Shown here piece after piece: positions 1 through 56,274 of a stretch of 56,274 nt of DNA. Source of the DNA: Candidatus Dojkabacteria bacterium (lineage in GTDB: Bacteria > Patescibacteriota > Dojkabacteria > SC72); NCBI GenBank assembly GCA_035271645.1, contig DATERJ010000020.1, positions 1 to 56,274 of the forward strand. The letters are read 5' to 3'. The notes under the pieces were generated by a model, which saw nothing but the letters and a program-made list of their open reading frames with translations, ran no database searches and was not told where the DNA came from. The position numbers were made by a program, and so were the translations under genes. How positions within the stretch are numbered: the first letter of the stretch is position 1; every line of letters starts with the position of its first letter.

Positions 1-192
1 GTAGACTACTCCTACCATTGGTTCATCTGTTACCCAAGAGACTGTAAATGCACTATCTGTTACATTACTTACTCTAACCTTGTAGGGTCTAAATCTAATA
101 CTAAGATATGTGTAGTAGATACCTAAACCTAAGAGTAGGAAAACACATACTAAAAGAGTTACCTTAGCTACTTTATTTAATTTTCCTTTCAT
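1..192 (-). CDS. N-terminal fragment of a TM-anchored FN3-like surface protein, running off the left edge; paralogue of 49243..52413
   Basis: Hand translation from the reverse-strand ATG at 190-192 gives MKGKLNKVAKVTLLVCVFLLLGLGIYYTYLSIRFRPYKVRVSNVTDSAFTVSWVTDEPMVGVVY. There is no stop before position 1. The protein has a TM helix followed by almost the same motif as aa 42-70 of the 1056-aa protein. Confidence 0.6.
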   Translation of the reverse strand, partial: MKGKLNKVAKVTLLVCVFLLLGLGIYYTYLSIRFRPYKVRVSNVTDSAFTVSWVTDEPMVGVVY

Positions 193-446
193 TAAAAAAG
201 ATTATAATGTTATATATGTATATACAACTAGATTAGTAAAGAGATGTCAAGGTCTTCATATATATACAACCATTATCTACTTAATCTTGGATTCATCTTC
301 GGTAAAAAGACTATCTTGCAATATGAAGCAGAACCATGTTAAACTCATGCTCAACATAAGAAAAGGAAATACTGTGACAAACCAAATTCTTAAATGTAAA
401 GATTTTGTAATATGTTGTATGAGATAATTTAACTATAAAGATAAAC

Positions 447-743
447 ATGAAGAACAAAGAATATACAAAAATCAACCTAAGAGATTTCAGACATAATCTA
501 ACCCAACTAAAGGATTCACTCCAAGCTGGAATGATATATGAGGTGACAGAGAAAGGCTCTCCTCTAGCATATTTCATCCCTACCCAATATGACATTCAGG
601 TAAAAGAAAGCAAAAAAGGCCTCTCTCAAGAAAGTTTTATCAAAGCTCTTAACATGAAGGGAGGTAATTTCAATATTCCAAAAGATGGAAATTACAAAAA
701 AGAATACAGACGATTACTTGAAGAAGAATATTTAGACAAATGA
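447..743 (+). CDS. Type II antitoxin, Phd/YefM-like
   Basis: 98 aa. The N-terminus INLRDFRHNLTQL...EVTEKGSPLAYFIP follows the Phd/YefM pattern. Its stop overlaps the start of the downstream PIN gene (ATGA at 740-743). Confidence 0.7.
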   Translation: MKNKEYTKINLRDFRHNLTQLKDSLQAGMIYEVTEKGSPLAYFIPTQYDIQVKESKKGLSQESFIKALNMKGGNFNIPKDGNYKKEYRRLLEEEYLDK

Positions 744-1138
744 AAAAGATATTTCTAGATGCAAATATTTTAATAGACCTTGTAACTAAAAGAACAGGGA
801 TTGAAGGAATAGAAAAAATAGACTTTAGACAACTATACACCTCTACTCTCTCTGTCCACATACTTTTCTATATTAACAAGATCAAACATGATTCTCGAAA
901 GGAAGAAATAGCAAAGGCTCTTTTAGAACATATAACTCTAACTCCTCTCACAAGTGAAGTTGTGAGACATGCCTACAGGATTAAATACTCCGACTTTGAA
1001 GACACTCTCCAATATCTCATGGCTCTTAATGCTGACTGTAACTACATCCTAACAAGAGATAAAAAAGATTTTGAAAGGATAAAGAAGGTAATACCTTCCC
1101 AAATTAAGATAGTAACAAACATATCCCAAATCAAGTAA
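740..1138 (+). CDS. vapC: PIN-domain toxin (VapC-like ribonuclease)
   Basis: 132 aa. It has IFLDANILIDL with the acidic residue near the N-terminus and a C-terminal LTRDKKDFERI, both typical PIN signatures. It is translationally coupled to the antitoxin. Confidence 0.8.
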   Translation: MKKIFLDANILIDLVTKRTGIEGIEKIDFRQLYTSTLSVHILFYINKIKHDSRKEEIAKALLEHITLTPLTSEVVRHAYRIKYSDFEDTLQYLMALNADCNYILTRDKKDFERIKKVIPSQIKIVTNISQIK

Positions 1139-1157
1139 TAGTAAGGTATAATTAGAT

Positions 1158-1895
1158 ATGCAAAAATTCTTTGTAAAACACAAACTTTCTGTTGAGGATA
1201 TAACCTACCTCTCTGATTCAGATAGTAGAAATATCATTGAAGAAGGAAAGTTGAAAATAGAAGACTATATTGAAATAGAGACATATGAAAGAAAATTCCT
1301 TGCTCAAATATCAGATATTCTACCTGCTTCTGTTGAAGTACAGATTGTAGAAGACCTGGGAGAAAGAGAATCTGAACATATCCCTGATATTACAATTATC
1401 CAATCACTAAGTAATGATACAAAGTTTAACTACTTCATTGAAAAGAGTGTAGAGATTGGTATTGAGAAGATAATACCTGTTGAATCCAAGTACTCTCTAA
1501 AAAAGAAGAACAAAGCTATTAAAGATACTGGGTATTGGAACAAGTTAGTAAGAGATGCAACTGAGCAATCTAGAAATATATTCCCCACCATAATCGAAAG
1601 ACCTTTACGAATTAAAGAGCTCGTTAATTACAAATTCCCAAATGATTCTGTAAAAATTTGTTTAGCTACAGAAGTTCATGATGCTAAATATCTACAAGAT
1701 GTTTTAGAGAAGGTTGATATTAAGAAACCAGTAATAGTTGCAATTGGTCCAGAGAAAGGATGGGATATTTCTGATTTAGAAATTTTTAAGGAACTAAATT
1801 TCAAATTTATTAAACTAAAAGGAAACATATTAAGAACAGAGACAACAGGATTAGTAATTGGTAGTATTATTAAATATCTGAAAGGAGAGATATAG
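1158..1895 (+). CDS. rsmE: 16S rRNA (uracil1498-N3)-methyltransferase RsmE
   Basis: 245 aa. Motifs: FNYFIEKSVEIGIEKIIPV, IGPEKGW and LRTETTGLV, which match the RsmE pattern IGPEGG...LRTETA. Confidence 0.8.
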   Translation: MQKFFVKHKLSVEDITYLSDSDSRNIIEEGKLKIEDYIEIETYERKFLAQISDILPASVEVQIVEDLGERESEHIPDITIIQSLSNDTKFNYFIEKSVEIGIEKIIPVESKYSLKKKNKAIKDTGYWNKLVRDATEQSRNIFPTIIERPLRIKELVNYKFPNDSVKICLATEVHDAKYLQDVLEKVDIKKPVIVAIGPEKGWDISDLEIFKELNFKFIKLKGNILRTETTGLVIGSIIKYLKGEI

Positions 1896-1897
1896 CT

Positions 1898-2929
1898 ATG
1901 AAGAAGAAAAAACGATCTAGTTACAAAAAGAGAAGAGAAGCTTTTACAAACAGACCTGTTAGGGATAGGTTCTACACAAAAGATGATGTTTTTGTTTCAA
2001 GAATGGCCAGTATATTAATGGTACCAAAAGGTAAGGTTCCATGGATATTCTCTCAAAGACCAATTACAACAATTAGGTTAAATTCATTAATGGGTGATGT
2101 TAAGGAGACAAAGGAGGAGCTATTAGGAAAAGGATATGAGCTGGAAGAGATTCCTTGGTCAAAGGATACATATTTTGTGATGAATAAGGATAAGGCAGAG
2201 GTTTCTCAAACAGAGTTGTATGATGATGGTAAATATTACATTCAGAATCTTTCGAGTATTTTAGCCACATTGATATTAGATCCGAAGAAGAATGAAAAGA
2301 TTTTAGATATGTGTGCTGCTCCGGGTAGTAAGACTACACATATTGCTGATATGGTCAACAACAATGCAAATATTATTGCAAATGACATTGATATGAATAG
2401 GATATCTGATCTTCAGAGTGTTGTAGATCAATTTGGTGCCAAAGCAAAGGTTACACTTAGCGATGGTAAAGAATTTGGACAGAAATATCCTGTATATTTT
2501 GATAAAGTTCTTTTAGATGCTCCATGTAGTGGTGAGGGTTTGATATATTTCAAAGGTCCTAAACCCCTAAGATTTTGGAGTATGGATAAGGTAAAGAGGA
2601 GTGTGTTTGTTCAGAAGGAACTAATTATTTCTGCTTTTAAGACATTAAAGCATGGTAGCTATATGGTTTACTCTACTTGTACATTAGAACCAGAAGAGAA
2701 TGAGGGTGTGGTTACCCATCTTTTGAAGACTTTCCCTAATGCAAAAGTGGAAAAAATTGAACTTAAGGATGAGATTGTTAAATCAATGCCAGAGTTGGAA
2801 GAATTTATTAAACCTGGTATTAGAAAATGGAGTGGTAATGTTTATAATAACCAAGTAAAGAATGCCATTAGAATTATTCCTAACAAGATGATGATGGGTT
2901 TCTTTATTGCGAAAATTAGTAAAGAGTAA
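1898..2929 (+). CDS. NOL1/NOP2/Sun-family rRNA m5C methyltransferase (RsmB/RsmF-like, without a NusB-like N-domain)
   Basis: SAM motif DMCAAPGSKTTHIA, plus the catalytic Cys motifs DAPCSGEG and YSTCTLEPEENE. Confidence 0.85.
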   Translation: MKKKKRSSYKKRREAFTNRPVRDRFYTKDDVFVSRMASILMVPKGKVPWIFSQRPITTIRLNSLMGDVKETKEELLGKGYELEEIPWSKDTYFVMNKDKAEVSQTELYDDGKYYIQNLSSILATLILDPKKNEKILDMCAAPGSKTTHIADMVNNNANIIANDIDMNRISDLQSVVDQFGAKAKVTLSDGKEFGQKYPVYFDKVLLDAPCSGEGLIYFKGPKPLRFWSMDKVKRSVFVQKELIISAFKTLKHGSYMVYSTCTLEPEENEGVVTHLLKTFPNAKVEKIELKDEIVKSMPELEEFIKPGIRKWSGNVYNNQVKNAIRIIPNKMMMGFFIAKISKE

Positions 2930-2930
2930 G

Positions 2931-2963
2931 GAAAAAGGGCTTGGATAATAAACCCAAACCCTT
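2931..2963 (-). terminator. Hairpin between the convergent RsmB-like gene and pnp; rho-independent-like on the minus strand
   Basis: The stem aagggcttgg (2935-2944) pairs with ccaaaccctt (2954-2963) with one mismatch and a 9-nt loop. On the minus strand it is followed by TTTTTCC. It lies 14 nt after the pnp stop. Confidence 0.5.
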
Positions 2964-2976
2964 AATCTACAATTCC

Positions 2977-5055
2977 TTATTTAACCCCCTTAATACTCAA
3001 CTTTATCTTCCCTGCTCTATCAATATCAACAATCTTTACCTTTATTATCTCCCCTTCATTAACAAATTTCTTAGGGTCTTTTACAAATTCATCTGCCATT
3101 TCAGAAACATGAAGAAGACCTGAGATACTTGGAGTTAAATCAACAAATGCTCCATATGGCATAATTGAAGCAACCTTACCTTCATAGATTTCCCCAACTT
3201 CAGGAACAAAGTTGTAAACGTTAATTGCCTTAGATGCTTCATCTATTGATTCTTGAGATGCACTATATATATTAACTGTTCCATCCTCATCAATCTCAAT
3301 CTCAGCACCTGTCTTTTCAGAAAGTTCTCTAATATTCTTTCCTCCTGGTCCAATGATTTCACCAATCTTGTCTGTAGGCACCTTTATCTGTATAACCCTA
3401 GGAGCATACTGAGACATTTCCTCTCTAGGCTCTGCAATTGCTTCCTTCATCTTTGCAATTACTTTCTTTCTTGCTTCCTTCGATTGTACAAATGTTTGTC
3501 TTACAACATCCATACTCAAACCTTTTGTCTTTGTATCCATTTGTACTGCAGTAACACCAGACTCTGTTCCGGTAATCTTGAAATCCATATCACCGTAGAA
3601 GTCCTCTACACCCTGCATATCTGTAAGAACCTTAAATGTTCCATCCTCACCTGTAACTAATCCACAAGCAATACCTCCAACAATATCCTTAATTGGAACA
3701 CCTGCTGCCATGAGAGCCATAGAAGAACCACATGCTGAAGCCATCGAGCTAGAACCATTCTCACCTTGAATCTCACTCATTACTAACATTGTATATGGGA
3801 AATCCTCCTCAGAAGGAATTACTGGCCACAAACCTTTCTCAGCAAGCATACCATGACCAATTGCTCTCCTACTTGGAGCTAATCTCACCCTATCAGCATC
3901 ACCATATGCAAATGGCAAATCGTTGTAGAAATGCATATATCTCTGCTCTCTCTCTCCCTCCATATCATCAACAAGCCTTACATCCTTTAAGCTACCTAAG
4001 GTTGCAATTGTTAATGTCTGAGTCACACCTCTAGTAAAAAGTGCAGAACCGTGCACTCTAGGAAGAAGATCTACTTCAGAAGCCATCTCTCTAATCTCAT
4101 CAATTGCTCTACCATCTACTCTCTTGTCTTCTTCTAGAACAATCTTTCTAAGCATATCTCTCTGAAGTATCTCATATGCTTCATCAATCGTTGCTTTTGA
4201 AAACTTTCCTTCCAATGCACTATATACCCCTTCTTTTGCTTCTGTATGTTTATCAGACTCACCTAACTCTAAAACTTCTCTAATCTTCTCATCTCCTAAA
4301 ATTTCATGAACAGCATCAACTGCTTCTTGGGGTGTTTCAAATTTAGTATATGTTTTGTCTTTAGCACCTACCTTCTTAATGAACTCTTCCTGTGGTTTCA
4401 TCCAATCTTTCATCATATCCAAAGACTTCTCCATACCTTCAAGAATCTTCTCTTCTGAAACAACATATGTACCAGCATCGATCATAGTAAATGTCTCACC
4501 ATCACCAGCTACAACATAGTTCATTTTCTCTTCCTCAGAGGTTAAATCCATTGCTTTATACAAACTTACAATTTCATCTCCTTCCAAACCTAATCTAACA
4601 GCACCAATTGGTCCTTCAAATGGAGCTGTGGAATTTAATAAAGCTACTGATACTGCATTTATTGCTAAAAGTGCTGGGTCATTCTCTTCATCATATGACA
4701 CAACTGTTACAATGACACTAACTTCATCTTTGTAATCATGTGGGAATCTAGGTCTAATTGCCCTGTCAATCATCCTTGCTTTAAGAATTGCATCATCACT
4801 TGGGAATCTCTCCCTTTTTACAAATCTTGACCCACTTATCTTTCCTGAAGCATAGAATTTTTCAATATATTCTACAGTAAGAGGGAAATAGTCGAGTTCT
4901 CCCGTTGATGGTTTAGTATTTACATTAACTGTAATTACTGTATCTCCCATTCTTGCAAGAATAGAGGACTGAGATTTTAATGCTAGCTTTCCTGTTTCGA
5001 AGGAACACTTCCTACCACCTATCTCAAATTCATGTTTAATTTCGTTAAACAACAT
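2977..5055 (-). CDS. pnp: Polyribonucleotide nucleotidyltransferase (PNPase)
   Basis: 692 aa. It has two RNase PH-like halves, KH (GPGGKNIRELSEKTGAEIEI) and S1 (GEIYEGKVASIMPYGAFVDL) domains, and lies downstream of rpsO as in most bacteria. Confidence 0.95.
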   Translation of the reverse strand: MLFNEIKHEFEIGGRKCSFETGKLALKSQSSILARMGDTVITVNVNTKPSTGELDYFPLTVEYIEKFYASGKISGSRFVKRERFPSDDAILKARMIDRAIRPRFPHDYKDEVSVIVTVVSYDEENDPALLAINAVSVALLNSTAPFEGPIGAVRLGLEGDEIVSLYKAMDLTSEEEKMNYVVAGDGETFTMIDAGTYVVSEEKILEGMEKSLDMMKDWMKPQEEFIKKVGAKDKTYTKFETPQEAVDAVHEILGDEKIREVLELGESDKHTEAKEGVYSALEGKFSKATIDEAYEILQRDMLRKIVLEEDKRVDGRAIDEIREMASEVDLLPRVHGSALFTRGVTQTLTIATLGSLKDVRLVDDMEGEREQRYMHFYNDLPFAYGDADRVRLAPSRRAIGHGMLAEKGLWPVIPSEEDFPYTMLVMSEIQGENGSSSMASACGSSMALMAAGVPIKDIVGGIACGLVTGEDGTFKVLTDMQGVEDFYGDMDFKITGTESGVTAVQMDTKTKGLSMDVVRQTFVQSKEARKKVIAKMKEAIAEPREEMSQYAPRVIQIKVPTDKIGEIIGPGGKNIRELSEKTGAEIEIDEDGTVNIYSASQESIDEASKAINVYNFVPEVGEIYEGKVASIMPYGAFVDLTPSISGLLHVSEMADEFVKDPKKFVNEGEIIKVKIVDIDRAGKIKLSIKGVK

Positions 5056-5153
5056 TATTTTAATTATTTAATTTATATACCAAAATATATAGTCAAAAAA
5101 GACTACTGTATTTTAATGGGAAAGTATTTACAAAGGAAGAGGTAAGAAGAAAA

Positions 5154-5417
5154 CTATATCTTTAGCTTCTTTGCTAAAGCATCATGTCTCTCCTTTTCAT
5201 TCTCCTTAAGATATTGAAGCAATCTTCTCCTCTTACCTACAAGCTGAAGTAAGCCTCTTCTAGAGTGATTGTCTTTCTTATGAACCTTAAGATGCTCTGT
5301 TAGTTCTTCTATCTGTTTGGTTAACAGTGCAATCTGAACTTCTGGTGAACCAGTATCACCTTCATGAAGTGCAAATTTCTTTACTACTTGTTCTTTTTCT
5401 GCTTTGTTTAACGCCAT
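5154..5417 (-). CDS. rpsO: 30S ribosomal protein S15
   Basis: 87 aa. Contains [14 protein letters not shown]...L..HLK.HKKD.HSRRGLL..V.KRRRLL.YL, the canonical S15 sequence. Confidence 0.95.
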
Positions 5418-5482
5418 ATATATTTACAGATTAGCACTATATATTAAGAATTACAAGCTAATCAATTCATTGGATATTTAAC

Positions 5483-5511
5483 ATTTTACTATTTTACAAG
5501 TCAATTGTCAA
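5483..5511 (-). promoter_or_regulatory. Candidate sigma70-type promoter for rpsO-pnp
   Basis: The minus strand reads TTGACA (5511-5506), a 17-nt spacer, then TAAAAT (5488-5483). It starts 3 nt after the RuBisCO stop. AT-rich DNA makes chance matches likely. Confidence 0.4.
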
Positions 5512-5514
5512 CAA

Positions 5515-6945
5515 TTACCCTACATTCATAGGCTTATCTTCATCAGCTTCACTCTCTCTATCATTTTTCTTCTTCCCAAAGAAAGCTATTGCCTCCCTCA
5601 ATTCTTCCTTGTCCTTAGCATATTCTTCCAAAGGAATTTTCTTCTCCCATGCCTCATATGCTTGTAATACTGCTACTGCGCCAGCTCTTGTACCCATTGG
5701 ATGTGAGTTTACACCACCACCCATTGTTGTAATGAAGTCTTGTGTCCCAATTATATCCAAAAAGTCCCCTAGTAGAACAGGATTTAAACCTCCAGAAACG
5801 ATTGGACATGTCTTTTTAGTAATTCTCCAATAACCAAAGTCTTTGTAACTCTCCCCTTTTGCTTCTAGTTCAATTGCCTTTTTCAAATCCTCATCTTTCT
5901 CTGGTATTTCTGACCATATTTGTTTAAAGAAATCTCCTTCTGCATAGAGATTTAGGGCTTGCCTTGCAGCCATGACATCTTCCTTTGGTGAACCTGCCAT
6001 TTTCCCAACAGCAGCTGTTCCAGTATGAATACCTGATGCTCCAGCCAATCTTGCAAATTTTGTAAGAACTGGTACTGTAAAACCGAATGGAGCTTCTTCT
6101 CTTGTAAATGCACCATGTCCTGCTCTATGGAAATGAAGAAATACATTGGGATAGTGTCTTCTAACTGTCTGTACTGCCATCCACCCTGCTGTAATTCCAT
6201 CTACCAAGAAAGCATAGCTACCTGGTTTCATTACAGATTGAATTAGATTTGCTCTTTGCAACATAGTATCAAAGTCAACAGAAGAGATATTAAAGGAGTG
6301 AACTTTAGTTTTTCCTGTTTCCATTTCAACTCGATCCATTGCATGTCTAACATCCTCTACCATTCTTTCAAATGGAGCAAAATCCTGATCTGCTTGGGGT
6401 TCATCATTTTTTACAAAATCACCACCTCCAGACCAGAAATCATAGCAAACTTCAGCATATTCGGAGGATGTCAAACCTATCTTAGGTTTAACAATTGCTC
6501 CAAATACTGGTCTTTTTTCTATCTGAAGATACTTACGCATATCATCGATGGTATAGCTAGGTCCGTCGTAATGTACCAACATCTGTGGTGGAAAATACAC
6601 ATCAAGCAATTTACATTCTTTAACTGATGACATTCCAAAGATATTACCTGCAAGGAAAGTTAAAATATTCTGAACATTCCCCCCACTATCAAAGATTCTC
6701 CATGGATATCCTATCCAAACAAGATTTTGACTTTCATCTATTCGGTATATTACCGCATTCATACTTTCGGAGAAATTTGTTGATGTCCCTATTTTTACAT
6801 TCGAACCTGTTGATGATTCGGCTGCAACCTCTGTTGCAATGTCATCAAGAGCAACCCCCTCCTTTCCTCTAATTCGATACACAGCTAAAAGATATTGGCC
6901 ATTAAAGACCACTTGGCTACCTAACTGAAGATATTGTACTTGCAT
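5515..6945 (-). CDS. rbcL: Ribulose-1,5-bisphosphate carboxylase/oxygenase large subunit, form II/III- or III-like
   Basis: 476 aa. Active-site motifs are retained: VKPKIGL, GGGDFVKNDEPQ (carbamylated Lys plus D/E metal ligands), HFHRAGHGA, SGIHTGT..GKM, PIVSGG and MGGGVNSHPMG. No small-subunit gene is nearby. Confidence 0.9.
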   Translation of the reverse strand: MQVQYLQLGSQVVFNGQYLLAVYRIRGKEGVALDDIATEVAAESSTGSNVKIGTSTNFSESMNAVIYRIDESQNLVWIGYPWRIFDSGGNVQNILTFLAGNIFGMSSVKECKLLDVYFPPQMLVHYDGPSYTIDDMRKYLQIEKRPVFGAIVKPKIGLTSSEYAEVCYDFWSGGGDFVKNDEPQADQDFAPFERMVEDVRHAMDRVEMETGKTKVHSFNISSVDFDTMLQRANLIQSVMKPGSYAFLVDGITAGWMAVQTVRRHYPNVFLHFHRAGHGAFTREEAPFGFTVPVLTKFARLAGASGIHTGTAAVGKMAGSPKEDVMAARQALNLYAEGDFFKQIWSEIPEKDEDLKKAIELEAKGESYKDFGYWRITKKTCPIVSGGLNPVLLGDFLDIIGTQDFITTMGGGVNSHPMGTRAGAVAVLQAYEAWEKKIPLEEYAKDKEELREAIAFFGKKKNDRESEADEDKPMNVG

Positions 6946-7008
6946 AATTTGAGCAGTTTTAATTTACTAGTTTAAGAATACAACATCTTTATGGTTAGGT
7001 CTAGAGTC

Positions 7009-8562
7009 CTAAACTTTCTTGTAACAGTACACCTTATCACCCTCTGTTGCTTCTGGATTATCAACCAACTGTATCCCACACTCAAAACCCGCTTTAACTT
7101 CACTCACCTTATCCTTGTTAATCCTCAAGCTCTTTATCTTACTCTCTGCAACAATCTCATCATTCCTTACTACATACACCTTACAATCCTGCTTCATAAT
7201 GCCCTTCTCAACCTTGCTTCCCAATACGACACCTCCATCAGAAAGAGTGAAAATTGCCCTTACTACAGCATCCCCTATCTCTTCCTCTGTTTCCTGAGGA
7301 AGTGACATAACGGCTAAAGCCTCCTCTATCTCCTCAAAAATCCTGTAGATAATATCATATGTCTTTACTAACACCCTGTTCTTTTTTGCATAATCTAAAA
7401 CACCAGCTTCAACACCTACCTCAAAACCTACAACTATCGCTTTAGACACATGTGCAAACTCAACATCCCTCAAAGTTATATTCCCAACACCAGAATCTAC
7501 TATGTTAACAAAATAGTCCTCCTCCTCAATCCTGCTCAATGTGTTTTTAATAGCTTCTAAAGATCCTTCAGAAGAACTCTTTACAATCACATTCAATGAG
7601 CCACCCTCCTCCTCTTTCTTCTCTCCTGATGCAAAGAAAGCACTAATATCAAATTCTTCAACTTCCTCTTCTTCCTTCTCCTCTATTTTCAATACTGACT
7701 CCAAAAGTTTTTTATCATTCCTTTCTAAAATATATCCCTCTGTACCCAGTTCTAAAAGATTAGAAAGACCAATTATTTTTCCACCACAACCACATTCAAG
7801 AGTACAAAGATTACAACCTTCTTCTGTAATTAAACCTTTAATTTTCTCAATATACAGTTTTTCATCAAGCATATATCCAAACCAATTCCCCTGGCAAAGG
7901 TTTCCTTGTATCAAGATCACTGATGAGATATTACCCTTAAATTCATCTTTTACAGACTCAAGAACAAAAGCCTTGCCTGTTATACTCTCTGGTAATTTAA
8001 TATCCTCCCTCAAGCCTTCCACCTCTGAGACCAAAAGAATTAAATCTAACAACTCGTTAATACCTGCACCTGTCCTTCCTGAAACCTCAACAACTGGAAC
8101 ATTCCCACCAAAACCTTCAATTTGTAGTCCATTAGTAACAATATCTCTTTTAACTTTCTCAATATCTATATTTGGTAAATCTGTTTTGTTGATAACAACA
8201 ATTGGTTTGGCCTTTGATGCATTGATAATATCTATAGATTCCTTTGTTTGTGGTTGAACACCATCGTTTGCAGCAACTATTAAAAGTACAATATCTGCAA
8301 TAGCACCACCTCTCGTTCGCATAAGGTCAAAAGCCTCATGCCCTGGGGTATCCACAAATGTAATTTCCTGCTCCTTACCTGGAATTTTCACCGTAAAGAC
8401 AGAAACTTTTTGAGTAATACCACCGGCTTCTGAACTCTGTACATCAGCCTCCCTTATCCTATCAAGAATAGTTGTTTTTCCATGATCAACATGGCCAAGA
8501 ATTGTAACAACTGGTGTCCTTGACTTACCTTTTTTAATTGTACTTTTAGTACTCTTAGCCAT
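7009..8562 (-). CDS. infB: Translation initiation factor IF-2 (short form that starts at the G domain)
   Basis: 517 aa. GTPase motifs GHVDHGKTT, DTPGHEAF and NKTD. It lies directly downstream of nusA. Confidence 0.9.
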   Translation of the reverse strand: MAKSTKSTIKKGKSRTPVVTILGHVDHGKTTILDRIREADVQSSEAGGITQKVSVFTVKIPGKEQEITFVDTPGHEAFDLMRTRGGAIADIVLLIVAANDGVQPQTKESIDIINASKAKPIVVINKTDLPNIDIEKVKRDIVTNGLQIEGFGGNVPVVEVSGRTGAGINELLDLILLVSEVEGLREDIKLPESITGKAFVLESVKDEFKGNISSVILIQGNLCQGNWFGYMLDEKLYIEKIKGLITEEGCNLCTLECGCGGKIIGLSNLLELGTEGYILERNDKKLLESVLKIEEKEEEEVEEFDISAFFASGEKKEEEGGSLNVIVKSSSEGSLEAIKNTLSRIEEEDYFVNIVDSGVGNITLRDVEFAHVSKAIVVGFEVGVEAGVLDYAKKNRVLVKTYDIIYRIFEEIEEALAVMSLPQETEEEIGDAVVRAIFTLSDGGVVLGSKVEKGIMKQDCKVYVVRNDEIVAESKIKSLRINKDKVSEVKAGFECGIQLVDNPEATEGDKVYCYKKV

Positions 8563-8583
8563 TTAACTATATTTTTATTTAAA

Positions 8584-9771
8584 CTACTCCTCCTTTGGAC
8601 TTTCATCTTCTGCATCTGTTTTTTCTTCTGCTACTTTTTCTTCAACAACTTCCTCCTTGACTTCCTCAACTGGAACCTCTTCCTCCTTCTCTTCTACTTG
8701 CTCCTCACTCTCTTTTTCCTCCTCAATTGCATCTGGATCTGCAGGAACAATATCAATCTTGTACCCTGTCAACTTCCACGCCAATCTAACATTCTGTCCC
8801 TCTCTTCCAATTGCTAATGAAAGCTGGTCATTAGGTACTGTTACTGTCGCAGTATCTTCCTCAACCTTTACATCATCTATCTTTGCTGGGCTTAATGAGT
8901 TTGCAATGAACTTCTCTGGATCCTCATCCCACTCAATGATATCAATCTTCTCCTCACCTAATTCATTCATTACATTTGCAATCCTAATACCTCTCTGCCC
9001 TACACATGAACCAATTGGATCAACCCCATCTTGATGTGAAGTAACTGCCATCTTACTCCTAGAGCCTGCCTCTCTTGCAACAGCTTTAACCTCCAAAACA
9101 CCAGACTCTATCTCTGGAACTTCCAGTTTAAACAAACCAACCAAGAAGTCAGAATCTGCTCTAGACACAATCATCTGTGAATCAACAATATCTTTTAGCA
9201 AAACTTTGTATCTTTCACCTAATCTATAAAACTCATTAGATATCTGCTCCTCCTGTGGCATTGTTGCAGTTGCCTTACCTATCTCGAAAATAACTTCACC
9301 TCTCTGCATTCTCTGCATGAGAGCTGTAAATATCTCTCCAACCTTATCACTATACTCACTAATGATAGCCTCTTTTTCGGACTCTCGGATTTTCTGTAAA
9401 ATAACTTGCTTTGCTGTCTGTGCAGCAATCCTGCCAAAATCCTCTGAAGGCATCTCTATTTGAATAATGTCACCAACCTCTACATTAGGAGAAATCATCT
9501 CAGCTTCAGAAAGAGAAATCTCTTTCTCAACATCCTTGGCCTTCTTCACAACCTCCTTAGAAGCAATGAGCTTAAACTCACCAGTCTCCCTATTTAACTC
9601 TACAGACCAGTTTGGTTGCTTCTCTTCCTCTGGAACATCTAACCCAAACTTTTCCTTTTTGTATGCAACAAGAATAGCTTCTTCTAAAGCTTGGAAGATT
9701 TCTTCTTTATCTATCCCCCTTTCCGCGGAAATTTGATTTATTGCAGTAATAAATTCTGATGTCATTGACAT
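8584..9771 (-). CDS. nusA: Transcription termination/antitermination factor NusA
   Basis: 395 aa. NusA N-domain, S1 and two KH domains (GREGQNVRLAWKLTGYKIDI), an acidic C-terminal tail, and nusA-infB synteny. Confidence 0.9.
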   Translation of the reverse strand: MSMTSEFITAINQISAERGIDKEEIFQALEEAILVAYKKEKFGLDVPEEEKQPNWSVELNRETGEFKLIASKEVVKKAKDVEKEISLSEAEMISPNVEVGDIIQIEMPSEDFGRIAAQTAKQVILQKIRESEKEAIISEYSDKVGEIFTALMQRMQRGEVIFEIGKATATMPQEEQISNEFYRLGERYKVLLKDIVDSQMIVSRADSDFLVGLFKLEVPEIESGVLEVKAVAREAGSRSKMAVTSHQDGVDPIGSCVGQRGIRIANVMNELGEEKIDIIEWDEDPEKFIANSLSPAKIDDVKVEEDTATVTVPNDQLSLAIGREGQNVRLAWKLTGYKIDIVPADPDAIEEEKESEEQVEEKEEEVPVEEVKEEVVEEKVAEEKTDAEDESPKEE

Positions 9772-9824
9772 ATATGTATATATTACAAAGATTATCTAAT
9801 TATATTCTACTAAAAAGTACTTCT

Positions 9825-9856
9825 AAAAAAAAGGTGAAGTTTTACCCTCACCCTTT
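9825..9856 (-). terminator. Intrinsic-terminator-like hairpin plus U-tract in the nusA leader
   Basis: The minus strand reads aaagggtga-gggtaaaact-tcacctttt followed by more T. That is a 9-bp stem including one G.U pair and a T8 run (plus-strand A-run 9825-9832). It lies about 55 nt upstream of the nusA ATG. Confidence 0.5.
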
Positions 9857-9879
9857 CCTTTGTATTACTTTCCGGTTTC

Positions 9880-9908
9880 AGTATAGCACAGGGGGAAAGG
9901 GATTGCAA
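9880..9908 (-). promoter_or_regulatory. Candidate promoter upstream of the nusA leader hairpin
   Basis: The minus strand reads TTGCAA (9908-9903), a 17-nt spacer, then TATACT (9885-9880). Confidence 0.4.
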
Positions 9909-10009
9909 ATTTTATGGTTACCTTCTGTGTTTTACCTTACGCAGTAAGGACTATAAGCAAAAAACTTGAATATTTTAATATACTACAAGACAGGTTAATG
10001 AAAAAGCAA

Positions 10010-11098
10010 CTAACCTTTTAACTCCTCCCAAAGCTCCCTCTCTTGCCTACTTAACTTCGTTGGAATCTCAATATTAACTCTTACATAATGGTCTCCCCTA
10101 TCCTTAGGTGAATTAAACAAAGGTACACCCTTTCCTTTCAATTTGAAAATCGTACCAGGTTGAGTGCCCTTTGGAATCTTTAACTTAACATCTTCAAATA
10201 TTGTTTCAACATTAACAACATCACCCAAAACTGCAGTATATACCGAAATATCTATCTCCGAATATATATTGTTCCCCCTCCTTTCAAACTTCGGTGATGA
10301 ATCAACCCCTATCTCAACATACAAATCACCAACTACACCACCATTCCTTCCAGCATTTCCACCACCACCAAATCTCAAAACCATACCATCATACGCACCT
10401 GCTGGTATCTTAATAGTTATCTCCTCCTCAACATCTTTAACTCCACTACCATGACACTCTTCACATGGATCATCAATTACAGAACCCATACCACCACATT
10501 CCTGACATACACCCATAACTGCTACCTGTCCAAATATCGTATTTCTAACTTGCTGACTCTGCCCACTCCCCTTACACACAGAACACTCTTTCTTTTTTCC
10601 AGACTTACTTCCACTACCACCACACTTCTCACACCTATCCTCCCTCCTTACCTTAACATTAAAATCTCCTCCCTTCATTGCCTCATCAAAACTCAATCTA
10701 ATCCTGTATCTAATATCAGACCCAGAATTATCAACACCTCTACTCCCACCACCAAAATCAAAGCCAAAACCACCACCCATATTCCCACCAAAGAAAGTAC
10801 TAAAGATATCGCCCATATCAAACGGAGCACCACCACCAAAATCAGCATAACCACTACCACCACCAGGATTAAACCCTGCTGTCCCTGCATGTCCAAATTG
10901 ATCATACGCTGACCTCTTGGAATCATCAGAAAGAACCTCATATGCCTCCTGCACCTCCTTAAATTTGTCTTCAGCATCAGCCTCCTTGTTTACATCAGGA
11001 TGATATTTCTTAACAAGTTTTCTGTATGCTTTTTTAATTTCAGAAGCAGATGCCTTTTTATCCACTCCCAAAACTTCATAGTAATCTCGTTTTTCCAT
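10010..11098 (-). CDS. dnaJ: Molecular chaperone DnaJ
   Basis: J domain with YHPD, a G/F-rich linker, four CxxCxGxG zinc-finger motifs and a C-terminal substrate-binding domain. Confidence 0.95.
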
Positions 11099-11193
11099 AA
11101 CAAAGAAATTTTAGCAGAGTTTAAGAGTAATTGCTAGACCCATTATTAATGATATGGGTTTGATGTCCCTACAAAATCTGATATATTTAATAT

Positions 11194-11982
11194 ATGGAAA
11201 ATCCATGGAATGTCGAAGCTGAAAATACAAAAAAGGTGAAAAATACCAGAATTGTCATATCTGTAGTTCTGGCTTTTGCAGGGTTAGCAATAATTGCTAG
11301 CCAAGTTGTCCCACTTATCATCTCGTATGTAGATGGTGCAATTATGCAAAAAAGGGGCGAGATAAAAGTAGAACCTGTACCAGAATCATATAAAAAATAT
11401 ATCGAAGATGAGTTCGCATACTATGATCCAGGTAGTAGTTACTTTGCAAACCTCGCAAAACATCTAGGTGTTCTTGGCACTTCAACATATGCGGCAGAGA
11501 CAAAAACACAACAGCCAATTAAGATAGACTCCTCGTATGATAAAAATATGTATATTACTATTGATAGCGTCGGCATTAAGAATATTAAAATAACACCAAA
11601 CGTAGAGAGTGTAAATGAAAGTGTATATAACAAATTTCTTAAATCCGGAGTTGCCCACTTCAAAGGTACTCCTCTACCAGGCGATGGAGGTAATTCTTTC
11701 ATATACGGACATAGTGCAGTTGAAGCATTCTTCAGAAGACACAAGGACTATCCTGAAACAATCTTCTCTCGCCTAGATGGAATAGATGTTGGACAAAAGA
11801 TTCAAATACAGAAAGATGGAGAAAATCTAGAATATATTGTTAGGAACAAAAAGATTGTAGAACCAACAGACTTTACTGTCCTACAACCAATCCATGATAA
11901 AGAGAATGTTACACTAATGACATGTTGGCCACTAGGAATTGGAACTAAGAGGTTAATAGTGGTCGCAGAGAGAAGAATTTAA
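11194..11982 (+). CDS. Sortase-family transpeptidase
   Basis: 262 aa with an N-terminal TM helix. Catalytic His (FIYGHS), the TLMTC Cys motif and a downstream Arg (VVAERR). Confidence 0.85.
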   Translation: MENPWNVEAENTKKVKNTRIVISVVLAFAGLAIIASQVVPLIISYVDGAIMQKRGEIKVEPVPESYKKYIEDEFAYYDPGSSYFANLAKHLGVLGTSTYAAETKTQQPIKIDSSYDKNMYITIDSVGIKNIKITPNVESVNESVYNKFLKSGVAHFKGTPLPGDGGNSFIYGHSAVEAFFRRHKDYPETIFSRLDGIDVGQKIQIQKDGENLEYIVRNKKIVEPTDFTVLQPIHDKENVTLMTCWPLGIGTKRLIVVAERRI

Positions 11983-11999
11983 TATTTCATGTAAGAAAA

Positions 12000-13433
12000 A
12001 TGGCAAATCTTTTTAATAATATTGCACAACCTAATACTACAATATCCACAGCTGAGCCTATGAAAAAGAAACTTCCATTACCCATAATTATATTAGGTGG
12101 AGTAGCAATTCTCTTAATTGTTCTAATAATCGTACTTTTTGTCATAAATGCAAACAAAAAGAAAACACAGAATCCCTCTACTGGAACACCTAGTCAAACA
12201 GGAACATCCGCTCCCACCGGAAATGTGACACTTACATACTGGGGATTATGGGAATCAGAAGAAGTTATGGCAGAAACAATAAAGAAATTTGAAGAACAAA
12301 ATCCTGGTGTTAAGATACAATACTCACAACAAAGATTCTCAAACTATGAATCTAAAACCTACACCAGATTACAACAATCAACAGCATCATCTGAACCAGC
12401 ACCTGATATATTAAGAATTCATAACACATGGACTCCTAAATACGCCAAGTATTTAACTCCATTACCTGCTAACATTATGTCAGGAGAAGAATATGCAGAA
12501 ACCTTCTATCCAACAGTACTTGATGACTTTACTGGGAAAGATGGCAAGCTCTATGCAATTCCATGGTCTATTGATGGCCTTATGGTCTTTTACAACAAGC
12601 AACTTCTAAAGAAAGAAGGTGTCAATGAACCACCCGCAGATTGGGATTCTTTCATAGAATTGGCAAACGATTTAACAAAGAGGGATGACTCTGGAAAGAT
12701 TGAACAATCCGGCCTAGCAATGGGAACTGCAAAAAATGTAAAACATGCAGCAGAGATTCTTTCTTTCTTACTCTTACAAAACAATGTTAATATTATTGAT
12801 GAGACTAGAACTACTGTCTCCTTGAATAATGCTAGAGCTATAAGTGTATTTGAAATGTATACCAATTTTGCAAAAGGTGAAAATGCCATATGGTCCTCTT
12901 CTCTAAGAACTGATTTAGAAATGTTCTACTCCGGTAAATTAGCGATGATGATTGCACCTAGTTGGAGAGCTTTTGACATTATCAATGCAAATGCTTCAAT
13001 TGAATTTGGAACTGCTCCACTACCACAGTTAATAGCGAATGAAAATGAGCTTTACTACTCAACATACTGGGGTGATGCTGTTAGTAAAGACTGCAAATAT
13101 CCTGAGATTGCATGGACATTTGTAAAATTCCTCTCCGAAAGAGAACAACAGTTAGCACTATTCTCAAGTGCAGTAACAAATGGACATAGAGCCTTTGGTG
13201 AACCATACTCACTTGTAGAATTAAACAAAGAGATGGAAGAAATCCCATACATTGCACCACTTGCACGATCTGCACCATATATGAAGTCATGGCAGATGGG
13301 AGATGAGTCTACTGTTAAGGGATATATGAACGAAGCAGTAACAGCTATTGTAGAAAATAACACGAATGTTGAAACCGCATTAAAGAAGGCAGAAAAGAAT
13401 ATTAATGAACAACTTGCAAAGATGAATAAATAA
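12000..13433 (+). CDS. ABC-transporter extracellular solute-binding protein (family 1, sugar-type), TM-anchored
   Basis: 477 aa with an N-terminal TM helix, a Ser/Thr/Pro linker and a family-1 SBP-like body (LTYWGLWE..., YAIPWSIDGLMVFYNK). There is no lipobox Cys and no adjacent permease or ATPase. Confidence 0.7.
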   Translation: MANLFNNIAQPNTTISTAEPMKKKLPLPIIILGGVAILLIVLIIVLFVINANKKKTQNPSTGTPSQTGTSAPTGNVTLTYWGLWESEEVMAETIKKFEEQNPGVKIQYSQQRFSNYESKTYTRLQQSTASSEPAPDILRIHNTWTPKYAKYLTPLPANIMSGEEYAETFYPTVLDDFTGKDGKLYAIPWSIDGLMVFYNKQLLKKEGVNEPPADWDSFIELANDLTKRDDSGKIEQSGLAMGTAKNVKHAAEILSFLLLQNNVNIIDETRTTVSLNNARAISVFEMYTNFAKGENAIWSSSLRTDLEMFYSGKLAMMIAPSWRAFDIINANASIEFGTAPLPQLIANENELYYSTYWGDAVSKDCKYPEIAWTFVKFLSEREQQLALFSSAVTNGHRAFGEPYSLVELNKEMEEIPYIAPLARSAPYMKSWQMGDESTVKGYMNEAVTAIVENNTNVETALKKAEKNINEQLAKMNK

Positions 13434-13452
13434 ACAGTATTATAATACAACA

Positions 13453-15828
13453 ATGCCCAAAAAATTAAGAAATAAAAAATCTAGTCAAACATCAGTTATC
13501 ATTGCAAGTCTCCTGCTTCTGTTGTCTCTTCCACTATTAGTTTACGGACTATTCCAAAAATCTTTTGATATTAGAAACAGGGCATATGACATGTTAGAAC
13601 TAAGTGAGAAGAATCCATGTCTCATCTCGTTTCCAAATGTAAACCCATACTCCTTAGAAGTTGGAAAAGCTATAAGAGTACAGGTTGATGCAAAGTTTAG
13701 CAATTCTGGAATTAGAAAGCTAGAAATATCTGACCCTACTGGTAAAAGTATATATGTTGAAGAGTTCGATGATTCACCATTACAAATTGGCACCAGTTTT
13801 GTCTTCACTCCAGAAAAGTCTGGAAATGTTGAGATGCTTGGGATGATAGAGAAGACAGATGGGAAAAGTGCTGGTTGTAAGATAAGTAGCCCGTATGACA
13901 TTAAAGGATTGAAAGCAGTAGCTAGTAATAGCTCTCCAGAATTTACAACCTCTCCTAGCCAATCAAAACCATCACAGGATATAAAGACGGGAACACAGTA
14001 TGAGTATCAACTCTCAGCACTAGACACAGATGGAGATAGGATTAACTACTCTTACTCCTTTACTCCACGAGCTGACTGGTTAAAGCCCGTTATCATTGAA
14101 GATGGTTCTAATGGAAAACTTACAATCACATTCAGAGGATATACTGAGAAACCTGCTAGCTATTTAGCCAATGTAATTATCCATGATGGATACAGTAAAC
14201 ATGTGAGGTCTCAATCTTGGGTTATTAGTGTAGAACAAGCAGAGAATGATATCCCAAAGGTAAAGATTGTAAGACCTGAAGATGCACTCAGAATTGACGC
14301 AGGAAGTAAGTTTGACAGCTCATGGGAAGTATCGGATTTAAATCATATCACCTCTTTTGAGCTCTTTATGACAAAGAATGTTGCAGATGAGACAACTTGG
14401 GAGAAGGTTAGTGAGAAATTGGAATACAATGTGTTAGGTTCTCCGGTATCTACAAATAATTTAGATTCTGGGACATACAAACTTGTTGTTAGAGCAACTG
14501 ATAACCAAACCCCTCCTAAATCTGGTTTTGGTGTATCTCCAGAGATTGTAATTTCAAAGGCTTCTGACAAGACACCTGAGAGTGATGATGTAGTAATTTT
14601 AGGAGAACCTCAGGTTATCAATATGTCTCCTTCCACAGAAGATGTTGTTGCTAACCCCAGAGTTACAATTAAAGGGACATTAATTGCAAGTGAGAATGCA
14701 GAAATTAAAGAAAGTACCATTGTATTTAAGGTAGATGACAAAGATGTAACAGGCAAGATGAAGATTAACAAGATTTCTAATAATGAATATACGTTAATAT
14801 ATCAACCAACAGAAGATTTGGTAGATGGTACACATAAAGGAGAAATTTCTTTTGAGGATACAAAGGGAAAGAAAGCAGAGAAATCATGGGACTTTACTGT
14901 TAACTCAGCTGCTGATACTAGTGGTACATATAATATTTTTGGTTGGGAGGTAAGCAAACGTACTGTTTTCATCATAGGGGTTGGTATTCTTCTCATCGTA
15001 GTAGCTATCTGTATACCCCTCCTCATTGCAGCGATTTGGGGGAAAGGAAAGAAAGAGAAAGATACTACATATGCGACTAGGAATACTCCTCTAAGTACAG
15101 AATATACTGAGGAGGTATATACTCCACCAGTTGTAAATACAGAGGTGAGAGAGCTTGTGGAAGCAGATGCTACTCCACCAGATACTCCTCCTATTAAGGA
15201 GAAAGAAATCTATTCAAGTGTCTCTAATATTGATATGGAAGAAACAGACACTAAGGTTGAGAAACCAATGGTTGAAACAAAAGTTAAGGTTGATTTACCT
15301 GATGTTAAGATAGAGCCGAAGATAGAAGAACCTACATTCTCACCAAATGTACAAACTACTGAACCAAGAGTTGCAGAACCACAGTCAGCTTTCGATGTTA
15401 AAGTTGAACCGAAGACTGAAGAACTTAAATCCGCTTTCGATGTTAAAGTTGAACCGAAGACTGAAGAACCTAAATCCGCTTTTGATGTTAAAATTGAACC
15501 GAAGACTGAAGAACCCAAATCCGCTTTTGATGTTACCCCCCAACCTACACAGCCAGAAGCAGTAACAGAACCAACTACTATACAGCAAGAACCTATTGTT
15601 GCTGATACATCTACAACTCCTGTAGAAGAGACTCCTGTTACAAATTTAGAACCCACAACTACCTTTGAGACAACAACCACAACACAAGAAACACCTATCA
15701 CAGAACCCATGGGGATAGATACTTCTTCAGAAGAAATACCCGAGCCTGAAGTACCAGATCCATCTGCTTTCCTCAAAATTGCACAACAGATAGAAGAACA
15801 GACAAAAGAAGATAGTACTAATACATAG
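13453..15828 (+). CDS. Large type-I membrane surface protein with Ig-like (cadherin-like, putative-Ig-type) domains and a repetitive P/T/E-rich tail
   Basis: 791 aa with an N-terminal signal or anchor. The motif YEYQLSALDTDGDRINYSYSF...WL resembles the putative Ig domain. A second TM helix (FIIGVGILLIVVAICIPLLIAAIW) is followed by KGKKEKD, then a low-complexity tail with 15-aa repeats. Confidence 0.6.
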   Translation: MPKKLRNKKSSQTSVIIASLLLLLSLPLLVYGLFQKSFDIRNRAYDMLELSEKNPCLISFPNVNPYSLEVGKAIRVQVDAKFSNSGIRKLEISDPTGKSIYVEEFDDSPLQIGTSFVFTPEKSGNVEMLGMIEKTDGKSAGCKISSPYDIKGLKAVASNSSPEFTTSPSQSKPSQDIKTGTQYEYQLSALDTDGDRINYSYSFTPRADWLKPVIIEDGSNGKLTITFRGYTEKPASYLANVIIHDGYSKHVRSQSWVISVEQAENDIPKVKIVRPEDALRIDAGSKFDSSWEVSDLNHITSFELFMTKNVADETTWEKVSEKLEYNVLGSPVSTNNLDSGTYKLVVRATDNQTPPKSGFGVSPEIVISKASDKTPESDDVVILGEPQVINMSPSTEDVVANPRVTIKGTLIASENAEIKESTIVFKVDDKDVTGKMKINKISNNEYTLIYQPTEDLVDGTHKGEISFEDTKGKKAEKSWDFTVNSAADTSGTYNIFGWEVSKRTVFIIGVGILLIVVAICIPLLIAAIWGKGKKEKDTTYATRNTPLSTEYTEEVYTPPVVNTEVRELVEADATPPDTPPIKEKEIYSSVSNIDMEETDTKVEKPMVETKVKVDLPDVKIEPKIEEPTFSPNVQTTEPRVAEPQSAFDVKVEPKTEELKSAFDVKVEPKTEEPKSAFDVKIEPKTEEPKSAFDVTPQPTQPEAVTEPTTIQQEPIVADTSTTPVEETPVTNLEPTTTFETTTTTQETPITEPMGIDTSSEEIPEPEVPDPSAFLKIAQQIEEQTKEDSTNT
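15385..15537 (+). repeat. In-frame 45-nt tandem repeat, 3 full copies plus a partial one, encoding SAFDVK(V/I)EPKTEE(L/P)K
   Basis: Read directly. Units are 15385-15429, 15430-15474 and 15475-15519, plus a partial fourth. They are near-identical at the nucleotide level. Confidence 0.9.
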
Positions 15829-15850
15829 AAATTGGTATAATCACCATACA

Positions 15851-17638
15851 ATGAAAAATCTTTCATATAACCAAATATGGCAAAAATATATAGAATTCTT
15901 TGAAAAGCATGGACACCAAGCTATTCCAAGCTCTCCACTCGTCCCAGAAAATGACCCATCCGTGCTTTTTGTTAATGCTGGTATGTTCCCTTTAGTACCT
16001 TTCCTCAATGGCCAAGAACACCCCAAAGGAAACAGATTAGTGAATATACAGAGGTGTATTAGAACTGGAGATATAGATGAGGTTGGAGATGCTTTCCATT
16101 GTACTGCTTTCATAATGTTAGGGAACTGGTCATTAAACGATTACTTCAAAAAAGAAGCAATTGAGATGACTGTTGAATTCTTTGTAGAAGAATTAGGACT
16201 AGATATTAACAACATATATGCATCTGTATTTGAAGGTGATAACAATGCTCCTCAAGATACAGAATCAATAGAAGTATGGAAAGAAATATTTTCTAGATAC
16301 AATATTGATGCAAAAGTTGGTAAAGAAGAAAGAATACAACCATTTGGTAAAAAAGAAAATTGGTGGGGTTTAGAATCTGGAGGACCATGTGGACCAGACT
16401 CTGAAATCTTCTATAACACCGGTACAGAGAAATGTGGAGATGAATGTAATGTTAGTTGCAACTGTGGAAAATATGTTGAGATAGGTAACAATGTTTTCAT
16501 GCAATATCTCAAAACAGGAGAACAAATCCTGCCACTTGGAAGACACAATGTGGATTTTGGTGGTGGACTTGAAAGATTAACCGGTCTACTACAATCCGTA
16601 GATTCTGTGTACGAGATAGATACATACAGACCAATAACGGAGAAGGTAAGGGAATTGTCTAAAGTTGAGAATATAGAATCACAAAGAGTCATTGTTGACC
16701 ACCTAAAAGCAGCAACATGGATAGTCATGGATGGTGTTGAACCTTCTAGAAGCCAACAGGGATATATATTAAGAAGATTAATCAGAAGAGCAATTAGACA
16801 TGGAAAGAAATTGGGTATAGAGAAACCGTTTACAAGAGAAGTAGCAGAGATTGCAATAGAACAATTCAAAGATACATGGGAAGAGCTCGCTACACAGAAA
16901 GAACATATACTTAATATAATAGAAGAGGAAGAGATAAAATTTGGTAAAACATTAAATTCTGGTTTGAGGGTTCTAGAGAAAATGTTAAAGAAAAACAGCC
17001 AGGTCACAGGTAAAGATGCTTTCCTACTCTACGAAACATATGGACTACCATTAGAATTAACAGAGGAAATATTAAAGGAGAAAGAAATTGGGATAGAAAA
17101 CAGAGAGGGTTTTAAGAAAGCAGAGGAAGAACACCAAGAAAAATCAAGAACAGCATCTAAAGGACTCTTCAAAGGAGGATTAGCTGATACATCCGAGATG
17201 TCTACAAAATATCACACAGCATCACACCTACTCCTTGCTGCCTTAAGGAAGGTTTTAGGCAACCATGTATATCAAAAAGGCAGCAACATTACACCAGAGA
17301 GATTAAGAATGGACTATCCTAATGATGCACACCTAACAGATGAACAAGTAAAAGAAGTTGAAGATATGGTCAATGAGCAAATTAAAAAAGGATTAACTGT
17401 AGGAAAGAAAGAAATGCCCAAAGAAGAAGCTCTTAAGGTTGTTCCCTTCGCAGCGTTCTCAGAAAGATATCCTGATATTGTAAACGTATATTACATAGGG
17501 CCTGAAGAGAATCCATTCTCTATTGAAATCTGTAACGGTCCACATGTTGAGAATATTAAAGACCTAGGAATTTTTAAAATATCCAAACAGGAGAATGTTG
17601 GAGCAGGAGTTAAAAGGATAAAAGCAGTATTAGAATAA
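15851..17638 (+). CDS. alaS: Alanine--tRNA ligase, short form
   Basis: 595 aa. Class II AlaRS N-terminus (FFEKHGH...PSSPLVP.NDPSVLF.NAGM) and the editing-domain motifs HTASH (HxxxH) and CNGPH (CxxxH). It has no long C-terminal C-Ala region. Confidence 0.9.
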   Translation: MKNLSYNQIWQKYIEFFEKHGHQAIPSSPLVPENDPSVLFVNAGMFPLVPFLNGQEHPKGNRLVNIQRCIRTGDIDEVGDAFHCTAFIMLGNWSLNDYFKKEAIEMTVEFFVEELGLDINNIYASVFEGDNNAPQDTESIEVWKEIFSRYNIDAKVGKEERIQPFGKKENWWGLESGGPCGPDSEIFYNTGTEKCGDECNVSCNCGKYVEIGNNVFMQYLKTGEQILPLGRHNVDFGGGLERLTGLLQSVDSVYEIDTYRPITEKVRELSKVENIESQRVIVDHLKAATWIVMDGVEPSRSQQGYILRRLIRRAIRHGKKLGIEKPFTREVAEIAIEQFKDTWEELATQKEHILNIIEEEEIKFGKTLNSGLRVLEKMLKKNSQVTGKDAFLLYETYGLPLELTEEILKEKEIGIENREGFKKAEEEHQEKSRTASKGLFKGGLADTSEMSTKYHTASHLLLAALRKVLGNHVYQKGSNITPERLRMDYPNDAHLTDEQVKEVEDMVNEQIKKGLTVGKKEMPKEEALKVVPFAAFSERYPDIVNVYYIGPEENPFSIEICNGPHVENIKDLGIFKISKQENVGAGVKRIKAVLE

Positions 17639-17639
17639 T

Positions 17640-18092
17640 ATGAAAGTAGAACACCCTATCCTAGCAATAGACTATGGAGACAAACATTTTGGATTAGCAA
17701 TTTCAGATTCGAAAGGAATAATTGCTTCGCCATTGGAAGTGCTTACAATTACCAAAAAGAAAAACAGAGATATTATCATCGAAGAAATACTAGAGATTGC
17801 GAAAGAATACAAGGTAAGAAGCCTGTTAGTTGGAATGCCACAACCTTTCACAGAAACACAACAGAAAACAAGTAGAAAAGTAGAGAAGTTCATTGAATCC
17901 CTATCTCAAAGAACTAATCTCCCTATCCTCACCTACGATGAAAGTTTCTCTACAACTCATGCTCAAAATATGCTAACATCTTCAGGACAAAGTACGCAGA
18001 GTTCTAGAAAAAAGATAGACAAAGTTGCAGCAACAGTCTTTCTACAAGAATTTTTAAATTCAATTGCAAAAGAGAATGAAAAAGATTTTTAA
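17640..18092 (+). CDS. ruvX: YqgF/RuvX-family putative pre-16S rRNA nuclease
   Basis: 150 aa. ILAIDYGDKHFGLAISD at the N-terminus, and the conserved alaS-ruvX-mltG gene order. Confidence 0.85.
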   Translation: MKVEHPILAIDYGDKHFGLAISDSKGIIASPLEVLTITKKKNRDIIIEEILEIAKEYKVRSLLVGMPQPFTETQQKTSRKVEKFIESLSQRTNLPILTYDESFSTTHAQNMLTSSGQSTQSSRKKIDKVAATVFLQEFLNSIAKENEKDF

Positions 18093-19065
18093 TATCCTTC
18101 TAACAATCGCAATACTAATCGGTATTGTCATATATTTCGACTATACTGGAGCATTGGATGTCCAGAACACTCAAGATTCAGAGAAAGTTACATTTCAGAT
18201 AAGTGAGGGAGAGTCTGTAAATCTCATATTAAACAATCTAGTGGAAAAAGGTCTGTTGAGAAAGAGATTCATAAACTATGCAAAGGTCTATCTAAAAGCA
18301 ACAAAAACAGAAGGTAAGCTTCAGGCAGGTACATATAATATTCCTAAGAATCTAAATATGAAGGAGTTAATTGCAACGCTCCAGAATGGAAAGGAACAAG
18401 ACATATGGATAACTATCCCTGAGGGTTTAAGAAAAGATGAGATAGCCGAGATAATTACAAAGGAATTAGACAAGGTGGAGAGCACAAACTTCTCTAAAGA
18501 TGACTTTCTCAAAGCTACAACTGACCCTACTTTCATCGAGACACTAGAACTACCTGAAGAAGTAAAAGATCTGGAGGGATTCCTATTCCCTGACAAATAT
18601 GCATTAGCTCCAGACAGTACAACTAATAGTGTTATCAAAGTATTAGTAGAGAATTTTAAGAAAAGAGTTGGGACCGAATACACATATGAAGATATCGTAA
18701 TGGCAAGTATTGTTGAGAGAGAAGGATACAACGGGACAGACAGACCAATCATTGCAGGCATCTTACTAAAAAGATTAGAAGAAGGATGGTTACTACAAGC
18801 AGATGCTACACTCCTCTATCCTGTAAAAAATTGGAAACATGTGATTACAGTACAGGACAAAGCAGATGACAATCCATACAACTCATACAAAAAAACTGGT
18901 TTACCACCTACTCCAATATGTAATCCAGGAATACAAGCAATTAACGCAACTAGAACTCCAGAAGCTTCCCCCTACTACTTCTACATTCACGATAAAGATG
19001 GAAACCCACATTACTCAAAGACACTTGAAGAACATAATGCTAATGTAAATAAATATCTTAGATAA
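18064..19065 (+). CDS. mltG: Endolytic murein transglycosylase MltG (YceG-like)
   Basis: N-terminal TM helix and YceG motifs TIPEG, ASIVEREG, LQADATLLY and YNSYKKTGLPPTPICNPG. Confidence 0.9.
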   Translation: MQKRMKKIFNILLTIAILIGIVIYFDYTGALDVQNTQDSEKVTFQISEGESVNLILNNLVEKGLLRKRFINYAKVYLKATKTEGKLQAGTYNIPKNLNMKELIATLQNGKEQDIWITIPEGLRKDEIAEIITKELDKVESTNFSKDDFLKATTDPTFIETLELPEEVKDLEGFLFPDKYALAPDSTTNSVIKVLVENFKKRVGTEYTYEDIVMASIVEREGYNGTDRPIIAGILLKRLEEGWLLQADATLLYPVKNWKHVITVQDKADDNPYNSYKKTGLPPTPICNPGIQAINATRTPEASPYYFYIHDKDGNPHYSKTLEEHNANVNKYLR

Positions 19066-19084
19066 TATTAATAAATACTGACCC

Positions 19085-20530
19085 ATGGTACTAGATATAG
19101 ATTTAAATGAAGGAGAGCTTAAAAATGTTAAACCTTCCAGCTCTACAATGAAAAACTCTGTTGTTACAAAAACAAAAGAAAAGAAAAAAAGAAGTCCATT
19201 TGTGAAAGGATTAGTCTTATTCCTCCTCCTAGTATTCTTTGGCGCTGTAGGGTTTTTTCTCTGGAAAGGATCAGAAATAACAAAGGCTATTGGACTAAAC
19301 TTCAATCCAGTAGAACTGATTCAAGAGAAGAAACCTGAACTTAAAAAAGATTCCCAAGGACAACATACAAATGTCCTCATTGTTGGGGTAGATAGCAGGA
19401 CAGGCAATGATATTTCTAATACTGACACAATTATCATTGCCTCTTACAACTACGAAACAGAGAACCTTAATATGATATCTATCCCTAGAGACTTTCATGT
19501 AGAGGTAGATCCGAATACAAAATGGTACAGAAGAATTAACGCTGTATATTCAATAGCAGAAAATAATACAAAAGGAACAGGCTTCAATGCCCTACAAAAA
19601 AGCGTAGAAGATGTAACTGGTCTAGAAATACAATATTATGTTCTTGTTGACTTCAAAGCTTTTGTAGAGATAATTGATAAGGTTGGAGGAGTTAATATTA
19701 ATGTTGAAAACAGTTTTACCGATTATAGATATCCTGGACCATCAGGAAACATAACTGTGCAATTCAAAGCTGGCCCACAAGTAATGGATGGAAAGACAGC
19801 ATTGATATACTCTCGTTCTCGACATTCCCTTATGAATGGTGAAGGAAGCGATTATGCACGAGCAAAAAGACAGCAAAAGGTTGTACTTGCATTAAAGGAT
19901 AAGTTTGCTGAAGATGATACTTTTAAGGACCCACAGAAGGTTATGGGAGTAATATCTTCCTTGGTAAACAATATCAAGATCTCTGAGTTTACAATTACTG
20001 ATATTCGAGCAGGAATTAATCTACTACAAGATTTTACAGAAAACGATGGAAAGACATACTCTTTCGTATTAGACCCCTACTCTGGAGGAAGAGAATTAAT
20101 TGAAGTTAAATCTATGCCAAGTGGTGCTTTTGCAATTGGACCAAAGGCTGGCTTAGGAGAATACAAAGAAATTCATAAATATATAAAATTGATTGAGAAG
20201 TACCCAGCTCTTTATTCTGAAAAAGCCATTCTCTATGTTCACGATATTGGCTTAGGACAGAGTGGAACAACAGAGAAAATCAAAGAGCTTAGAGAAGCAT
20301 TCCCATATACCAGTATTTTCCATTCTAGAATTCTTTTCAAAGATAAAGAAGGGAACCATGTCTTTTCTAATGCTGAGAACTACCAAGGAACAATGGATAT
20401 AATTGCAAAGCATCTTAAAACAGAGAACAAGGTTAAACCAGAATTCATAACTACACAAACCAACAGAGATGGAGTTATTATTCTACTAGGCAAGCCTATT
20501 GAGTTAAGTACAGAGAAGGATGAAATATAA
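19085..20530 (+). CDS. LytR-CpsA-Psr (LCP) family cell-envelope glycopolymer transferase
   Basis: 481 aa with a TM helix. LCP motifs NVLIVGVDSR, DTIIIASYN and ISIPRD, plus a C-terminal extension. Confidence 0.8.
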   Translation: MVLDIDLNEGELKNVKPSSSTMKNSVVTKTKEKKKRSPFVKGLVLFLLLVFFGAVGFFLWKGSEITKAIGLNFNPVELIQEKKPELKKDSQGQHTNVLIVGVDSRTGNDISNTDTIIIASYNYETENLNMISIPRDFHVEVDPNTKWYRRINAVYSIAENNTKGTGFNALQKSVEDVTGLEIQYYVLVDFKAFVEIIDKVGGVNINVENSFTDYRYPGPSGNITVQFKAGPQVMDGKTALIYSRSRHSLMNGEGSDYARAKRQQKVVLALKDKFAEDDTFKDPQKVMGVISSLVNNIKISEFTITDIRAGINLLQDFTENDGKTYSFVLDPYSGGRELIEVKSMPSGAFAIGPKAGLGEYKEIHKYIKLIEKYPALYSEKAILYVHDIGLGQSGTTEKIKELREAFPYTSIFHSRILFKDKEGNHVFSNAENYQGTMDIIAKHLKTENKVKPEFITTQTNRDGVIILLGKPIELSTEKDEI

Positions 20531-21461
20531 GCTGTACCATGGTTCTTCCCACTACCTCTCTTTAGAAGCTGCACATGAGCATATAGATTCGATTAAACAG
20601 AAGAAGAAAGAGATTGAAGTTTTAACAATAAATGCGGATAGTACAGATTCACAGACAATCTTGGACACACTAACATCGCAAAATCTCTTTGTACCAGAAA
20701 GAATTCTCTTTATCAAAAGGCTGTATAAAAACAAAAAGAAAGATGAACTTGTTCCTCTAGTTATAAATATACTAGAAAACACTTCATCAAAAGATACTGT
20801 TATCCTATGGGAAGATCAAAAGGTAAAAGCAAATACTAAATATTACAAATTCTTTAAAAAGGATAACAATGAAGAAAGCTTCGAAGAATTAAACAAAAGA
20901 ACATTTTTTACATGGTTAAGAGAAGAACTTAAGAAACAGAACATGAGAATGGAAGCAATTGCAACAAAAGATATTGCAGAGAGAACAAACTATGACCCAG
21001 AAAGATGTTCCAATGAGCTAAAAAAACTAAAGTTACTTCTAGATGATAAAGAGATTAAAAGAGAAGATGTTGAGAAGTTAATTACAAACACATTAGAGAG
21101 AGATATATGGTCACTAATAGATGCCATTAACGAAGCAGATACAGAAAAGAGCACAAAGATTTTAGAAAAACTTCTTTCTCAAGCTGTTGATGTTAATTAC
21201 ATAATCGCCATGATTGCTAGAAATCTAAGATTGATAACTTTAACTAAACACCTTTTAGAAGAAGGAAAAACATCAAAAGAGATTGCATCTATTCTAAAGA
21301 TTGCACCGTGGACTGTTCAACCATTGATAAGATCCTCCAAAGATTACTCTGAAAAAAAGATTACCTACCTATACACAAAGCTCTCCAACCTAGATTTTCA
21401 AATCAAGAAAGGGTTAATAGAGCCCAAACTAGGCATCACCATACTCTCCACCATATTGTAA
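20520..21461 (+). CDS. holA: DNA polymerase III delta subunit (HolA-like)
   Basis: 313 aa. The size fits, and the region DIWSLIDAINEADTEKSTKILEKLL resembles the HolA domain III pattern. This rests on weak motif-level evidence only. Confidence 0.55.
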   Translation: MKYKLYHGSSHYLSLEAAHEHIDSIKQKKKEIEVLTINADSTDSQTILDTLTSQNLFVPERILFIKRLYKNKKKDELVPLVINILENTSSKDTVILWEDQKVKANTKYYKFFKKDNNEESFEELNKRTFFTWLREELKKQNMRMEAIATKDIAERTNYDPERCSNELKKLKLLLDDKEIKREDVEKLITNTLERDIWSLIDAINEADTEKSTKILEKLLSQAVDVNYIIAMIARNLRLITLTKHLLEEGKTSKEIASILKIAPWTVQPLIRSSKDYSEKKITYLYTKLSNLDFQIKKGLIEPKLGITILSTIL

Positions 21462-21472
21462 AAATTTTGTTA

Positions 21473-21501
21473 TTGACACTAAACACTTATTCTATTAGAC
21501 T
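21473..21501 (+). promoter_or_regulatory. Candidate promoter for 21545..23329
   Basis: TTGACA (21473-21478), a 17-nt spacer, then TAGACT (21496-21501). Confidence 0.3.
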
Positions 21502-21544
21502 TTACTAATATAGATACTGCTAATTTTTGGTGTACCTGTAATAT

Positions 21545-23329
21545 ATGGAAACAGAGGTAAAAAGAGTTACTACTACAAAAAAATCTAACAAACTGGTTAC
21601 CACACTTTTAATCATAGCAGGGATATTAGGCTTTATCCTTATCCTCGCTGCAATATACTTCTACAAAATAAAGCCAGCAACTGAGAAAAAGACTGTTGGA
21701 GACAAAATGTGTACTTGCTATTATATCGATCCAATATCAACATCTGAATGTGGAGATCCAAGAAAAGGGTTTGGTTTCTCACAAAGTGTTGTAAAAGAGA
21801 ATATTGCCTGTCCACCATGTTCTACCTCTAATATTGACACAACAAAATTAAATACGACAACAAAATTAGAAGACTTTATCGCCTGTCAACTGCAGAATGT
21901 ACAAGATACTAGATGTAAATTGATGACAATAAGGGATGAACAAGGAAAGATTGTTACTGGACAGATTTCCCCAGAAGATGAAATTACCGTGGAAGCCACT
22001 TTTGACAAGAAGTATGTCAATCCTCAATTTAGTGTAAACAACCAACTAGAGGACCCTGATACTATCTCCGAAGATGGACTTACAATCAAAAAATCATTTA
22101 CCAACTTTACAGACTCTTCCCTTGAACTGGTTGCAACTGCTGATGATGATACTGGTGATTCGGTAAACTCTCCCCTCTGTAAAAGAGTTTTAAGTGTTAC
22201 TCAACAGGCAGGTACTGTGGTAACTGCTTTACAATTTACAACAAGGTCTGATGGAAAAACAAATAAGGTAGCAAAAACTACTCTTAAAGCTTCAAACCTT
22301 AAAGAGTCAGACACTCTCAGTATTGATTTTTCATTTGACAGTACAGACTTCGCAAAGCTTTCTATGAATAAGGGATTAACTCTTGATGAAACGAAAGGGG
22401 AAATTGTGATGATAGAACAAGATCTCTACAAAGCTGAGAACTTCTCCAATGCAAAAAGTTTTTCACAATTAGATGGATTTGTAGGAACTGTGCATGTTGT
22501 CGCAGAACTAAAAGATGGAACTACTCCTCTAGGTAAAGCAGCAACAGACTTGCTCTTCAAAGAAATTACAAGCCCAAGTCCAACAACACCAAAAGAACAA
22601 GAACCAGAAAAACCACCTGAAGAAGAAACAGAGGAATCGAACTTTAGCGTAACAGGGAAAACAAGCGAGACATGCCTTGACAGAGTAGCTCCAAATAATG
22701 CTGTAACTTATACAATAAATATTACCAATAATGCTTCTACATCACAGACTATCAAATCCATCACAAATAAACTTCCTCTTGGTTTTAGATATGTGCTAGG
22801 TAGCACTAAAATCAATACTGTTTCAATAACCGATATTGATTACTTAAGAAGTACTAATATTGGACAAACAACCGAACTAGTCTGGACAACAACTAGTGGT
22901 TGGTCGATAAGTGCAGGGCAAACTCTTACCTTAGTCTTCAACGCAGAAGCAGGAGAAAACGCCCTGACAGGTCCAAACCAGAATGAGGTAGTGATAGAAC
23001 CAACACAAGTTCCTCTTGATCCCAAAACTCTCAGAGCTGAGATTGTCACCAATGTAGAGCAAACATGTAATCCTGTTGGGCAACCAACTGATGAGACCCC
23101 AGATACTGGTATCTTCGACTCTCTGTTAAGCAAAATTGTTGTAGGAATCCTAATACTTGTAGTTGGTTGGTACATATATACAAAACCATTCGGTCAAATT
23201 GTTGCAAAAAAGTTTGTTGACTCAGAAATGTACAGAGGTGCAGAGATGACCTCATGGAGAATCTTCAAACCTAAGAAATACTTTGAAGAGATTACAATAA
23301 AGAGATTGGGGAGAAAGAAAAAAGAATAG
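21545..23329 (+). CDS. Surface protein with N-terminal TM helix, Cys-rich segment, DUF11-like repeat domain and a C-terminal sorting-signal-like element
   Basis: 594 aa. VTYTINITNNASTSQTIKSITNKLPLGFRYVLGST resembles the conserved-repeat (DUF11) domain. The C-terminus has TPDTG (23096-23110), a hydrophobic helix and a long basic tail. Confidence 0.55.
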   Translation: METEVKRVTTTKKSNKLVTTLLIIAGILGFILILAAIYFYKIKPATEKKTVGDKMCTCYYIDPISTSECGDPRKGFGFSQSVVKENIACPPCSTSNIDTTKLNTTTKLEDFIACQLQNVQDTRCKLMTIRDEQGKIVTGQISPEDEITVEATFDKKYVNPQFSVNNQLEDPDTISEDGLTIKKSFTNFTDSSLELVATADDDTGDSVNSPLCKRVLSVTQQAGTVVTALQFTTRSDGKTNKVAKTTLKASNLKESDTLSIDFSFDSTDFAKLSMNKGLTLDETKGEIVMIEQDLYKAENFSNAKSFSQLDGFVGTVHVVAELKDGTTPLGKAATDLLFKEITSPSPTTPKEQEPEKPPEEETEESNFSVTGKTSETCLDRVAPNNAVTYTINITNNASTSQTIKSITNKLPLGFRYVLGSTKINTVSITDIDYLRSTNIGQTTELVWTTTSGWSISAGQTLTLVFNAEAGENALTGPNQNEVVIEPTQVPLDPKTLRAEIVTNVEQTCNPVGQPTDETPDTGIFDSLLSKIVVGILILVVGWYIYTKPFGQIVAKKFVDSEMYRGAEMTSWRIFKPKKYFEEITIKRLGRKKKE

Positions 23330-23330
23330 T

Positions 23331-23741
23331 TTACATCTCACTTATCACAAACTCCAATGGCATTCCATTATTTCCATAACCTTTTCTCTCAGAATTAATC
23401 AAGAAGTAATATTTTGATTTTGTTAAAAGTTTGTCTAAAACGACTCTATGCTTCTTAGATTTTAAGTTACCTGCAACATCAAAACCAACTCTATCCATTT
23501 CATTTCTGTCTATCCCATACTGTACAAAACCAGCACATTCAGCTGTAGTCTCCCAATCGATAGTGACAGAGAACTCATCCTCCCCTTTCTCTACAAAAAC
23601 ATTGTAAGGAGTACACTCATTTTGTGGTTCATAGAGAGAATCAAAACTTCCTACCCTATCTTTTTTCAACAATAAGAAGAGAGAAGACATTGTTAGTATA
23701 AACGCAATACAACCAACTATTATCAATATCTTTTTACTCAC
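23331..23741 (-). CDS. Small TM-anchored FN3-like protein
   Basis: 136 aa with an apparent GTG start. A TM helix is followed by FSVTIDWETTAECAGFVQYG...YYFLI, the same FN3 / purple-acid-phosphatase-N-like pattern as the proteins at 47025..48875 and 49243..52413. Confidence 0.55.
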   Translation of the reverse strand: MSKKILIIVGCIAFILTMSSLFLLLKKDRVGSFDSLYEPQNECTPYNVFVEKGEDEFSVTIDWETTAECAGFVQYGIDRNEMDRVGFDVAGNLKSKKHRVVLDKLLTKSKYYFLINSERKGYGNNGMPLEFVISEM

Positions 23742-24186
23742 TTGCCTTAGTTACTAATATATAATTGCTCTGTGATGATGAGTTTGTACCATCACTCACT
23801 CTTACAGTATATTCAAATGTTTCTCCAACCCCATACGGCACATCACCGACAATAGCCTTATCATCACGAACAAACAACCATTCAGGACTATTAACCAGCT
23901 CCACACTTAACTCGCTAGGATCACTATCTGCATCCTCTATCATTGGGTAATACTCATAGAAGCTCCCCTCCTCTGCCTCAACTGATGGAGTAGAAATGAT
24001 ATACGGTGTCCCATATGTATTTTCTACTCCTACCAAAATACTTTCCTCATTTGTCGTACCCAAAACCTGCTCTTCTTCAACATCTCCATTCTTGTTATTC
24101 AAAACAGCATACATAATACCAAAAGAAAGCATAAAAAGAACGACAAGTGAGCTAATAAATATCTTAACTTTCCTACTTCTCTGCAT
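23734..24186 (-). CDS. Small TM-anchored Ig-like (putative-Ig/cadherin-like) protein
   Basis: 150 aa. A TM helix is followed by FYEYYPMIEDADSDPSELSVELVNSPEWLFV...FEYTVRVSDG. It overlaps the downstream gene by 8 nt. Confidence 0.55.
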   Translation of the reverse strand: MQRSRKVKIFISSLVVLFMLSFGIMYAVLNNKNGDVEEEQVLGTTNEESILVGVENTYGTPYIISTPSVEAEEGSFYEYYPMIEDADSDPSELSVELVNSPEWLFVRDDKAIVGDVPYGVGETFEYTVRVSDGTNSSSQSNYILVTKASE

Positions 24187-24280
24187 ATTAAAAGTTTACC
24201 ACAAAAAACAATGTTTACAAACCTTAGTTTAACGTATATAATACCTCCATATAGTTATATTAATTACATTCAATTAAGAG

Positions 24281-24577
24281 ATGCCAAATTTAAAAACATC
24301 AATAAAAGATCTCAGGTCATCCAGAAGGAGACAAGTCGTCAATGACAGACTAAGAGGGAGAATACAAAGAGCTACAAAGAAACATAAAACTTTAGTAGAA
24401 CAAGGTAACATTGAGGAAGGGAAAAAGAACCTCAAAAATGTTTACAAAGTTTTAGATAAAGCTGCAAAGAAGAATGTTATCAAAAAAGGTAAGGCAGACA
24501 GAGTAAAGTCTAGACTTACAAAAGATTTAAACAAACTTGCCCAAGATAATGTCAAAGCTTCTAAGAAGAATACTTAA
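24281..24577 (+). CDS. rpsT: 30S ribosomal protein S20
   Basis: 98 aa and highly basic. The N-terminus MPNLKTSIKDLRSSRRRQVVN is typical of S20. Confidence 0.9.
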   Translation: MPNLKTSIKDLRSSRRRQVVNDRLRGRIQRATKKHKTLVEQGNIEEGKKNLKNVYKVLDKAAKKNVIKKGKADRVKSRLTKDLNKLAQDNVKASKKNT

Positions 24578-25100
24578 AATATCTATCGCTCCAGCAGTTG
24601 TAATGATTGCTGGTAAGTTGTTAGGTATAATAATTGCAAACATTGTATACAAGCTAGATTTTTTCATTGACAACCAAATACAGGGAATTTTCTCTATCCA
24701 GTTGTACTATACAGATAGCACGATTACACTTTTGGTTAATTCTGTTTCAAATCTCATAATGGTTCTTGCATTAGCCATCCCTACCCTCTACTTCATTGTT
24801 AAAACATCGATATACCAGTCAGCTTTTGAAAACCCACGAACCATTGTAAAGATAACAAGGTTGAATATTATGAAGTGGATCACAAAAGATGACACTTCTT
24901 TCCTCTCAATTTTCATTTGGTCATGTTTTCTTTTAATTGCATCTTTAGTTACAATTGCACAAGTAATACAGGGAACATGCTATGGATGGGTTGGAATAAT
25001 AGTGGGAGTACTTGCTTTGTTTGGCATTTGGGGAACAGTAAAGACATTTGAGGTAGAAATTGATAAGATATATCCAAGAGAGGAGAAACTATACAGATGA
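24537..25100 (+). CDS. Hypothetical integral membrane protein (about 4 TM helices)
   Basis: 187 aa with several hydrophobic helices and no recognisable motif. The 5' end overlaps rpsT, so the true start is uncertain. Confidence 0.5.
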   Translation: MPKIMSKLLRRILKISIAPAVVMIAGKLLGIIIANIVYKLDFFIDNQIQGIFSIQLYYTDSTITLLVNSVSNLIMVLALAIPTLYFIVKTSIYQSAFENPRTIVKITRLNIMKWITKDDTSFLSIFIWSCFLLIASLVTIAQVIQGTCYGWVGIIVGVLALFGIWGTVKTFEVEIDKIYPREEKLYR

Positions 25101-25651
25101 GTGAAACAAAGAAAAATTTACTTCCACAAGTGTTTGAGCCTTTGGCAATTGTTGCTATCTTGGGATTGTTTCTTATCCCAACTCTTACTGTTATCAATCT
25201 TTCCCCCATTACTCAGGAGAACAAGCAAATTAATGTCTTAGGAGCAACTAGCTCTCCACATAGTATTGATATGGAAATATTGAATGAGAATGATGAGATA
25301 TTTGTTTCAGATACTTTAAGAAAGAAGAGGGATGGTGAATATGTGTATAGTGCTGAAGTAGGTCCTAGAAAGGAAGAGAAGGAATATTCTAAACCAGCAT
25401 TTAGAATTACAAACAGAAGTAGCACCAGACAAACATTAGTGGTGGATGGTTATGCAGATAGTACAAGTCCTTCTAACTTTTCACTAAAGATTGATGGGGG
25501 TTGGTATGTATTAAGAGATGGTAGTAAAGAGATGTACAAGAGAGAGATTGTACTTGAACCTAATGCTACAAAAACAGTTTATATTTCCACATATAGTGAT
25601 AGCAATATACTTTTTAAAGAGGTATTTACTATTAGTATTTCCACCCAGTAG
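25097..25651 (+). CDS. Hypothetical TM-anchored or secreted protein
   Basis: 184 aa with an N-terminal hydrophobic helix. It has a 4-nt overlap with the upstream ORF and no recognisable motif. Confidence 0.5.
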   Translation: MSETKKNLLPQVFEPLAIVAILGLFLIPTLTVINLSPITQENKQINVLGATSSPHSIDMEILNENDEIFVSDTLRKKRDGEYVYSAEVGPRKEEKEYSKPAFRITNRSSTRQTLVVDGYADSTSPSNFSLKIDGGWYVLRDGSKEMYKREIVLEPNATKTVYISTYSDSNILFKEVFTISISTQ

Positions 25652-25711
25652 CCCTACAAACCTGTAGCTAGACAGACAAAAAGGATCAAATCACTTAGAA
25701 ATTGGCAAATA

Positions 25712-25740
25712 TTGACAAATATCATAATTTCGTTTAGTAT
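25712..25740 (+). promoter_or_regulatory. Candidate promoter of the ABC importer operon
   Basis: TTGACA (25712-25717), a 17-nt spacer, then TAGTAT (25735-25740). The -35 element sits inside the adjacent direct repeat attgGcaaat/attgAcaaat (25701-25720). Confidence 0.45.
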
Positions 25741-25767
25741 CATTAATAATTTCTTTATAGGTTTGCC

Positions 25768-26790
25768 ATGAAGAATAAAAAAACAAATTCCCGTATTCTA
25801 CTAATTGGGATCATCACCTTTACTTTAGGTGTAGTTCTTGTCTTTATGACAGGAGGAAGTCCAATAAAAACAACACAGAAGAGCGATAAATTATCCTCCG
25901 TGACTGTTTACAACTGTGGAGAAGAAATAACATTTGATGCTATTCCTCAACGAGTGCTTTCCTTTGACACTAACATGACAGAAATCATGTTAAAGCTCGG
26001 ACTTAAAGACCATATGACAGGGTACTGGATATCAGGTGTAGAAGTAGGAGAAGAATTTAAAGAAGATATAGGCGAAATACCACTCATCTCTACAATAACA
26101 TGGCCTCCTCCATCACTCGAAACAATTGTAAGTTTAGATCCTGATTTTGTTTTTGGTGCTTGGGACTATAATTTTTCAAATGAGAGTGGTGTAACCCCTG
26201 AGAAACTGAAAGAGTATGGTATTAAAAGCTATGTACTTACTGAGTCGTGCATAGCCATAGGGGTAAAGCCAAATGAAGGAATAGAAAGCACATATGATGA
26301 TATTGAGAATCTTGGTAAAATCTTCCATGTAGAAGAAAAAGCAAAAGAGGTAATAGATAGTATGAAAAGCAACATCTCAAAGATTCAAGAAGCTACAAAA
26401 GATATTTCTCCTAAGCCACGAGGCTTTTATTATGGTGGAGGAGCCGATGCTGCATTTACCGCAGGCAAATATGCAATGGTAACTAAGATGATGAATGCTG
26501 TTGGAGCAGAAAATATCTTAGGAGATACTGAAGATGACTGGATTCCTGCTGCTGGGTGGGAAACTATTATTGAAAGAGATCCTGAATTTATTATGATTGA
26601 TGATACCCCATGGGAGAGTGCATCTGATCGTATTAAAACCTTAGAATCCTTGGATAAGCTTAAGAGTATTACTGCTATTCGCAACAAGAAATATATTGTA
26701 TTCCCTTGGACATATATTTTACCTGGTGTACAAATGGACAAAGGAATAGAACATCTAGCTAGAAACTTATACCCTGAGCTATATCAGTAA
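25768..26790 (+). CDS. ABC transporter substrate-binding protein, iron-siderophore/cobalamin (FecB/BtuF, cluster A-2) type
   Basis: 340 aa with a TM anchor and no lipobox. The periplasmic-binding-protein-type body includes PQRVLSFDTNMTEIMLKLGL and PDFVFG. It is followed by a FecCD permease and an ATPase. Confidence 0.8.
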   Translation: MKNKKTNSRILLIGIITFTLGVVLVFMTGGSPIKTTQKSDKLSSVTVYNCGEEITFDAIPQRVLSFDTNMTEIMLKLGLKDHMTGYWISGVEVGEEFKEDIGEIPLISTITWPPPSLETIVSLDPDFVFGAWDYNFSNESGVTPEKLKEYGIKSYVLTESCIAIGVKPNEGIESTYDDIENLGKIFHVEEKAKEVIDSMKSNISKIQEATKDISPKPRGFYYGGGADAAFTAGKYAMVTKMMNAVGAENILGDTEDDWIPAAGWETIIERDPEFIMIDDTPWESASDRIKTLESLDKLKSITAIRNKKYIVFPWTYILPGVQMDKGIEHLARNLYPELYQ

Positions 26791-26796
26791 CTAGCA

Positions 26797-27855
26797 ATGG
26801 GATTAAGAAGGTTGGAGAACAAAAAGAAACATCATTTCTTAGTCGCTGTAACTATATTAACTAGTCTTTTAATAATATCGATTGTATTAGGTATCTGTAT
26901 AGGTTCAACTTCTATAAATATTAAAGAAATCCTCGGAATTATTTTTTACAAAATCGGGATTACAGAAAAGGGGACATGGACAACGGGTAATGAAAACATC
27001 ATTTGGCTAATCCGTACTCCAAGAGCACTCTTGGCTGCTGTCGTAGGTGCAGGACTTGCAGTATCGGGAGCATCTTTACAAGCCTTACTGAAAAATGATC
27101 TTGCTGATCCTTTTACCCTAGGAATCTCTTCGGGTGCTTCATTGGGTGCTGTTCTTTCAATTGGCTTTGGAATTTTTAATACCTTCGGAATATTTGGGAT
27201 ACAGGTCGGCGGATTCCTTGGAGCAATTTTGGCTTTCACTATAGTTTTCTACTTAAGCCGAAGACAAGGAGAAATTTCACCAACCAGTCTGATTCTAGCA
27301 GGAATTGGTACAGGGTATGTATTTTCTGGAATAACTAGTTTTATCACTCTAGTATCTAGCAAAAAAGAGTTGGCAGGACAAATCTTATCATGGACTCTAG
27401 GGAGTCTGGCAAGAGCTGATTGGCGAGACTTAACCATTCCTTCTTTAGTACTAATAGGGACAACAATCTATTTGACTCTCCAATCTCGCAACCTAAATCT
27501 TATTGCAACAAATGATGAATTTGCATCAACTTTGGGACTGGAAGTCCCTACTTTCCGTAAAAGACTCTTCATTATCATTTCTTTAACTGTTGGAGTCATA
27601 GTAGCTGTGAGTGGCTCTATCGGATTTATAGGCTTAATCATCCCTCATATTGTTCGTTTTTTTACTGGTACCAATCACAAGTACCTGTTACCTATTTCCC
27701 TCATCAGCGGAAGTATCTTCTTGGTGTGGGTAGACATCCTTGCTAGAACCGTTGTCTCCCCTGCAGAAGTACCTGCAGGAGTCATAACATCACTCCTTGG
27801 GGGAGCATTCTTTCTACTCCTATTATGGAAAAAACAAACAAAAGCACACAAATAA
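26797..27855 (+). CDS. FecCD/BtuC-family ABC permease
   Basis: 352 aa and polytopic. Contains IIWLIRTPRALLAAVVGAGLAVSGASLQALLKNDLADPFTLGISSGASLGAV, the typical FecCD signature. Confidence 0.9.
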   Translation: MGLRRLENKKKHHFLVAVTILTSLLIISIVLGICIGSTSINIKEILGIIFYKIGITEKGTWTTGNENIIWLIRTPRALLAAVVGAGLAVSGASLQALLKNDLADPFTLGISSGASLGAVLSIGFGIFNTFGIFGIQVGGFLGAILAFTIVFYLSRRQGEISPTSLILAGIGTGYVFSGITSFITLVSSKKELAGQILSWTLGSLARADWRDLTIPSLVLIGTTIYLTLQSRNLNLIATNDEFASTLGLEVPTFRKRLFIIISLTVGVIVAVSGSIGFIGLIIPHIVRFFTGTNHKYLLPISLISGSIFLVWVDILARTVVSPAEVPAGVITSLLGGAFFLLLLWKKQTKAHK

Positions 27856-28637
27856 CAAAACTCTCTGCACGCAAAGTTCAATGGGGAGTAAAAGGAAAAA
27901 AGATAATAAAAAACATTTCCATAGCAATAACAAACCAAGAACTTATTGGATTGATCGGACCAAATGGAAGTGGCAAATCATCCTTGCTAAGGTTGCTGTA
28001 CAAATATTACACACCCAAGCAAGGAGGAGTATATATTAAAGGCAGAGACATTCTATCTATGAGTCAAAAAGAGGTAGCACAAAACATTGGTGTTGTTCTA
28101 CAAGAGAAAGAAGGACTAAACGACAGAACTGTCTACGATATTGTCCTTATGGGGCGTAGTCCACATAAAGGAATCTTTGAGAAAGACACGAAGGAAGATC
28201 AAGAAATCGTTCTAGATGCATTAAACAGAGTGCATCTAACCAACAAAGAAAATCGTCATTTTTCTACTTTATCAGGAGGAGAAAAACAAAGAGTTCTAAT
28301 AGCAATGGCAATTGCCCAAGAAACAGAGATGCTGATACTAGATGAGCCAACAAACCACCTTGATCCAAGATATCAATTGGAAATCATGAATCTGATAAAA
28401 TCTTTAAATATACCCACAATAGTTGCAATACATGATCTTAACCTAGCTTCAATGTTTTGTGACAGACTTATATTATTAAAAGATGGTCATATCTTTACTG
28501 AAGGAACTCCACAAAAGGTTTTGACAAAAAAGAATATCAAAGATGTATACGATGTAGATGTTGAGATACAAAAAACTAAGAACAATCGAATAAGTGTTGT
28601 CTATCTTAACTCTCACAACCCACCCCCCATGCTATAA
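27825..28637 (+). CDS. ABC transporter ATP-binding protein (FecE/BtuD-like)
   Basis: Walker A GPNGSGKSS, signature LSGGEKQR and Walker B LILDEPTNHLD. Confidence 0.9.
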   Translation: MEKTNKSTQITKLSARKVQWGVKGKKIIKNISIAITNQELIGLIGPNGSGKSSLLRLLYKYYTPKQGGVYIKGRDILSMSQKEVAQNIGVVLQEKEGLNDRTVYDIVLMGRSPHKGIFEKDTKEDQEIVLDALNRVHLTNKENRHFSTLSGGEKQRVLIAMAIAQETEMLILDEPTNHLDPRYQLEIMNLIKSLNIPTIVAIHDLNLASMFCDRLILLKDGHIFTEGTPQKVLTKKNIKDVYDVDVEIQKTKNNRISVVYLNSHNPPPML

Positions 28638-28652
28638 TATGCTTACATACCT

Positions 28653-29558
28653 ATGACAACAGAAAAAGAATTACATCATATCAACAATATATCAAACACA
28701 GAAAACCTCTGGCATTCACAAAACTTTCTATATAATCCCTCATTCGTAAAATCTTTAGTTGCAATGACAAACATAAATCAGGATGATATTGTAATAGAAA
28801 TTGGCCCTGGGAAAGGAATTATTACCGAAGAGTTGTCCCAAAAAGCACATAAAGTTATCGCTATTGAATTAGATTCTAACCTTGCTAAAGAATTACGAGA
28901 CAGATTTAGAGAAGCTAAAAACATTGAAATTATTGAAGCTGATTTTTTAAAGTGGTCAAATCCTACATTCAAATACAAAGTCTTCTCCAATATACCTTTT
29001 GAATATACTAGTCGAATAATGGATAAATTACTTCTATCTCCTAATTCTCCAGAAGACACCTATCTAATAATGCAAGATTTAGCAGCAAAAAGATATATAG
29101 GTTCTCCACTTGGAAAGAATTCACAAATATCTTTACTCTTACAACCATTTTATGAGATGAGTATCCTTACCAATATTGACAGAAAACAATATAAACCTGT
29201 CCCAAATGTAGATACTGTTCTAGCCCAATTCCATAAAAGAGAACAACCACTTGTAGATAAAAAACTAGAACAAGATTACAGAGATTTCGTCATATATGGG
29301 TATAATCAATGGGAACCAACAATATTACAAGCATTTGATAAGGTTTTTTCATATAAACAACAAAAGATTCTAGAAAAGAATTTACATATTAAAAATAAAA
29401 AACCTTCTGAATTAAATATTGATGAGTGGATTACTTTGTTTAAAACATATATACAATATGTTTCTGATGAGAAAAAGAATTTGGTAAGAGGAAGTGAGAG
29501 ATTGTTACAAAGTAAACAGAAGAAATTAGAGAGAACTTACAAAACAAGAAGAAGATAG
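28653..29558 (+). CDS. erm: Erm-like 23S rRNA (adenine-N6)-methyltransferase with a basic C-terminal extension
   Basis: 301 aa. HSQNFL, EIGPGKGIIT, YKVFSNIPF.YTS and TYLIMQ...AKR. The C-terminal region YRDFV...LNIDEWITLFKTY is collinear with my recollection of ErmC (YNYFV...ISFEQFLSLFNSY). It fits Erm better than KsgA/RsmA. Confidence 0.75.
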   Translation: MTTEKELHHINNISNTENLWHSQNFLYNPSFVKSLVAMTNINQDDIVIEIGPGKGIITEELSQKAHKVIAIELDSNLAKELRDRFREAKNIEIIEADFLKWSNPTFKYKVFSNIPFEYTSRIMDKLLLSPNSPEDTYLIMQDLAAKRYIGSPLGKNSQISLLLQPFYEMSILTNIDRKQYKPVPNVDTVLAQFHKREQPLVDKKLEQDYRDFVIYGYNQWEPTILQAFDKVFSYKQQKILEKNLHIKNKKPSELNIDEWITLFKTYIQYVSDEKKNLVRGSERLLQSKQKKLERTYKTRRR

Positions 29559-29590
29559 TAAGTCAAATAACATCTACAAGACTTTGAATA

Positions 29591-30022
29591 CTACCTCCTA
29601 AAATGTATATTACTGTTTGTATCTAAAGATCTGATTAACTGTTCAAGTGGCTGGTTAGATAACTGTTGATTCAACTGTTGAATAGGTGGAACCAACTGGC
29701 TTAGTCTCTCTATGTCATATTGCAGGTGCTGATGTAGTCTCTGTCCATCAGCAACAATATCTCCATATGCCTCAACGGCCTTAATAAACTTCCTCATTAG
29801 TTCTCTGTCTCCTTTTGAAAATGTCAAACCTTCAACTTCCTTATCTTCTCCTGTAGGTATTTCCTCAGAAATATTTTCTAACTTTTCTGAACCCTGAAAA
29901 GTTGAATCTAATACCACATCTTGACCCAAAGAAGAAGTGCTAAATTCATTACCGTTTTCATCACTTGAATTCCCTTCTATACCTGATATCGATTGTGGGT
30001 CTCTGTATATATCTTGATCCAT
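29591..30022 (-). CDS. Hypothetical acidic protein
   Basis: 143-aa isolated minus-strand ORF between convergent and divergent neighbours. The N-terminal half is acidic and disordered-looking, and the C-terminal half is Q/L-rich and helical. No motif was recognised. Confidence 0.4.
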   Translation of the reverse strand: MDQDIYRDPQSISGIEGNSSDENGNEFSTSSLGQDVVLDSTFQGSEKLENISEEIPTGEDKEVEGLTFSKGDRELMRKFIKAVEAYGDIVADGQRLHQHLQYDIERLSQLVPPIQQLNQQLSNQPLEQLIRSLDTNSNIHFRR

Positions 30023-30137
30023 ATATTTATCACACTAAGATTATTATCTCCATAATACATGTAGTAACTTCTAAGGTCAAGAAAATAAAAACATAAAGCC
30101 CTACAAAAAAACCTTTTCTTTAGATATAATCCATTGT

Positions 30138-31964
30138 ATGTCTAATTCAAAACCATTAGAAAAAATTAGAAACTTCTCCATCATTGCTCATATAGATCAT
30201 GGGAAATCTACTTTGGCAGATAGGATGTTAGAGGCAACAGAGAATAGTAGTATTGCTAGAAAGAAGAGTAACAGAGTTTTAGACAAGCTAGATCTAGAAC
30301 AGGAGAAGGGTATTACAATCAAGCTGCAAGCTTGTAAGATGGCATGGAAAGGATATGAATTAAATCTCATAGACACACCAGGGCATGTCGATTTCTCTTA
30401 CGAAGTGTCTAGGTCTCTAGCTGCTTGTGAGTCTGCCCTACTTCTTGTAGATGCTAGTCAAGGAATACAAGCACAAACCATATCAAATACTAGGAAGGCT
30501 CTAGATTTAGGACTTACCTTAATTCCAGTACTAAACAAAATTGATTTACCAAATGTAAATATTGAAGAGCGAGAAAAAGAGATTGAAGCACTACTAGGTT
30601 TTAAGAAAGAAGAGATTGTTAAAGTGTCCGGGAAAACTGGAGAAGGTGTAGAGGAGTTGTTAGATAGAATAATTGAGAAGTCCCCTGCTCCAACTGGTGA
30701 TGTAAATGCACCACTTAAAGCATTAGTCTTTGACTCCTTCTATGATGAACATAGAGGTGTTGTAATTGCAGTTAGAATATTTGATGGCTCATACAAATAT
30801 GAATCAGGTAAAGCAAAGACTTTACACATGATTCAGAGAAAACAGTCATTCAAACCAACAGAGATTGGTATATTCAATCCAGACTTAGAGGAGATTGATA
30901 AGCTAGAAGCTGGAGAAGTTGGATATATTGCAACAGGAATGAAAGACATTAGTTTCTTCACAGTTGGAGATACTATCTCAGACAAAGAAGACACTACTCC
31001 ACTCTCAGGATACCAGATACCTAAACCTAATATGTTTGCAACATTCTTCCCAACAGATACTGAGGATTATGAAGACCTTAAAACTGCATTGATTAAACTT
31101 TCACTAAATGATGCTTCCTTAGTATTTACAGATCAAAGATCCAATTTACTTGGTTCTGGATTCAGATGTGGATTTCTAGGACTACTACACATGGAAATTA
31201 TTCAAGAGAGACTTGAAAGAGAATATGATATTGATTTAATCGTAACTGCTCCTACTGTTGAGTACCAAGTTACAAAAACAGATGGTGAGGAATTAGTCAT
31301 ACAGGCACCTCACGAGCTCCCAGATCCTGCCAATATTAAAGAGATTAGAGAACCTTGGGTTAGAGCTGAAATCATGACTCCAGAGAAATATTTAGGAGAT
31401 ATGATGAGTTTATGCCAATTCAAAAGAGGACAGTATGTTAATACAAAATACCTACACTCAAGTAGTAGTGATATTCAACTTAAAGATCAATATATTATTC
31501 TGGAATATGATATGCCTCTTGTTTCTCTCATTTCTAACTTCTTTGATCAAATGAAAAATATTTCTAGTGGATATGCTTCTATGGAATATGAGTTCATTGA
31601 TTACTTCCCTGCTGATATTGTAAAAGTCTCTATACTAGTAAATCACGAGGAGGTTTCTGTATTAGATTTCCTTGAGGTAAGAGATGATGCTAGAGCAAAG
31701 GCTGTGAAGCTCCTAGAGGTCATGAAAACAGTAATACCTAGACAACAGTTCGCTATTCCTCTCCAAGCAGCTATTGGTTCAACCATTATCGCAAGAGAAG
31801 ATGTAAAAGCTTTTAGAAAAGATGTTACTGCTAAGTTGTATGGTGGTGACTATTCTAGAAAAAAGAAATTGTTAGAGAAGCAAAAGAAAGGAAAGAAAAG
31901 ATTGAAACAGATTGGACAGGTACATATTCCACAGGATGCATTCTTAGCTATATTAAAGACATAG
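30138..31964 (+). CDS. lepA: Elongation factor 4 (LepA)
   Basis: 608 aa. IAHIDHGKSTLADR, DTPGHVDF and NKIDL, plus the LepA-specific C-terminal domain. Confidence 0.95.
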   Translation: MSNSKPLEKIRNFSIIAHIDHGKSTLADRMLEATENSSIARKKSNRVLDKLDLEQEKGITIKLQACKMAWKGYELNLIDTPGHVDFSYEVSRSLAACESALLLVDASQGIQAQTISNTRKALDLGLTLIPVLNKIDLPNVNIEEREKEIEALLGFKKEEIVKVSGKTGEGVEELLDRIIEKSPAPTGDVNAPLKALVFDSFYDEHRGVVIAVRIFDGSYKYESGKAKTLHMIQRKQSFKPTEIGIFNPDLEEIDKLEAGEVGYIATGMKDISFFTVGDTISDKEDTTPLSGYQIPKPNMFATFFPTDTEDYEDLKTALIKLSLNDASLVFTDQRSNLLGSGFRCGFLGLLHMEIIQERLEREYDIDLIVTAPTVEYQVTKTDGEELVIQAPHELPDPANIKEIREPWVRAEIMTPEKYLGDMMSLCQFKRGQYVNTKYLHSSSSDIQLKDQYIILEYDMPLVSLISNFFDQMKNISSGYASMEYEFIDYFPADIVKVSILVNHEEVSVLDFLEVRDDARAKAVKLLEVMKTVIPRQQFAIPLQAAIGSTIIAREDVKAFRKDVTAKLYGGDYSRKKKLLEKQKKGKKRLKQIGQVHIPQDAFLAILKT

Positions 31965-32008
31965 ACCAAGTTAATCTTGGGTTCATAATCATTTGGTACG
32001 ATATATAT

Positions 32009-32620
32009 ATGACTAAAAACTGTTATGTCTTTATCGATGCTTCAAATATGTTTTATGGAACACCAAACGACCAAGATTGGAGGGTTGATTTTAAGAAGCT
32101 GACGGAATACCTCAAAAGTAAATACAAAGTTAAAAAGTTTTTCTATTACTCAGGAGTTGATACTTGTGGATATGAAGCAAATATCAAATCAACTGCCCCA
32201 TATCCCATTAAGAACCTCCTTGAATATTTGACCAAATTACCTAAACAGAGGACTGGAGAGAACAGTCAGAAGATTCACAAAAGTATCAAGAAGGTGAAGT
32301 TCTTCAAGAAGTTAGAAGAGTTTGGTTATGTTTTAAGACTAAAACCAATTAAACATATTAGAACAGGACAAGGAGTAAAACTAAAAGCGAACTGCGACGT
32401 GGATCTAACTTATGATATGCTTCGATTAGAACCAGAGTATGATTCGTTCATACTCCTTTCTGGAGATGGAGATTTCGAAATACTACTTCGATATGCAAGA
32501 GAGAAGGGAACAAGGTTTGCAGTTCTTTCACATAAAGAAAAGACTGCTAGAATTATTAAAGAAAAATATTCTAGAGAATACAAAGAGTTTTCAAGAATAA
32601 AGACTTTCATTGAAAAATAA
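32009..32620 (+). CDS. NYN-domain (LabA/DUF88-like) protein
   Basis: 203 aa. YVFIDASNMFY at the N-terminus and LLSGDGDFEILL, both characteristic of LabA-like NYN nucleases. Confidence 0.75.
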   Translation: MTKNCYVFIDASNMFYGTPNDQDWRVDFKKLTEYLKSKYKVKKFFYYSGVDTCGYEANIKSTAPYPIKNLLEYLTKLPKQRTGENSQKIHKSIKKVKFFKKLEEFGYVLRLKPIKHIRTGQGVKLKANCDVDLTYDMLRLEPEYDSFILLSGDGDFEILLRYAREKGTRFAVLSHKEKTARIIKEKYSREYKEFSRIKTFIEK

Positions 32621-32623
32621 AAT

Positions 32624-32655
32624 GGGAGGGTCAAAACTTTCGTAAGGGCCCTCCC
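32624..32655 (+). terminator. GC-rich hairpin just after the NYN gene
   Basis: gggaggg (32624-32630) pairs with ccctccc (32649-32655) around an 18-nt loop. It stands out in AT-rich DNA, but no clear T-tract follows. Confidence 0.35.
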
Positions 32656-32756
32656 GAATCCTATTGTTGATAGTATACCTCATTTCCATGCCAAATACAA
32701 AAAATATATTTCTTTTCCCTCTACAAATATCCACTATTCATATATAATTAAGACCT

Positions 32757-33815
32757 ATGGTCTCTAAAATAAAGTTAACAAACTTTAGAAAATTCAAAAA
32801 CTTAGAGTTGGATATTGATAAAGATATAGTAGTATTACATGGTGATAATGCTGTTGGTAAAAGTACAATACTAGAAGCAATATCCTTAATTACAAATGGA
32901 AAATCTCCCTGGGCTAGCACAGATGAATACATCTCTACCAATCAAGAAGAAGAAACACCATTCTGTAGAATTGAAATTTCAACAAAAGAAGATGGTGAAG
33001 AAAAGACATATTCATATTACAAAACAAATTCAAGAAGAATATTAAAGATAAATGATAAAAACACACCTATAAGGAAGTTTTTTGAAGAAACAGCATCTAC
33101 AATATTTAATCCAGAGAAAATTGAAATACTAATGATATCACCAAGTAAAAGAAGAGAGTTTTTAGATGAGATAATATCTACTTTAGATTATGAGTATGTA
33201 GAAACATTAAAACAATTTAGAAAAGTTCTCAAACAAAGAAACGCATATCTAAAGAAACTATCTAAACAATTCTACGACAAAGGTATCATTGCAAGAAATG
33301 ACCCTCAACTTAATTTCTGGACAAATGAGTTTCTTAAATCTGCAGAGAAGATACAAGAAATGAGAGAGAGGTTATCTAAGAGAATAGCAACAAAGAAGTT
33401 GAAAGTTGAATATATTAAGTCAAATAGTGATATTGCTCTAGAAGATGCTTTAGAACATTCAAAAAAGCGAGATATTGCTACTGGTTATACTAATGTAGGA
33501 CCTCATAGAGATGATTGGGAGTTAATTAACGGAATGAATATTAAGAAGTATGGTTCTAGGGGTGAAAAAAGATTATCTATCGGCAAGCTAATCTTTGAAG
33601 TACAAAAGATTATGAAAAAAGAGCTTGGCTATTACCCAATTCTTCTTCTTGATGATATTGCCTCTGAATTAGACAAAAAGAATACAGCTGAGATATTTAA
33701 ACCTGAAATACTGAATAAACAACAGACATTCATTACAATCATTGACTACAAGAACCTACCTAAAGAGGTAATAGACAAGGCACAGCTGATCAATCTGAAT
33801 GAAATTCCAGCTTAA
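32757..33815 (+). CDS. recF: DNA replication/repair protein RecF
   Basis: 352 aa. LTNFRKFKNLEL, Walker A GDNAVGKST, an SMC-like signature region and Walker B LLLDDIASELD. Confidence 0.85.
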   Translation: MVSKIKLTNFRKFKNLELDIDKDIVVLHGDNAVGKSTILEAISLITNGKSPWASTDEYISTNQEEETPFCRIEISTKEDGEEKTYSYYKTNSRRILKINDKNTPIRKFFEETASTIFNPEKIEILMISPSKRREFLDEIISTLDYEYVETLKQFRKVLKQRNAYLKKLSKQFYDKGIIARNDPQLNFWTNEFLKSAEKIQEMRERLSKRIATKKLKVEYIKSNSDIALEDALEHSKKRDIATGYTNVGPHRDDWELINGMNIKKYGSRGEKRLSIGKLIFEVQKIMKKELGYYPILLLDDIASELDKKNTAEIFKPEILNKQQTFITIIDYKNLPKEVIDKAQLINLNEIPA

Positions 33816-33840
33816 ATCTACTCCCTCTTTACTTAAAGCC

Positions 33841-34791
33841 TTAAGACACACTTCGTTTCTTCATGAGTTCTTCCCTCTCCTTTGCAAGTACAGTAGCTTC
33901 AGTCAATTCCCTTAGTAATGCCATGGTGTTGAAATCCTCTTGACGACTATCCAAAATATCTGCCATATATACCGCAGAATAGAAGTTGGCATCTTCTCCA
34001 CTAAAAGGTTGTGCTTCTTGACCCTTTACTGCTACAGGACCTTCCATTGTAGGTAAACCTATATCTGCATTGGAAAAGTTTGCCTGAAATACTTGAGCAT
34101 CAGGATTGTTTACTTCCTTACGATGAAGGACTTCTTTGTAGATAAGATTATAGTCACTTTCATGTCTACGATATGTAGAACCTGCTACCAAGAAAATCAT
34201 ACCTTCTTCAGTTAGCATTATAACCGATCTTTTCTCCTGGAATATATCTTTAAAACTTTGAGGTGAGGAATATTGCTCTTTTATACCCAAATAACTAGGC
34301 AATTCACCTTTATCAAAGTTAACCATGTTTCTTTCAAAGACAATACCTTTTGAACCATTTGACAAAGTTATTTCTCTAAGTGCTCCATTAAATTTTTCTT
34401 CATTTAGTAGGATTTTAATAAACTCTCTATTTCTTTGTTTTCTTTCATCGGTGTCTTGCTGTCCTACTTCTGATTGATGAGTCACTCCAGTTTCAAGGGG
34501 CTTAAACTTAAAATTAGTAGTTGAGGTATTCATCCTAGTACCTTGTTGCTCTACTTGAGGACTAATTGGTTCTAATGGTTTAAAACCAACAACTGGACTA
34601 GTTGGAGGAGAAGTTTCTACCATTGCACTACTACTGTCCGGCTGACCTACTTCTACTGAAGGACTAATTGGTTCTAAGGGTTTAAAACCAACGACTGGAC
34701 CGGTTGCTGTAGGTTGTACCTGTTCAACATCCTCGTTTGGCATAGGCTCTACTGGAATAAAGTCATCTGTACCTTCTCCGATTCGACTCAT
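33841..34791 (-). CDS. Hypothetical protein with N-terminal PVVGFKPLEPISP repeats
   Basis: 316 aa. Two near-identical ~39-nt repeat units (about 34558-34598 and 34660-34700) plus a degenerate third (FKFKPLETG). The C-terminal ~200 aa look globular, with no motif. It lies downstream of the TPR gene. Confidence 0.5.
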   Translation of the reverse strand: MSRIGEGTDDFIPVEPMPNEDVEQVQPTATGPVVGFKPLEPISPSVEVGQPDSSSAMVETSPPTSPVVGFKPLEPISPQVEQQGTRMNTSTTNFKFKPLETGVTHQSEVGQQDTDERKQRNREFIKILLNEEKFNGALREITLSNGSKGIVFERNMVNFDKGELPSYLGIKEQYSSPQSFKDIFQEKRSVIMLTEEGMIFLVAGSTYRRHESDYNLIYKEVLHRKEVNNPDAQVFQANFSNADIGLPTMEGPVAVKGQEAQPFSGEDANFYSAVYMADILDSRQEDFNTMALLRELTEATVLAKEREELMKKRSVS

Positions 34792-34832
34792 ATAACTAAA
34801 TAATTATTTAAAATACACTTCTTTTATAAACC

Positions 34833-36335
34833 TTATTGAGTGAGATGTTTACCTGCCTCCTCTGTTATCTCATTATTCAAATCATACTCTATACTCCTCT
34901 GAAAAGACTCTCTTGCCCCCTCCACATCACCCTCCTTCATTTTTACAACACCCAAAAGAAGATGATACTGAGGATAGTACTTATCAATCTCTCCCAAACT
35001 ATCTAAATAGGTTTTTGCTGTTTCTGTATTATTGATATCCAAAGCCACCCTTGCTCTCCAATAAAGAACTTCCTTCTTCTCAGTATCAGTTAAATCCATC
35101 TTATCTAGTTGCTGAAGATAGAAATCAACCTTAGCTTTCTCACCTGTTTGATAATTACTCTCAATGCCCAGAAGATACACAAATGGCTTCTCAACATTAA
35201 TCAAAACATCTCTAACTACCTCAACTGCCTTAAGATCTTGTTTATTCTTTAACAACAACCTCACATACTCCTCCAACAATTCCTTACTGACATCTTTTCC
35301 TGCATACCCTAGTGCCCTGGAGTAGTTATCCATCGTTGCTTGTAAATCATTTTGACCATAATATGCCCTAGCTTTACCCCAAAACACCTCTTTCTCCATA
35401 CCACCAATTGTTAATGCTTTATCAAACGCCTCTATTGCTTTACCATACTCCTTCGCATCTAAATATGCCCTACCCATGTAATACATTCCATCTAAATAGC
35501 TTGTCATCTCAGTAGATAGAGGTTCTAGTACTGCCAAAGCTAAATATGGATAACCATTATTGATATATACCCTAGCTAGTTTCGTTGCATTAAACTTCTC
35601 ATCTTCATCTAAGGTTTGGAGAACTGTGTCATACTCATCATAGAAAAGAGCCCATTTACTTGTTGGTGAAATCTTTCCTATCTGCTCTTTAGCTTTCTTA
35701 ACATCTTCTACTCCAAGAATATATGCAAGGAGAAGATTTGCTTCAGAAGCATTATCCTCACCATACCCACTCAATGACACTTGCCTCTTGGCCTCATCTA
35801 TCCTCCCCAGTTTAAGAAATGTCCTACCCAAAGCCAGCTCCGCATTAATGTTCTGCACACCTAAACCCAAACCTTCCTGATACATCTGCCTTGCTCTATC
35901 ATAATCCTTAGATGCTAGATAATAATCTCCAAGTGACTGATAGAGATATGACCTGTCATTAGAGGAAAGCGGTCTTGTACTCTCTCTTACAATTGACACA
36001 GCATCATCCACCCTATTCTTCATCAAAAGTATATCCACTATACCAGAATATGCTTCCAATCTCTGTGGAATTATCTCTGTAGCTTCATAGAAGTTGTTAA
36101 TTGCCAAAGTATATTCTTTAGCATTCTGATTTATTTCTGCCTCCCTTATTTTCGAATCGTAGTCTTTTCTTTGGGTTTCTGATACTTTTCTACTCATTAC
36201 ATACCATGTAATTAATCCTCCAAGAATTAGGATTAATATCACCCAAGGAAGTATCTTCTTGTAATTCACTTTTTTAGTATTGGTTTCTACCTCTGCAACT
36301 TTCTTCTCTCTCTCTACTTTTATATCTTTTTCCAT
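34833..36335 (-). CDS. TM-anchored tetratricopeptide-repeat protein
   Basis: 500 aa with an N-terminal TM helix, followed by many 34-residue TPR-like units (A..YY..G..Y....Y..A...F..AL pattern). Confidence 0.8.
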   Translation of the reverse strand: MEKDIKVEREKKVAEVETNTKKVNYKKILPWVILILILGGLITWYVMSRKVSETQRKDYDSKIREAEINQNAKEYTLAINNFYEATEIIPQRLEAYSGIVDILLMKNRVDDAVSIVRESTRPLSSNDRSYLYQSLGDYYLASKDYDRARQMYQEGLGLGVQNINAELALGRTFLKLGRIDEAKRQVSLSGYGEDNASEANLLLAYILGVEDVKKAKEQIGKISPTSKWALFYDEYDTVLQTLDEDEKFNATKLARVYINNGYPYLALAVLEPLSTEMTSYLDGMYYMGRAYLDAKEYGKAIEAFDKALTIGGMEKEVFWGKARAYYGQNDLQATMDNYSRALGYAGKDVSKELLEEYVRLLLKNKQDLKAVEVVRDVLINVEKPFVYLLGIESNYQTGEKAKVDFYLQQLDKMDLTDTEKKEVLYWRARVALDINNTETAKTYLDSLGEIDKYYPQYHLLLGVVKMKEGDVEGARESFQRSIEYDLNNEITEEAGKHLTQ

Positions 36336-36394
36336 AGTTAAAATATAGTTTAGTACTAGCCTGTTGTCAAATATATGGTAGAATACTGTTACAT

Positions 36395-37306
36395 ATGTTT
36401 AAAAGAATATTGTTTTTGATTTTGGTTGTTCTGTTTACCATTGAGTTCTACATTTTTAGCTCATATTTCCCCATCAAAGCAGAAGGAGTGCCAAGAGAAG
36501 ATGTGTTTGCAGAGATACTAGATAGTAGATATGTTGATGAAGAATCAAGCGTCAAAGGTGTCTATGTACAGTACGATTCTAATGTAGAATACACGTTTGT
36601 CAGAGCAAATACTCCATTAGAGGCTCTAGAAAACCTAGGATATAGGATAGGAAGTAACAACAAGGTGATGGCTACTTGCAATGATAATGAATTGTTAAAC
36701 AACTCAATTATTACTGTTCAAACATATAGGATAGAGATTAAGGATGAGACTTTCAGTATTCCATTTGAAACAATTACTAATGGTTCTTCTCTTTGTGCTA
36801 GATTAAGTAGAAAAACAGTTGAACAAGCAGGTGTACTTGGTGTGATGACACAAAAAACAGAGTTAGTGTACTTAGGAGATGAATTAATTGAAGAGAAGAT
36901 TGTTGAGAAGAAAGTAGTTAAAGAACCTGTAACACAAATTCTAAGTTATGTTGGTGCAAATCATACTCCAACTTCTGCTCAAAACTTAGGATACAATTGT
37001 AGTCATTGGAATGCTGTTGTTGACTCTCTTTCTGCCACAGAGGAGGAGAAGAGATGGCTTAAGTTTACGATGAAGTGGGAGTCTGGTTGCAATGCAGAGA
37101 GTAACAAAGCGTACTACAAAGGTCTTTTCCAATGGGGCCCTTGCCTATGGTACAAGTTATACCCTCAAGATAATATTTTTGATGGATATGCTCAGATTAG
37201 AAGAACATTAGAGAAGGTTAGATCTGGTGGGAATCCTAAGTATATGTGGCCTGCTGTATACCGAAAGTATGTTGCTAAATACGGTGAGCTAAGTTGGTTG
37301 AAGTAG
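36395..37306 (+). CDS. RpfB/YabE-like cell-wall hydrolase (DUF348 - G5 - transglycosylase-like domain)
   Basis: 303 aa with a TM or signal sequence. DUF348-like VYVQYDSNVEYTFVRANTPLEALENLGYRI, G5-like FSIPFETITNGS...VEQAGVLGVMTQKTELVY...EPVTQILSYVG, and a C-terminal WESGCNAESNKAYYKGLFQW that resembles the Rpf-type motif CESGGN...GLQF. Confidence 0.65.
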   Translation: MFKRILFLILVVLFTIEFYIFSSYFPIKAEGVPREDVFAEILDSRYVDEESSVKGVYVQYDSNVEYTFVRANTPLEALENLGYRIGSNNKVMATCNDNELLNNSIITVQTYRIEIKDETFSIPFETITNGSSLCARLSRKTVEQAGVLGVMTQKTELVYLGDELIEEKIVEKKVVKEPVTQILSYVGANHTPTSAQNLGYNCSHWNAVVDSLSATEEEKRWLKFTMKWESGCNAESNKAYYKGLFQWGPCLWYKLYPQDNIFDGYAQIRRTLEKVRSGGNPKYMWPAVYRKYVAKYGELSWLK

Positions 37307-39313
37307 TTAGTTGTAGCTGTAATATTCACAAATATCCTGTGGTATCTCCCCTAAGAATCTTGATGGTATTTGAGATGAAAAACCCTCTCTTGTTATCCTC
37401 TTTTCTGCAAAAGTGATGTAAAGTTTCTGTTTAGCTCTAGTTATACCAACATAGCAAAGTCTTCTCTCTTCCTCTAACTCACTCTCTTCCAAGAAAGCTC
37501 TTGAGTGAGGCAACAGACCTTCCTCTACCCCTATCATAAATACAAAATCGAATTCTAAACCTTTGGAGGAGTGAAGAGTCATCAAATTAACGTAATTACC
37601 ACTCCCATCCTGATTCTTCTCTTGTTCTTGTTCGATGATATTAATCTCATTCAAGAAGATCTCTAAGCTTTTCTTTCCATATTTTGATGTGTATGAAGAA
37701 GCTACATTTTTGAGTTCTGTAACATTCTCTTTCTTCATCTGAGCCTCTTCTGACCCATCATCAAACCATTCTACATATTTTGTTCTTTCTAGAATCGTAT
37801 CAATGATATCTAATAATTCTCTCTCCTGTGCATAGTAGTAGAGATTACCAAACAGAGATATTACTGAAAGATATTTACCCCACTCATCTTTTTTCTTCAT
37901 AATCTCCTCTACTTGTTCAACAGAGAGAGGACATTCACTTTGGAACTCCTGATTCATAGATGTATATGCACCTACTATGAATTCCCCTATTGTTAAATTA
38001 AACTCTTTTGCAAATGTATGTAAGTCTGCAAGTGCTTTTGGTCCAACTTTCCTTGGAGGAGTATTTATTATCCTATCTAAGCTTAATTCATCTTTAATGT
38101 TAGAGAGAAAACGGAGATAGCTGATAACATCTTTAATCTCTTTTCTTTCATAGAACCTAAAACCTCCTACTAACTTGTAGGGAAGACCTGTTTTGAGAAG
38201 CGCTTCCTCAATAGTTCTTGATTGATAGTTAGTTCGATACAAAACTGCAATATTTTTCATGTTTACACCTTGTTGTTGTAATAATCGAATATTATTTACA
38301 ACATACTCTGCTTCATCCTCTTGGTCCATTGCTTGATAGATTGTTATCTTGTCCCCTTCAGAATTGTCTGTCCAAAGAGCTTTGTCTACTCTACTATAGT
38401 TTTGTTGTATTACTGCTACTGCTGCTTTTATTACATTTTTTGTAGAACGATAGTTCTGTTCTAGTTTTACAACATTTACATTGTCAAAATCATTTTCAAA
38501 GGATTGTATATTCTTTATATCAGCCCCTCTCCATGCATATATTCCTTGGTCATCATCTCCTACTACACATATATTTTTGTATTTCTCTGATATTATTTTC
38601 GCAAATTTGTATTGTACTGTATTCGTGTCTTGATATTCATCAATGAGAAGATATTGAAATTTTTCTTGATATTTTTCTCGAACTTTTTGATTTTCATCTA
38701 GAAGTTTTACAGTTAGATAGAGTAAATCTCCAAAGTCTACTGCGTTTTGTGATTGGAGTTGTTTCTGGTATTTTGGATATATCTCGGCAACTATGTCTTC
38801 AATAAATCCTCCGTAGTGGAAAGGAAATTGTTCTGGAGAAATTAAATCATTCTTAGCAGCACTTATGAAATATGATATTGCAGATGGTTTGTACTGTTTA
38901 ACATCTAAATTTTTCTCAAGAAGGAGTTCTTTTATCATATTTTCACTATCATTTGAGTCATAGATTGAGAAGTTGTTCTCTAATCCCACTTCCTTTGCAT
39001 TCTGTCTGAGAATCATTGCCCCTATTGAGTGAAATGTTCCAATGGTAGGTATTCCTTTTTTATCTTGCTTTAATTCTTGCAATATTCCCTGCACTCTCTC
39101 TTGCATCTCCCCTGCTGCTTTTTTAGTAAATGTGACTGCTAGAATATTACTTGGTTTGACACCTTTTTCACTAATTAGATATGCAATTCTGTTTGTAATT
39201 ACTCTCGTTTTACCAGAACCTGCTCCTGCAAAGACAAGAAGTGGTCCCTCTGTAGTGGTAACAGCTTTTTTTTGTTCAGGGTTGAGCCCCTGAAGTATTA
39301 TTTCTGAATTCAT
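37307..39313 (-). CDS. uvrD: UvrD/PcrA-family ATP-dependent DNA helicase
   Basis: 668 aa. Walker A AGAGSGKT, LLIDEYQDTN, the helicase motifs and a C-terminal VGITRA. Confidence 0.9.
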   Translation of the reverse strand: MNSEIILQGLNPEQKKAVTTTEGPLLVFAGAGSGKTRVITNRIAYLISEKGVKPSNILAVTFTKKAAGEMQERVQGILQELKQDKKGIPTIGTFHSIGAMILRQNAKEVGLENNFSIYDSNDSENMIKELLLEKNLDVKQYKPSAISYFISAAKNDLISPEQFPFHYGGFIEDIVAEIYPKYQKQLQSQNAVDFGDLLYLTVKLLDENQKVREKYQEKFQYLLIDEYQDTNTVQYKFAKIISEKYKNICVVGDDDQGIYAWRGADIKNIQSFENDFDNVNVVKLEQNYRSTKNVIKAAVAVIQQNYSRVDKALWTDNSEGDKITIYQAMDQEDEAEYVVNNIRLLQQQGVNMKNIAVLYRTNYQSRTIEEALLKTGLPYKLVGGFRFYERKEIKDVISYLRFLSNIKDELSLDRIINTPPRKVGPKALADLHTFAKEFNLTIGEFIVGAYTSMNQEFQSECPLSVEQVEEIMKKKDEWGKYLSVISLFGNLYYYAQERELLDIIDTILERTKYVEWFDDGSEEAQMKKENVTELKNVASSYTSKYGKKSLEIFLNEINIIEQEQEKNQDGSGNYVNLMTLHSSKGLEFDFVFMIGVEEGLLPHSRAFLEESELEEERRLCYVGITRAKQKLYITFAEKRITREGFSSQIPSRFLGEIPQDICEYYSYN

Positions 39314-39322
39314 AGGTAATTG

Positions 39323-40501
39323 CTAAATCTTTTTTAGATATCTCATTAGTCCCCAACCTTCTACATCTTCGCTGTATTTAATCTTCCCCCATCCATCTTT
39401 TTCTTCAAGAAGAATGAATACAGACCCATCTTTTACTGCATCAATTATCTCACAACTAGCCCATTTACACTTTCTGATATTTAAGAATCCATATTCGGGA
39501 GATACTACTTGTACCAAAACATTGTCTCCTTTAACAACTTTAAACTTTACTTCAAACTCAGACCCTTCAAATGGTTCTCCCTCTGATTCTTGCAGTACAA
39601 ACGATTCCTTAACTTCACCAACGAGAACTTTTGCTTCCAGTTCAAACTCTATTTCTAAATTATCCCCAGGTTTAATCTCCTTGTCTGTAATACTAACCGG
39701 TTTACTAAAGCTATCCCATACTTTGTTTACTGCCAAAGGGCTCTCTTTTCCACCTTTCACAGAGAGATATATTGGTTCATCTTTTACAAACCATACAAAG
39801 TCATTCATATTTTTGTATGTAACCTTCACCTTAATTCTCCCCCCTATTACTGATTCCTTAGGATATTCTAAATTCTCCATTTTTACTTTGTATGGGAGTG
39901 GTTTTGAAGGAGAGGGTTTCCAGTTAGTAAAGGTTTCATTTACTGAGGTACTAAACTCTCCTGTGCTATTTAAAACACTTAACTCGGAGAGTGCTCCTTC
40001 TGATTTTGTAATCTTTAATTTAACTGGTTTTACACTCTTTACATCCCACCTTTCTGAGAGAGAGTTCACAATCTCTTTAAGGGATGACTGGGCTCTGCTT
40101 GTTATATTCCCATTATTTGAAAGATACCCAATGAGGATCACATTCTTTAGGTCTTCTGACGGAACATTTGCACCTTGATACCCTTGTTTCCCTTGATATA
40201 TTGTTCCATTTTCATCAATCATGTATGTATATGGTATATCTGGTAGAGCTAATCTAGTTATGTAGTAATAGTAGAGAGTCTTAACCCAAAGAGAAGGGTT
40301 TCTAGGCATCTCCTGAGCTGAGGATGTTATCTGAGTTATATATATCTTTTGTGGTGATGAGTATATTGTGACTGTTTGATCTGCCAGAGATGTATCAAAC
40401 TTCTGTGTTTCTATGGAATACGAAGAGAAGGCATCTATTTTAGATGGAAAACAAAATATACATATTACGAGAATGGATAGAATTGTAACAATCTTCTTCA
40501 T
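39323..40501 (-). CDS. Secreted protein: degenerate PGRP/amidase_2-like domain, beta-sandwich and C-terminal SH3b domain
   Basis: 392 aa with a signal peptide (ending KIDA). IPYTYMIDENGTIYQGKQGY...NVILIGYLSNNGNITSRAQSSL follows the amidase_2 core pattern, but the zinc-ligand His positions are not evident. The C-terminal GFLNIRK...DGSVFILLEEKDGWGKIKY is SH3_3-like. Confidence 0.55.
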   Translation of the reverse strand: MKKIVTILSILVICIFCFPSKIDAFSSYSIETQKFDTSLADQTVTIYSSPQKIYITQITSSAQEMPRNPSLWVKTLYYYYITRLALPDIPYTYMIDENGTIYQGKQGYQGANVPSEDLKNVILIGYLSNNGNITSRAQSSLKEIVNSLSERWDVKSVKPVKLKITKSEGALSELSVLNSTGEFSTSVNETFTNWKPSPSKPLPYKVKMENLEYPKESVIGGRIKVKVTYKNMNDFVWFVKDEPIYLSVKGGKESPLAVNKVWDSFSKPVSITDKEIKPGDNLEIEFELEAKVLVGEVKESFVLQESEGEPFEGSEFEVKFKVVKGDNVLVQVVSPEYGFLNIRKCKWASCEIIDAVKDGSVFILLEEKDGWGKIKYSEDVEGWGLMRYLKKI

Positions 40502-40523
40502 ACAGAAATTCTAGCAAGAAATA

Positions 40524-41570
40524 TTATTGATTACCAGTTCCAATTTCACTAAACTCCACAATATCTTCTCTTGAAGAGATATTCTTTTGTTCTGTGGCCA
40601 TGATGTACATAATGATGTCTGCAGCATAGACTTCATTATGAAAATCTTTATATCTTGCATCTGCCATAAAAATGTATACAGGATACACAAATCCCCCTGT
40701 GAAATCAGTAAACACATAAGCTTTCTGCATCTCTCTGACATCCAATGAGTCTAATCTTATTGTACCTTTTATATATCTATCTAAATTGTTGTAATTTTCA
40801 CTAATGGTTAGTCTGTCAATATATACCCTTTTATTTGACAACAGCTCTAATTCACTCAACAAAGAATATTGGGAATACACAGAAATACTATCCTTGTTGT
40901 ATAGTAAGATAGAAAGGTTGGTAATATGAGAATCCTTATCTGTTTGAATAATAAAGGCATATGATTCAAGATAAGCTGAACCAAAGGTTTTACCATTTAT
41001 TAAATATTTGCCTTTATAGGTATAACCCCCAAAAGAATTCTTCTCTACCAAAATATTATCAGTATCTATATCCGTAAGCTCAAAATATCGAGTAATAAAA
41101 AGATTAATATCTTCTCTACCCGCTATTAAGAAAGGTGTTGGTAACCCATATGGTGAAGAAACTTTAAAAATACCTGTTTTTTTGTAATATATAAAAGTGT
41201 TACTTTTTGACATCCAAAAATCTACAATCTCTGATGGATATCTAGATTCAGCCTTGTTGTCAAATTTATGCACCAATTCTGCAAGAGGCCGTTTATAAGG
41301 TAAAATACTATAGACACTTAAGAACTCCTCTGTAAACAGGTCTTTCTTAGCAGGAAGAGTAAAATTAGGCAATTTGGTATTCTCCATAAAAGGAGAAACT
41401 ATTTTTTTATCCCTCTGTATAGAAACTGTTTCAGGTTGTTTCTGAGTTAAAATCAAGACAAATACACCTATTAAGATTATAAGAACTAATCCTGTTAGTA
41501 TATATTTTCTATATTTTTGAATAAATTCTTTAATTCTCATATTTTTAATTACAATATCCTGTCTGCGCAC
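40524..41570 (-). CDS. Hypothetical bitopic membrane protein (N-terminal TM helix plus a ~300-aa exodomain)
   Basis: 348 aa. An alternative ATG at 41540 would remove the 26-nt overlap with the upstream gene. No motif was found. The size and topology resemble VirB8/TcpC-type proteins, but this is architecture only. Confidence 0.55.
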   Translation of the reverse strand: MRRQDIVIKNMRIKEFIQKYRKYILTGLVLIILIGVFVLILTQKQPETVSIQRDKKIVSPFMENTKLPNFTLPAKKDLFTEEFLSVYSILPYKRPLAELVHKFDNKAESRYPSEIVDFWMSKSNTFIYYKKTGIFKVSSPYGLPTPFLIAGREDINLFITRYFELTDIDTDNILVEKNSFGGYTYKGKYLINGKTFGSAYLESYAFIIQTDKDSHITNLSILLYNKDSISVYSQYSLLSELELLSNKRVYIDRLTISENYNNLDRYIKGTIRLDSLDVREMQKAYVFTDFTGGFVYPVYIFMADARYKDFHNEVYAADIIMYIMATEQKNISSREDIVEFSEIGTGNQ

Positions 41571-44202
41571 TTTCTAACCTACTATGGAAATATGCAGCAC
41601 ACTGAGGATCTGCACTATCTACCCTACGATAGGCTAAATTAATTAAATCTTCTTCTGTACAACCACCTTCTCGCTTAAATACCTCTGCTGCAGAGGTAGC
41701 TCGCATAGACACACCATTAACTACCACACAATACCAACCGCCATTATTAGACATATAATCAGCCCCCCATTCCCTATATTTTATATCTGTATGATAGTCA
41801 AAATACCATCCTTGAACAAAGTGCATCATCTCATGTCTAAAAATTGTATTATATGCACTTGCTGGAATTCTACTCATCTCACAAAATACTGTCCCCTGAG
41901 CTGCATAACACCAACCACCTAGTATGCGACCACAATAACCTTCTGTACTACCAGCACAGTCATGTAGAGTGACAGAAACACCAAACTCCGAAGCTATCGA
42001 CATAAAAATATCATAAGCTCCTCCCGAATATAGTGGGATATCACCTCCAGGTACTGTTCCTCCTGGACCATCGTAAAATCCAGGACCATCAACAGGAACC
42101 ACATAATCAATATCTCCTAAAACAATCTCATAGGGAGCTACATGACTATATGACCCTAAAGTCTTCATTGTTCCAAAAGGGGAAAGAAGAAGTATAGTAG
42201 GAATAACTATGCCTACTATACTTACCAAAGCAAAAGAAACAACAAAAGTAAGATCTTTCATTAGTGGCCTAGCTATCCTCCTGGCTAAATCGGTCATTCT
42301 GTCAACAAACAAACCAACAGCAGAGCTAGCACCTGTCAGAAAAGACTTAAGTGTGGATGCAACAGCAATTGAAACACCTTTCATGTTTGCTCCTTGTGCA
42401 AACCAATTTTTAACCGTACTTTTGGCCACTTCATCCTTAGCCAGCTTCAATAATATATCTCTAATCTTCTTCGCAACAATCCCACCTAACTTACCAACAG
42501 TCTTTTTGTATAGAGAAGATTCTGTGATTTCTTTCTTAATCTTTTCGATAAGATTAAACTGATTGGCAGTCGCAGTAAGTCTGTTAAACTTCTCAAGTTG
42601 ACCTCTGTTATCCTCGATAAATTTTAATAAAATTGCAAAGTTTGGATCATTTTCTAATGAATGTAGATATGCTACTCCTTCCGCACTAAATAATTTATCC
42701 CAATCTATCTTTCCTGTTAATTTCCCCCCAGAAAAGACTCTAAAATTTTCTATAAAACTCTCCCTTTGATTATACGCTTGTCGCGCATAACCATGGCCTG
42801 TTGTTATGTTTTCAATAATTCCCATTGGGGCAAATCGGTAGTAGAAGTCCATCATACCATCATAGTATGCCTGTTGAAATCTATTCTTCCCCTTCTTGGC
42901 AAGAAATCCCCTATACTCTGTAGCAACCAATTTGCCACTCCTGTCCAAATAAGTTAATCTCATTGTCCTATCCATATCTCTCGGTTGTAAATCCCACATG
43001 GTGTTTTTCTTTGCATCAAAAAAATCTCCATTCATAATCGCCGGTACTACCCTTCCCCCAACAGTATGTTCATAGAGTTGCTGTACCGATCTTATCTGTG
43101 TCTCCATAACACCTAAATTGTAAGCAGTCCTCTGAAGTTTGAAACTCCTTACCTGTGTATTTATCTCTTTTATCTTTACCCCTATCGCTTTTACCCTTTC
43201 TCTACTAGCTTGGTCTGTAGCTTTAGATAAACTCTCTAACTCCTTTCTTAATTTCCCTAAATCTACTTCTCTTCTCATTAGAAACTTCTCAACCCCTCCA
43301 ACTTTGCTATATCTATCACTATTATGCAACACTCCCAAAATATTTTGTGCATCATCATATCCCTGAGCTTGGCGATTGAACCTACTTGCTTGAGCACTAT
43401 CTGGAGCAAATTTTGTGGCATTGTTTCGAGCTTTGGCTGCTTTTCGTGCAAGAGTTACCTTTTCAAATAACAGATGCATATCTCTATTTCCAGCTTCACT
43501 AAAGACATGGCTAAAATCTCTTTGATCTTGTGGTTTTGCCATCTCAGCCTTGTATTTCTGATGGATACTCTGAAGGTTAGTGTAGACTTCCCCACCTTCC
43601 TTATCTCCATAAACAGATTTTAAGTCAGCCTCTGAAATGTTTTGGTAATTCCCCTTTCCCCAAGATTGAGCAGCGAGTTGAATACTTCTAGTATTTGCTT
43701 CATGTACTGCACTCTCATCTTCTGCAGACTTACCCATTCTCAAGAATGTATCTCTTGTATCCGCATCTAGTCCTAACTGAGAGGCCATACCCGCAGCAGT
43801 AAAAGCAGCTAAATCTTTTCCCCAAGCAGTCATTCGCCCTGCTTTCCTAGCTGCCTCTAATTTATCAAAAGCTTTCTTAGTAAGGGTTAAGTCATTATTC
43901 AGTAAGTCTGGAATTTCGCTAACACTTAATCTTACTGAAGTATCTCCACCTTTACCATCAGCAATAACTTCAAACTTGTTTAATCCTAGATCTGCAGCTC
44001 CTTTAATAGCTTCCTCTGTTGTCTCATTTACATACATCAAAGGTTGTTCTAGAACTGCTGCAATAACATCTACATATGGATTACTTGTATCTAAATCACC
44101 TACTTCTACAGGCGTTACTTTGTCCGGTGTTTTTTTGGCTTCTGAAAATATGAAGTCATAGACCGAATCAATTATACTTTCAGATTGTTTTTTTTGTGCC
44201 AT
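41545..44202 (-). CDS. Large membrane protein: ~640-aa helical N-region without a signal peptide, a TM segment, and a Cys-rich C-terminal HExxH (zincin-like) domain
   Basis: 885 aa. The hydrophobic segment is LTFVVSFALVSIVGIVIPTILLLSPFG, and HEMMH lies at 41821-41835. I found no Walker A motif. Confidence 0.6.
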   Translation of the reverse strand: MAQKKQSESIIDSVYDFIFSEAKKTPDKVTPVEVGDLDTSNPYVDVIAAVLEQPLMYVNETTEEAIKGAADLGLNKFEVIADGKGGDTSVRLSVSEIPDLLNNDLTLTKKAFDKLEAARKAGRMTAWGKDLAAFTAAGMASQLGLDADTRDTFLRMGKSAEDESAVHEANTRSIQLAAQSWGKGNYQNISEADLKSVYGDKEGGEVYTNLQSIHQKYKAEMAKPQDQRDFSHVFSEAGNRDMHLLFEKVTLARKAAKARNNATKFAPDSAQASRFNRQAQGYDDAQNILGVLHNSDRYSKVGGVEKFLMRREVDLGKLRKELESLSKATDQASRERVKAIGVKIKEINTQVRSFKLQRTAYNLGVMETQIRSVQQLYEHTVGGRVVPAIMNGDFFDAKKNTMWDLQPRDMDRTMRLTYLDRSGKLVATEYRGFLAKKGKNRFQQAYYDGMMDFYYRFAPMGIIENITTGHGYARQAYNQRESFIENFRVFSGGKLTGKIDWDKLFSAEGVAYLHSLENDPNFAILLKFIEDNRGQLEKFNRLTATANQFNLIEKIKKEITESSLYKKTVGKLGGIVAKKIRDILLKLAKDEVAKSTVKNWFAQGANMKGVSIAVASTLKSFLTGASSAVGLFVDRMTDLARRIARPLMKDLTFVVSFALVSIVGIVIPTILLLSPFGTMKTLGSYSHVAPYEIVLGDIDYVVPVDGPGFYDGPGGTVPGGDIPLYSGGAYDIFMSIASEFGVSVTLHDCAGSTEGYCGRILGGWCYAAQGTVFCEMSRIPASAYNTIFRHEMMHFVQGWYFDYHTDIKYREWGADYMSNNGGWYCVVVNGVSMRATSAAEVFKREGGCTEEDLINLAYRRVDSADPQCAAYFHSRLESAQTGYCN

Positions 44203-44217
44203 TAAGATTTAGCCTTG

Positions 44218-45567
44218 CTATTTAAACATACCACCTAAGAAAGGTACCCTTGATATTCCTTCTTTCAAAGATTTAGATAGATCTATCGATGATTTTGATG
44301 CTGTAATTGGAATTACACCTTTTAGGATTTCTGGTGCGGATGCAGCAGCATATATTGCAACTATTTTGGTAACACCTAGTAGTGAACTAGCTATACTTAT
44401 AGCCTCTCCATCATATCCAGGTATTAAAGTACTAGGGAAAGCCAGAGCAACCCCCTTACTAGAGATATAGTAAGGAAGATTAACAATTGCAAAAGCTAAC
44501 GGAAAAACTAAGGAACTCCTTAGAGCTGACTTAAAAGTATTCAACATCATTGCATCATTTCCTGGTATTGCACTAAACATAATTGCCAAAGGTGCTGTCA
44601 CAACGTTAACCAAAATCCTTAAATATGCTTTTATCAAGGCAACCCATAGCTTGATTGCACCTACCAATATAATTCCTGCAAGGACCAAAGCTGAAATTGA
44701 TAATGCTAGGCCACCAAGAAGCCAACCACCATTTTTTGAATCACTTAATACCAAGCTTATTATCTCCCCAAGACTTAATCCGCTTACAGTACCAGTTTCA
44801 ATAGTTACAGAGCTGTCAGAGAGGATACTTTTAAACAATGCAGTTGGGTCTGTTACATTAACACTCTGTGACAAATCTCCTGCATATAAAACAGATGCTA
44901 TGATATTAGTTACAATGCCTGCAAAATCTATTATTAAACCAATAATCGCAAAGCTAAAGGTTACCAATACTAGTGAAACTATTATCTTAGGAATTGAGTT
45001 CCCAATAGTAACCATCACTTGACCGCCAATCTTATTTCTAAACATAATCATAAAACCAACAATTATCATTACAACAACATAGAAAGCATATGCTATATTT
45101 CGAGTAGCCGACCATAAGGAGGATATACCGGAATCCTGTAAATCCTTATATCCATTAGCATATACAGCATTAGACTCCTTGTAACCTGGCACCCAATCTT
45201 CTGCCAAATGTGCAACAACATCTATTCGAGGCTGACTATTAAATAGTGCCATAATTCCATCCTCAGTTACCCCAACAAGCCCTCTCCGCATTGCCCCCTC
45301 TGGTAAATCTTCAGAGTTTTCTAAAACTTCTGGTGCTATTGCCGTTAACAATACTGATGCTGTTCCATACATAGATTTTCCCGCTAATTTGTCAGCATTC
45401 TGTCCCCCATTTGGAGTGTTTTGTATAACATCAGAAGCTTCATCCATATCTTTCCAACCTTGTTCTAGTGGTATTTTAAGCATTTCTTTCTCCTCCGCAT
45501 ATACGGGAATATTGAAAGCCATAAGGATTGTAAGAAGAACTAAGAGCAGAGAGAAAAATTTTTTCAT
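44218..45567 (-). CDS. Polytopic membrane protein with a cleavable signal peptide (VirB6/TrbL/TcpH-like topology)
   Basis: 449 aa. The signal peptide ends in VYA-EEK, followed by a ~140-aa exodomain and then about 6 or more hydrophobic helices. Confidence 0.6.
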   Translation of the reverse strand: MKKFFSLLLVLLTILMAFNIPVYAEEKEMLKIPLEQGWKDMDEASDVIQNTPNGGQNADKLAGKSMYGTASVLLTAIAPEVLENSEDLPEGAMRRGLVGVTEDGIMALFNSQPRIDVVAHLAEDWVPGYKESNAVYANGYKDLQDSGISSLWSATRNIAYAFYVVVMIIVGFMIMFRNKIGGQVMVTIGNSIPKIIVSLVLVTFSFAIIGLIIDFAGIVTNIIASVLYAGDLSQSVNVTDPTALFKSILSDSSVTIETGTVSGLSLGEIISLVLSDSKNGGWLLGGLALSISALVLAGIILVGAIKLWVALIKAYLRILVNVVTAPLAIMFSAIPGNDAMMLNTFKSALRSSLVFPLAFAIVNLPYYISSKGVALAFPSTLIPGYDGEAISIASSLLGVTKIVAIYAAASAPEILKGVIPITASKSSIDLSKSLKEGISRVPFLGGMFK

Positions 45568-45597
45568 ATCTTTTTAATAAAAAATAAAATACTTAAT

Positions 45598-47028
45598 TTA
45601 TTCTAATCCATATACACCAGCCGAGATATCAGAAGATTTCTTCACAGATTTCCAATACACATTGAAATTCTCTGGAAAATCCTCCTGATGGGGAGCCGAG
45701 GTAGCAGCTTGCATTTGGTAGTTGGAAAGAAACATAGAAGCATCCCACAAACAATATACACCGAATGAGACACCATCTATACTAATTGCACAATCAGTCG
45801 CAATAAACTGTGTTAATCTCTGATTAGGATTTGTAGACACTTCTTGAAGTCCATCTGCCTCTTGAGGAGATAATATAGATCTGTACCTGTCTGTAAGCAT
45901 TGCATTTCCACAGAGGTCATCTGTACATTCATAGGGATCTCCAAATATTGGAGTCATTTTTATACCAATCCCCCTAGTCCCTATACAAGTTCCCTTTTCT
46001 ACACTTCCATTAACTTCTTCTCCAACTGTACATCTTTTCCATGCAGATGAACTAAACATCTCTTTAAATATTGCCCCTATTTTCGCAGCCTTACCCTGAT
46101 CACAAGCATTGATTACACCTTTATCCCAAACAGTATAGTTTTCATCTTCTACTAAACAAGATTTTGTCTCCTTGTTTTCGTAGTGATCCCCTCCCGGAGC
46201 TTGCCCCATGAGATAACCCCCATACTTAGAGTCTGATGCCAACTTATTGGTTTTCTCAACATTAAAGTCCGATATAGCAAGCTCTCTTGGACAAGGTTTA
46301 CCCTTAACCTTACACTTCGGATTATGTGGTGCATTCCTTATTGTATACTCCCCTGGATTACTTGATGTGATACTCTCCGCACCTCCCAACTTAATCTCTG
46401 CCTCAACCTCAAAAGGAACTCTTTCTGTCTTGTTTAAAGATTTTGAGAACTTTTCCGACTCCTTAGGAGAAAGATTTCTGGTTACATACTCAACATCTAT
46501 CTGTTGTCCATTAGACCTAGACTCTGGAGAATCTTTCCTTATCTGCTTATTACTATCTTGATATGTACTTTGTCCCAAGAATACACTTAAAGGATATGTT
46601 ATCTCTGTGATTACCACCTTTGAATCTTTTGTCACTAGAACTCCCTCGCCAGAATCAACTCCACTCCCACTTGAGAAATCTACCTGCCCTGAACCGTTCG
46701 AACATGTCTTACGAATAGATGCTAGGAGAGTACTTGTTGGGATAGCTCCGCATGTATAATGTTTCACCCCTTTAATAGTTCCAATTGCATCACTACTTAA
46801 ACTTACTGTATCTTCTTGTTTCAGATATACAATATCCTCTTCTGGAATGTCTTCTATTAACTGATTATTCTTTTGACTATCACAATTTTCACATTCTTGA
46901 GGCATTGTCATGTTCACCTCCACCTCACTTACTGCAAATTGCCTTACAATCTTAACTGTAACCAAAGAAAAGCCCATTAAAAGGATTAACAGAAAAATTG
47001 GTTTTTTATTTCTACTCTTTTCTATCAT
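45598..47028 (-). CDS. Hypothetical TM-anchored/secreted Cys-containing protein
   Basis: 476 aa with an N-terminal TM helix and scattered Cys pairs. Its start overlaps the upstream stop (ATGA at 47025-47028). Confidence 0.55.
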   Translation of the reverse strand: MIEKSRNKKPIFLLILLMGFSLVTVKIVRQFAVSEVEVNMTMPQECENCDSQKNNQLIEDIPEEDIVYLKQEDTVSLSSDAIGTIKGVKHYTCGAIPTSTLLASIRKTCSNGSGQVDFSSGSGVDSGEGVLVTKDSKVVITEITYPLSVFLGQSTYQDSNKQIRKDSPESRSNGQQIDVEYVTRNLSPKESEKFSKSLNKTERVPFEVEAEIKLGGAESITSSNPGEYTIRNAPHNPKCKVKGKPCPRELAISDFNVEKTNKLASDSKYGGYLMGQAPGGDHYENKETKSCLVEDENYTVWDKGVINACDQGKAAKIGAIFKEMFSSSAWKRCTVGEEVNGSVEKGTCIGTRGIGIKMTPIFGDPYECTDDLCGNAMLTDRYRSILSPQEADGLQEVSTNPNQRLTQFIATDCAISIDGVSFGVYCLWDASMFLSNYQMQAATSAPHQEDFPENFNVYWKSVKKSSDISAGVYGLE

Positions 47029-48875
47029 ATATCCACAGACATCCTACGTTTACTTTTATTGCTTTTTCTGCCTAAAAGATTAAGCAATACAATGAATATT
47101 ACCAAAATTAGAGCAAGAATTAAAATCCCCCAGAAGCTGTCCATTATTCCTGTCTTGGGAATCCCACCTGTTGTGGTATTATCAGCATTTGTGTCAATCA
47201 CATCTTTTAATGAGTCTGTAAGTCCATAATCACTTAAAGCTGATACTTTGATAGTAGACCCTGACCTAGGAACTTCTTTTAATGAGATATCTAGACCTGC
47301 ACCTTCTAAACCCAACAACTCTTTTGAATGTTTCTCCATCTCAGAGGTGGTATATGGTTGTATGACAAGCAAATCTTCTTCTGTATACTCAAAAAAAGCA
47401 GTACCATCTTCAACTCTGCTATTAGAAATGACAAGAGTACATCTATCTTCTCCAACCTCGGTTAAACAAGAAATCTCCCTACTTTTACCAGAGCTCCCTA
47501 CATTATCTTTATCTTCGATGTAGGCAATGAGAGCCATCTCACCATGGTCTGGAATATTCTCCATTGTCACTTCAACTGTTATGAAGGAAGGAATATCTAT
47601 AATTGGTAGTGTTGATTGTTGGTATTTATTACCATTGTTGTCATATGTATTCTCTCCAGAAACAACCTCAAAGTAGTACTTTGTCTCTTTCTGTAATCTA
47701 TCCAGAACAACACTATGAACATAGTAATCACCAAACCTTCCACTTATCTCCTCATCCCTAGTATCTAATGCTTTCATGTTCAAATTATTAGGATCTACAC
47801 CGTAGTTTACACGCCCTCTCTCTTTCTTAGCAGAGATCCAAATTACTTTAAAACCAGAGTCTGTTACATCAACTACCCTAATTGTCTTAGCTCCTGCAAA
47901 AGATGCCTCTACCTCACCTTTCTCTGTAAGTTCTATCCAATCTAATTGATGTGCAATCCTATATCTCCTATCCAATTCTTCTACCTCTGGTTCATCATCT
48001 GGTATTATCGGTACAACTGGCTCATCATCTGGAATCACCGGTTCAGGTTTATCTGGTACTACTGGTGGTTCTTGATATGGGGCAGCTACAAGTGTTGCTC
48101 GTGGTGGCAACAGGGAATATACATCCCCACTATCAGCCAACCCAAAGTTTTGAGTTGGTTTTAACTCTCCATTGGCATCAAAGAGTTCTTCGTATGTCCC
48201 CTCCACCTTTGCTGTTTTACCTTTACCATCTACTGCAATTACGGTTATATCCGTTTGTTTGTCTATCAAAGGATAGGTGGAGTCAGATATTTTTCTTGAA
48301 TCATTGATTGATATTATCCAACCACCTGTTTTAGATACAACCCCACCTAATGGTGATACTGGATATGTACTTTTATCTGATAGGAATGCGTAGATAAGAA
48401 CATCATCGTTTGAAGTTCCTTTTAGTGTCCCACTTATACTCCCTGGTGTTGGTAAGCCTCCTACTATCGGCATTGTAGAGAACTCTAAATTTTTCCCATC
48501 ACTTGAGCTATACTCTTTACCTTCTGACTTTATCAAAAAACTATACTTTGTATTTGCCTCTAGATTGTCTAATTCCACATAGTGAGTATATGATCTGCTA
48601 GAGGAACGACTGTCTGGGACTTGTTTCTTCTTAGCACCATTCTCTATTGGAATAACATACCCTATGGTACTAGAGTCGGTAGTCCAAGAGATTGATATCA
48701 TACTACTAGAGATATTACTCACTACTACATTTTTTGGTTCTGAACCAACTCCTGCTCTAGATACAACTTGTACTACCTGATATGCTGCAAAAACAAGTAG
48801 TGGCAAGCCTATTAAAAGGATTGCCAAAATAATATTTTGCCTTCTTTGATGTCGAGGTAGATATGCTACTTTCAT
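47025..48875 (-). CDS. Surface protein with two FN3-like modules, a Pro-rich linker and a C-terminal sortase sorting signal (IPKTG)
   Basis: 616 aa with an N-terminal TM helix. FN3-like segments are VVVSNISSSMISISWTTD and IRVVDVTDSGFKVIWIS...VNYG. IPKTG lies at 47148-47162, followed by a ~26-aa hydrophobic stretch and then RKSNKSKRR. Confidence 0.7.
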   Translation of the reverse strand: MKVAYLPRHQRRQNIILAILLIGLPLLVFAAYQVVQVVSRAGVGSEPKNVVVSNISSSMISISWTTDSSTIGYVIPIENGAKKKQVPDSRSSSRSYTHYVELDNLEANTKYSFLIKSEGKEYSSSDGKNLEFSTMPIVGGLPTPGSISGTLKGTSNDDVLIYAFLSDKSTYPVSPLGGVVSKTGGWIISINDSRKISDSTYPLIDKQTDITVIAVDGKGKTAKVEGTYEELFDANGELKPTQNFGLADSGDVYSLLPPRATLVAAPYQEPPVVPDKPEPVIPDDEPVVPIIPDDEPEVEELDRRYRIAHQLDWIELTEKGEVEASFAGAKTIRVVDVTDSGFKVIWISAKKERGRVNYGVDPNNLNMKALDTRDEEISGRFGDYYVHSVVLDRLQKETKYYFEVVSGENTYDNNGNKYQQSTLPIIDIPSFITVEVTMENIPDHGEMALIAYIEDKDNVGSSGKSREISCLTEVGEDRCTLVISNSRVEDGTAFFEYTEEDLLVIQPYTTSEMEKHSKELLGLEGAGLDISLKEVPRSGSTIKVSALSDYGLTDSLKDVIDTNADNTTTGGIPKTGIMDSFWGILILALILVIFIVLLNLLGRKSNKSKRRMSVDI

Positions 48876-48959
48876 TAATGTAATAATACCTGTAAAGAAG
48901 GTTTTTTACAATGTTTGGTAGGTTGGAGAACAGAGTAAGCCTTCAAGTCTACGACTGCA

Positions 48960-49229
48960 CTATTCTTCATCCTCTTCGGTTTCCCCCTTTAGACCTGACA
49001 TAAAGCCACTTATTGCTGATATTCCAGATCCTATTCCCCTTATTGGCTTTATTATCATATCATTAACCTCATTTACTGTTCCTCTTACTGTCCCCGTTAT
49101 ATCCTCTACATTCTGTAATGTTTTTCTACTATCTTTCAGGAGCATACCCAGTTGATAGAGTACAAAACATATAAATCCCGCTATGACAGCCACTATTATC
49201 ATCCAATATATTGGTGGTATTGTTTCCAT
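48960..49229 (-). CDS. Small N-terminally TM-anchored coiled protein (DUF948-like by recollection)
   Basis: 89 aa. A TM helix (IIVAVIAGFICFVLYQL) is followed by LLKDSRKTLQNVEDITGTVRGTVNEVNDMI and an acidic tail. Confidence 0.5.
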   Translation of the reverse strand: METIPPIYWMIIVAVIAGFICFVLYQLGMLLKDSRKTLQNVEDITGTVRGTVNEVNDMIIKPIRGIGSGISAISGFMSGLKGETEEDEE

Positions 49230-49242
49230 ACTACATATTTAA

Positions 49243-52200
49243 TTAATTTAGTTGAGTTCCACACTCCCCATTCTTCTGCCCTCCTGGGTTCCAGAGAATT
49301 GATTTGCATCCTGATTGTTTAGGATTAAATTCACTTATTCTAATAAAGTAGCCTAAATCTTTAACTATTGGGAAGTCTTGTCCATATGCCTGCCCTTCGG
49401 ATTGTTGATAACCTTGATACATACCTCTATTTGTAGGCCAGAAGGTTACGTTATTAGCTTTTAGCCCCTCTATACTATTAATACTATTTATTAATGACTT
49501 AGCTGTGTATCTTCTACTATGGCCATGAATTCCTACTAGATTCCAACCTGAAGAGAGAGCGATAGGGATAGATTCTTTTACTTTGTAACCTGGTACTGAG
49601 ATTGTGGTATCTTTTTCTGCCATTACTAGGTAACCTCTACCTTGTGCAAAAGAGAAAGTAGCTCCTTTAGTTGCCCCTGCTTCAAAGTCATAAGCAGTAC
49701 CACCTGCCCACTGTCCTCCACTAAAGTATGCAACACGAGAGACTTTTCTTTCTGCTTGATTGACAATCTCTAAGAATCTGTCAGAAGTCAGTTGTTTTGC
49801 ATCTCCTTCTGATGGAACTAAATCAAAGGATATTATATTCACACCTTCTTTAAGTTCATACTCCTGGGCCGTTGTTGTTTGAGATATCTCTAATACAAGG
49901 GCTGAATCCGCTATCGCAATATCCTCATTATCCTGCAAGTTATATGGATCTGATGGGAATTGATACCCAGGGATACCATTTTTCTCAACATAGAACATAC
50001 CTGGATTCTCGGTATCACCAAATACATCAATACCATCACCTAAAGATGTTTCAATACGGTACATACCTTTTTCTGGATAATACAGGAATGGCATCTGTTT
50101 TTCACTCTTTTTACTATTATCTTCTACTCCTAAAACTGAAGATGTAGAAGAAACAAACGTTGCAACACCCCTGACTACACTAGGATGTACAGCACCTTCG
50201 GAAACACATTTAGACAAGGTTGATAGTGTCCAATTACCAGTACCTCTCTCAAGGAATTTATATTTACCTTCGCCCTTCCATTCACACGCATATTCTGTCC
50301 CATCTTCTGTCTTAAGCAAATCCCAATAACCACCAATATTCTTCCCCATCTGTCCATTGTTAGGACAGGACAAATTTTGATATGACTCATGTTTGTATGG
50401 ATAGAAATACGATTTTAAAATTGGACCTGGATATACACAATACATAAATTTAGCAAAGAAGCTATCAACTTGAGCACATTTTCGATAGAAGGGTACGTGT
50501 CCAACTCCCTTTTCCTGACATATAGCTCCCTCCTTACCATCTTTCCTAGGCATCACAGCATAACTATCAACCCCTACCTGACAACAATCATACAGATTGG
50601 TAATCTTTTGTGAGATATACCAATCAGCCTGACTAGAGTGAGGTCCTGCAGAGAATACATATCCTGCATTAGATTCTCCTTTGGCTAACGTAATACTAAC
50701 GGGATATTTACTACCTTTGGCTTTGAAATTAGGAATTTTTTCAGTACAACCTGTAAAGGTTTCATACGCTTCAGAACCTCCATATTTAATACATGCAGCC
50801 CTATCACCTTCAACAGTACTAATATCACCTACGAAATAATTACCTTCACATTCTGCACAGTAAACCTTTGCTGGATCAAACACAGGTTCTAAGCCTAAAT
50901 AGAAGACTTTCTCCTTAGCTTTTGCTAAACATTCCTGATCTGTAGCGTACCTAGAGACAGTTTCTTGGTCTTTACATTTCAACCCTTTAAGTTTCAAACA
51001 GCTTCCTCCACCTGTACCAAGCACAAAGCACTCTTTATCTTCCCATTCATCATCATCTGTATCATCATCCACATTGTCTTCATCATCTGTATCATCATCC
51101 ACATTGTCTTCATCATCTTCTTCTCCATCACAACTGTCTGTTCCATTGTTTGATCTCTGACTCTTAGGACAACAATATGTTTCAAAATCAACATCATCTC
51201 TAATCATATAGTTATTACCTTGCTTATCATACAAACATACACACCCATCTTCATCTAAACATTCCCTCTTCTTGCTTCCCATAACCATTTCATCCTTATC
51301 ATTATCAACTCCTTTCTCTTCACATAATTCTTTGGTGGAGTAACCATTATCAGAATCAACACATTCACAACCATTTGATTTACTTCTCCAAAGCCATTGT
51401 TCTGAACCCGAACATTCCTCTGCAGCAGATACTGACCTCCCTATTTTCTTCCAAAGAGTTTCTAGTAGATCCTTCTTCTCTTCATCTCCATCCCATGTGT
51501 TCTCCCCATTACCTAAAAGAAAAAGAGGATACTCCGCATCCTTTGCATTTACAGTTCTCCTATTCGCAGGTATATGGTTTTCTGCCTGAGGTACAAAGGT
51601 TAGAACTAAGTCTTCTGGTTTAACAATCGAACCATCCTCATTTCTGATATTGCCAATATCTATAGTCCATCCACCATCACTATTTGATACTCCTGACAAT
51701 AAGGGGAATGTTTGCTCCCCTTTCTTCACTCTCAAGAATATTATAGAGTCAAAGTCGGTTTTCTTCACAAGCTGGCCTTCTTCATCATAGTAGAGAGAAT
51801 ATGTAGAACCATATGCTGTATTTGGGACACCTATCTCTTCAAATAACGGCATGGTCTTAGCAGAGAATTTCTCAACACCAAGGAACTCTTTTTCTGAATA
51901 CAAACCACTACTGGTAGAGCTTGTTACCCATCCATTGCCAACTCTGAAATAATAATCCTTATCTGCATCTAAGTCTTGAACTGTAACATGATGAACATAG
52001 TACTTTCCATATTTCTTAACAACAATATCATTGCAGTTATCTTGATTTTCTACACTAACAGTAAAATCTGCAGTTTTTGTTTTAGATACTTCCCTATTAA
52101 ATCTTTCTACACACTCCGTCTGTGCATCCGATACATCCCTATCGTCCACAGCCTTCTTCTTACCTAGTATTGCAAGTGGACCAGGAAGGAAGATATCTTT

Positions 52201-52413
52201 CTCACCGTAGTAGACCACTCCCACCATAGGTTCATCTGTTATCCACGATACTGTGAAAGCAGTATCTGTAACATTAGTGACCCTCACCTTCTGTGGTTTG
52301 AACTTTGCACTAAGATATACCATATACCCTATATACCCAAGTAGTGATACCACCAGTAAAGCAAGAACAACCTTGGAAACTATTTTAAGAGATTTCTGTG
52401 GAATTCTATCCAT
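49243..52413 (-). CDS. Giant surface protein: TM anchor, FN3-like/beta-sandwich module, Cys-rich core with an acidic repeat, and a conserved ~280-aa C-terminal domain
   Basis: 1056 aa. The N-terminal motif is KVRVTNVTDTAFTVSWITDEPMVGVVYYG (52204-52290). The C-terminal 283 aa (49246-50094) are collinear with the C-terminus of the next gene. Confidence 0.75.
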   Translation of the reverse strand: MDRIPQKSLKIVSKVVLALLVVSLLGYIGYMVYLSAKFKPQKVRVTNVTDTAFTVSWITDEPMVGVVYYGEKDIFLPGPLAILGKKKAVDDRDVSDAQTECVERFNREVSKTKTADFTVSVENQDNCNDIVVKKYGKYYVHHVTVQDLDADKDYYFRVGNGWVTSSTSSGLYSEKEFLGVEKFSAKTMPLFEEIGVPNTAYGSTYSLYYDEEGQLVKKTDFDSIIFLRVKKGEQTFPLLSGVSNSDGGWTIDIGNIRNEDGSIVKPEDLVLTFVPQAENHIPANRRTVNAKDAEYPLFLLGNGENTWDGDEEKKDLLETLWKKIGRSVSAAEECSGSEQWLWRSKSNGCECVDSDNGYSTKELCEEKGVDNDKDEMVMGSKKRECLDEDGCVCLYDKQGNNYMIRDDVDFETYCCPKSQRSNNGTDSCDGEEDDEDNVDDDTDDEDNVDDDTDDDEWEDKECFVLGTGGGSCLKLKGLKCKDQETVSRYATDQECLAKAKEKVFYLGLEPVFDPAKVYCAECEGNYFVGDISTVEGDRAACIKYGGSEAYETFTGCTEKIPNFKAKGSKYPVSITLAKGESNAGYVFSAGPHSSQADWYISQKITNLYDCCQVGVDSYAVMPRKDGKEGAICQEKGVGHVPFYRKCAQVDSFFAKFMYCVYPGPILKSYFYPYKHESYQNLSCPNNGQMGKNIGGYWDLLKTEDGTEYACEWKGEGKYKFLERGTGNWTLSTLSKCVSEGAVHPSVVRGVATFVSSTSSVLGVEDNSKKSEKQMPFLYYPEKGMYRIETSLGDGIDVFGDTENPGMFYVEKNGIPGYQFPSDPYNLQDNEDIAIADSALVLEISQTTTAQEYELKEGVNIISFDLVPSEGDAKQLTSDRFLEIVNQAERKVSRVAYFSGGQWAGGTAYDFEAGATKGATFSFAQGRGYLVMAEKDTTISVPGYKVKESIPIALSSGWNLVGIHGHSRRYTAKSLINSINSIEGLKANNVTFWPTNRGMYQGYQQSEGQAYGQDFPIVKDLGYFIRISEFNPKQSGCKSILWNPGGQKNGECGTQLN
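51051..51118 (-). repeat. Perfect 30-nt tandem duplication (plus a partial third copy) encoding EDNVDDDTDD
   Basis: 51051-51080 and 51081-51110 are identical (catcatctgtatcatcatccacattgtctt). The repeat is in frame within an Asp/Glu run. Confidence 0.9.
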
Positions 52414-52435
52414 ACTATAAATAAACTATATTAAT

Positions 52436-55400
52436 TTAATTACATTTACCATTACCTTCACCATCTGGATTCCACCAGATACTTTTACAATCTTTTTTAA
52501 TCTCATTGATCCTTACAAAATACCCTAGGTCTTTACTAATAGGAAAGTCTTGTCCATATTCTTGACCTTCGGATAATTGGAAACCTTGATACATACCTTT
52601 ACTGGTTGGCCAGTATGTTACATTGTTAGCTTTTAGACCTTCTATACTATTTACACTATTTATCAATGATTTAGCTGTATATTGTGTATCATGACCATGT
52701 ACTCCTATGAGATTCCAACCTGAGGAGAAGGCGATGGGGATTGGAGACTGTATTGCATACCCTGGTACGGAAATTGTTGTATCTTTTTCCGCCATTACTA
52801 GGTATCCCTTACCCATTGTCAGAACTTCTTCTTTCTGCCCTTTTATCTCCTTTGTATCAAAGTTATATACTGCACCTCCTTCCCATTGTCCACCCTTAAA
52901 TGTTGCTATACGAGATACATTCTCATCTTTTCTATTTGCAATAGCAAGAAAGTCTGCATATGTTAGTTTAGAATCTACACCACCAACTGATGGAAGTAGA
53001 TTAAACGATATTATATTTATACCTTTCTTAAGAGAGAGATCTAGTAAGGAAGCCACTTTCTCAACCTTTACGAATGATGATCTTGGAACTATTAAATCTT
53101 CATTGTCTTTTGGATTTTGTGGGTCTTCTGGTGATTGATAACCATCTTCTCCATTTCGTTCTTCGTAATATACATAACCACCAGTACCACCTATGGCACT
53201 AGCAGTTCTTCCTTTACCATCAGTAACTTGATATATTCCATCATCTGGGTAGTAGGATATAAAGGAGTGGTTTTCTAGACTTTCTTCAGAACCTTCTGCA
53301 TATGCTTTTGGAATAAAGGGAAGACTACCCCCTCCAGTACCACCACTTGTAATACAATTTTTTAACTCACATATATTATAGTTTCTTTTATTTATCCAGC
53401 CCTCGAGTGTACTCCACTCTCTTAACTTACAAGTCTTTTCCTCATCTGTTCCTGTTTTCTTCCTAGCACAAATTTTCTGAGTGTCACTATCATAACCAAT
53501 CGTAGGAAGCTCTTTATCCTCCAATGCTTTCAAGACAACACTTTCTTTATTAATCTTACACTCATCTTCAGAACAGAACTTTCTATTTCCAATCGGCGCC
53601 ACATGATTCTCTTCCGACTTCTTATCAACCTTACAATCACTACTGGGAGCATTATCTTTAACATCATACGTAAACAACTGTGTCTGACAACAATAGTCTT
53701 TACTTATCACACCATCTCCACAAGAGCACACACTATCCTCGCATCTCCCCAATGTCGAAACATCTGGTGCAGTATCTATAAGATTTTTTGTACATACTAT
53801 TGACTCCAAATAAGCTCCTTGTTTTAATTGACCACTATCATCATAGCAATCTGAAAAATTCTTAGATTCTTTACAACTTGTACCATCGGCTTTGTAACAC
53901 AGGGGTTCCTTACCATCTTTAGCTTTGATACAGTCCGTAAATGTATCATAATATCCACCACTAGTACACCCTGGTGTTCCATAACTACTCTTTAGTATAT
54001 CTTTTGGCTGGAAGCATACATAAACTGTTTTATTAGGATTGTTTTCTTCGATTCCTCTTGCTGGAGTATAAAACCTACTCTTTTTTCCATCCCAACATAG
54101 ATTTTCCTTCTCTTCACTTCTGTAACGACATGATATCTCATCAATATAGCCAATTTTTGAACAATTTGAAAGTGTTGTCTTTATAGTTTTATCATTTCTA
54201 CATCCATCCTCAGATTTCCAACATTCAACTAGAGGATCATCTGCAGCAATAAAGCTACTAGAACACTCACCAACTTTAACAGTATAACACATACCATACC
54301 CTGGAAGAGTGTTAGTAGGACAAGGATATTTATCAGAGATAGAATAGCCATATCGTTCAAACATGAAAGAACCTGTATTACCATTATACACACAATACTT
54401 TGCTGCTCGACAGGCATTCCTTGCTTTAGAACTATCTATTGCTTTTATCGGAATCCCTTTTTCAGCACATGAATCTTCTTCACTTGAACTTTCCGTACAA
54501 GAACAAAGATTATCGCAACAAAATGTTTTTACATTTCCTTTACAAATCACCTTGGCACCTGCTTCATCATTTGCGCTTACAAACACTAGGGTGTTAGCAA
54601 TCTGTGAGAAATTCTGTGAGAAATAATAAGACACCCCAGATATATCGTAACACTCACAATTTTCTTTATAACAATAAAATTGCTTCTCACTTTTACTTGA
54701 GTTACAAGTCGCTGTGGCTTCGTTTAAACTATCTGCATATACAATTTCTCCTTCTAAATCATACTCGAGATTAGAGAGGGCAAGACAAGAGCAACTATCA
54801 TTACATAAAAATGCTTGTTGATCATGTTGACAAGTACTCGTCGCCTCATCTATGTTAAGTCCTACTCTCGGATTATATCCTTTCGAGCAACTAGAACCTG
54901 ATTCCTGCTCATTACAATCACAATCCTCATTACAACAGAATTGCTTCTGCTCATTCTTTACTACCAAACCTCCACAAGCCGGTTTAGCTCCATTGTCATC
55001 CACCTGATTAGTTATTTTCTCCCCACCATTTCCCTCACAATTAGAAGCACACACACATTCATCTGTCTTACATTCCTCACCACATCCAATAACTGGTGCC
55101 CTTTGATTATTACATCCCACCTCAGTCAAAGAATTACCACAAAACACATTATTCACCTGAGCATTGCCACAATAAACATTGTCTTTACTTACATACTCTA
55201 CATAACAGGAATTACACCCTCCACTAACAATAGTACGTGTCATATTTGGTGCTGTTTCATACTTGTCTCCAACCTTGACTATACAACCATTACCTAAAAG
55301 ATGAGTGTTTCCACTAGGATCAGCAACTTCAAGATTACTCCCCTTACACTCCTTTCTGACATTTGTATAGCCAGGACCTGGGTCATCTTTCCTATATATT

Positions 55401-56274
55401 ACAGCACAATCTGTATGTCTCCAATATTCTTTACACTCTGTCTCTTGCTTACTTGCTATTTGCTCTAGCACCTCAGATGAAGTACAATCACTATCACTTG
55501 TGAGAGTATCATCAACTGTCCCATACTCTAGTTTTGGACACAACTTCTGACCATCTTGACACTTCTTTTCAGTATTTGGTTTGCATAATGCACAATCACC
55601 ATTGCTTTCATTACAGTCCTCGCATATTCTCTCATCATCATAATTATAATAGCTATAACAAGCACTATCCTCCACACCTACATCACATGCGGTTTCCCAT
55701 GTTCCAGAACCTCCATACCCACTTAATGCAAATACCTTCGATCTTAAAATATCTAATATACCCCTATGTTGCATTGCAATACTCTGATTTGTAATACCTG
55801 TTACCCTTACAGGTACATAGGTAGGAGGAGTTCTACCATCACTTGTACATCCTCCCGTGGTAGTAATAGTGTCACCAATAGGAGTAACTCTAGCATCTTT
55901 ACAATCATCTTTACTACTGTATTCTCTATACAAACCAGTACATTTCTTCTGATCATACAAACAACTACACCCACCCTCAATATTAATCTTACAACAAGTT
56001 TTACTACCTCCTAAACCTAAACCTTTCTTCCTTTTATCCTGACATTCTCTGAAACTCATAGTACCTGATGTACAAGCTTTAGGACCTAAACATTTATTAT
56101 TCTTAGAATCGTATGTATAGCAATTGTTGTCTACCTTTGGTGGAGGTGGAAGATTAGCTTTACATTGAGCAATAGCATCAGCTTTATTATTCGTATTATA
56201 TTGATTAGGATAATCACCTCTACATGAACCTTCATCTCTATTGGTAATACATTGACAATCAGATGGTCCAGATT
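52436..56274 (-). CDS. Giant cysteine-rich extracellular protein, 5'-truncated by the window edge (more than 1279 codons)
   Basis: The track ORF starts at the ATG at 56059. My hand translation of the same frame from 56060 to 56274 contains no stop and stays Cys-rich (...CQCITNRDEGSCRGDYP...CKANLPPPPKVDNNCYTYDSKNNKCLGPKACTSGT-MSFRE). No signal peptide follows the internal Met. The C-terminal 276 aa (52439-53266) are paralogous to 49246-50094. Confidence 0.8.
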   Translation of the reverse strand, partial: SGPSDCQCITNRDEGSCRGDYPNQYNTNNKADAIAQCKANLPPPPKVDNNCYTYDSKNNKCLGPKACTSGTMSFRECQDKRKKGLGLGGSKTCCKINIEGGCSCLYDQKKCTGLYREYSSKDDCKDARVTPIGDTITTTGGCTSDGRTPPTYVPVRVTGITNQSIAMQHRGILDILRSKVFALSGYGGSGTWETACDVGVEDSACYSYYNYDDERICEDCNESNGDCALCKPNTEKKCQDGQKLCPKLEYGTVDDTLTSDSDCTSSEVLEQIASKQETECKEYWRHTDCAVIYRKDDPGPGYTNVRKECKGSNLEVADPSGNTHLLGNGCIVKVGDKYETAPNMTRTIVSGGCNSCYVEYVSKDNVYCGNAQVNNVFCGNSLTEVGCNNQRAPVIGCGEECKTDECVCASNCEGNGGEKITNQVDDNGAKPACGGLVVKNEQKQFCCNEDCDCNEQESGSSCSKGYNPRVGLNIDEATSTCQHDQQAFLCNDSCSCLALSNLEYDLEGEIVYADSLNEATATCNSSKSEKQFYCYKENCECYDISGVSYYFSQNFSQIANTLVFVSANDEAGAKVICKGNVKTFCCDNLCSCTESSSEEDSCAEKGIPIKAIDSSKARNACRAAKYCVYNGNTGSFMFERYGYSISDKYPCPTNTLPGYGMCYTVKVGECSSSFIAADDPLVECWKSEDGCRNDKTIKTTLSNCSKIGYIDEISCRYRSEEKENLCWDGKKSRFYTPARGIEENNPNKTVYVCFQPKDILKSSYGTPGCTSGGYYDTFTDCIKAKDGKEPLCYKADGTSCKESKNFSDCYDDSGQLKQGAYLESIVCTKNLIDTAPDVSTLGRCEDSVCSCGDGVISKDYCCQTQLFTYDVKDNAPSSDCKVDKKSEENHVAPIGNRKFCSEDECKINKESVVLKALEDKELPTIGYDSDTQKICARKKTGTDEEKTCKLREWSTLEGWINKRNYNICELKNCITSGGTGGGSLPFIPKAYAEGSEESLENHSFISYYPDDGIYQVTDGKGRTASAIGGTGGYVYYEERNGEDGYQSPEDPQNPKDNEDLIVPRSSFVKVEKVASLLDLSLKKGINIISFNLLPSVGGVDSKLTYADFLAIANRKDENVSRIATFKGGQWEGGAVYNFDTKEIKGQKEEVLTMGKGYLVMAEKDTTISVPGYAIQSPIPIAFSSGWNLIGVHGHDTQYTAKSLINSVNSIEGLKANNVTYWPTSKGMYQGFQLSEGQEYGQDFPISKDLGYFVRINEIKKDCKSIWWNPDGEGNGKCN
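54392..54949 (-). repeat. Four tandem ~45-50-aa cysteine modules within the giant protein (protein-level repeat)
   Basis: Modules begin at aa ~371-556: QFCCNEDCDC..., AFLCNDSCSC..., QFYCYKENCEC... and TFCCDNLCSC.... Each is followed by ~30 residues ending in A(T/R)xxC. Confidence 0.6.

Follow-up and report, generated by a model that had tools for sequence, protein, structure and literature searches.

Uncultivated Dojkabacteria carry a conserved cluster of nine genes for envelope proteins, and the question that it raises is whether these genes specify a surface or secretion system of a new kind or a form of one already known. We analysed the cluster at positions 39323-56274 of a 56-kb window, by which we mean the whole stretch of DNA under study (56,274 nucleotides). 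An earlier note on this DNA had proposed an undescribed system; that overstated the case, because type IV secretion systems (T4SSs) of Patescibacteria have already been described (PMC12102498, PMC12857230), and the cluster appears to be a diverged and split form of these.

An operon-like cluster with conserved gene order

The nine genes form an operon-like cluster of envelope proteins without an ATPase. All nine minus-strand open reading frames (ORFs) were recovered, at intergenic spacings of 22, -26, 15, 30, -4, 84, 13 and 22 nt, the -4 being an ATGA overlap at 47025-47028, and uvrD/pcrA lies 9 nt beyond the cluster, so the dense packing, the ATGA overlap and the adjoining uvrD/pcrA described in the earlier note all stand. 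Every product is a membrane or exported protein that carries a signal peptide, a transmembrane (TM) anchor or a sorting signal. Housekeeping genes flank the locus, with PIN, RsmE, RsmB and PNPase genes at the left end of the window, and the GC content of the cluster does not differ from that of the rest of the window.

Gene order in related genomes, a check that the earlier note had called for, proved to be syntenic: of 84 related loci from Dojkabacteria (WS6, Patescibacteria), about 78 keep it, down to 33% identity and always between PIN/RsmE/RsmB and UvrD, and the chromosomal position is identical in about 78 genomes. This recurrence indicates that the cluster, a single-copy core-genome locus beside housekeeping genes, is more than a chance assembly. 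As the cluster in relatives begins at the giant gene, which adjoins housekeeping genes, extending the contig to the right would be expected to yield no ATPases. In some genomes there is a second mini-module, which encodes a Cys-rich exoprotein together with paralogues of the VirB6-like protein and of the N-terminal domain of the 885-aa protein; no ATPase was found in it.

A candidate VirB6-like protein and its relatives

At the core of the cluster is a 449-aa polytopic membrane protein (44218-45567, minus strand), in which a signal peptide and roughly 130 aa of outer region precede 5-6 TM helices. Its AF2 model (pLDDT 68) resembles VirB6 in fold, if weakly: the only Foldseek matches with a probability of at least 0.9 were TrwI/VirB6 chains of R388, at a probability of 0.90-0.94, E values of 0.2-0.3 and TM-scores of 0.42-0.48. 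The family comprises 3,614 clusters at 50% identity, all unannotated; it has no sequence or profile match in Pfam, NCBIfam or PDB, nor to PrgH, and the standard VirB6, TrbL and PrgH profiles miss it.

Homologues of this protein sit in patescibacterial (MPF-FATA-like) T4SS loci with pilin arrays and VirB4. The four distant members that were looked up all adjoin PF18895 T4SS_pilin arrays (4/4); PrgI and an M23 protein of 1473 aa were also found in one of these loci and an SLT_3 protein of 1187 aa in another, and one of the organisms is Woesebacteria-like. Within a metagenome set of 80 loci, relatives from other Patescibacteria lie behind pilin-like arrays in 30 of 36 loci, and a VirB4 ATPase is encoded 5-9 kb downstream on the same strand in 7 of 40; these VirB4s match P-loop_TraG, AAA_10 and DUF87, and one also matches CagE_TrbE_VirB. 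The resemblance to Gram-positive T4SSs, which the earlier note had called loose, is stronger than claimed, with a protein that appears VirB6-like by fold and homologues in pilin-array and VirB4 loci.

A locus without motor or pilin genes

To our knowledge, a VirB4-family ATPase is a hallmark of all T4SSs. No such enzyme was found here: P-loop ATPase families had no match among the nine products (Pfam, NCBIfam, PHROGs), in keeping with the reported lack of a Walker A ATPase, and two loose Walker-A-like strings in cluster products both fall in extracytoplasmic parts. At 53 Dojkabacteria loci the cluster has no VirB4-type ORF within 10 kb, and VirD4, PrgI/VirB3, TrsD and a pilin gene are likewise absent from this range and, with VirB4, from the window. 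At least two small two-TM ORFs upstream, taken to mark a pilin array, were present in 1 of 45 Dojkabacteria loci, and T4SS_pilin had no Pfam match in loci L001-L004 or the window; neither the cluster nor the window as a whole gave Pfam or NCBIfam matches to a VirD4/TcpA coupling protein, VirB3/PrgI or a relaxase. Type VII secretion of the Firmicutes kind was rejected, as neither the EssC (FtsK/SpoIIIE-type) ATPase nor WXG100 substrates gave Pfam or NCBIfam matches in the cluster and the loci contain no P-loop ORF. The claim that an energising enzyme is missing holds for the locus and probably not for the genome: since a published survey marks two Dojkabacteria assemblies, GCA_003452355.1 and GCA_003453845.1, as VirB4-positive (Table S1, PMC12102498), the motor is probably encoded elsewhere.

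A putative tethered wall hydrolase and its bitopic partner

The gene after that of the VirB6-like protein encodes an 885-aa bitopic protein (41545-44202, minus strand), a putative peptidoglycan metallopeptidase. It has, as previously described, a TM segment (a single one, at residues 647-680) and an extracytoplasmic HEMMH motif (at 790); the TM is preceded by a strongly conserved cytoplasmic domain of about 640 aa that lacks a Walker A motif, and 8 of 8 Cys lie after residue 749. The Cys-rich outer domain (HExxH...EWGAD) gave weak matches only, and we assign it as a putative wall metallopeptidase only by position and motif. An M23 outer domain is found in 13 of 24 orthologues (ShyA, E 8.7e-5); the family alternates between M23 and HExxH outer domains, with HExxH in the window's clade. 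Other lineages encode equivalent large proteins with a late TM downstream of the VirB6-like gene, and 14 of 24 of these have wall hydrolase domains (12 M23, 1 Amidase_2, 1 CHAP). The 885-aa protein therefore belongs to a recurrent class with a large cytoplasmic domain, a TM and an outer wall hydrolase, and it is predicted to be a bitopic wall hydrolase of the membrane-anchored type found in Gram-positive T4SSs. In the T4SS-like trio of the earlier note the hydrolase had been sought in the 392-aa protein; the 885-aa protein, with its M23 or HExxH outer domains, is the candidate that takes this place.

Its partner is a 348-aa bitopic protein with an N-terminal TM and alpha+beta outer domains (40524-41570, minus strand). 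The two ORFs as called do overlap by 26 nt, as had been reported; the alignment favours ATG 41540, a more likely start than GTG 41570, and with this start the overlap is gone. An ORF of 313-363 aa occupies the position in about 44 of 49 loci. Relatives detected by HMM in metagenome loci follow the large hydrolase gene in 5 of 5 cases, and the pair of hydrolase and 348-aa protein recurs in T4SS loci of other lineages. The guess that the 348-aa protein is a VirB8/TcpC homologue was not borne out. Its AF2 model, which is of low confidence (pLDDT 49, built from 7 sequences, with residues 94-225 usable), best matches YycH, YpeB-C and YycI at TM-scores of 0.2-0.28, no VirB8-like entry appears among the top 50 matches of this model, and an hhalign comparison with PrgL aligned the TM only.

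Surface and wall-binding proteins

The cluster opens with a giant Cys-rich surface protein (52436-56274, minus strand) that is cut by the contig end: as the earlier note had it, the frame is open to the right edge, with no stop upstream, and the 1278 aa seen contain 89 Cys. The following gene encodes a 1056-aa surface protein (49243-52413, minus strand) with a TM anchor at residues 7-36, an FN3-like domain (Pfam Pur_ac_phosph_N/fn3, residues 39-166), a Cys-rich middle with 30 Cys and a C-terminal domain of 285 aa, which also ends the giant protein, at 53% identity between the two. This domain is conserved in about 31 loci; it has no PDB match and was left unmatched in a Pfam search with the whole giant proteins. 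Orthologues of the 1056-aa protein are 900-1400 aa long and are encoded by the first gene of the cluster in relatives. The two proteins had been called paralogues, which holds for the C-terminal domain and for the N-terminus of TM and FN3 and not for the remaining regions. The N-terminus of the edge gene, formerly placed outside the window, probably lies inside it, at positions 1-195 of the minus strand, where a start codon is followed by a TM anchor and the first part of an FN3-like domain; translation gives MKGKLNKVAKV...RVSNVTDSAFTVSWVTDEPMVGVVY, which matches the 1056-aa protein at its N-terminus, and the PIN/RsmE/RsmB/PNPase genes of the left end precede the giant gene in relatives. This segment is probably the missing N-terminus, or else belongs to a further paralogue. 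The cluster may export and display the giants, as the earlier note proposed.

Among the smaller products, an 89-aa protein (48960-49229, minus strand) with a single TM at its N-terminus, followed by a helical stretch and an acidic tail, is weakly DUF948/YtxH-like (Pfam DUF948 E 0.0036, below the cut-off), and its position is conserved in 59 loci; a YtxH gene was also seen near the VirB6-like gene in locus L087. The 616-aa wall-spanning protein (47025-48875, minus strand; Pfam fn3 and Pur_ac_phosph_N) runs from a signal/TM segment through an FN3 domain, a Pro-rich linker and a second FN3-like domain to IPKTG at residue 572, followed by a TM and a basic tail, in line with the double-FN3 protein and sorting signal of the earlier note. 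An xPxTG signal is present in 26 of 59 orthologues, the remainder ending in LSDYG(I/V), and within the cluster a sorting signal was detected in the 616-aa protein only and in none of the other eight products. A sortase is encoded outside the cluster (11194-11982, plus strand; Pfam Sortase 4.9e-23), and we infer only that it may anchor the IPKTG protein.

The gene directly upstream of that for the VirB6-like protein encodes a 476-aa membrane-anchored Cys-rich exoprotein (45598-47028, minus strand) with 14 Cys, about 10 of them invariant, and no Pfam or PDB match. It occupies the same position as secreted Cys-rich proteins of other patescibacterial T4SS loci, which in 16 metagenome loci are 367-1044 aa long and lie immediately upstream of the VirB6-like gene. 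The last gene specifies a secreted 392-aa wall-binding protein (39323-40501, minus strand) in which a PGRP-like domain is followed by an Ig-like middle region and, at the C-terminus, by SH3b. The PGRP-like and SH3b parts, proposed earlier, are supported by Pfam SH3_3 and by profile matches in PDB to PGRP-SD (3.3e-4), PGRP-I-beta (4.4e-4) and an autolysin SH3b (3.5e-5). The family consensus has ITQ and GAN at the His sites of catalytic PGRPs (the His assignment being a reading of the consensus), and with the two Zn-binding His of the PGRP-like domain replaced, the protein is probably a wall binder. In locus L065 it is fused to the 348-aa protein.

Proposed mechanism and alternatives

We consider it somewhat better than an even bet that in Dojkabacteria the cluster makes up the membrane and cell-wall portion of the patescibacterial T4SS, separated from the VirB4 motor and the VirB2-like pilin array. 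The 449-aa VirB6-like protein would form oligomers that serve as a platform or channel in the membrane. The 885-aa protein would use its outer metallopeptidase to open the peptidoglycan locally and its 640-aa cytoplasmic domain as a docking site, and the YycI/PepSY-like 348-aa protein would hold or restrain the peptidase. The PGRP/SH3b 392-aa protein may fix the assembly to the wall and the sortase-anchored FN3 616-aa protein may span it, and the 476-aa and giant Cys-rich proteins, held by N-terminal TM anchors, could form an outer contact surface that replaces the pilus and binds the host cell. Transport, if it occurs, would draw its energy from a VirB4 whose gene lies at another site in the genome.

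Sec, YidC or sortase alone would be enough to place every product, and the data therefore require no translocation function. The cluster might be a T4SS-derived, motor-free adhesin platform, a fixed host-attachment organelle built by Sec/YidC and sortase in which nothing is translocated and the VirB6-like protein serves only as a base in the membrane. A signal peptide, TM anchor or sorting signal in every product, an ATPase in 0 of 53 loci, giant Cys-rich and FN3 proteins in place of a pilin array, the setting among housekeeping genes and a second mini-module likewise devoid of ATPase all fit this idea; we nevertheless judge it unlikely, as it is hard to see what the conserved 640-aa cytoplasmic domain would do in a structure that is wholly external, the 449-aa family is linked to VirB4 in other lineages, and Dojkabacteria are reported to keep VirB4 (PMC12102498). 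Improbable by comparison is a peptidoglycan-remodelling or envelope-growth complex acting on the cell's own wall (cf. FtsEX-directed M23, WalK/YycH/YycI), with the surface proteins as unrelated neighbours. The predicted wall metallopeptidase, the predicted peptidoglycan binder of 392 aa and the single-copy core-genome locus beside housekeeping genes would suit such a role, as would the match of the 348-aa model to YycH, YycI and YpeB, partners in wall-hydrolase regulation in Firmicutes, although this model is of low confidence. The relatives of the 449-aa protein, however, are tied to pilin arrays and VirB4 and not to division genes, the genes for the surface proteins point the same way as the others, at short spacings, and are conserved together with them throughout the class, and there is no histidine kinase or FtsE-like ATPase.

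Long proteins with a C-terminal M23 peptidase domain are reminiscent of the tape-measure proteins of phages, and SH3b and PGRP-like domains are known in endolysins, yet the reading of the cluster as a prophage tail or lysis module, or as part of an integrated conjugative element, is close to refuted. PHROGs gave no significant match to the nine proteins (best E 0.025), in agreement with the earlier note, which had seen no phage structural gene or integrase; no integrase, relaxase, capsid or terminase gene is present; a tblastn search with the 449-aa protein matched none of 50,697 phage or 72,556 plasmid records; and neither the chromosomal position, shared by about 78 loci that reach down to 33% identity, nor the uniform GC content suggests a mobile element.

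The assignment to the membrane and wall part of a patescibacterial T4SS leaves room for a bolder proposal, which we regard as possible if doubtful: that Dojkabacteria have turned a T4SS into a pilus-less, motor-independent contact organelle and that the 449-aa family is the 'missing' VirB6. The giant Cys-rich surface proteins sit where pilus genes normally are. If the proposal is true, giant disulfide-rich proteins would form a host-binding tip, carried by a VirB6-like base, by a tethered wall peptidase whose outer domains are interchangeable and by proteins that bind or span the wall, and the 449-aa family, with thousands of members, would supply the VirB6 of Microgenomatia, Dojkabacteria and other Patescibacteria, to which current T4SS profiles would be blind.

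Comparison with known systems

Individual components recall proteins of quite different systems. YycH and YycI (WalK regulators) and YpeB (PepSY, SleB partner) of Bacillus are, like the 348-aa model, N-terminally anchored and extracytoplasmic with tandem alpha+beta domains, and they are encoded beside, or act on, wall-hydrolase functions; the 348-aa protein nevertheless has no sequence similarity to them, and the cluster has no WalK-type kinase. TrwI/VirB6 of the R388 stalk (PDB 7o3v, 8rt9) gave the highest Foldseek probability to the 449-aa model and aligned with it over about 305-317 columns of a helical polytopic fold, at 14-16% identity and the E values and TM-scores given above. R388 is a diderm system in which a VirB5 pentamer sits on VirB6, whereas the cluster has an unrelated 476-aa Cys-rich protein encoded upstream of the VirB6-like gene.

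The gene order of the pCF10 Prg/Pcf conjugation system, a Gram-positive T4SS of Enterococcus faecalis, offers a parallel: the surface adhesin genes prgA/B/C (including LPXTG proteins) are followed by prgH, then prgI and prgJ, prgK and prgL, so that a polytopic VirB6-like protein (PrgH) precedes an 871-aa wall hydrolase (PrgK) and a bitopic protein (PrgL). Profile comparisons with PrgH, PrgK and PrgL revealed no sequence similarity to cluster proteins, and prgI (VirB3), prgJ (VirB4) and pcfC (VirD4) have no counterpart in the cluster. PrgK carries its hydrolase domains after an N-terminal TM, whereas the 885-aa protein has 640 cytoplasmic residues before its TM; and pCF10 moves DNA, whereas the Dojkabacteria cluster gives no hint of DNA transfer.

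Patescibacterial T4SSs have been described from the Southlakia epibionticum ML1 locus (Quinonero-Coronel et al., 2025; PMC12102498) and reviewed (PMC12857230); they are MPF-FATA-like, with VirB6 and VirB8 poorly detected in several classes and genes often dispersed over more than one locus (PMC12102498). Compared with them, the Dojkabacteria locus lacks VirB4, TrsD, PrgI/VirB3, VirD4 and the pilin array, and apart from the 449-aa family and weak matches to the 348-aa protein, no cluster protein has detectable sequence relatives in T4SS loci of other lineages. It adds an FN3 sortase substrate and a PGRP/SH3b protein, encodes giant Cys-rich proteins that are anchored by a TM and end in a C-terminal domain private to them, and in the window's clade uses an HExxH domain instead of M23. 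Both are monoderm, chromosomal and without a relaxase; patescibacterial T4SS loci encode, alongside VirB2-like pilin arrays and VirB4, a VirB6-like protein of the 449-aa family, and, as in the cluster, large membrane-anchored hydrolases (M23, lysozyme or CHAP) are encoded nearby. The cluster looks like a stripped-down relative of the T4SS that other ultrasmall bacteria need for life on their hosts.

A conserved envelope-gene locus without an ATPase

The nine minus-strand ORFs that the earlier note placed at 39323-56274 are all there as described, with spacings of -26 to +84 nt that include a 4-nt ATGA overlap at 47025-47028, and uvrD/pcrA lies 9 nt past the last cluster gene. The edge gene (52436-56274) does run off the right end, no stop being found upstream of this first gene, and the topologies given for the products agree with a simple hydropathy scan and with the sequences. 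The reported lack of an ATPase held as well: none of the nine products matches a P-loop family in Pfam or NCBIfam, and two loose Walker-A-like strings in cluster products both fall within extracytoplasmic stretches. Promoter and terminator scans returned the same counts as in shuffled sequences.

Close homologues of the 449-aa protein number in the hundreds. None of them is named, and those with a named source come almost always from Candidatus Dojkabacteria. A synteny scan using one genome per species, from which 80 of 174 returned loci were kept, answered the question of whether the gene order recurs in related genomes: it is identical in ~78 of 84 loci, even where the 449-aa protein retains just 33% identity, and runs giant(s), 89-aa protein, FN3 protein, 476-aa, 449-aa, 885-aa, (348-aa) and 392-aa proteins, UvrD, G5(-), TPR. 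Like the window, locus L005 of a close relative carries two giants. In every locus examined, the only P-loop ORFs within 10 kb encode UvrD or a translational GTPase; given this and the conserved order, the cluster is a core-genome locus that is conserved, has defined limits and lacks an ATPase. Complete or near-complete Dojkabacteria genomes with the cluster include the 748-kb JBMNHB010000001.1 and the 760-kb Ga0334889_1000001.

The ends of the contig bear on the possibility that ATPases lie just beyond the edge. At the left end, the minus strand of window 1-195 encodes the opening of a protein (start codon, TM anchor and first part of an FN3-like domain) that is nearly the same as the N-terminus of the 1056-aa giant, and the adjacent genes PIN, RsmE, RsmB and PNPase are those that immediately precede the giant gene in relatives. 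Both contig ends thus most likely meet inside the giant gene, so that the operon start is effectively in view with no ATPase upstream, and we rejected the idea of hidden ATPases on these grounds. The 56-kb contig has both flanks seen in relatives, the upstream PIN/RsmE/RsmB/PNPase (740-5055) and the downstream UvrD/G5/TPR, which a circularised assembly, a mis-join or a rearranged genome could explain.

The remainder of the window is an ordinary small-genome chromosome (PNPase, a RuBisCO large-subunit homologue, IF2, NusA, DnaJ, sortase, AlaRS, LepA, RecF and others) with no shift in GC content, and tRNA and Rfam scans of the window gave no match. The RuBisCO homologue, presumably of the CPR form II/III type, lies at 5515-6945 (minus strand) between PNPase and IF2; in L027 and similar relatives it is absent and IF2 sits directly beside PNPase. 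Further surface proteins are encoded in two stretches, 11194-15828 and 21545-24186. After a sortase come a solute-binding protein and a 791-aa Big-domain protein; the others are a 594-aa protein weakly matching DUF11, an FN3-like (Pur_ac_phosph_N) domain protein of 136 aa and a 150-aa He_PIG Ig-domain protein.

A probable VirB6 family in patescibacterial type IV secretion loci

Searches of Pfam, NCBIfam and PHROGs found nothing for the 449-aa protein, PDB profile searches with two profiles of its family returned no match, and none of 10 distant family members had a significant Pfam match. An AF2 model built from 25 sequences is all-helical and of moderate confidence (pLDDT 68), and its only high-probability Foldseek matches in the PDB are TrwI/VirB6 chains of the R388 type IV secretion system (T4SS) stalk (probability 0.90-0.94), weak in absolute scores (E 0.2-0.3, TM 0.42-0.48). 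An exhaustive profile search showed the family to be very large, with 3,614 clusters at 50% identity at E <=1e-3 and 2,897 at <=1e-10.

Genomic context points the same way. All four distant members looked up have PF18895 T4SS_pilin arrays as neighbours; one of these loci also has a weak PrgI match and a 1473-aa M23 protein, another a 1187-aa protein with a terminal SLT_3 lysozyme-like domain, and one of the organisms is Woesebacteria-like, i.e. Microgenomatia. A metagenome scan queried with distant members yielded 80 further loci, in which at least two small two-TM pilin-like ORFs lie upstream in 30 of the 36 with enough upstream sequence, and VirB4 is present in 7 of 40 as a co-oriented ORF of 560-660 aa that lies 5-9 kb downstream; these seven match P-loop_TraG, AAA_10 and DUF87, one of them also CagE_TrbE_VirB. 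By the same criteria, Dojkabacteria loci have pilin-like arrays in 1 of 45 and VirB4 in 0 of 53. There is good evidence that the family is a patescibacterial T4SS component, and this locus context together with the TrwI/VirB6 fold match makes it probably the VirB6 of these systems. A survey that started from virB4 saw little or no VirB6 and VirB8 in several classes, Microgenomatia and Gracilibacteria being among those for VirB6, and ascribed this to divergence (PMC12102498); this very large unannotated family is a good candidate to fill that VirB6 gap.

The VirB4-holding metagenome loci (L136, L140, L162-L164, L129 and L147) have a layout in common: first 5-9 pilin-like genes, next a secreted Cys-rich protein and the VirB6-like gene; then, in most loci, an oppositely oriented gene for a 560-1330-aa cytoplasmic protein that lacks TM segments and is poor in Cys; then a protein with 1-3 TM, one of 240-300 aa, and VirB4. 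The large opposite-strand protein has no Dojkabacteria counterpart; its relatives in three distant-member loci (L086-L088) have a coiled-coil look by eye and no Pfam match. Some Dojkabacteria (L079, L081, L082, L084) have a second mini-module, also without an ATPase. Its members are a Cys-rich exoprotein of 233 aa; one or two VirB6-like paralogues (590-900 aa) that contain a Cys-rich insert; and a paralogue (630-770 aa) of the 885-aa N-terminal domain, which has a TM at its C-terminus and lacks a hydrolase domain. The L081 copy has YidC, a KH/R3H protein and a Wzy_C protein nearby.

Exchangeable outer domains and a putative partner protein

In orthologues of the 885-aa protein, the first ~640 aa are conserved, lack a signal peptide and a Walker A, and open with a motif that is itself conserved and reads IDSVYDFIF in the window; a TM segment and a variable outer domain follow. 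All eight Cys of the window protein come after residue 749, past its single TM, a distribution that fits an outward-facing C-terminal domain. The outer domain is M23/LytM in 13 of 24 orthologues, where its profile matches the ShyA endopeptidase (8.7e-5) and where we read HxxxD and HxH motifs from the alignment. In the other 11, including the window (41545-42150), it is Cys-rich with HExxH and EWGAD; this domain has motif-level matches only, to the collagenase zincin region and Pfam eCIS_core (E 0.12), and a PDB profile search found nothing beyond zincin-motif noise. Pfam, NCBIfam and PHROGs gave nothing for the 885-aa or 348-aa protein. The orthologues in L021 and L027 bear a third Cys-rich outer domain of ~490 aa that looks CHAP-like by eye. 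With BLAST it reached an E of only 0.06 against the C-terminal region of PrgK, the expected site of the CHAP domain in that protein, and it had no PDB match. In loci of other lineages, 26 large proteins with a first TM after residue 400 lie downstream of the VirB6-like gene, and among 24 scanned M23 occurs in 12, Amidase_2 in one and CHAP in one. Wall-hydrolase domains of M23, HExxH and a third type are swapped on a constant cytoplasmic/TM scaffold.

Orthologue alignment favours the ATG at 41540 as the start of the 348-aa gene. An ORF of 313-363 aa occupies this position in ~44 of 49 loci, often missed by BLAST, and relatives detectable by HMM in other lineages follow immediately after the large late-TM protein in 5 of 5 cases; L025 lacks the gene altogether. 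The suggestion that this protein is VirB8/TcpC is not supported, because the best matches of a low-confidence model (7 sequences in a shallow alignment, poor except for residues 94-225) are YycH (E 1.7e-4), the YpeB C-terminal domain and YycI, with no VirB8-like structure among the top 50; a PDB profile search of the family gave no match. We tentatively regard it as a PepSY- or YycI-like partner of the peptidase. A 481-aa fusion at L065:11927-13372, joining the N-half of the 348-aa family to the Ig-like/SH3b half of the 392-aa family, suggests that the 348-aa and 392-aa proteins act together.

Surface and wall proteins

The description of the two giants as paralogues applies to a common 285-aa C-terminal domain (53% identity), the remainder being alike only in Cys-rich composition. 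This domain is kept in ~31 loci and has no match in a PDB profile search; Pfam, NCBIfam and PHROGs gave nothing for the giant or the 476-aa protein. The latter has ~10 invariant Cys and no detectable relatives, a PDB profile search of its family included, and its position in other lineages, immediately upstream of the VirB6-like gene, is held by a secreted Cys-rich protein of 367-1044 aa. The 616-aa protein (47025-48875) combines two FN3-type domains with a Pro-rich linker and IPKTG. Its family comprises a long form (~600-670 aa) with xPxTG, TM and basic tail, and a short form (~520-545 aa) with a conserved LSDYG(I/V) end and no anchor; since no more than 26 of 59 orthologues retain the sorting signal, the others having the LSDYG(I/V) end, sortase anchoring is predicted to be limited to one clade.

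The profile of the 392-aa protein matches PGRPs (3.3e-4) and an autolysin SH3b domain (3.5e-5). In our reading, its family consensus has Q and N at the two Zn-binding His positions of catalytic PGRPs, which we place by the Amidase_2 motifs. The protein probably binds the wall and does not cut it, and its proposed role as the hydrolase of the system was rejected on the PGRP profile and this reading.

Interpretation and significance

Patescibacteria account for a considerable part of bacterial diversity and apparently live attached to host cells. We give somewhat better than even credence to the cluster being a variant of their T4SS envelope module that is split and has no pilus, with the giant Cys-rich proteins as its outer surface. 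It is possible, though rather unlikely, that the genes share T4SS ancestry and have no transport function, forming an attachment platform assembled by Sec and sortase. That the products form a complex remodelling the wall of the cell's own envelope seems improbable. A phage or mobile-element origin is very improbable, and prophage or plasmid origin was rejected on PHROGs searches with all nine proteins and on searches of phage and plasmid records with the 449-aa protein.

The observation of the earlier note is confirmed and its interpretation supported in part. T4SS parts can persist as a conserved core-genome locus without motor or pilins, and the giant Cys-rich proteins, the FN3 stalk protein and the PGRP/SH3b wall binder are concrete candidates for the host-contact surface in an uncultivated class. 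The main value of these findings lies in the large unrecognised VirB6-like family and in giant adhesin-like proteins replacing pilins; the family, cluster and surface proteins are testable targets for structural prediction, anaerobic-digester metaproteomics and cryo-ET.

Comparison with known systems

Patescibacterial T4SSs are described as MPF-FATA-like, chromosomal and relaxase-free, with genes that are often dispersed, and in Southlakia epibionticum the T4SS is essential (PMC12102498, PMC12857230); host-attached life needs the T4SS in the single tractable Patescibacteria species (Wang et al. 2023, as reviewed in PMC12857230). A type VII system was rejected. Because the hallmark VirB4 is absent from the locus, we filed the cluster as a T4SS-related variant and not as a T4SS. 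Two Dojkabacteria assemblies are VirB4-positive in Table S1 of the survey (PMC12102498), and therefore the motor is likely encoded elsewhere in the genome. Comparison by hhalign with PrgH, PrgL and PrgK of the Enterococcus faecalis conjugation system pCF10 found no similarity except TM segments. The gene order of pCF10 runs parallel to that of the cluster, with adhesins/LPXTG proteins, prgH, an interposed prgI and prgJ/VirB4, the 871-aa hydrolase prgK, and prgL.
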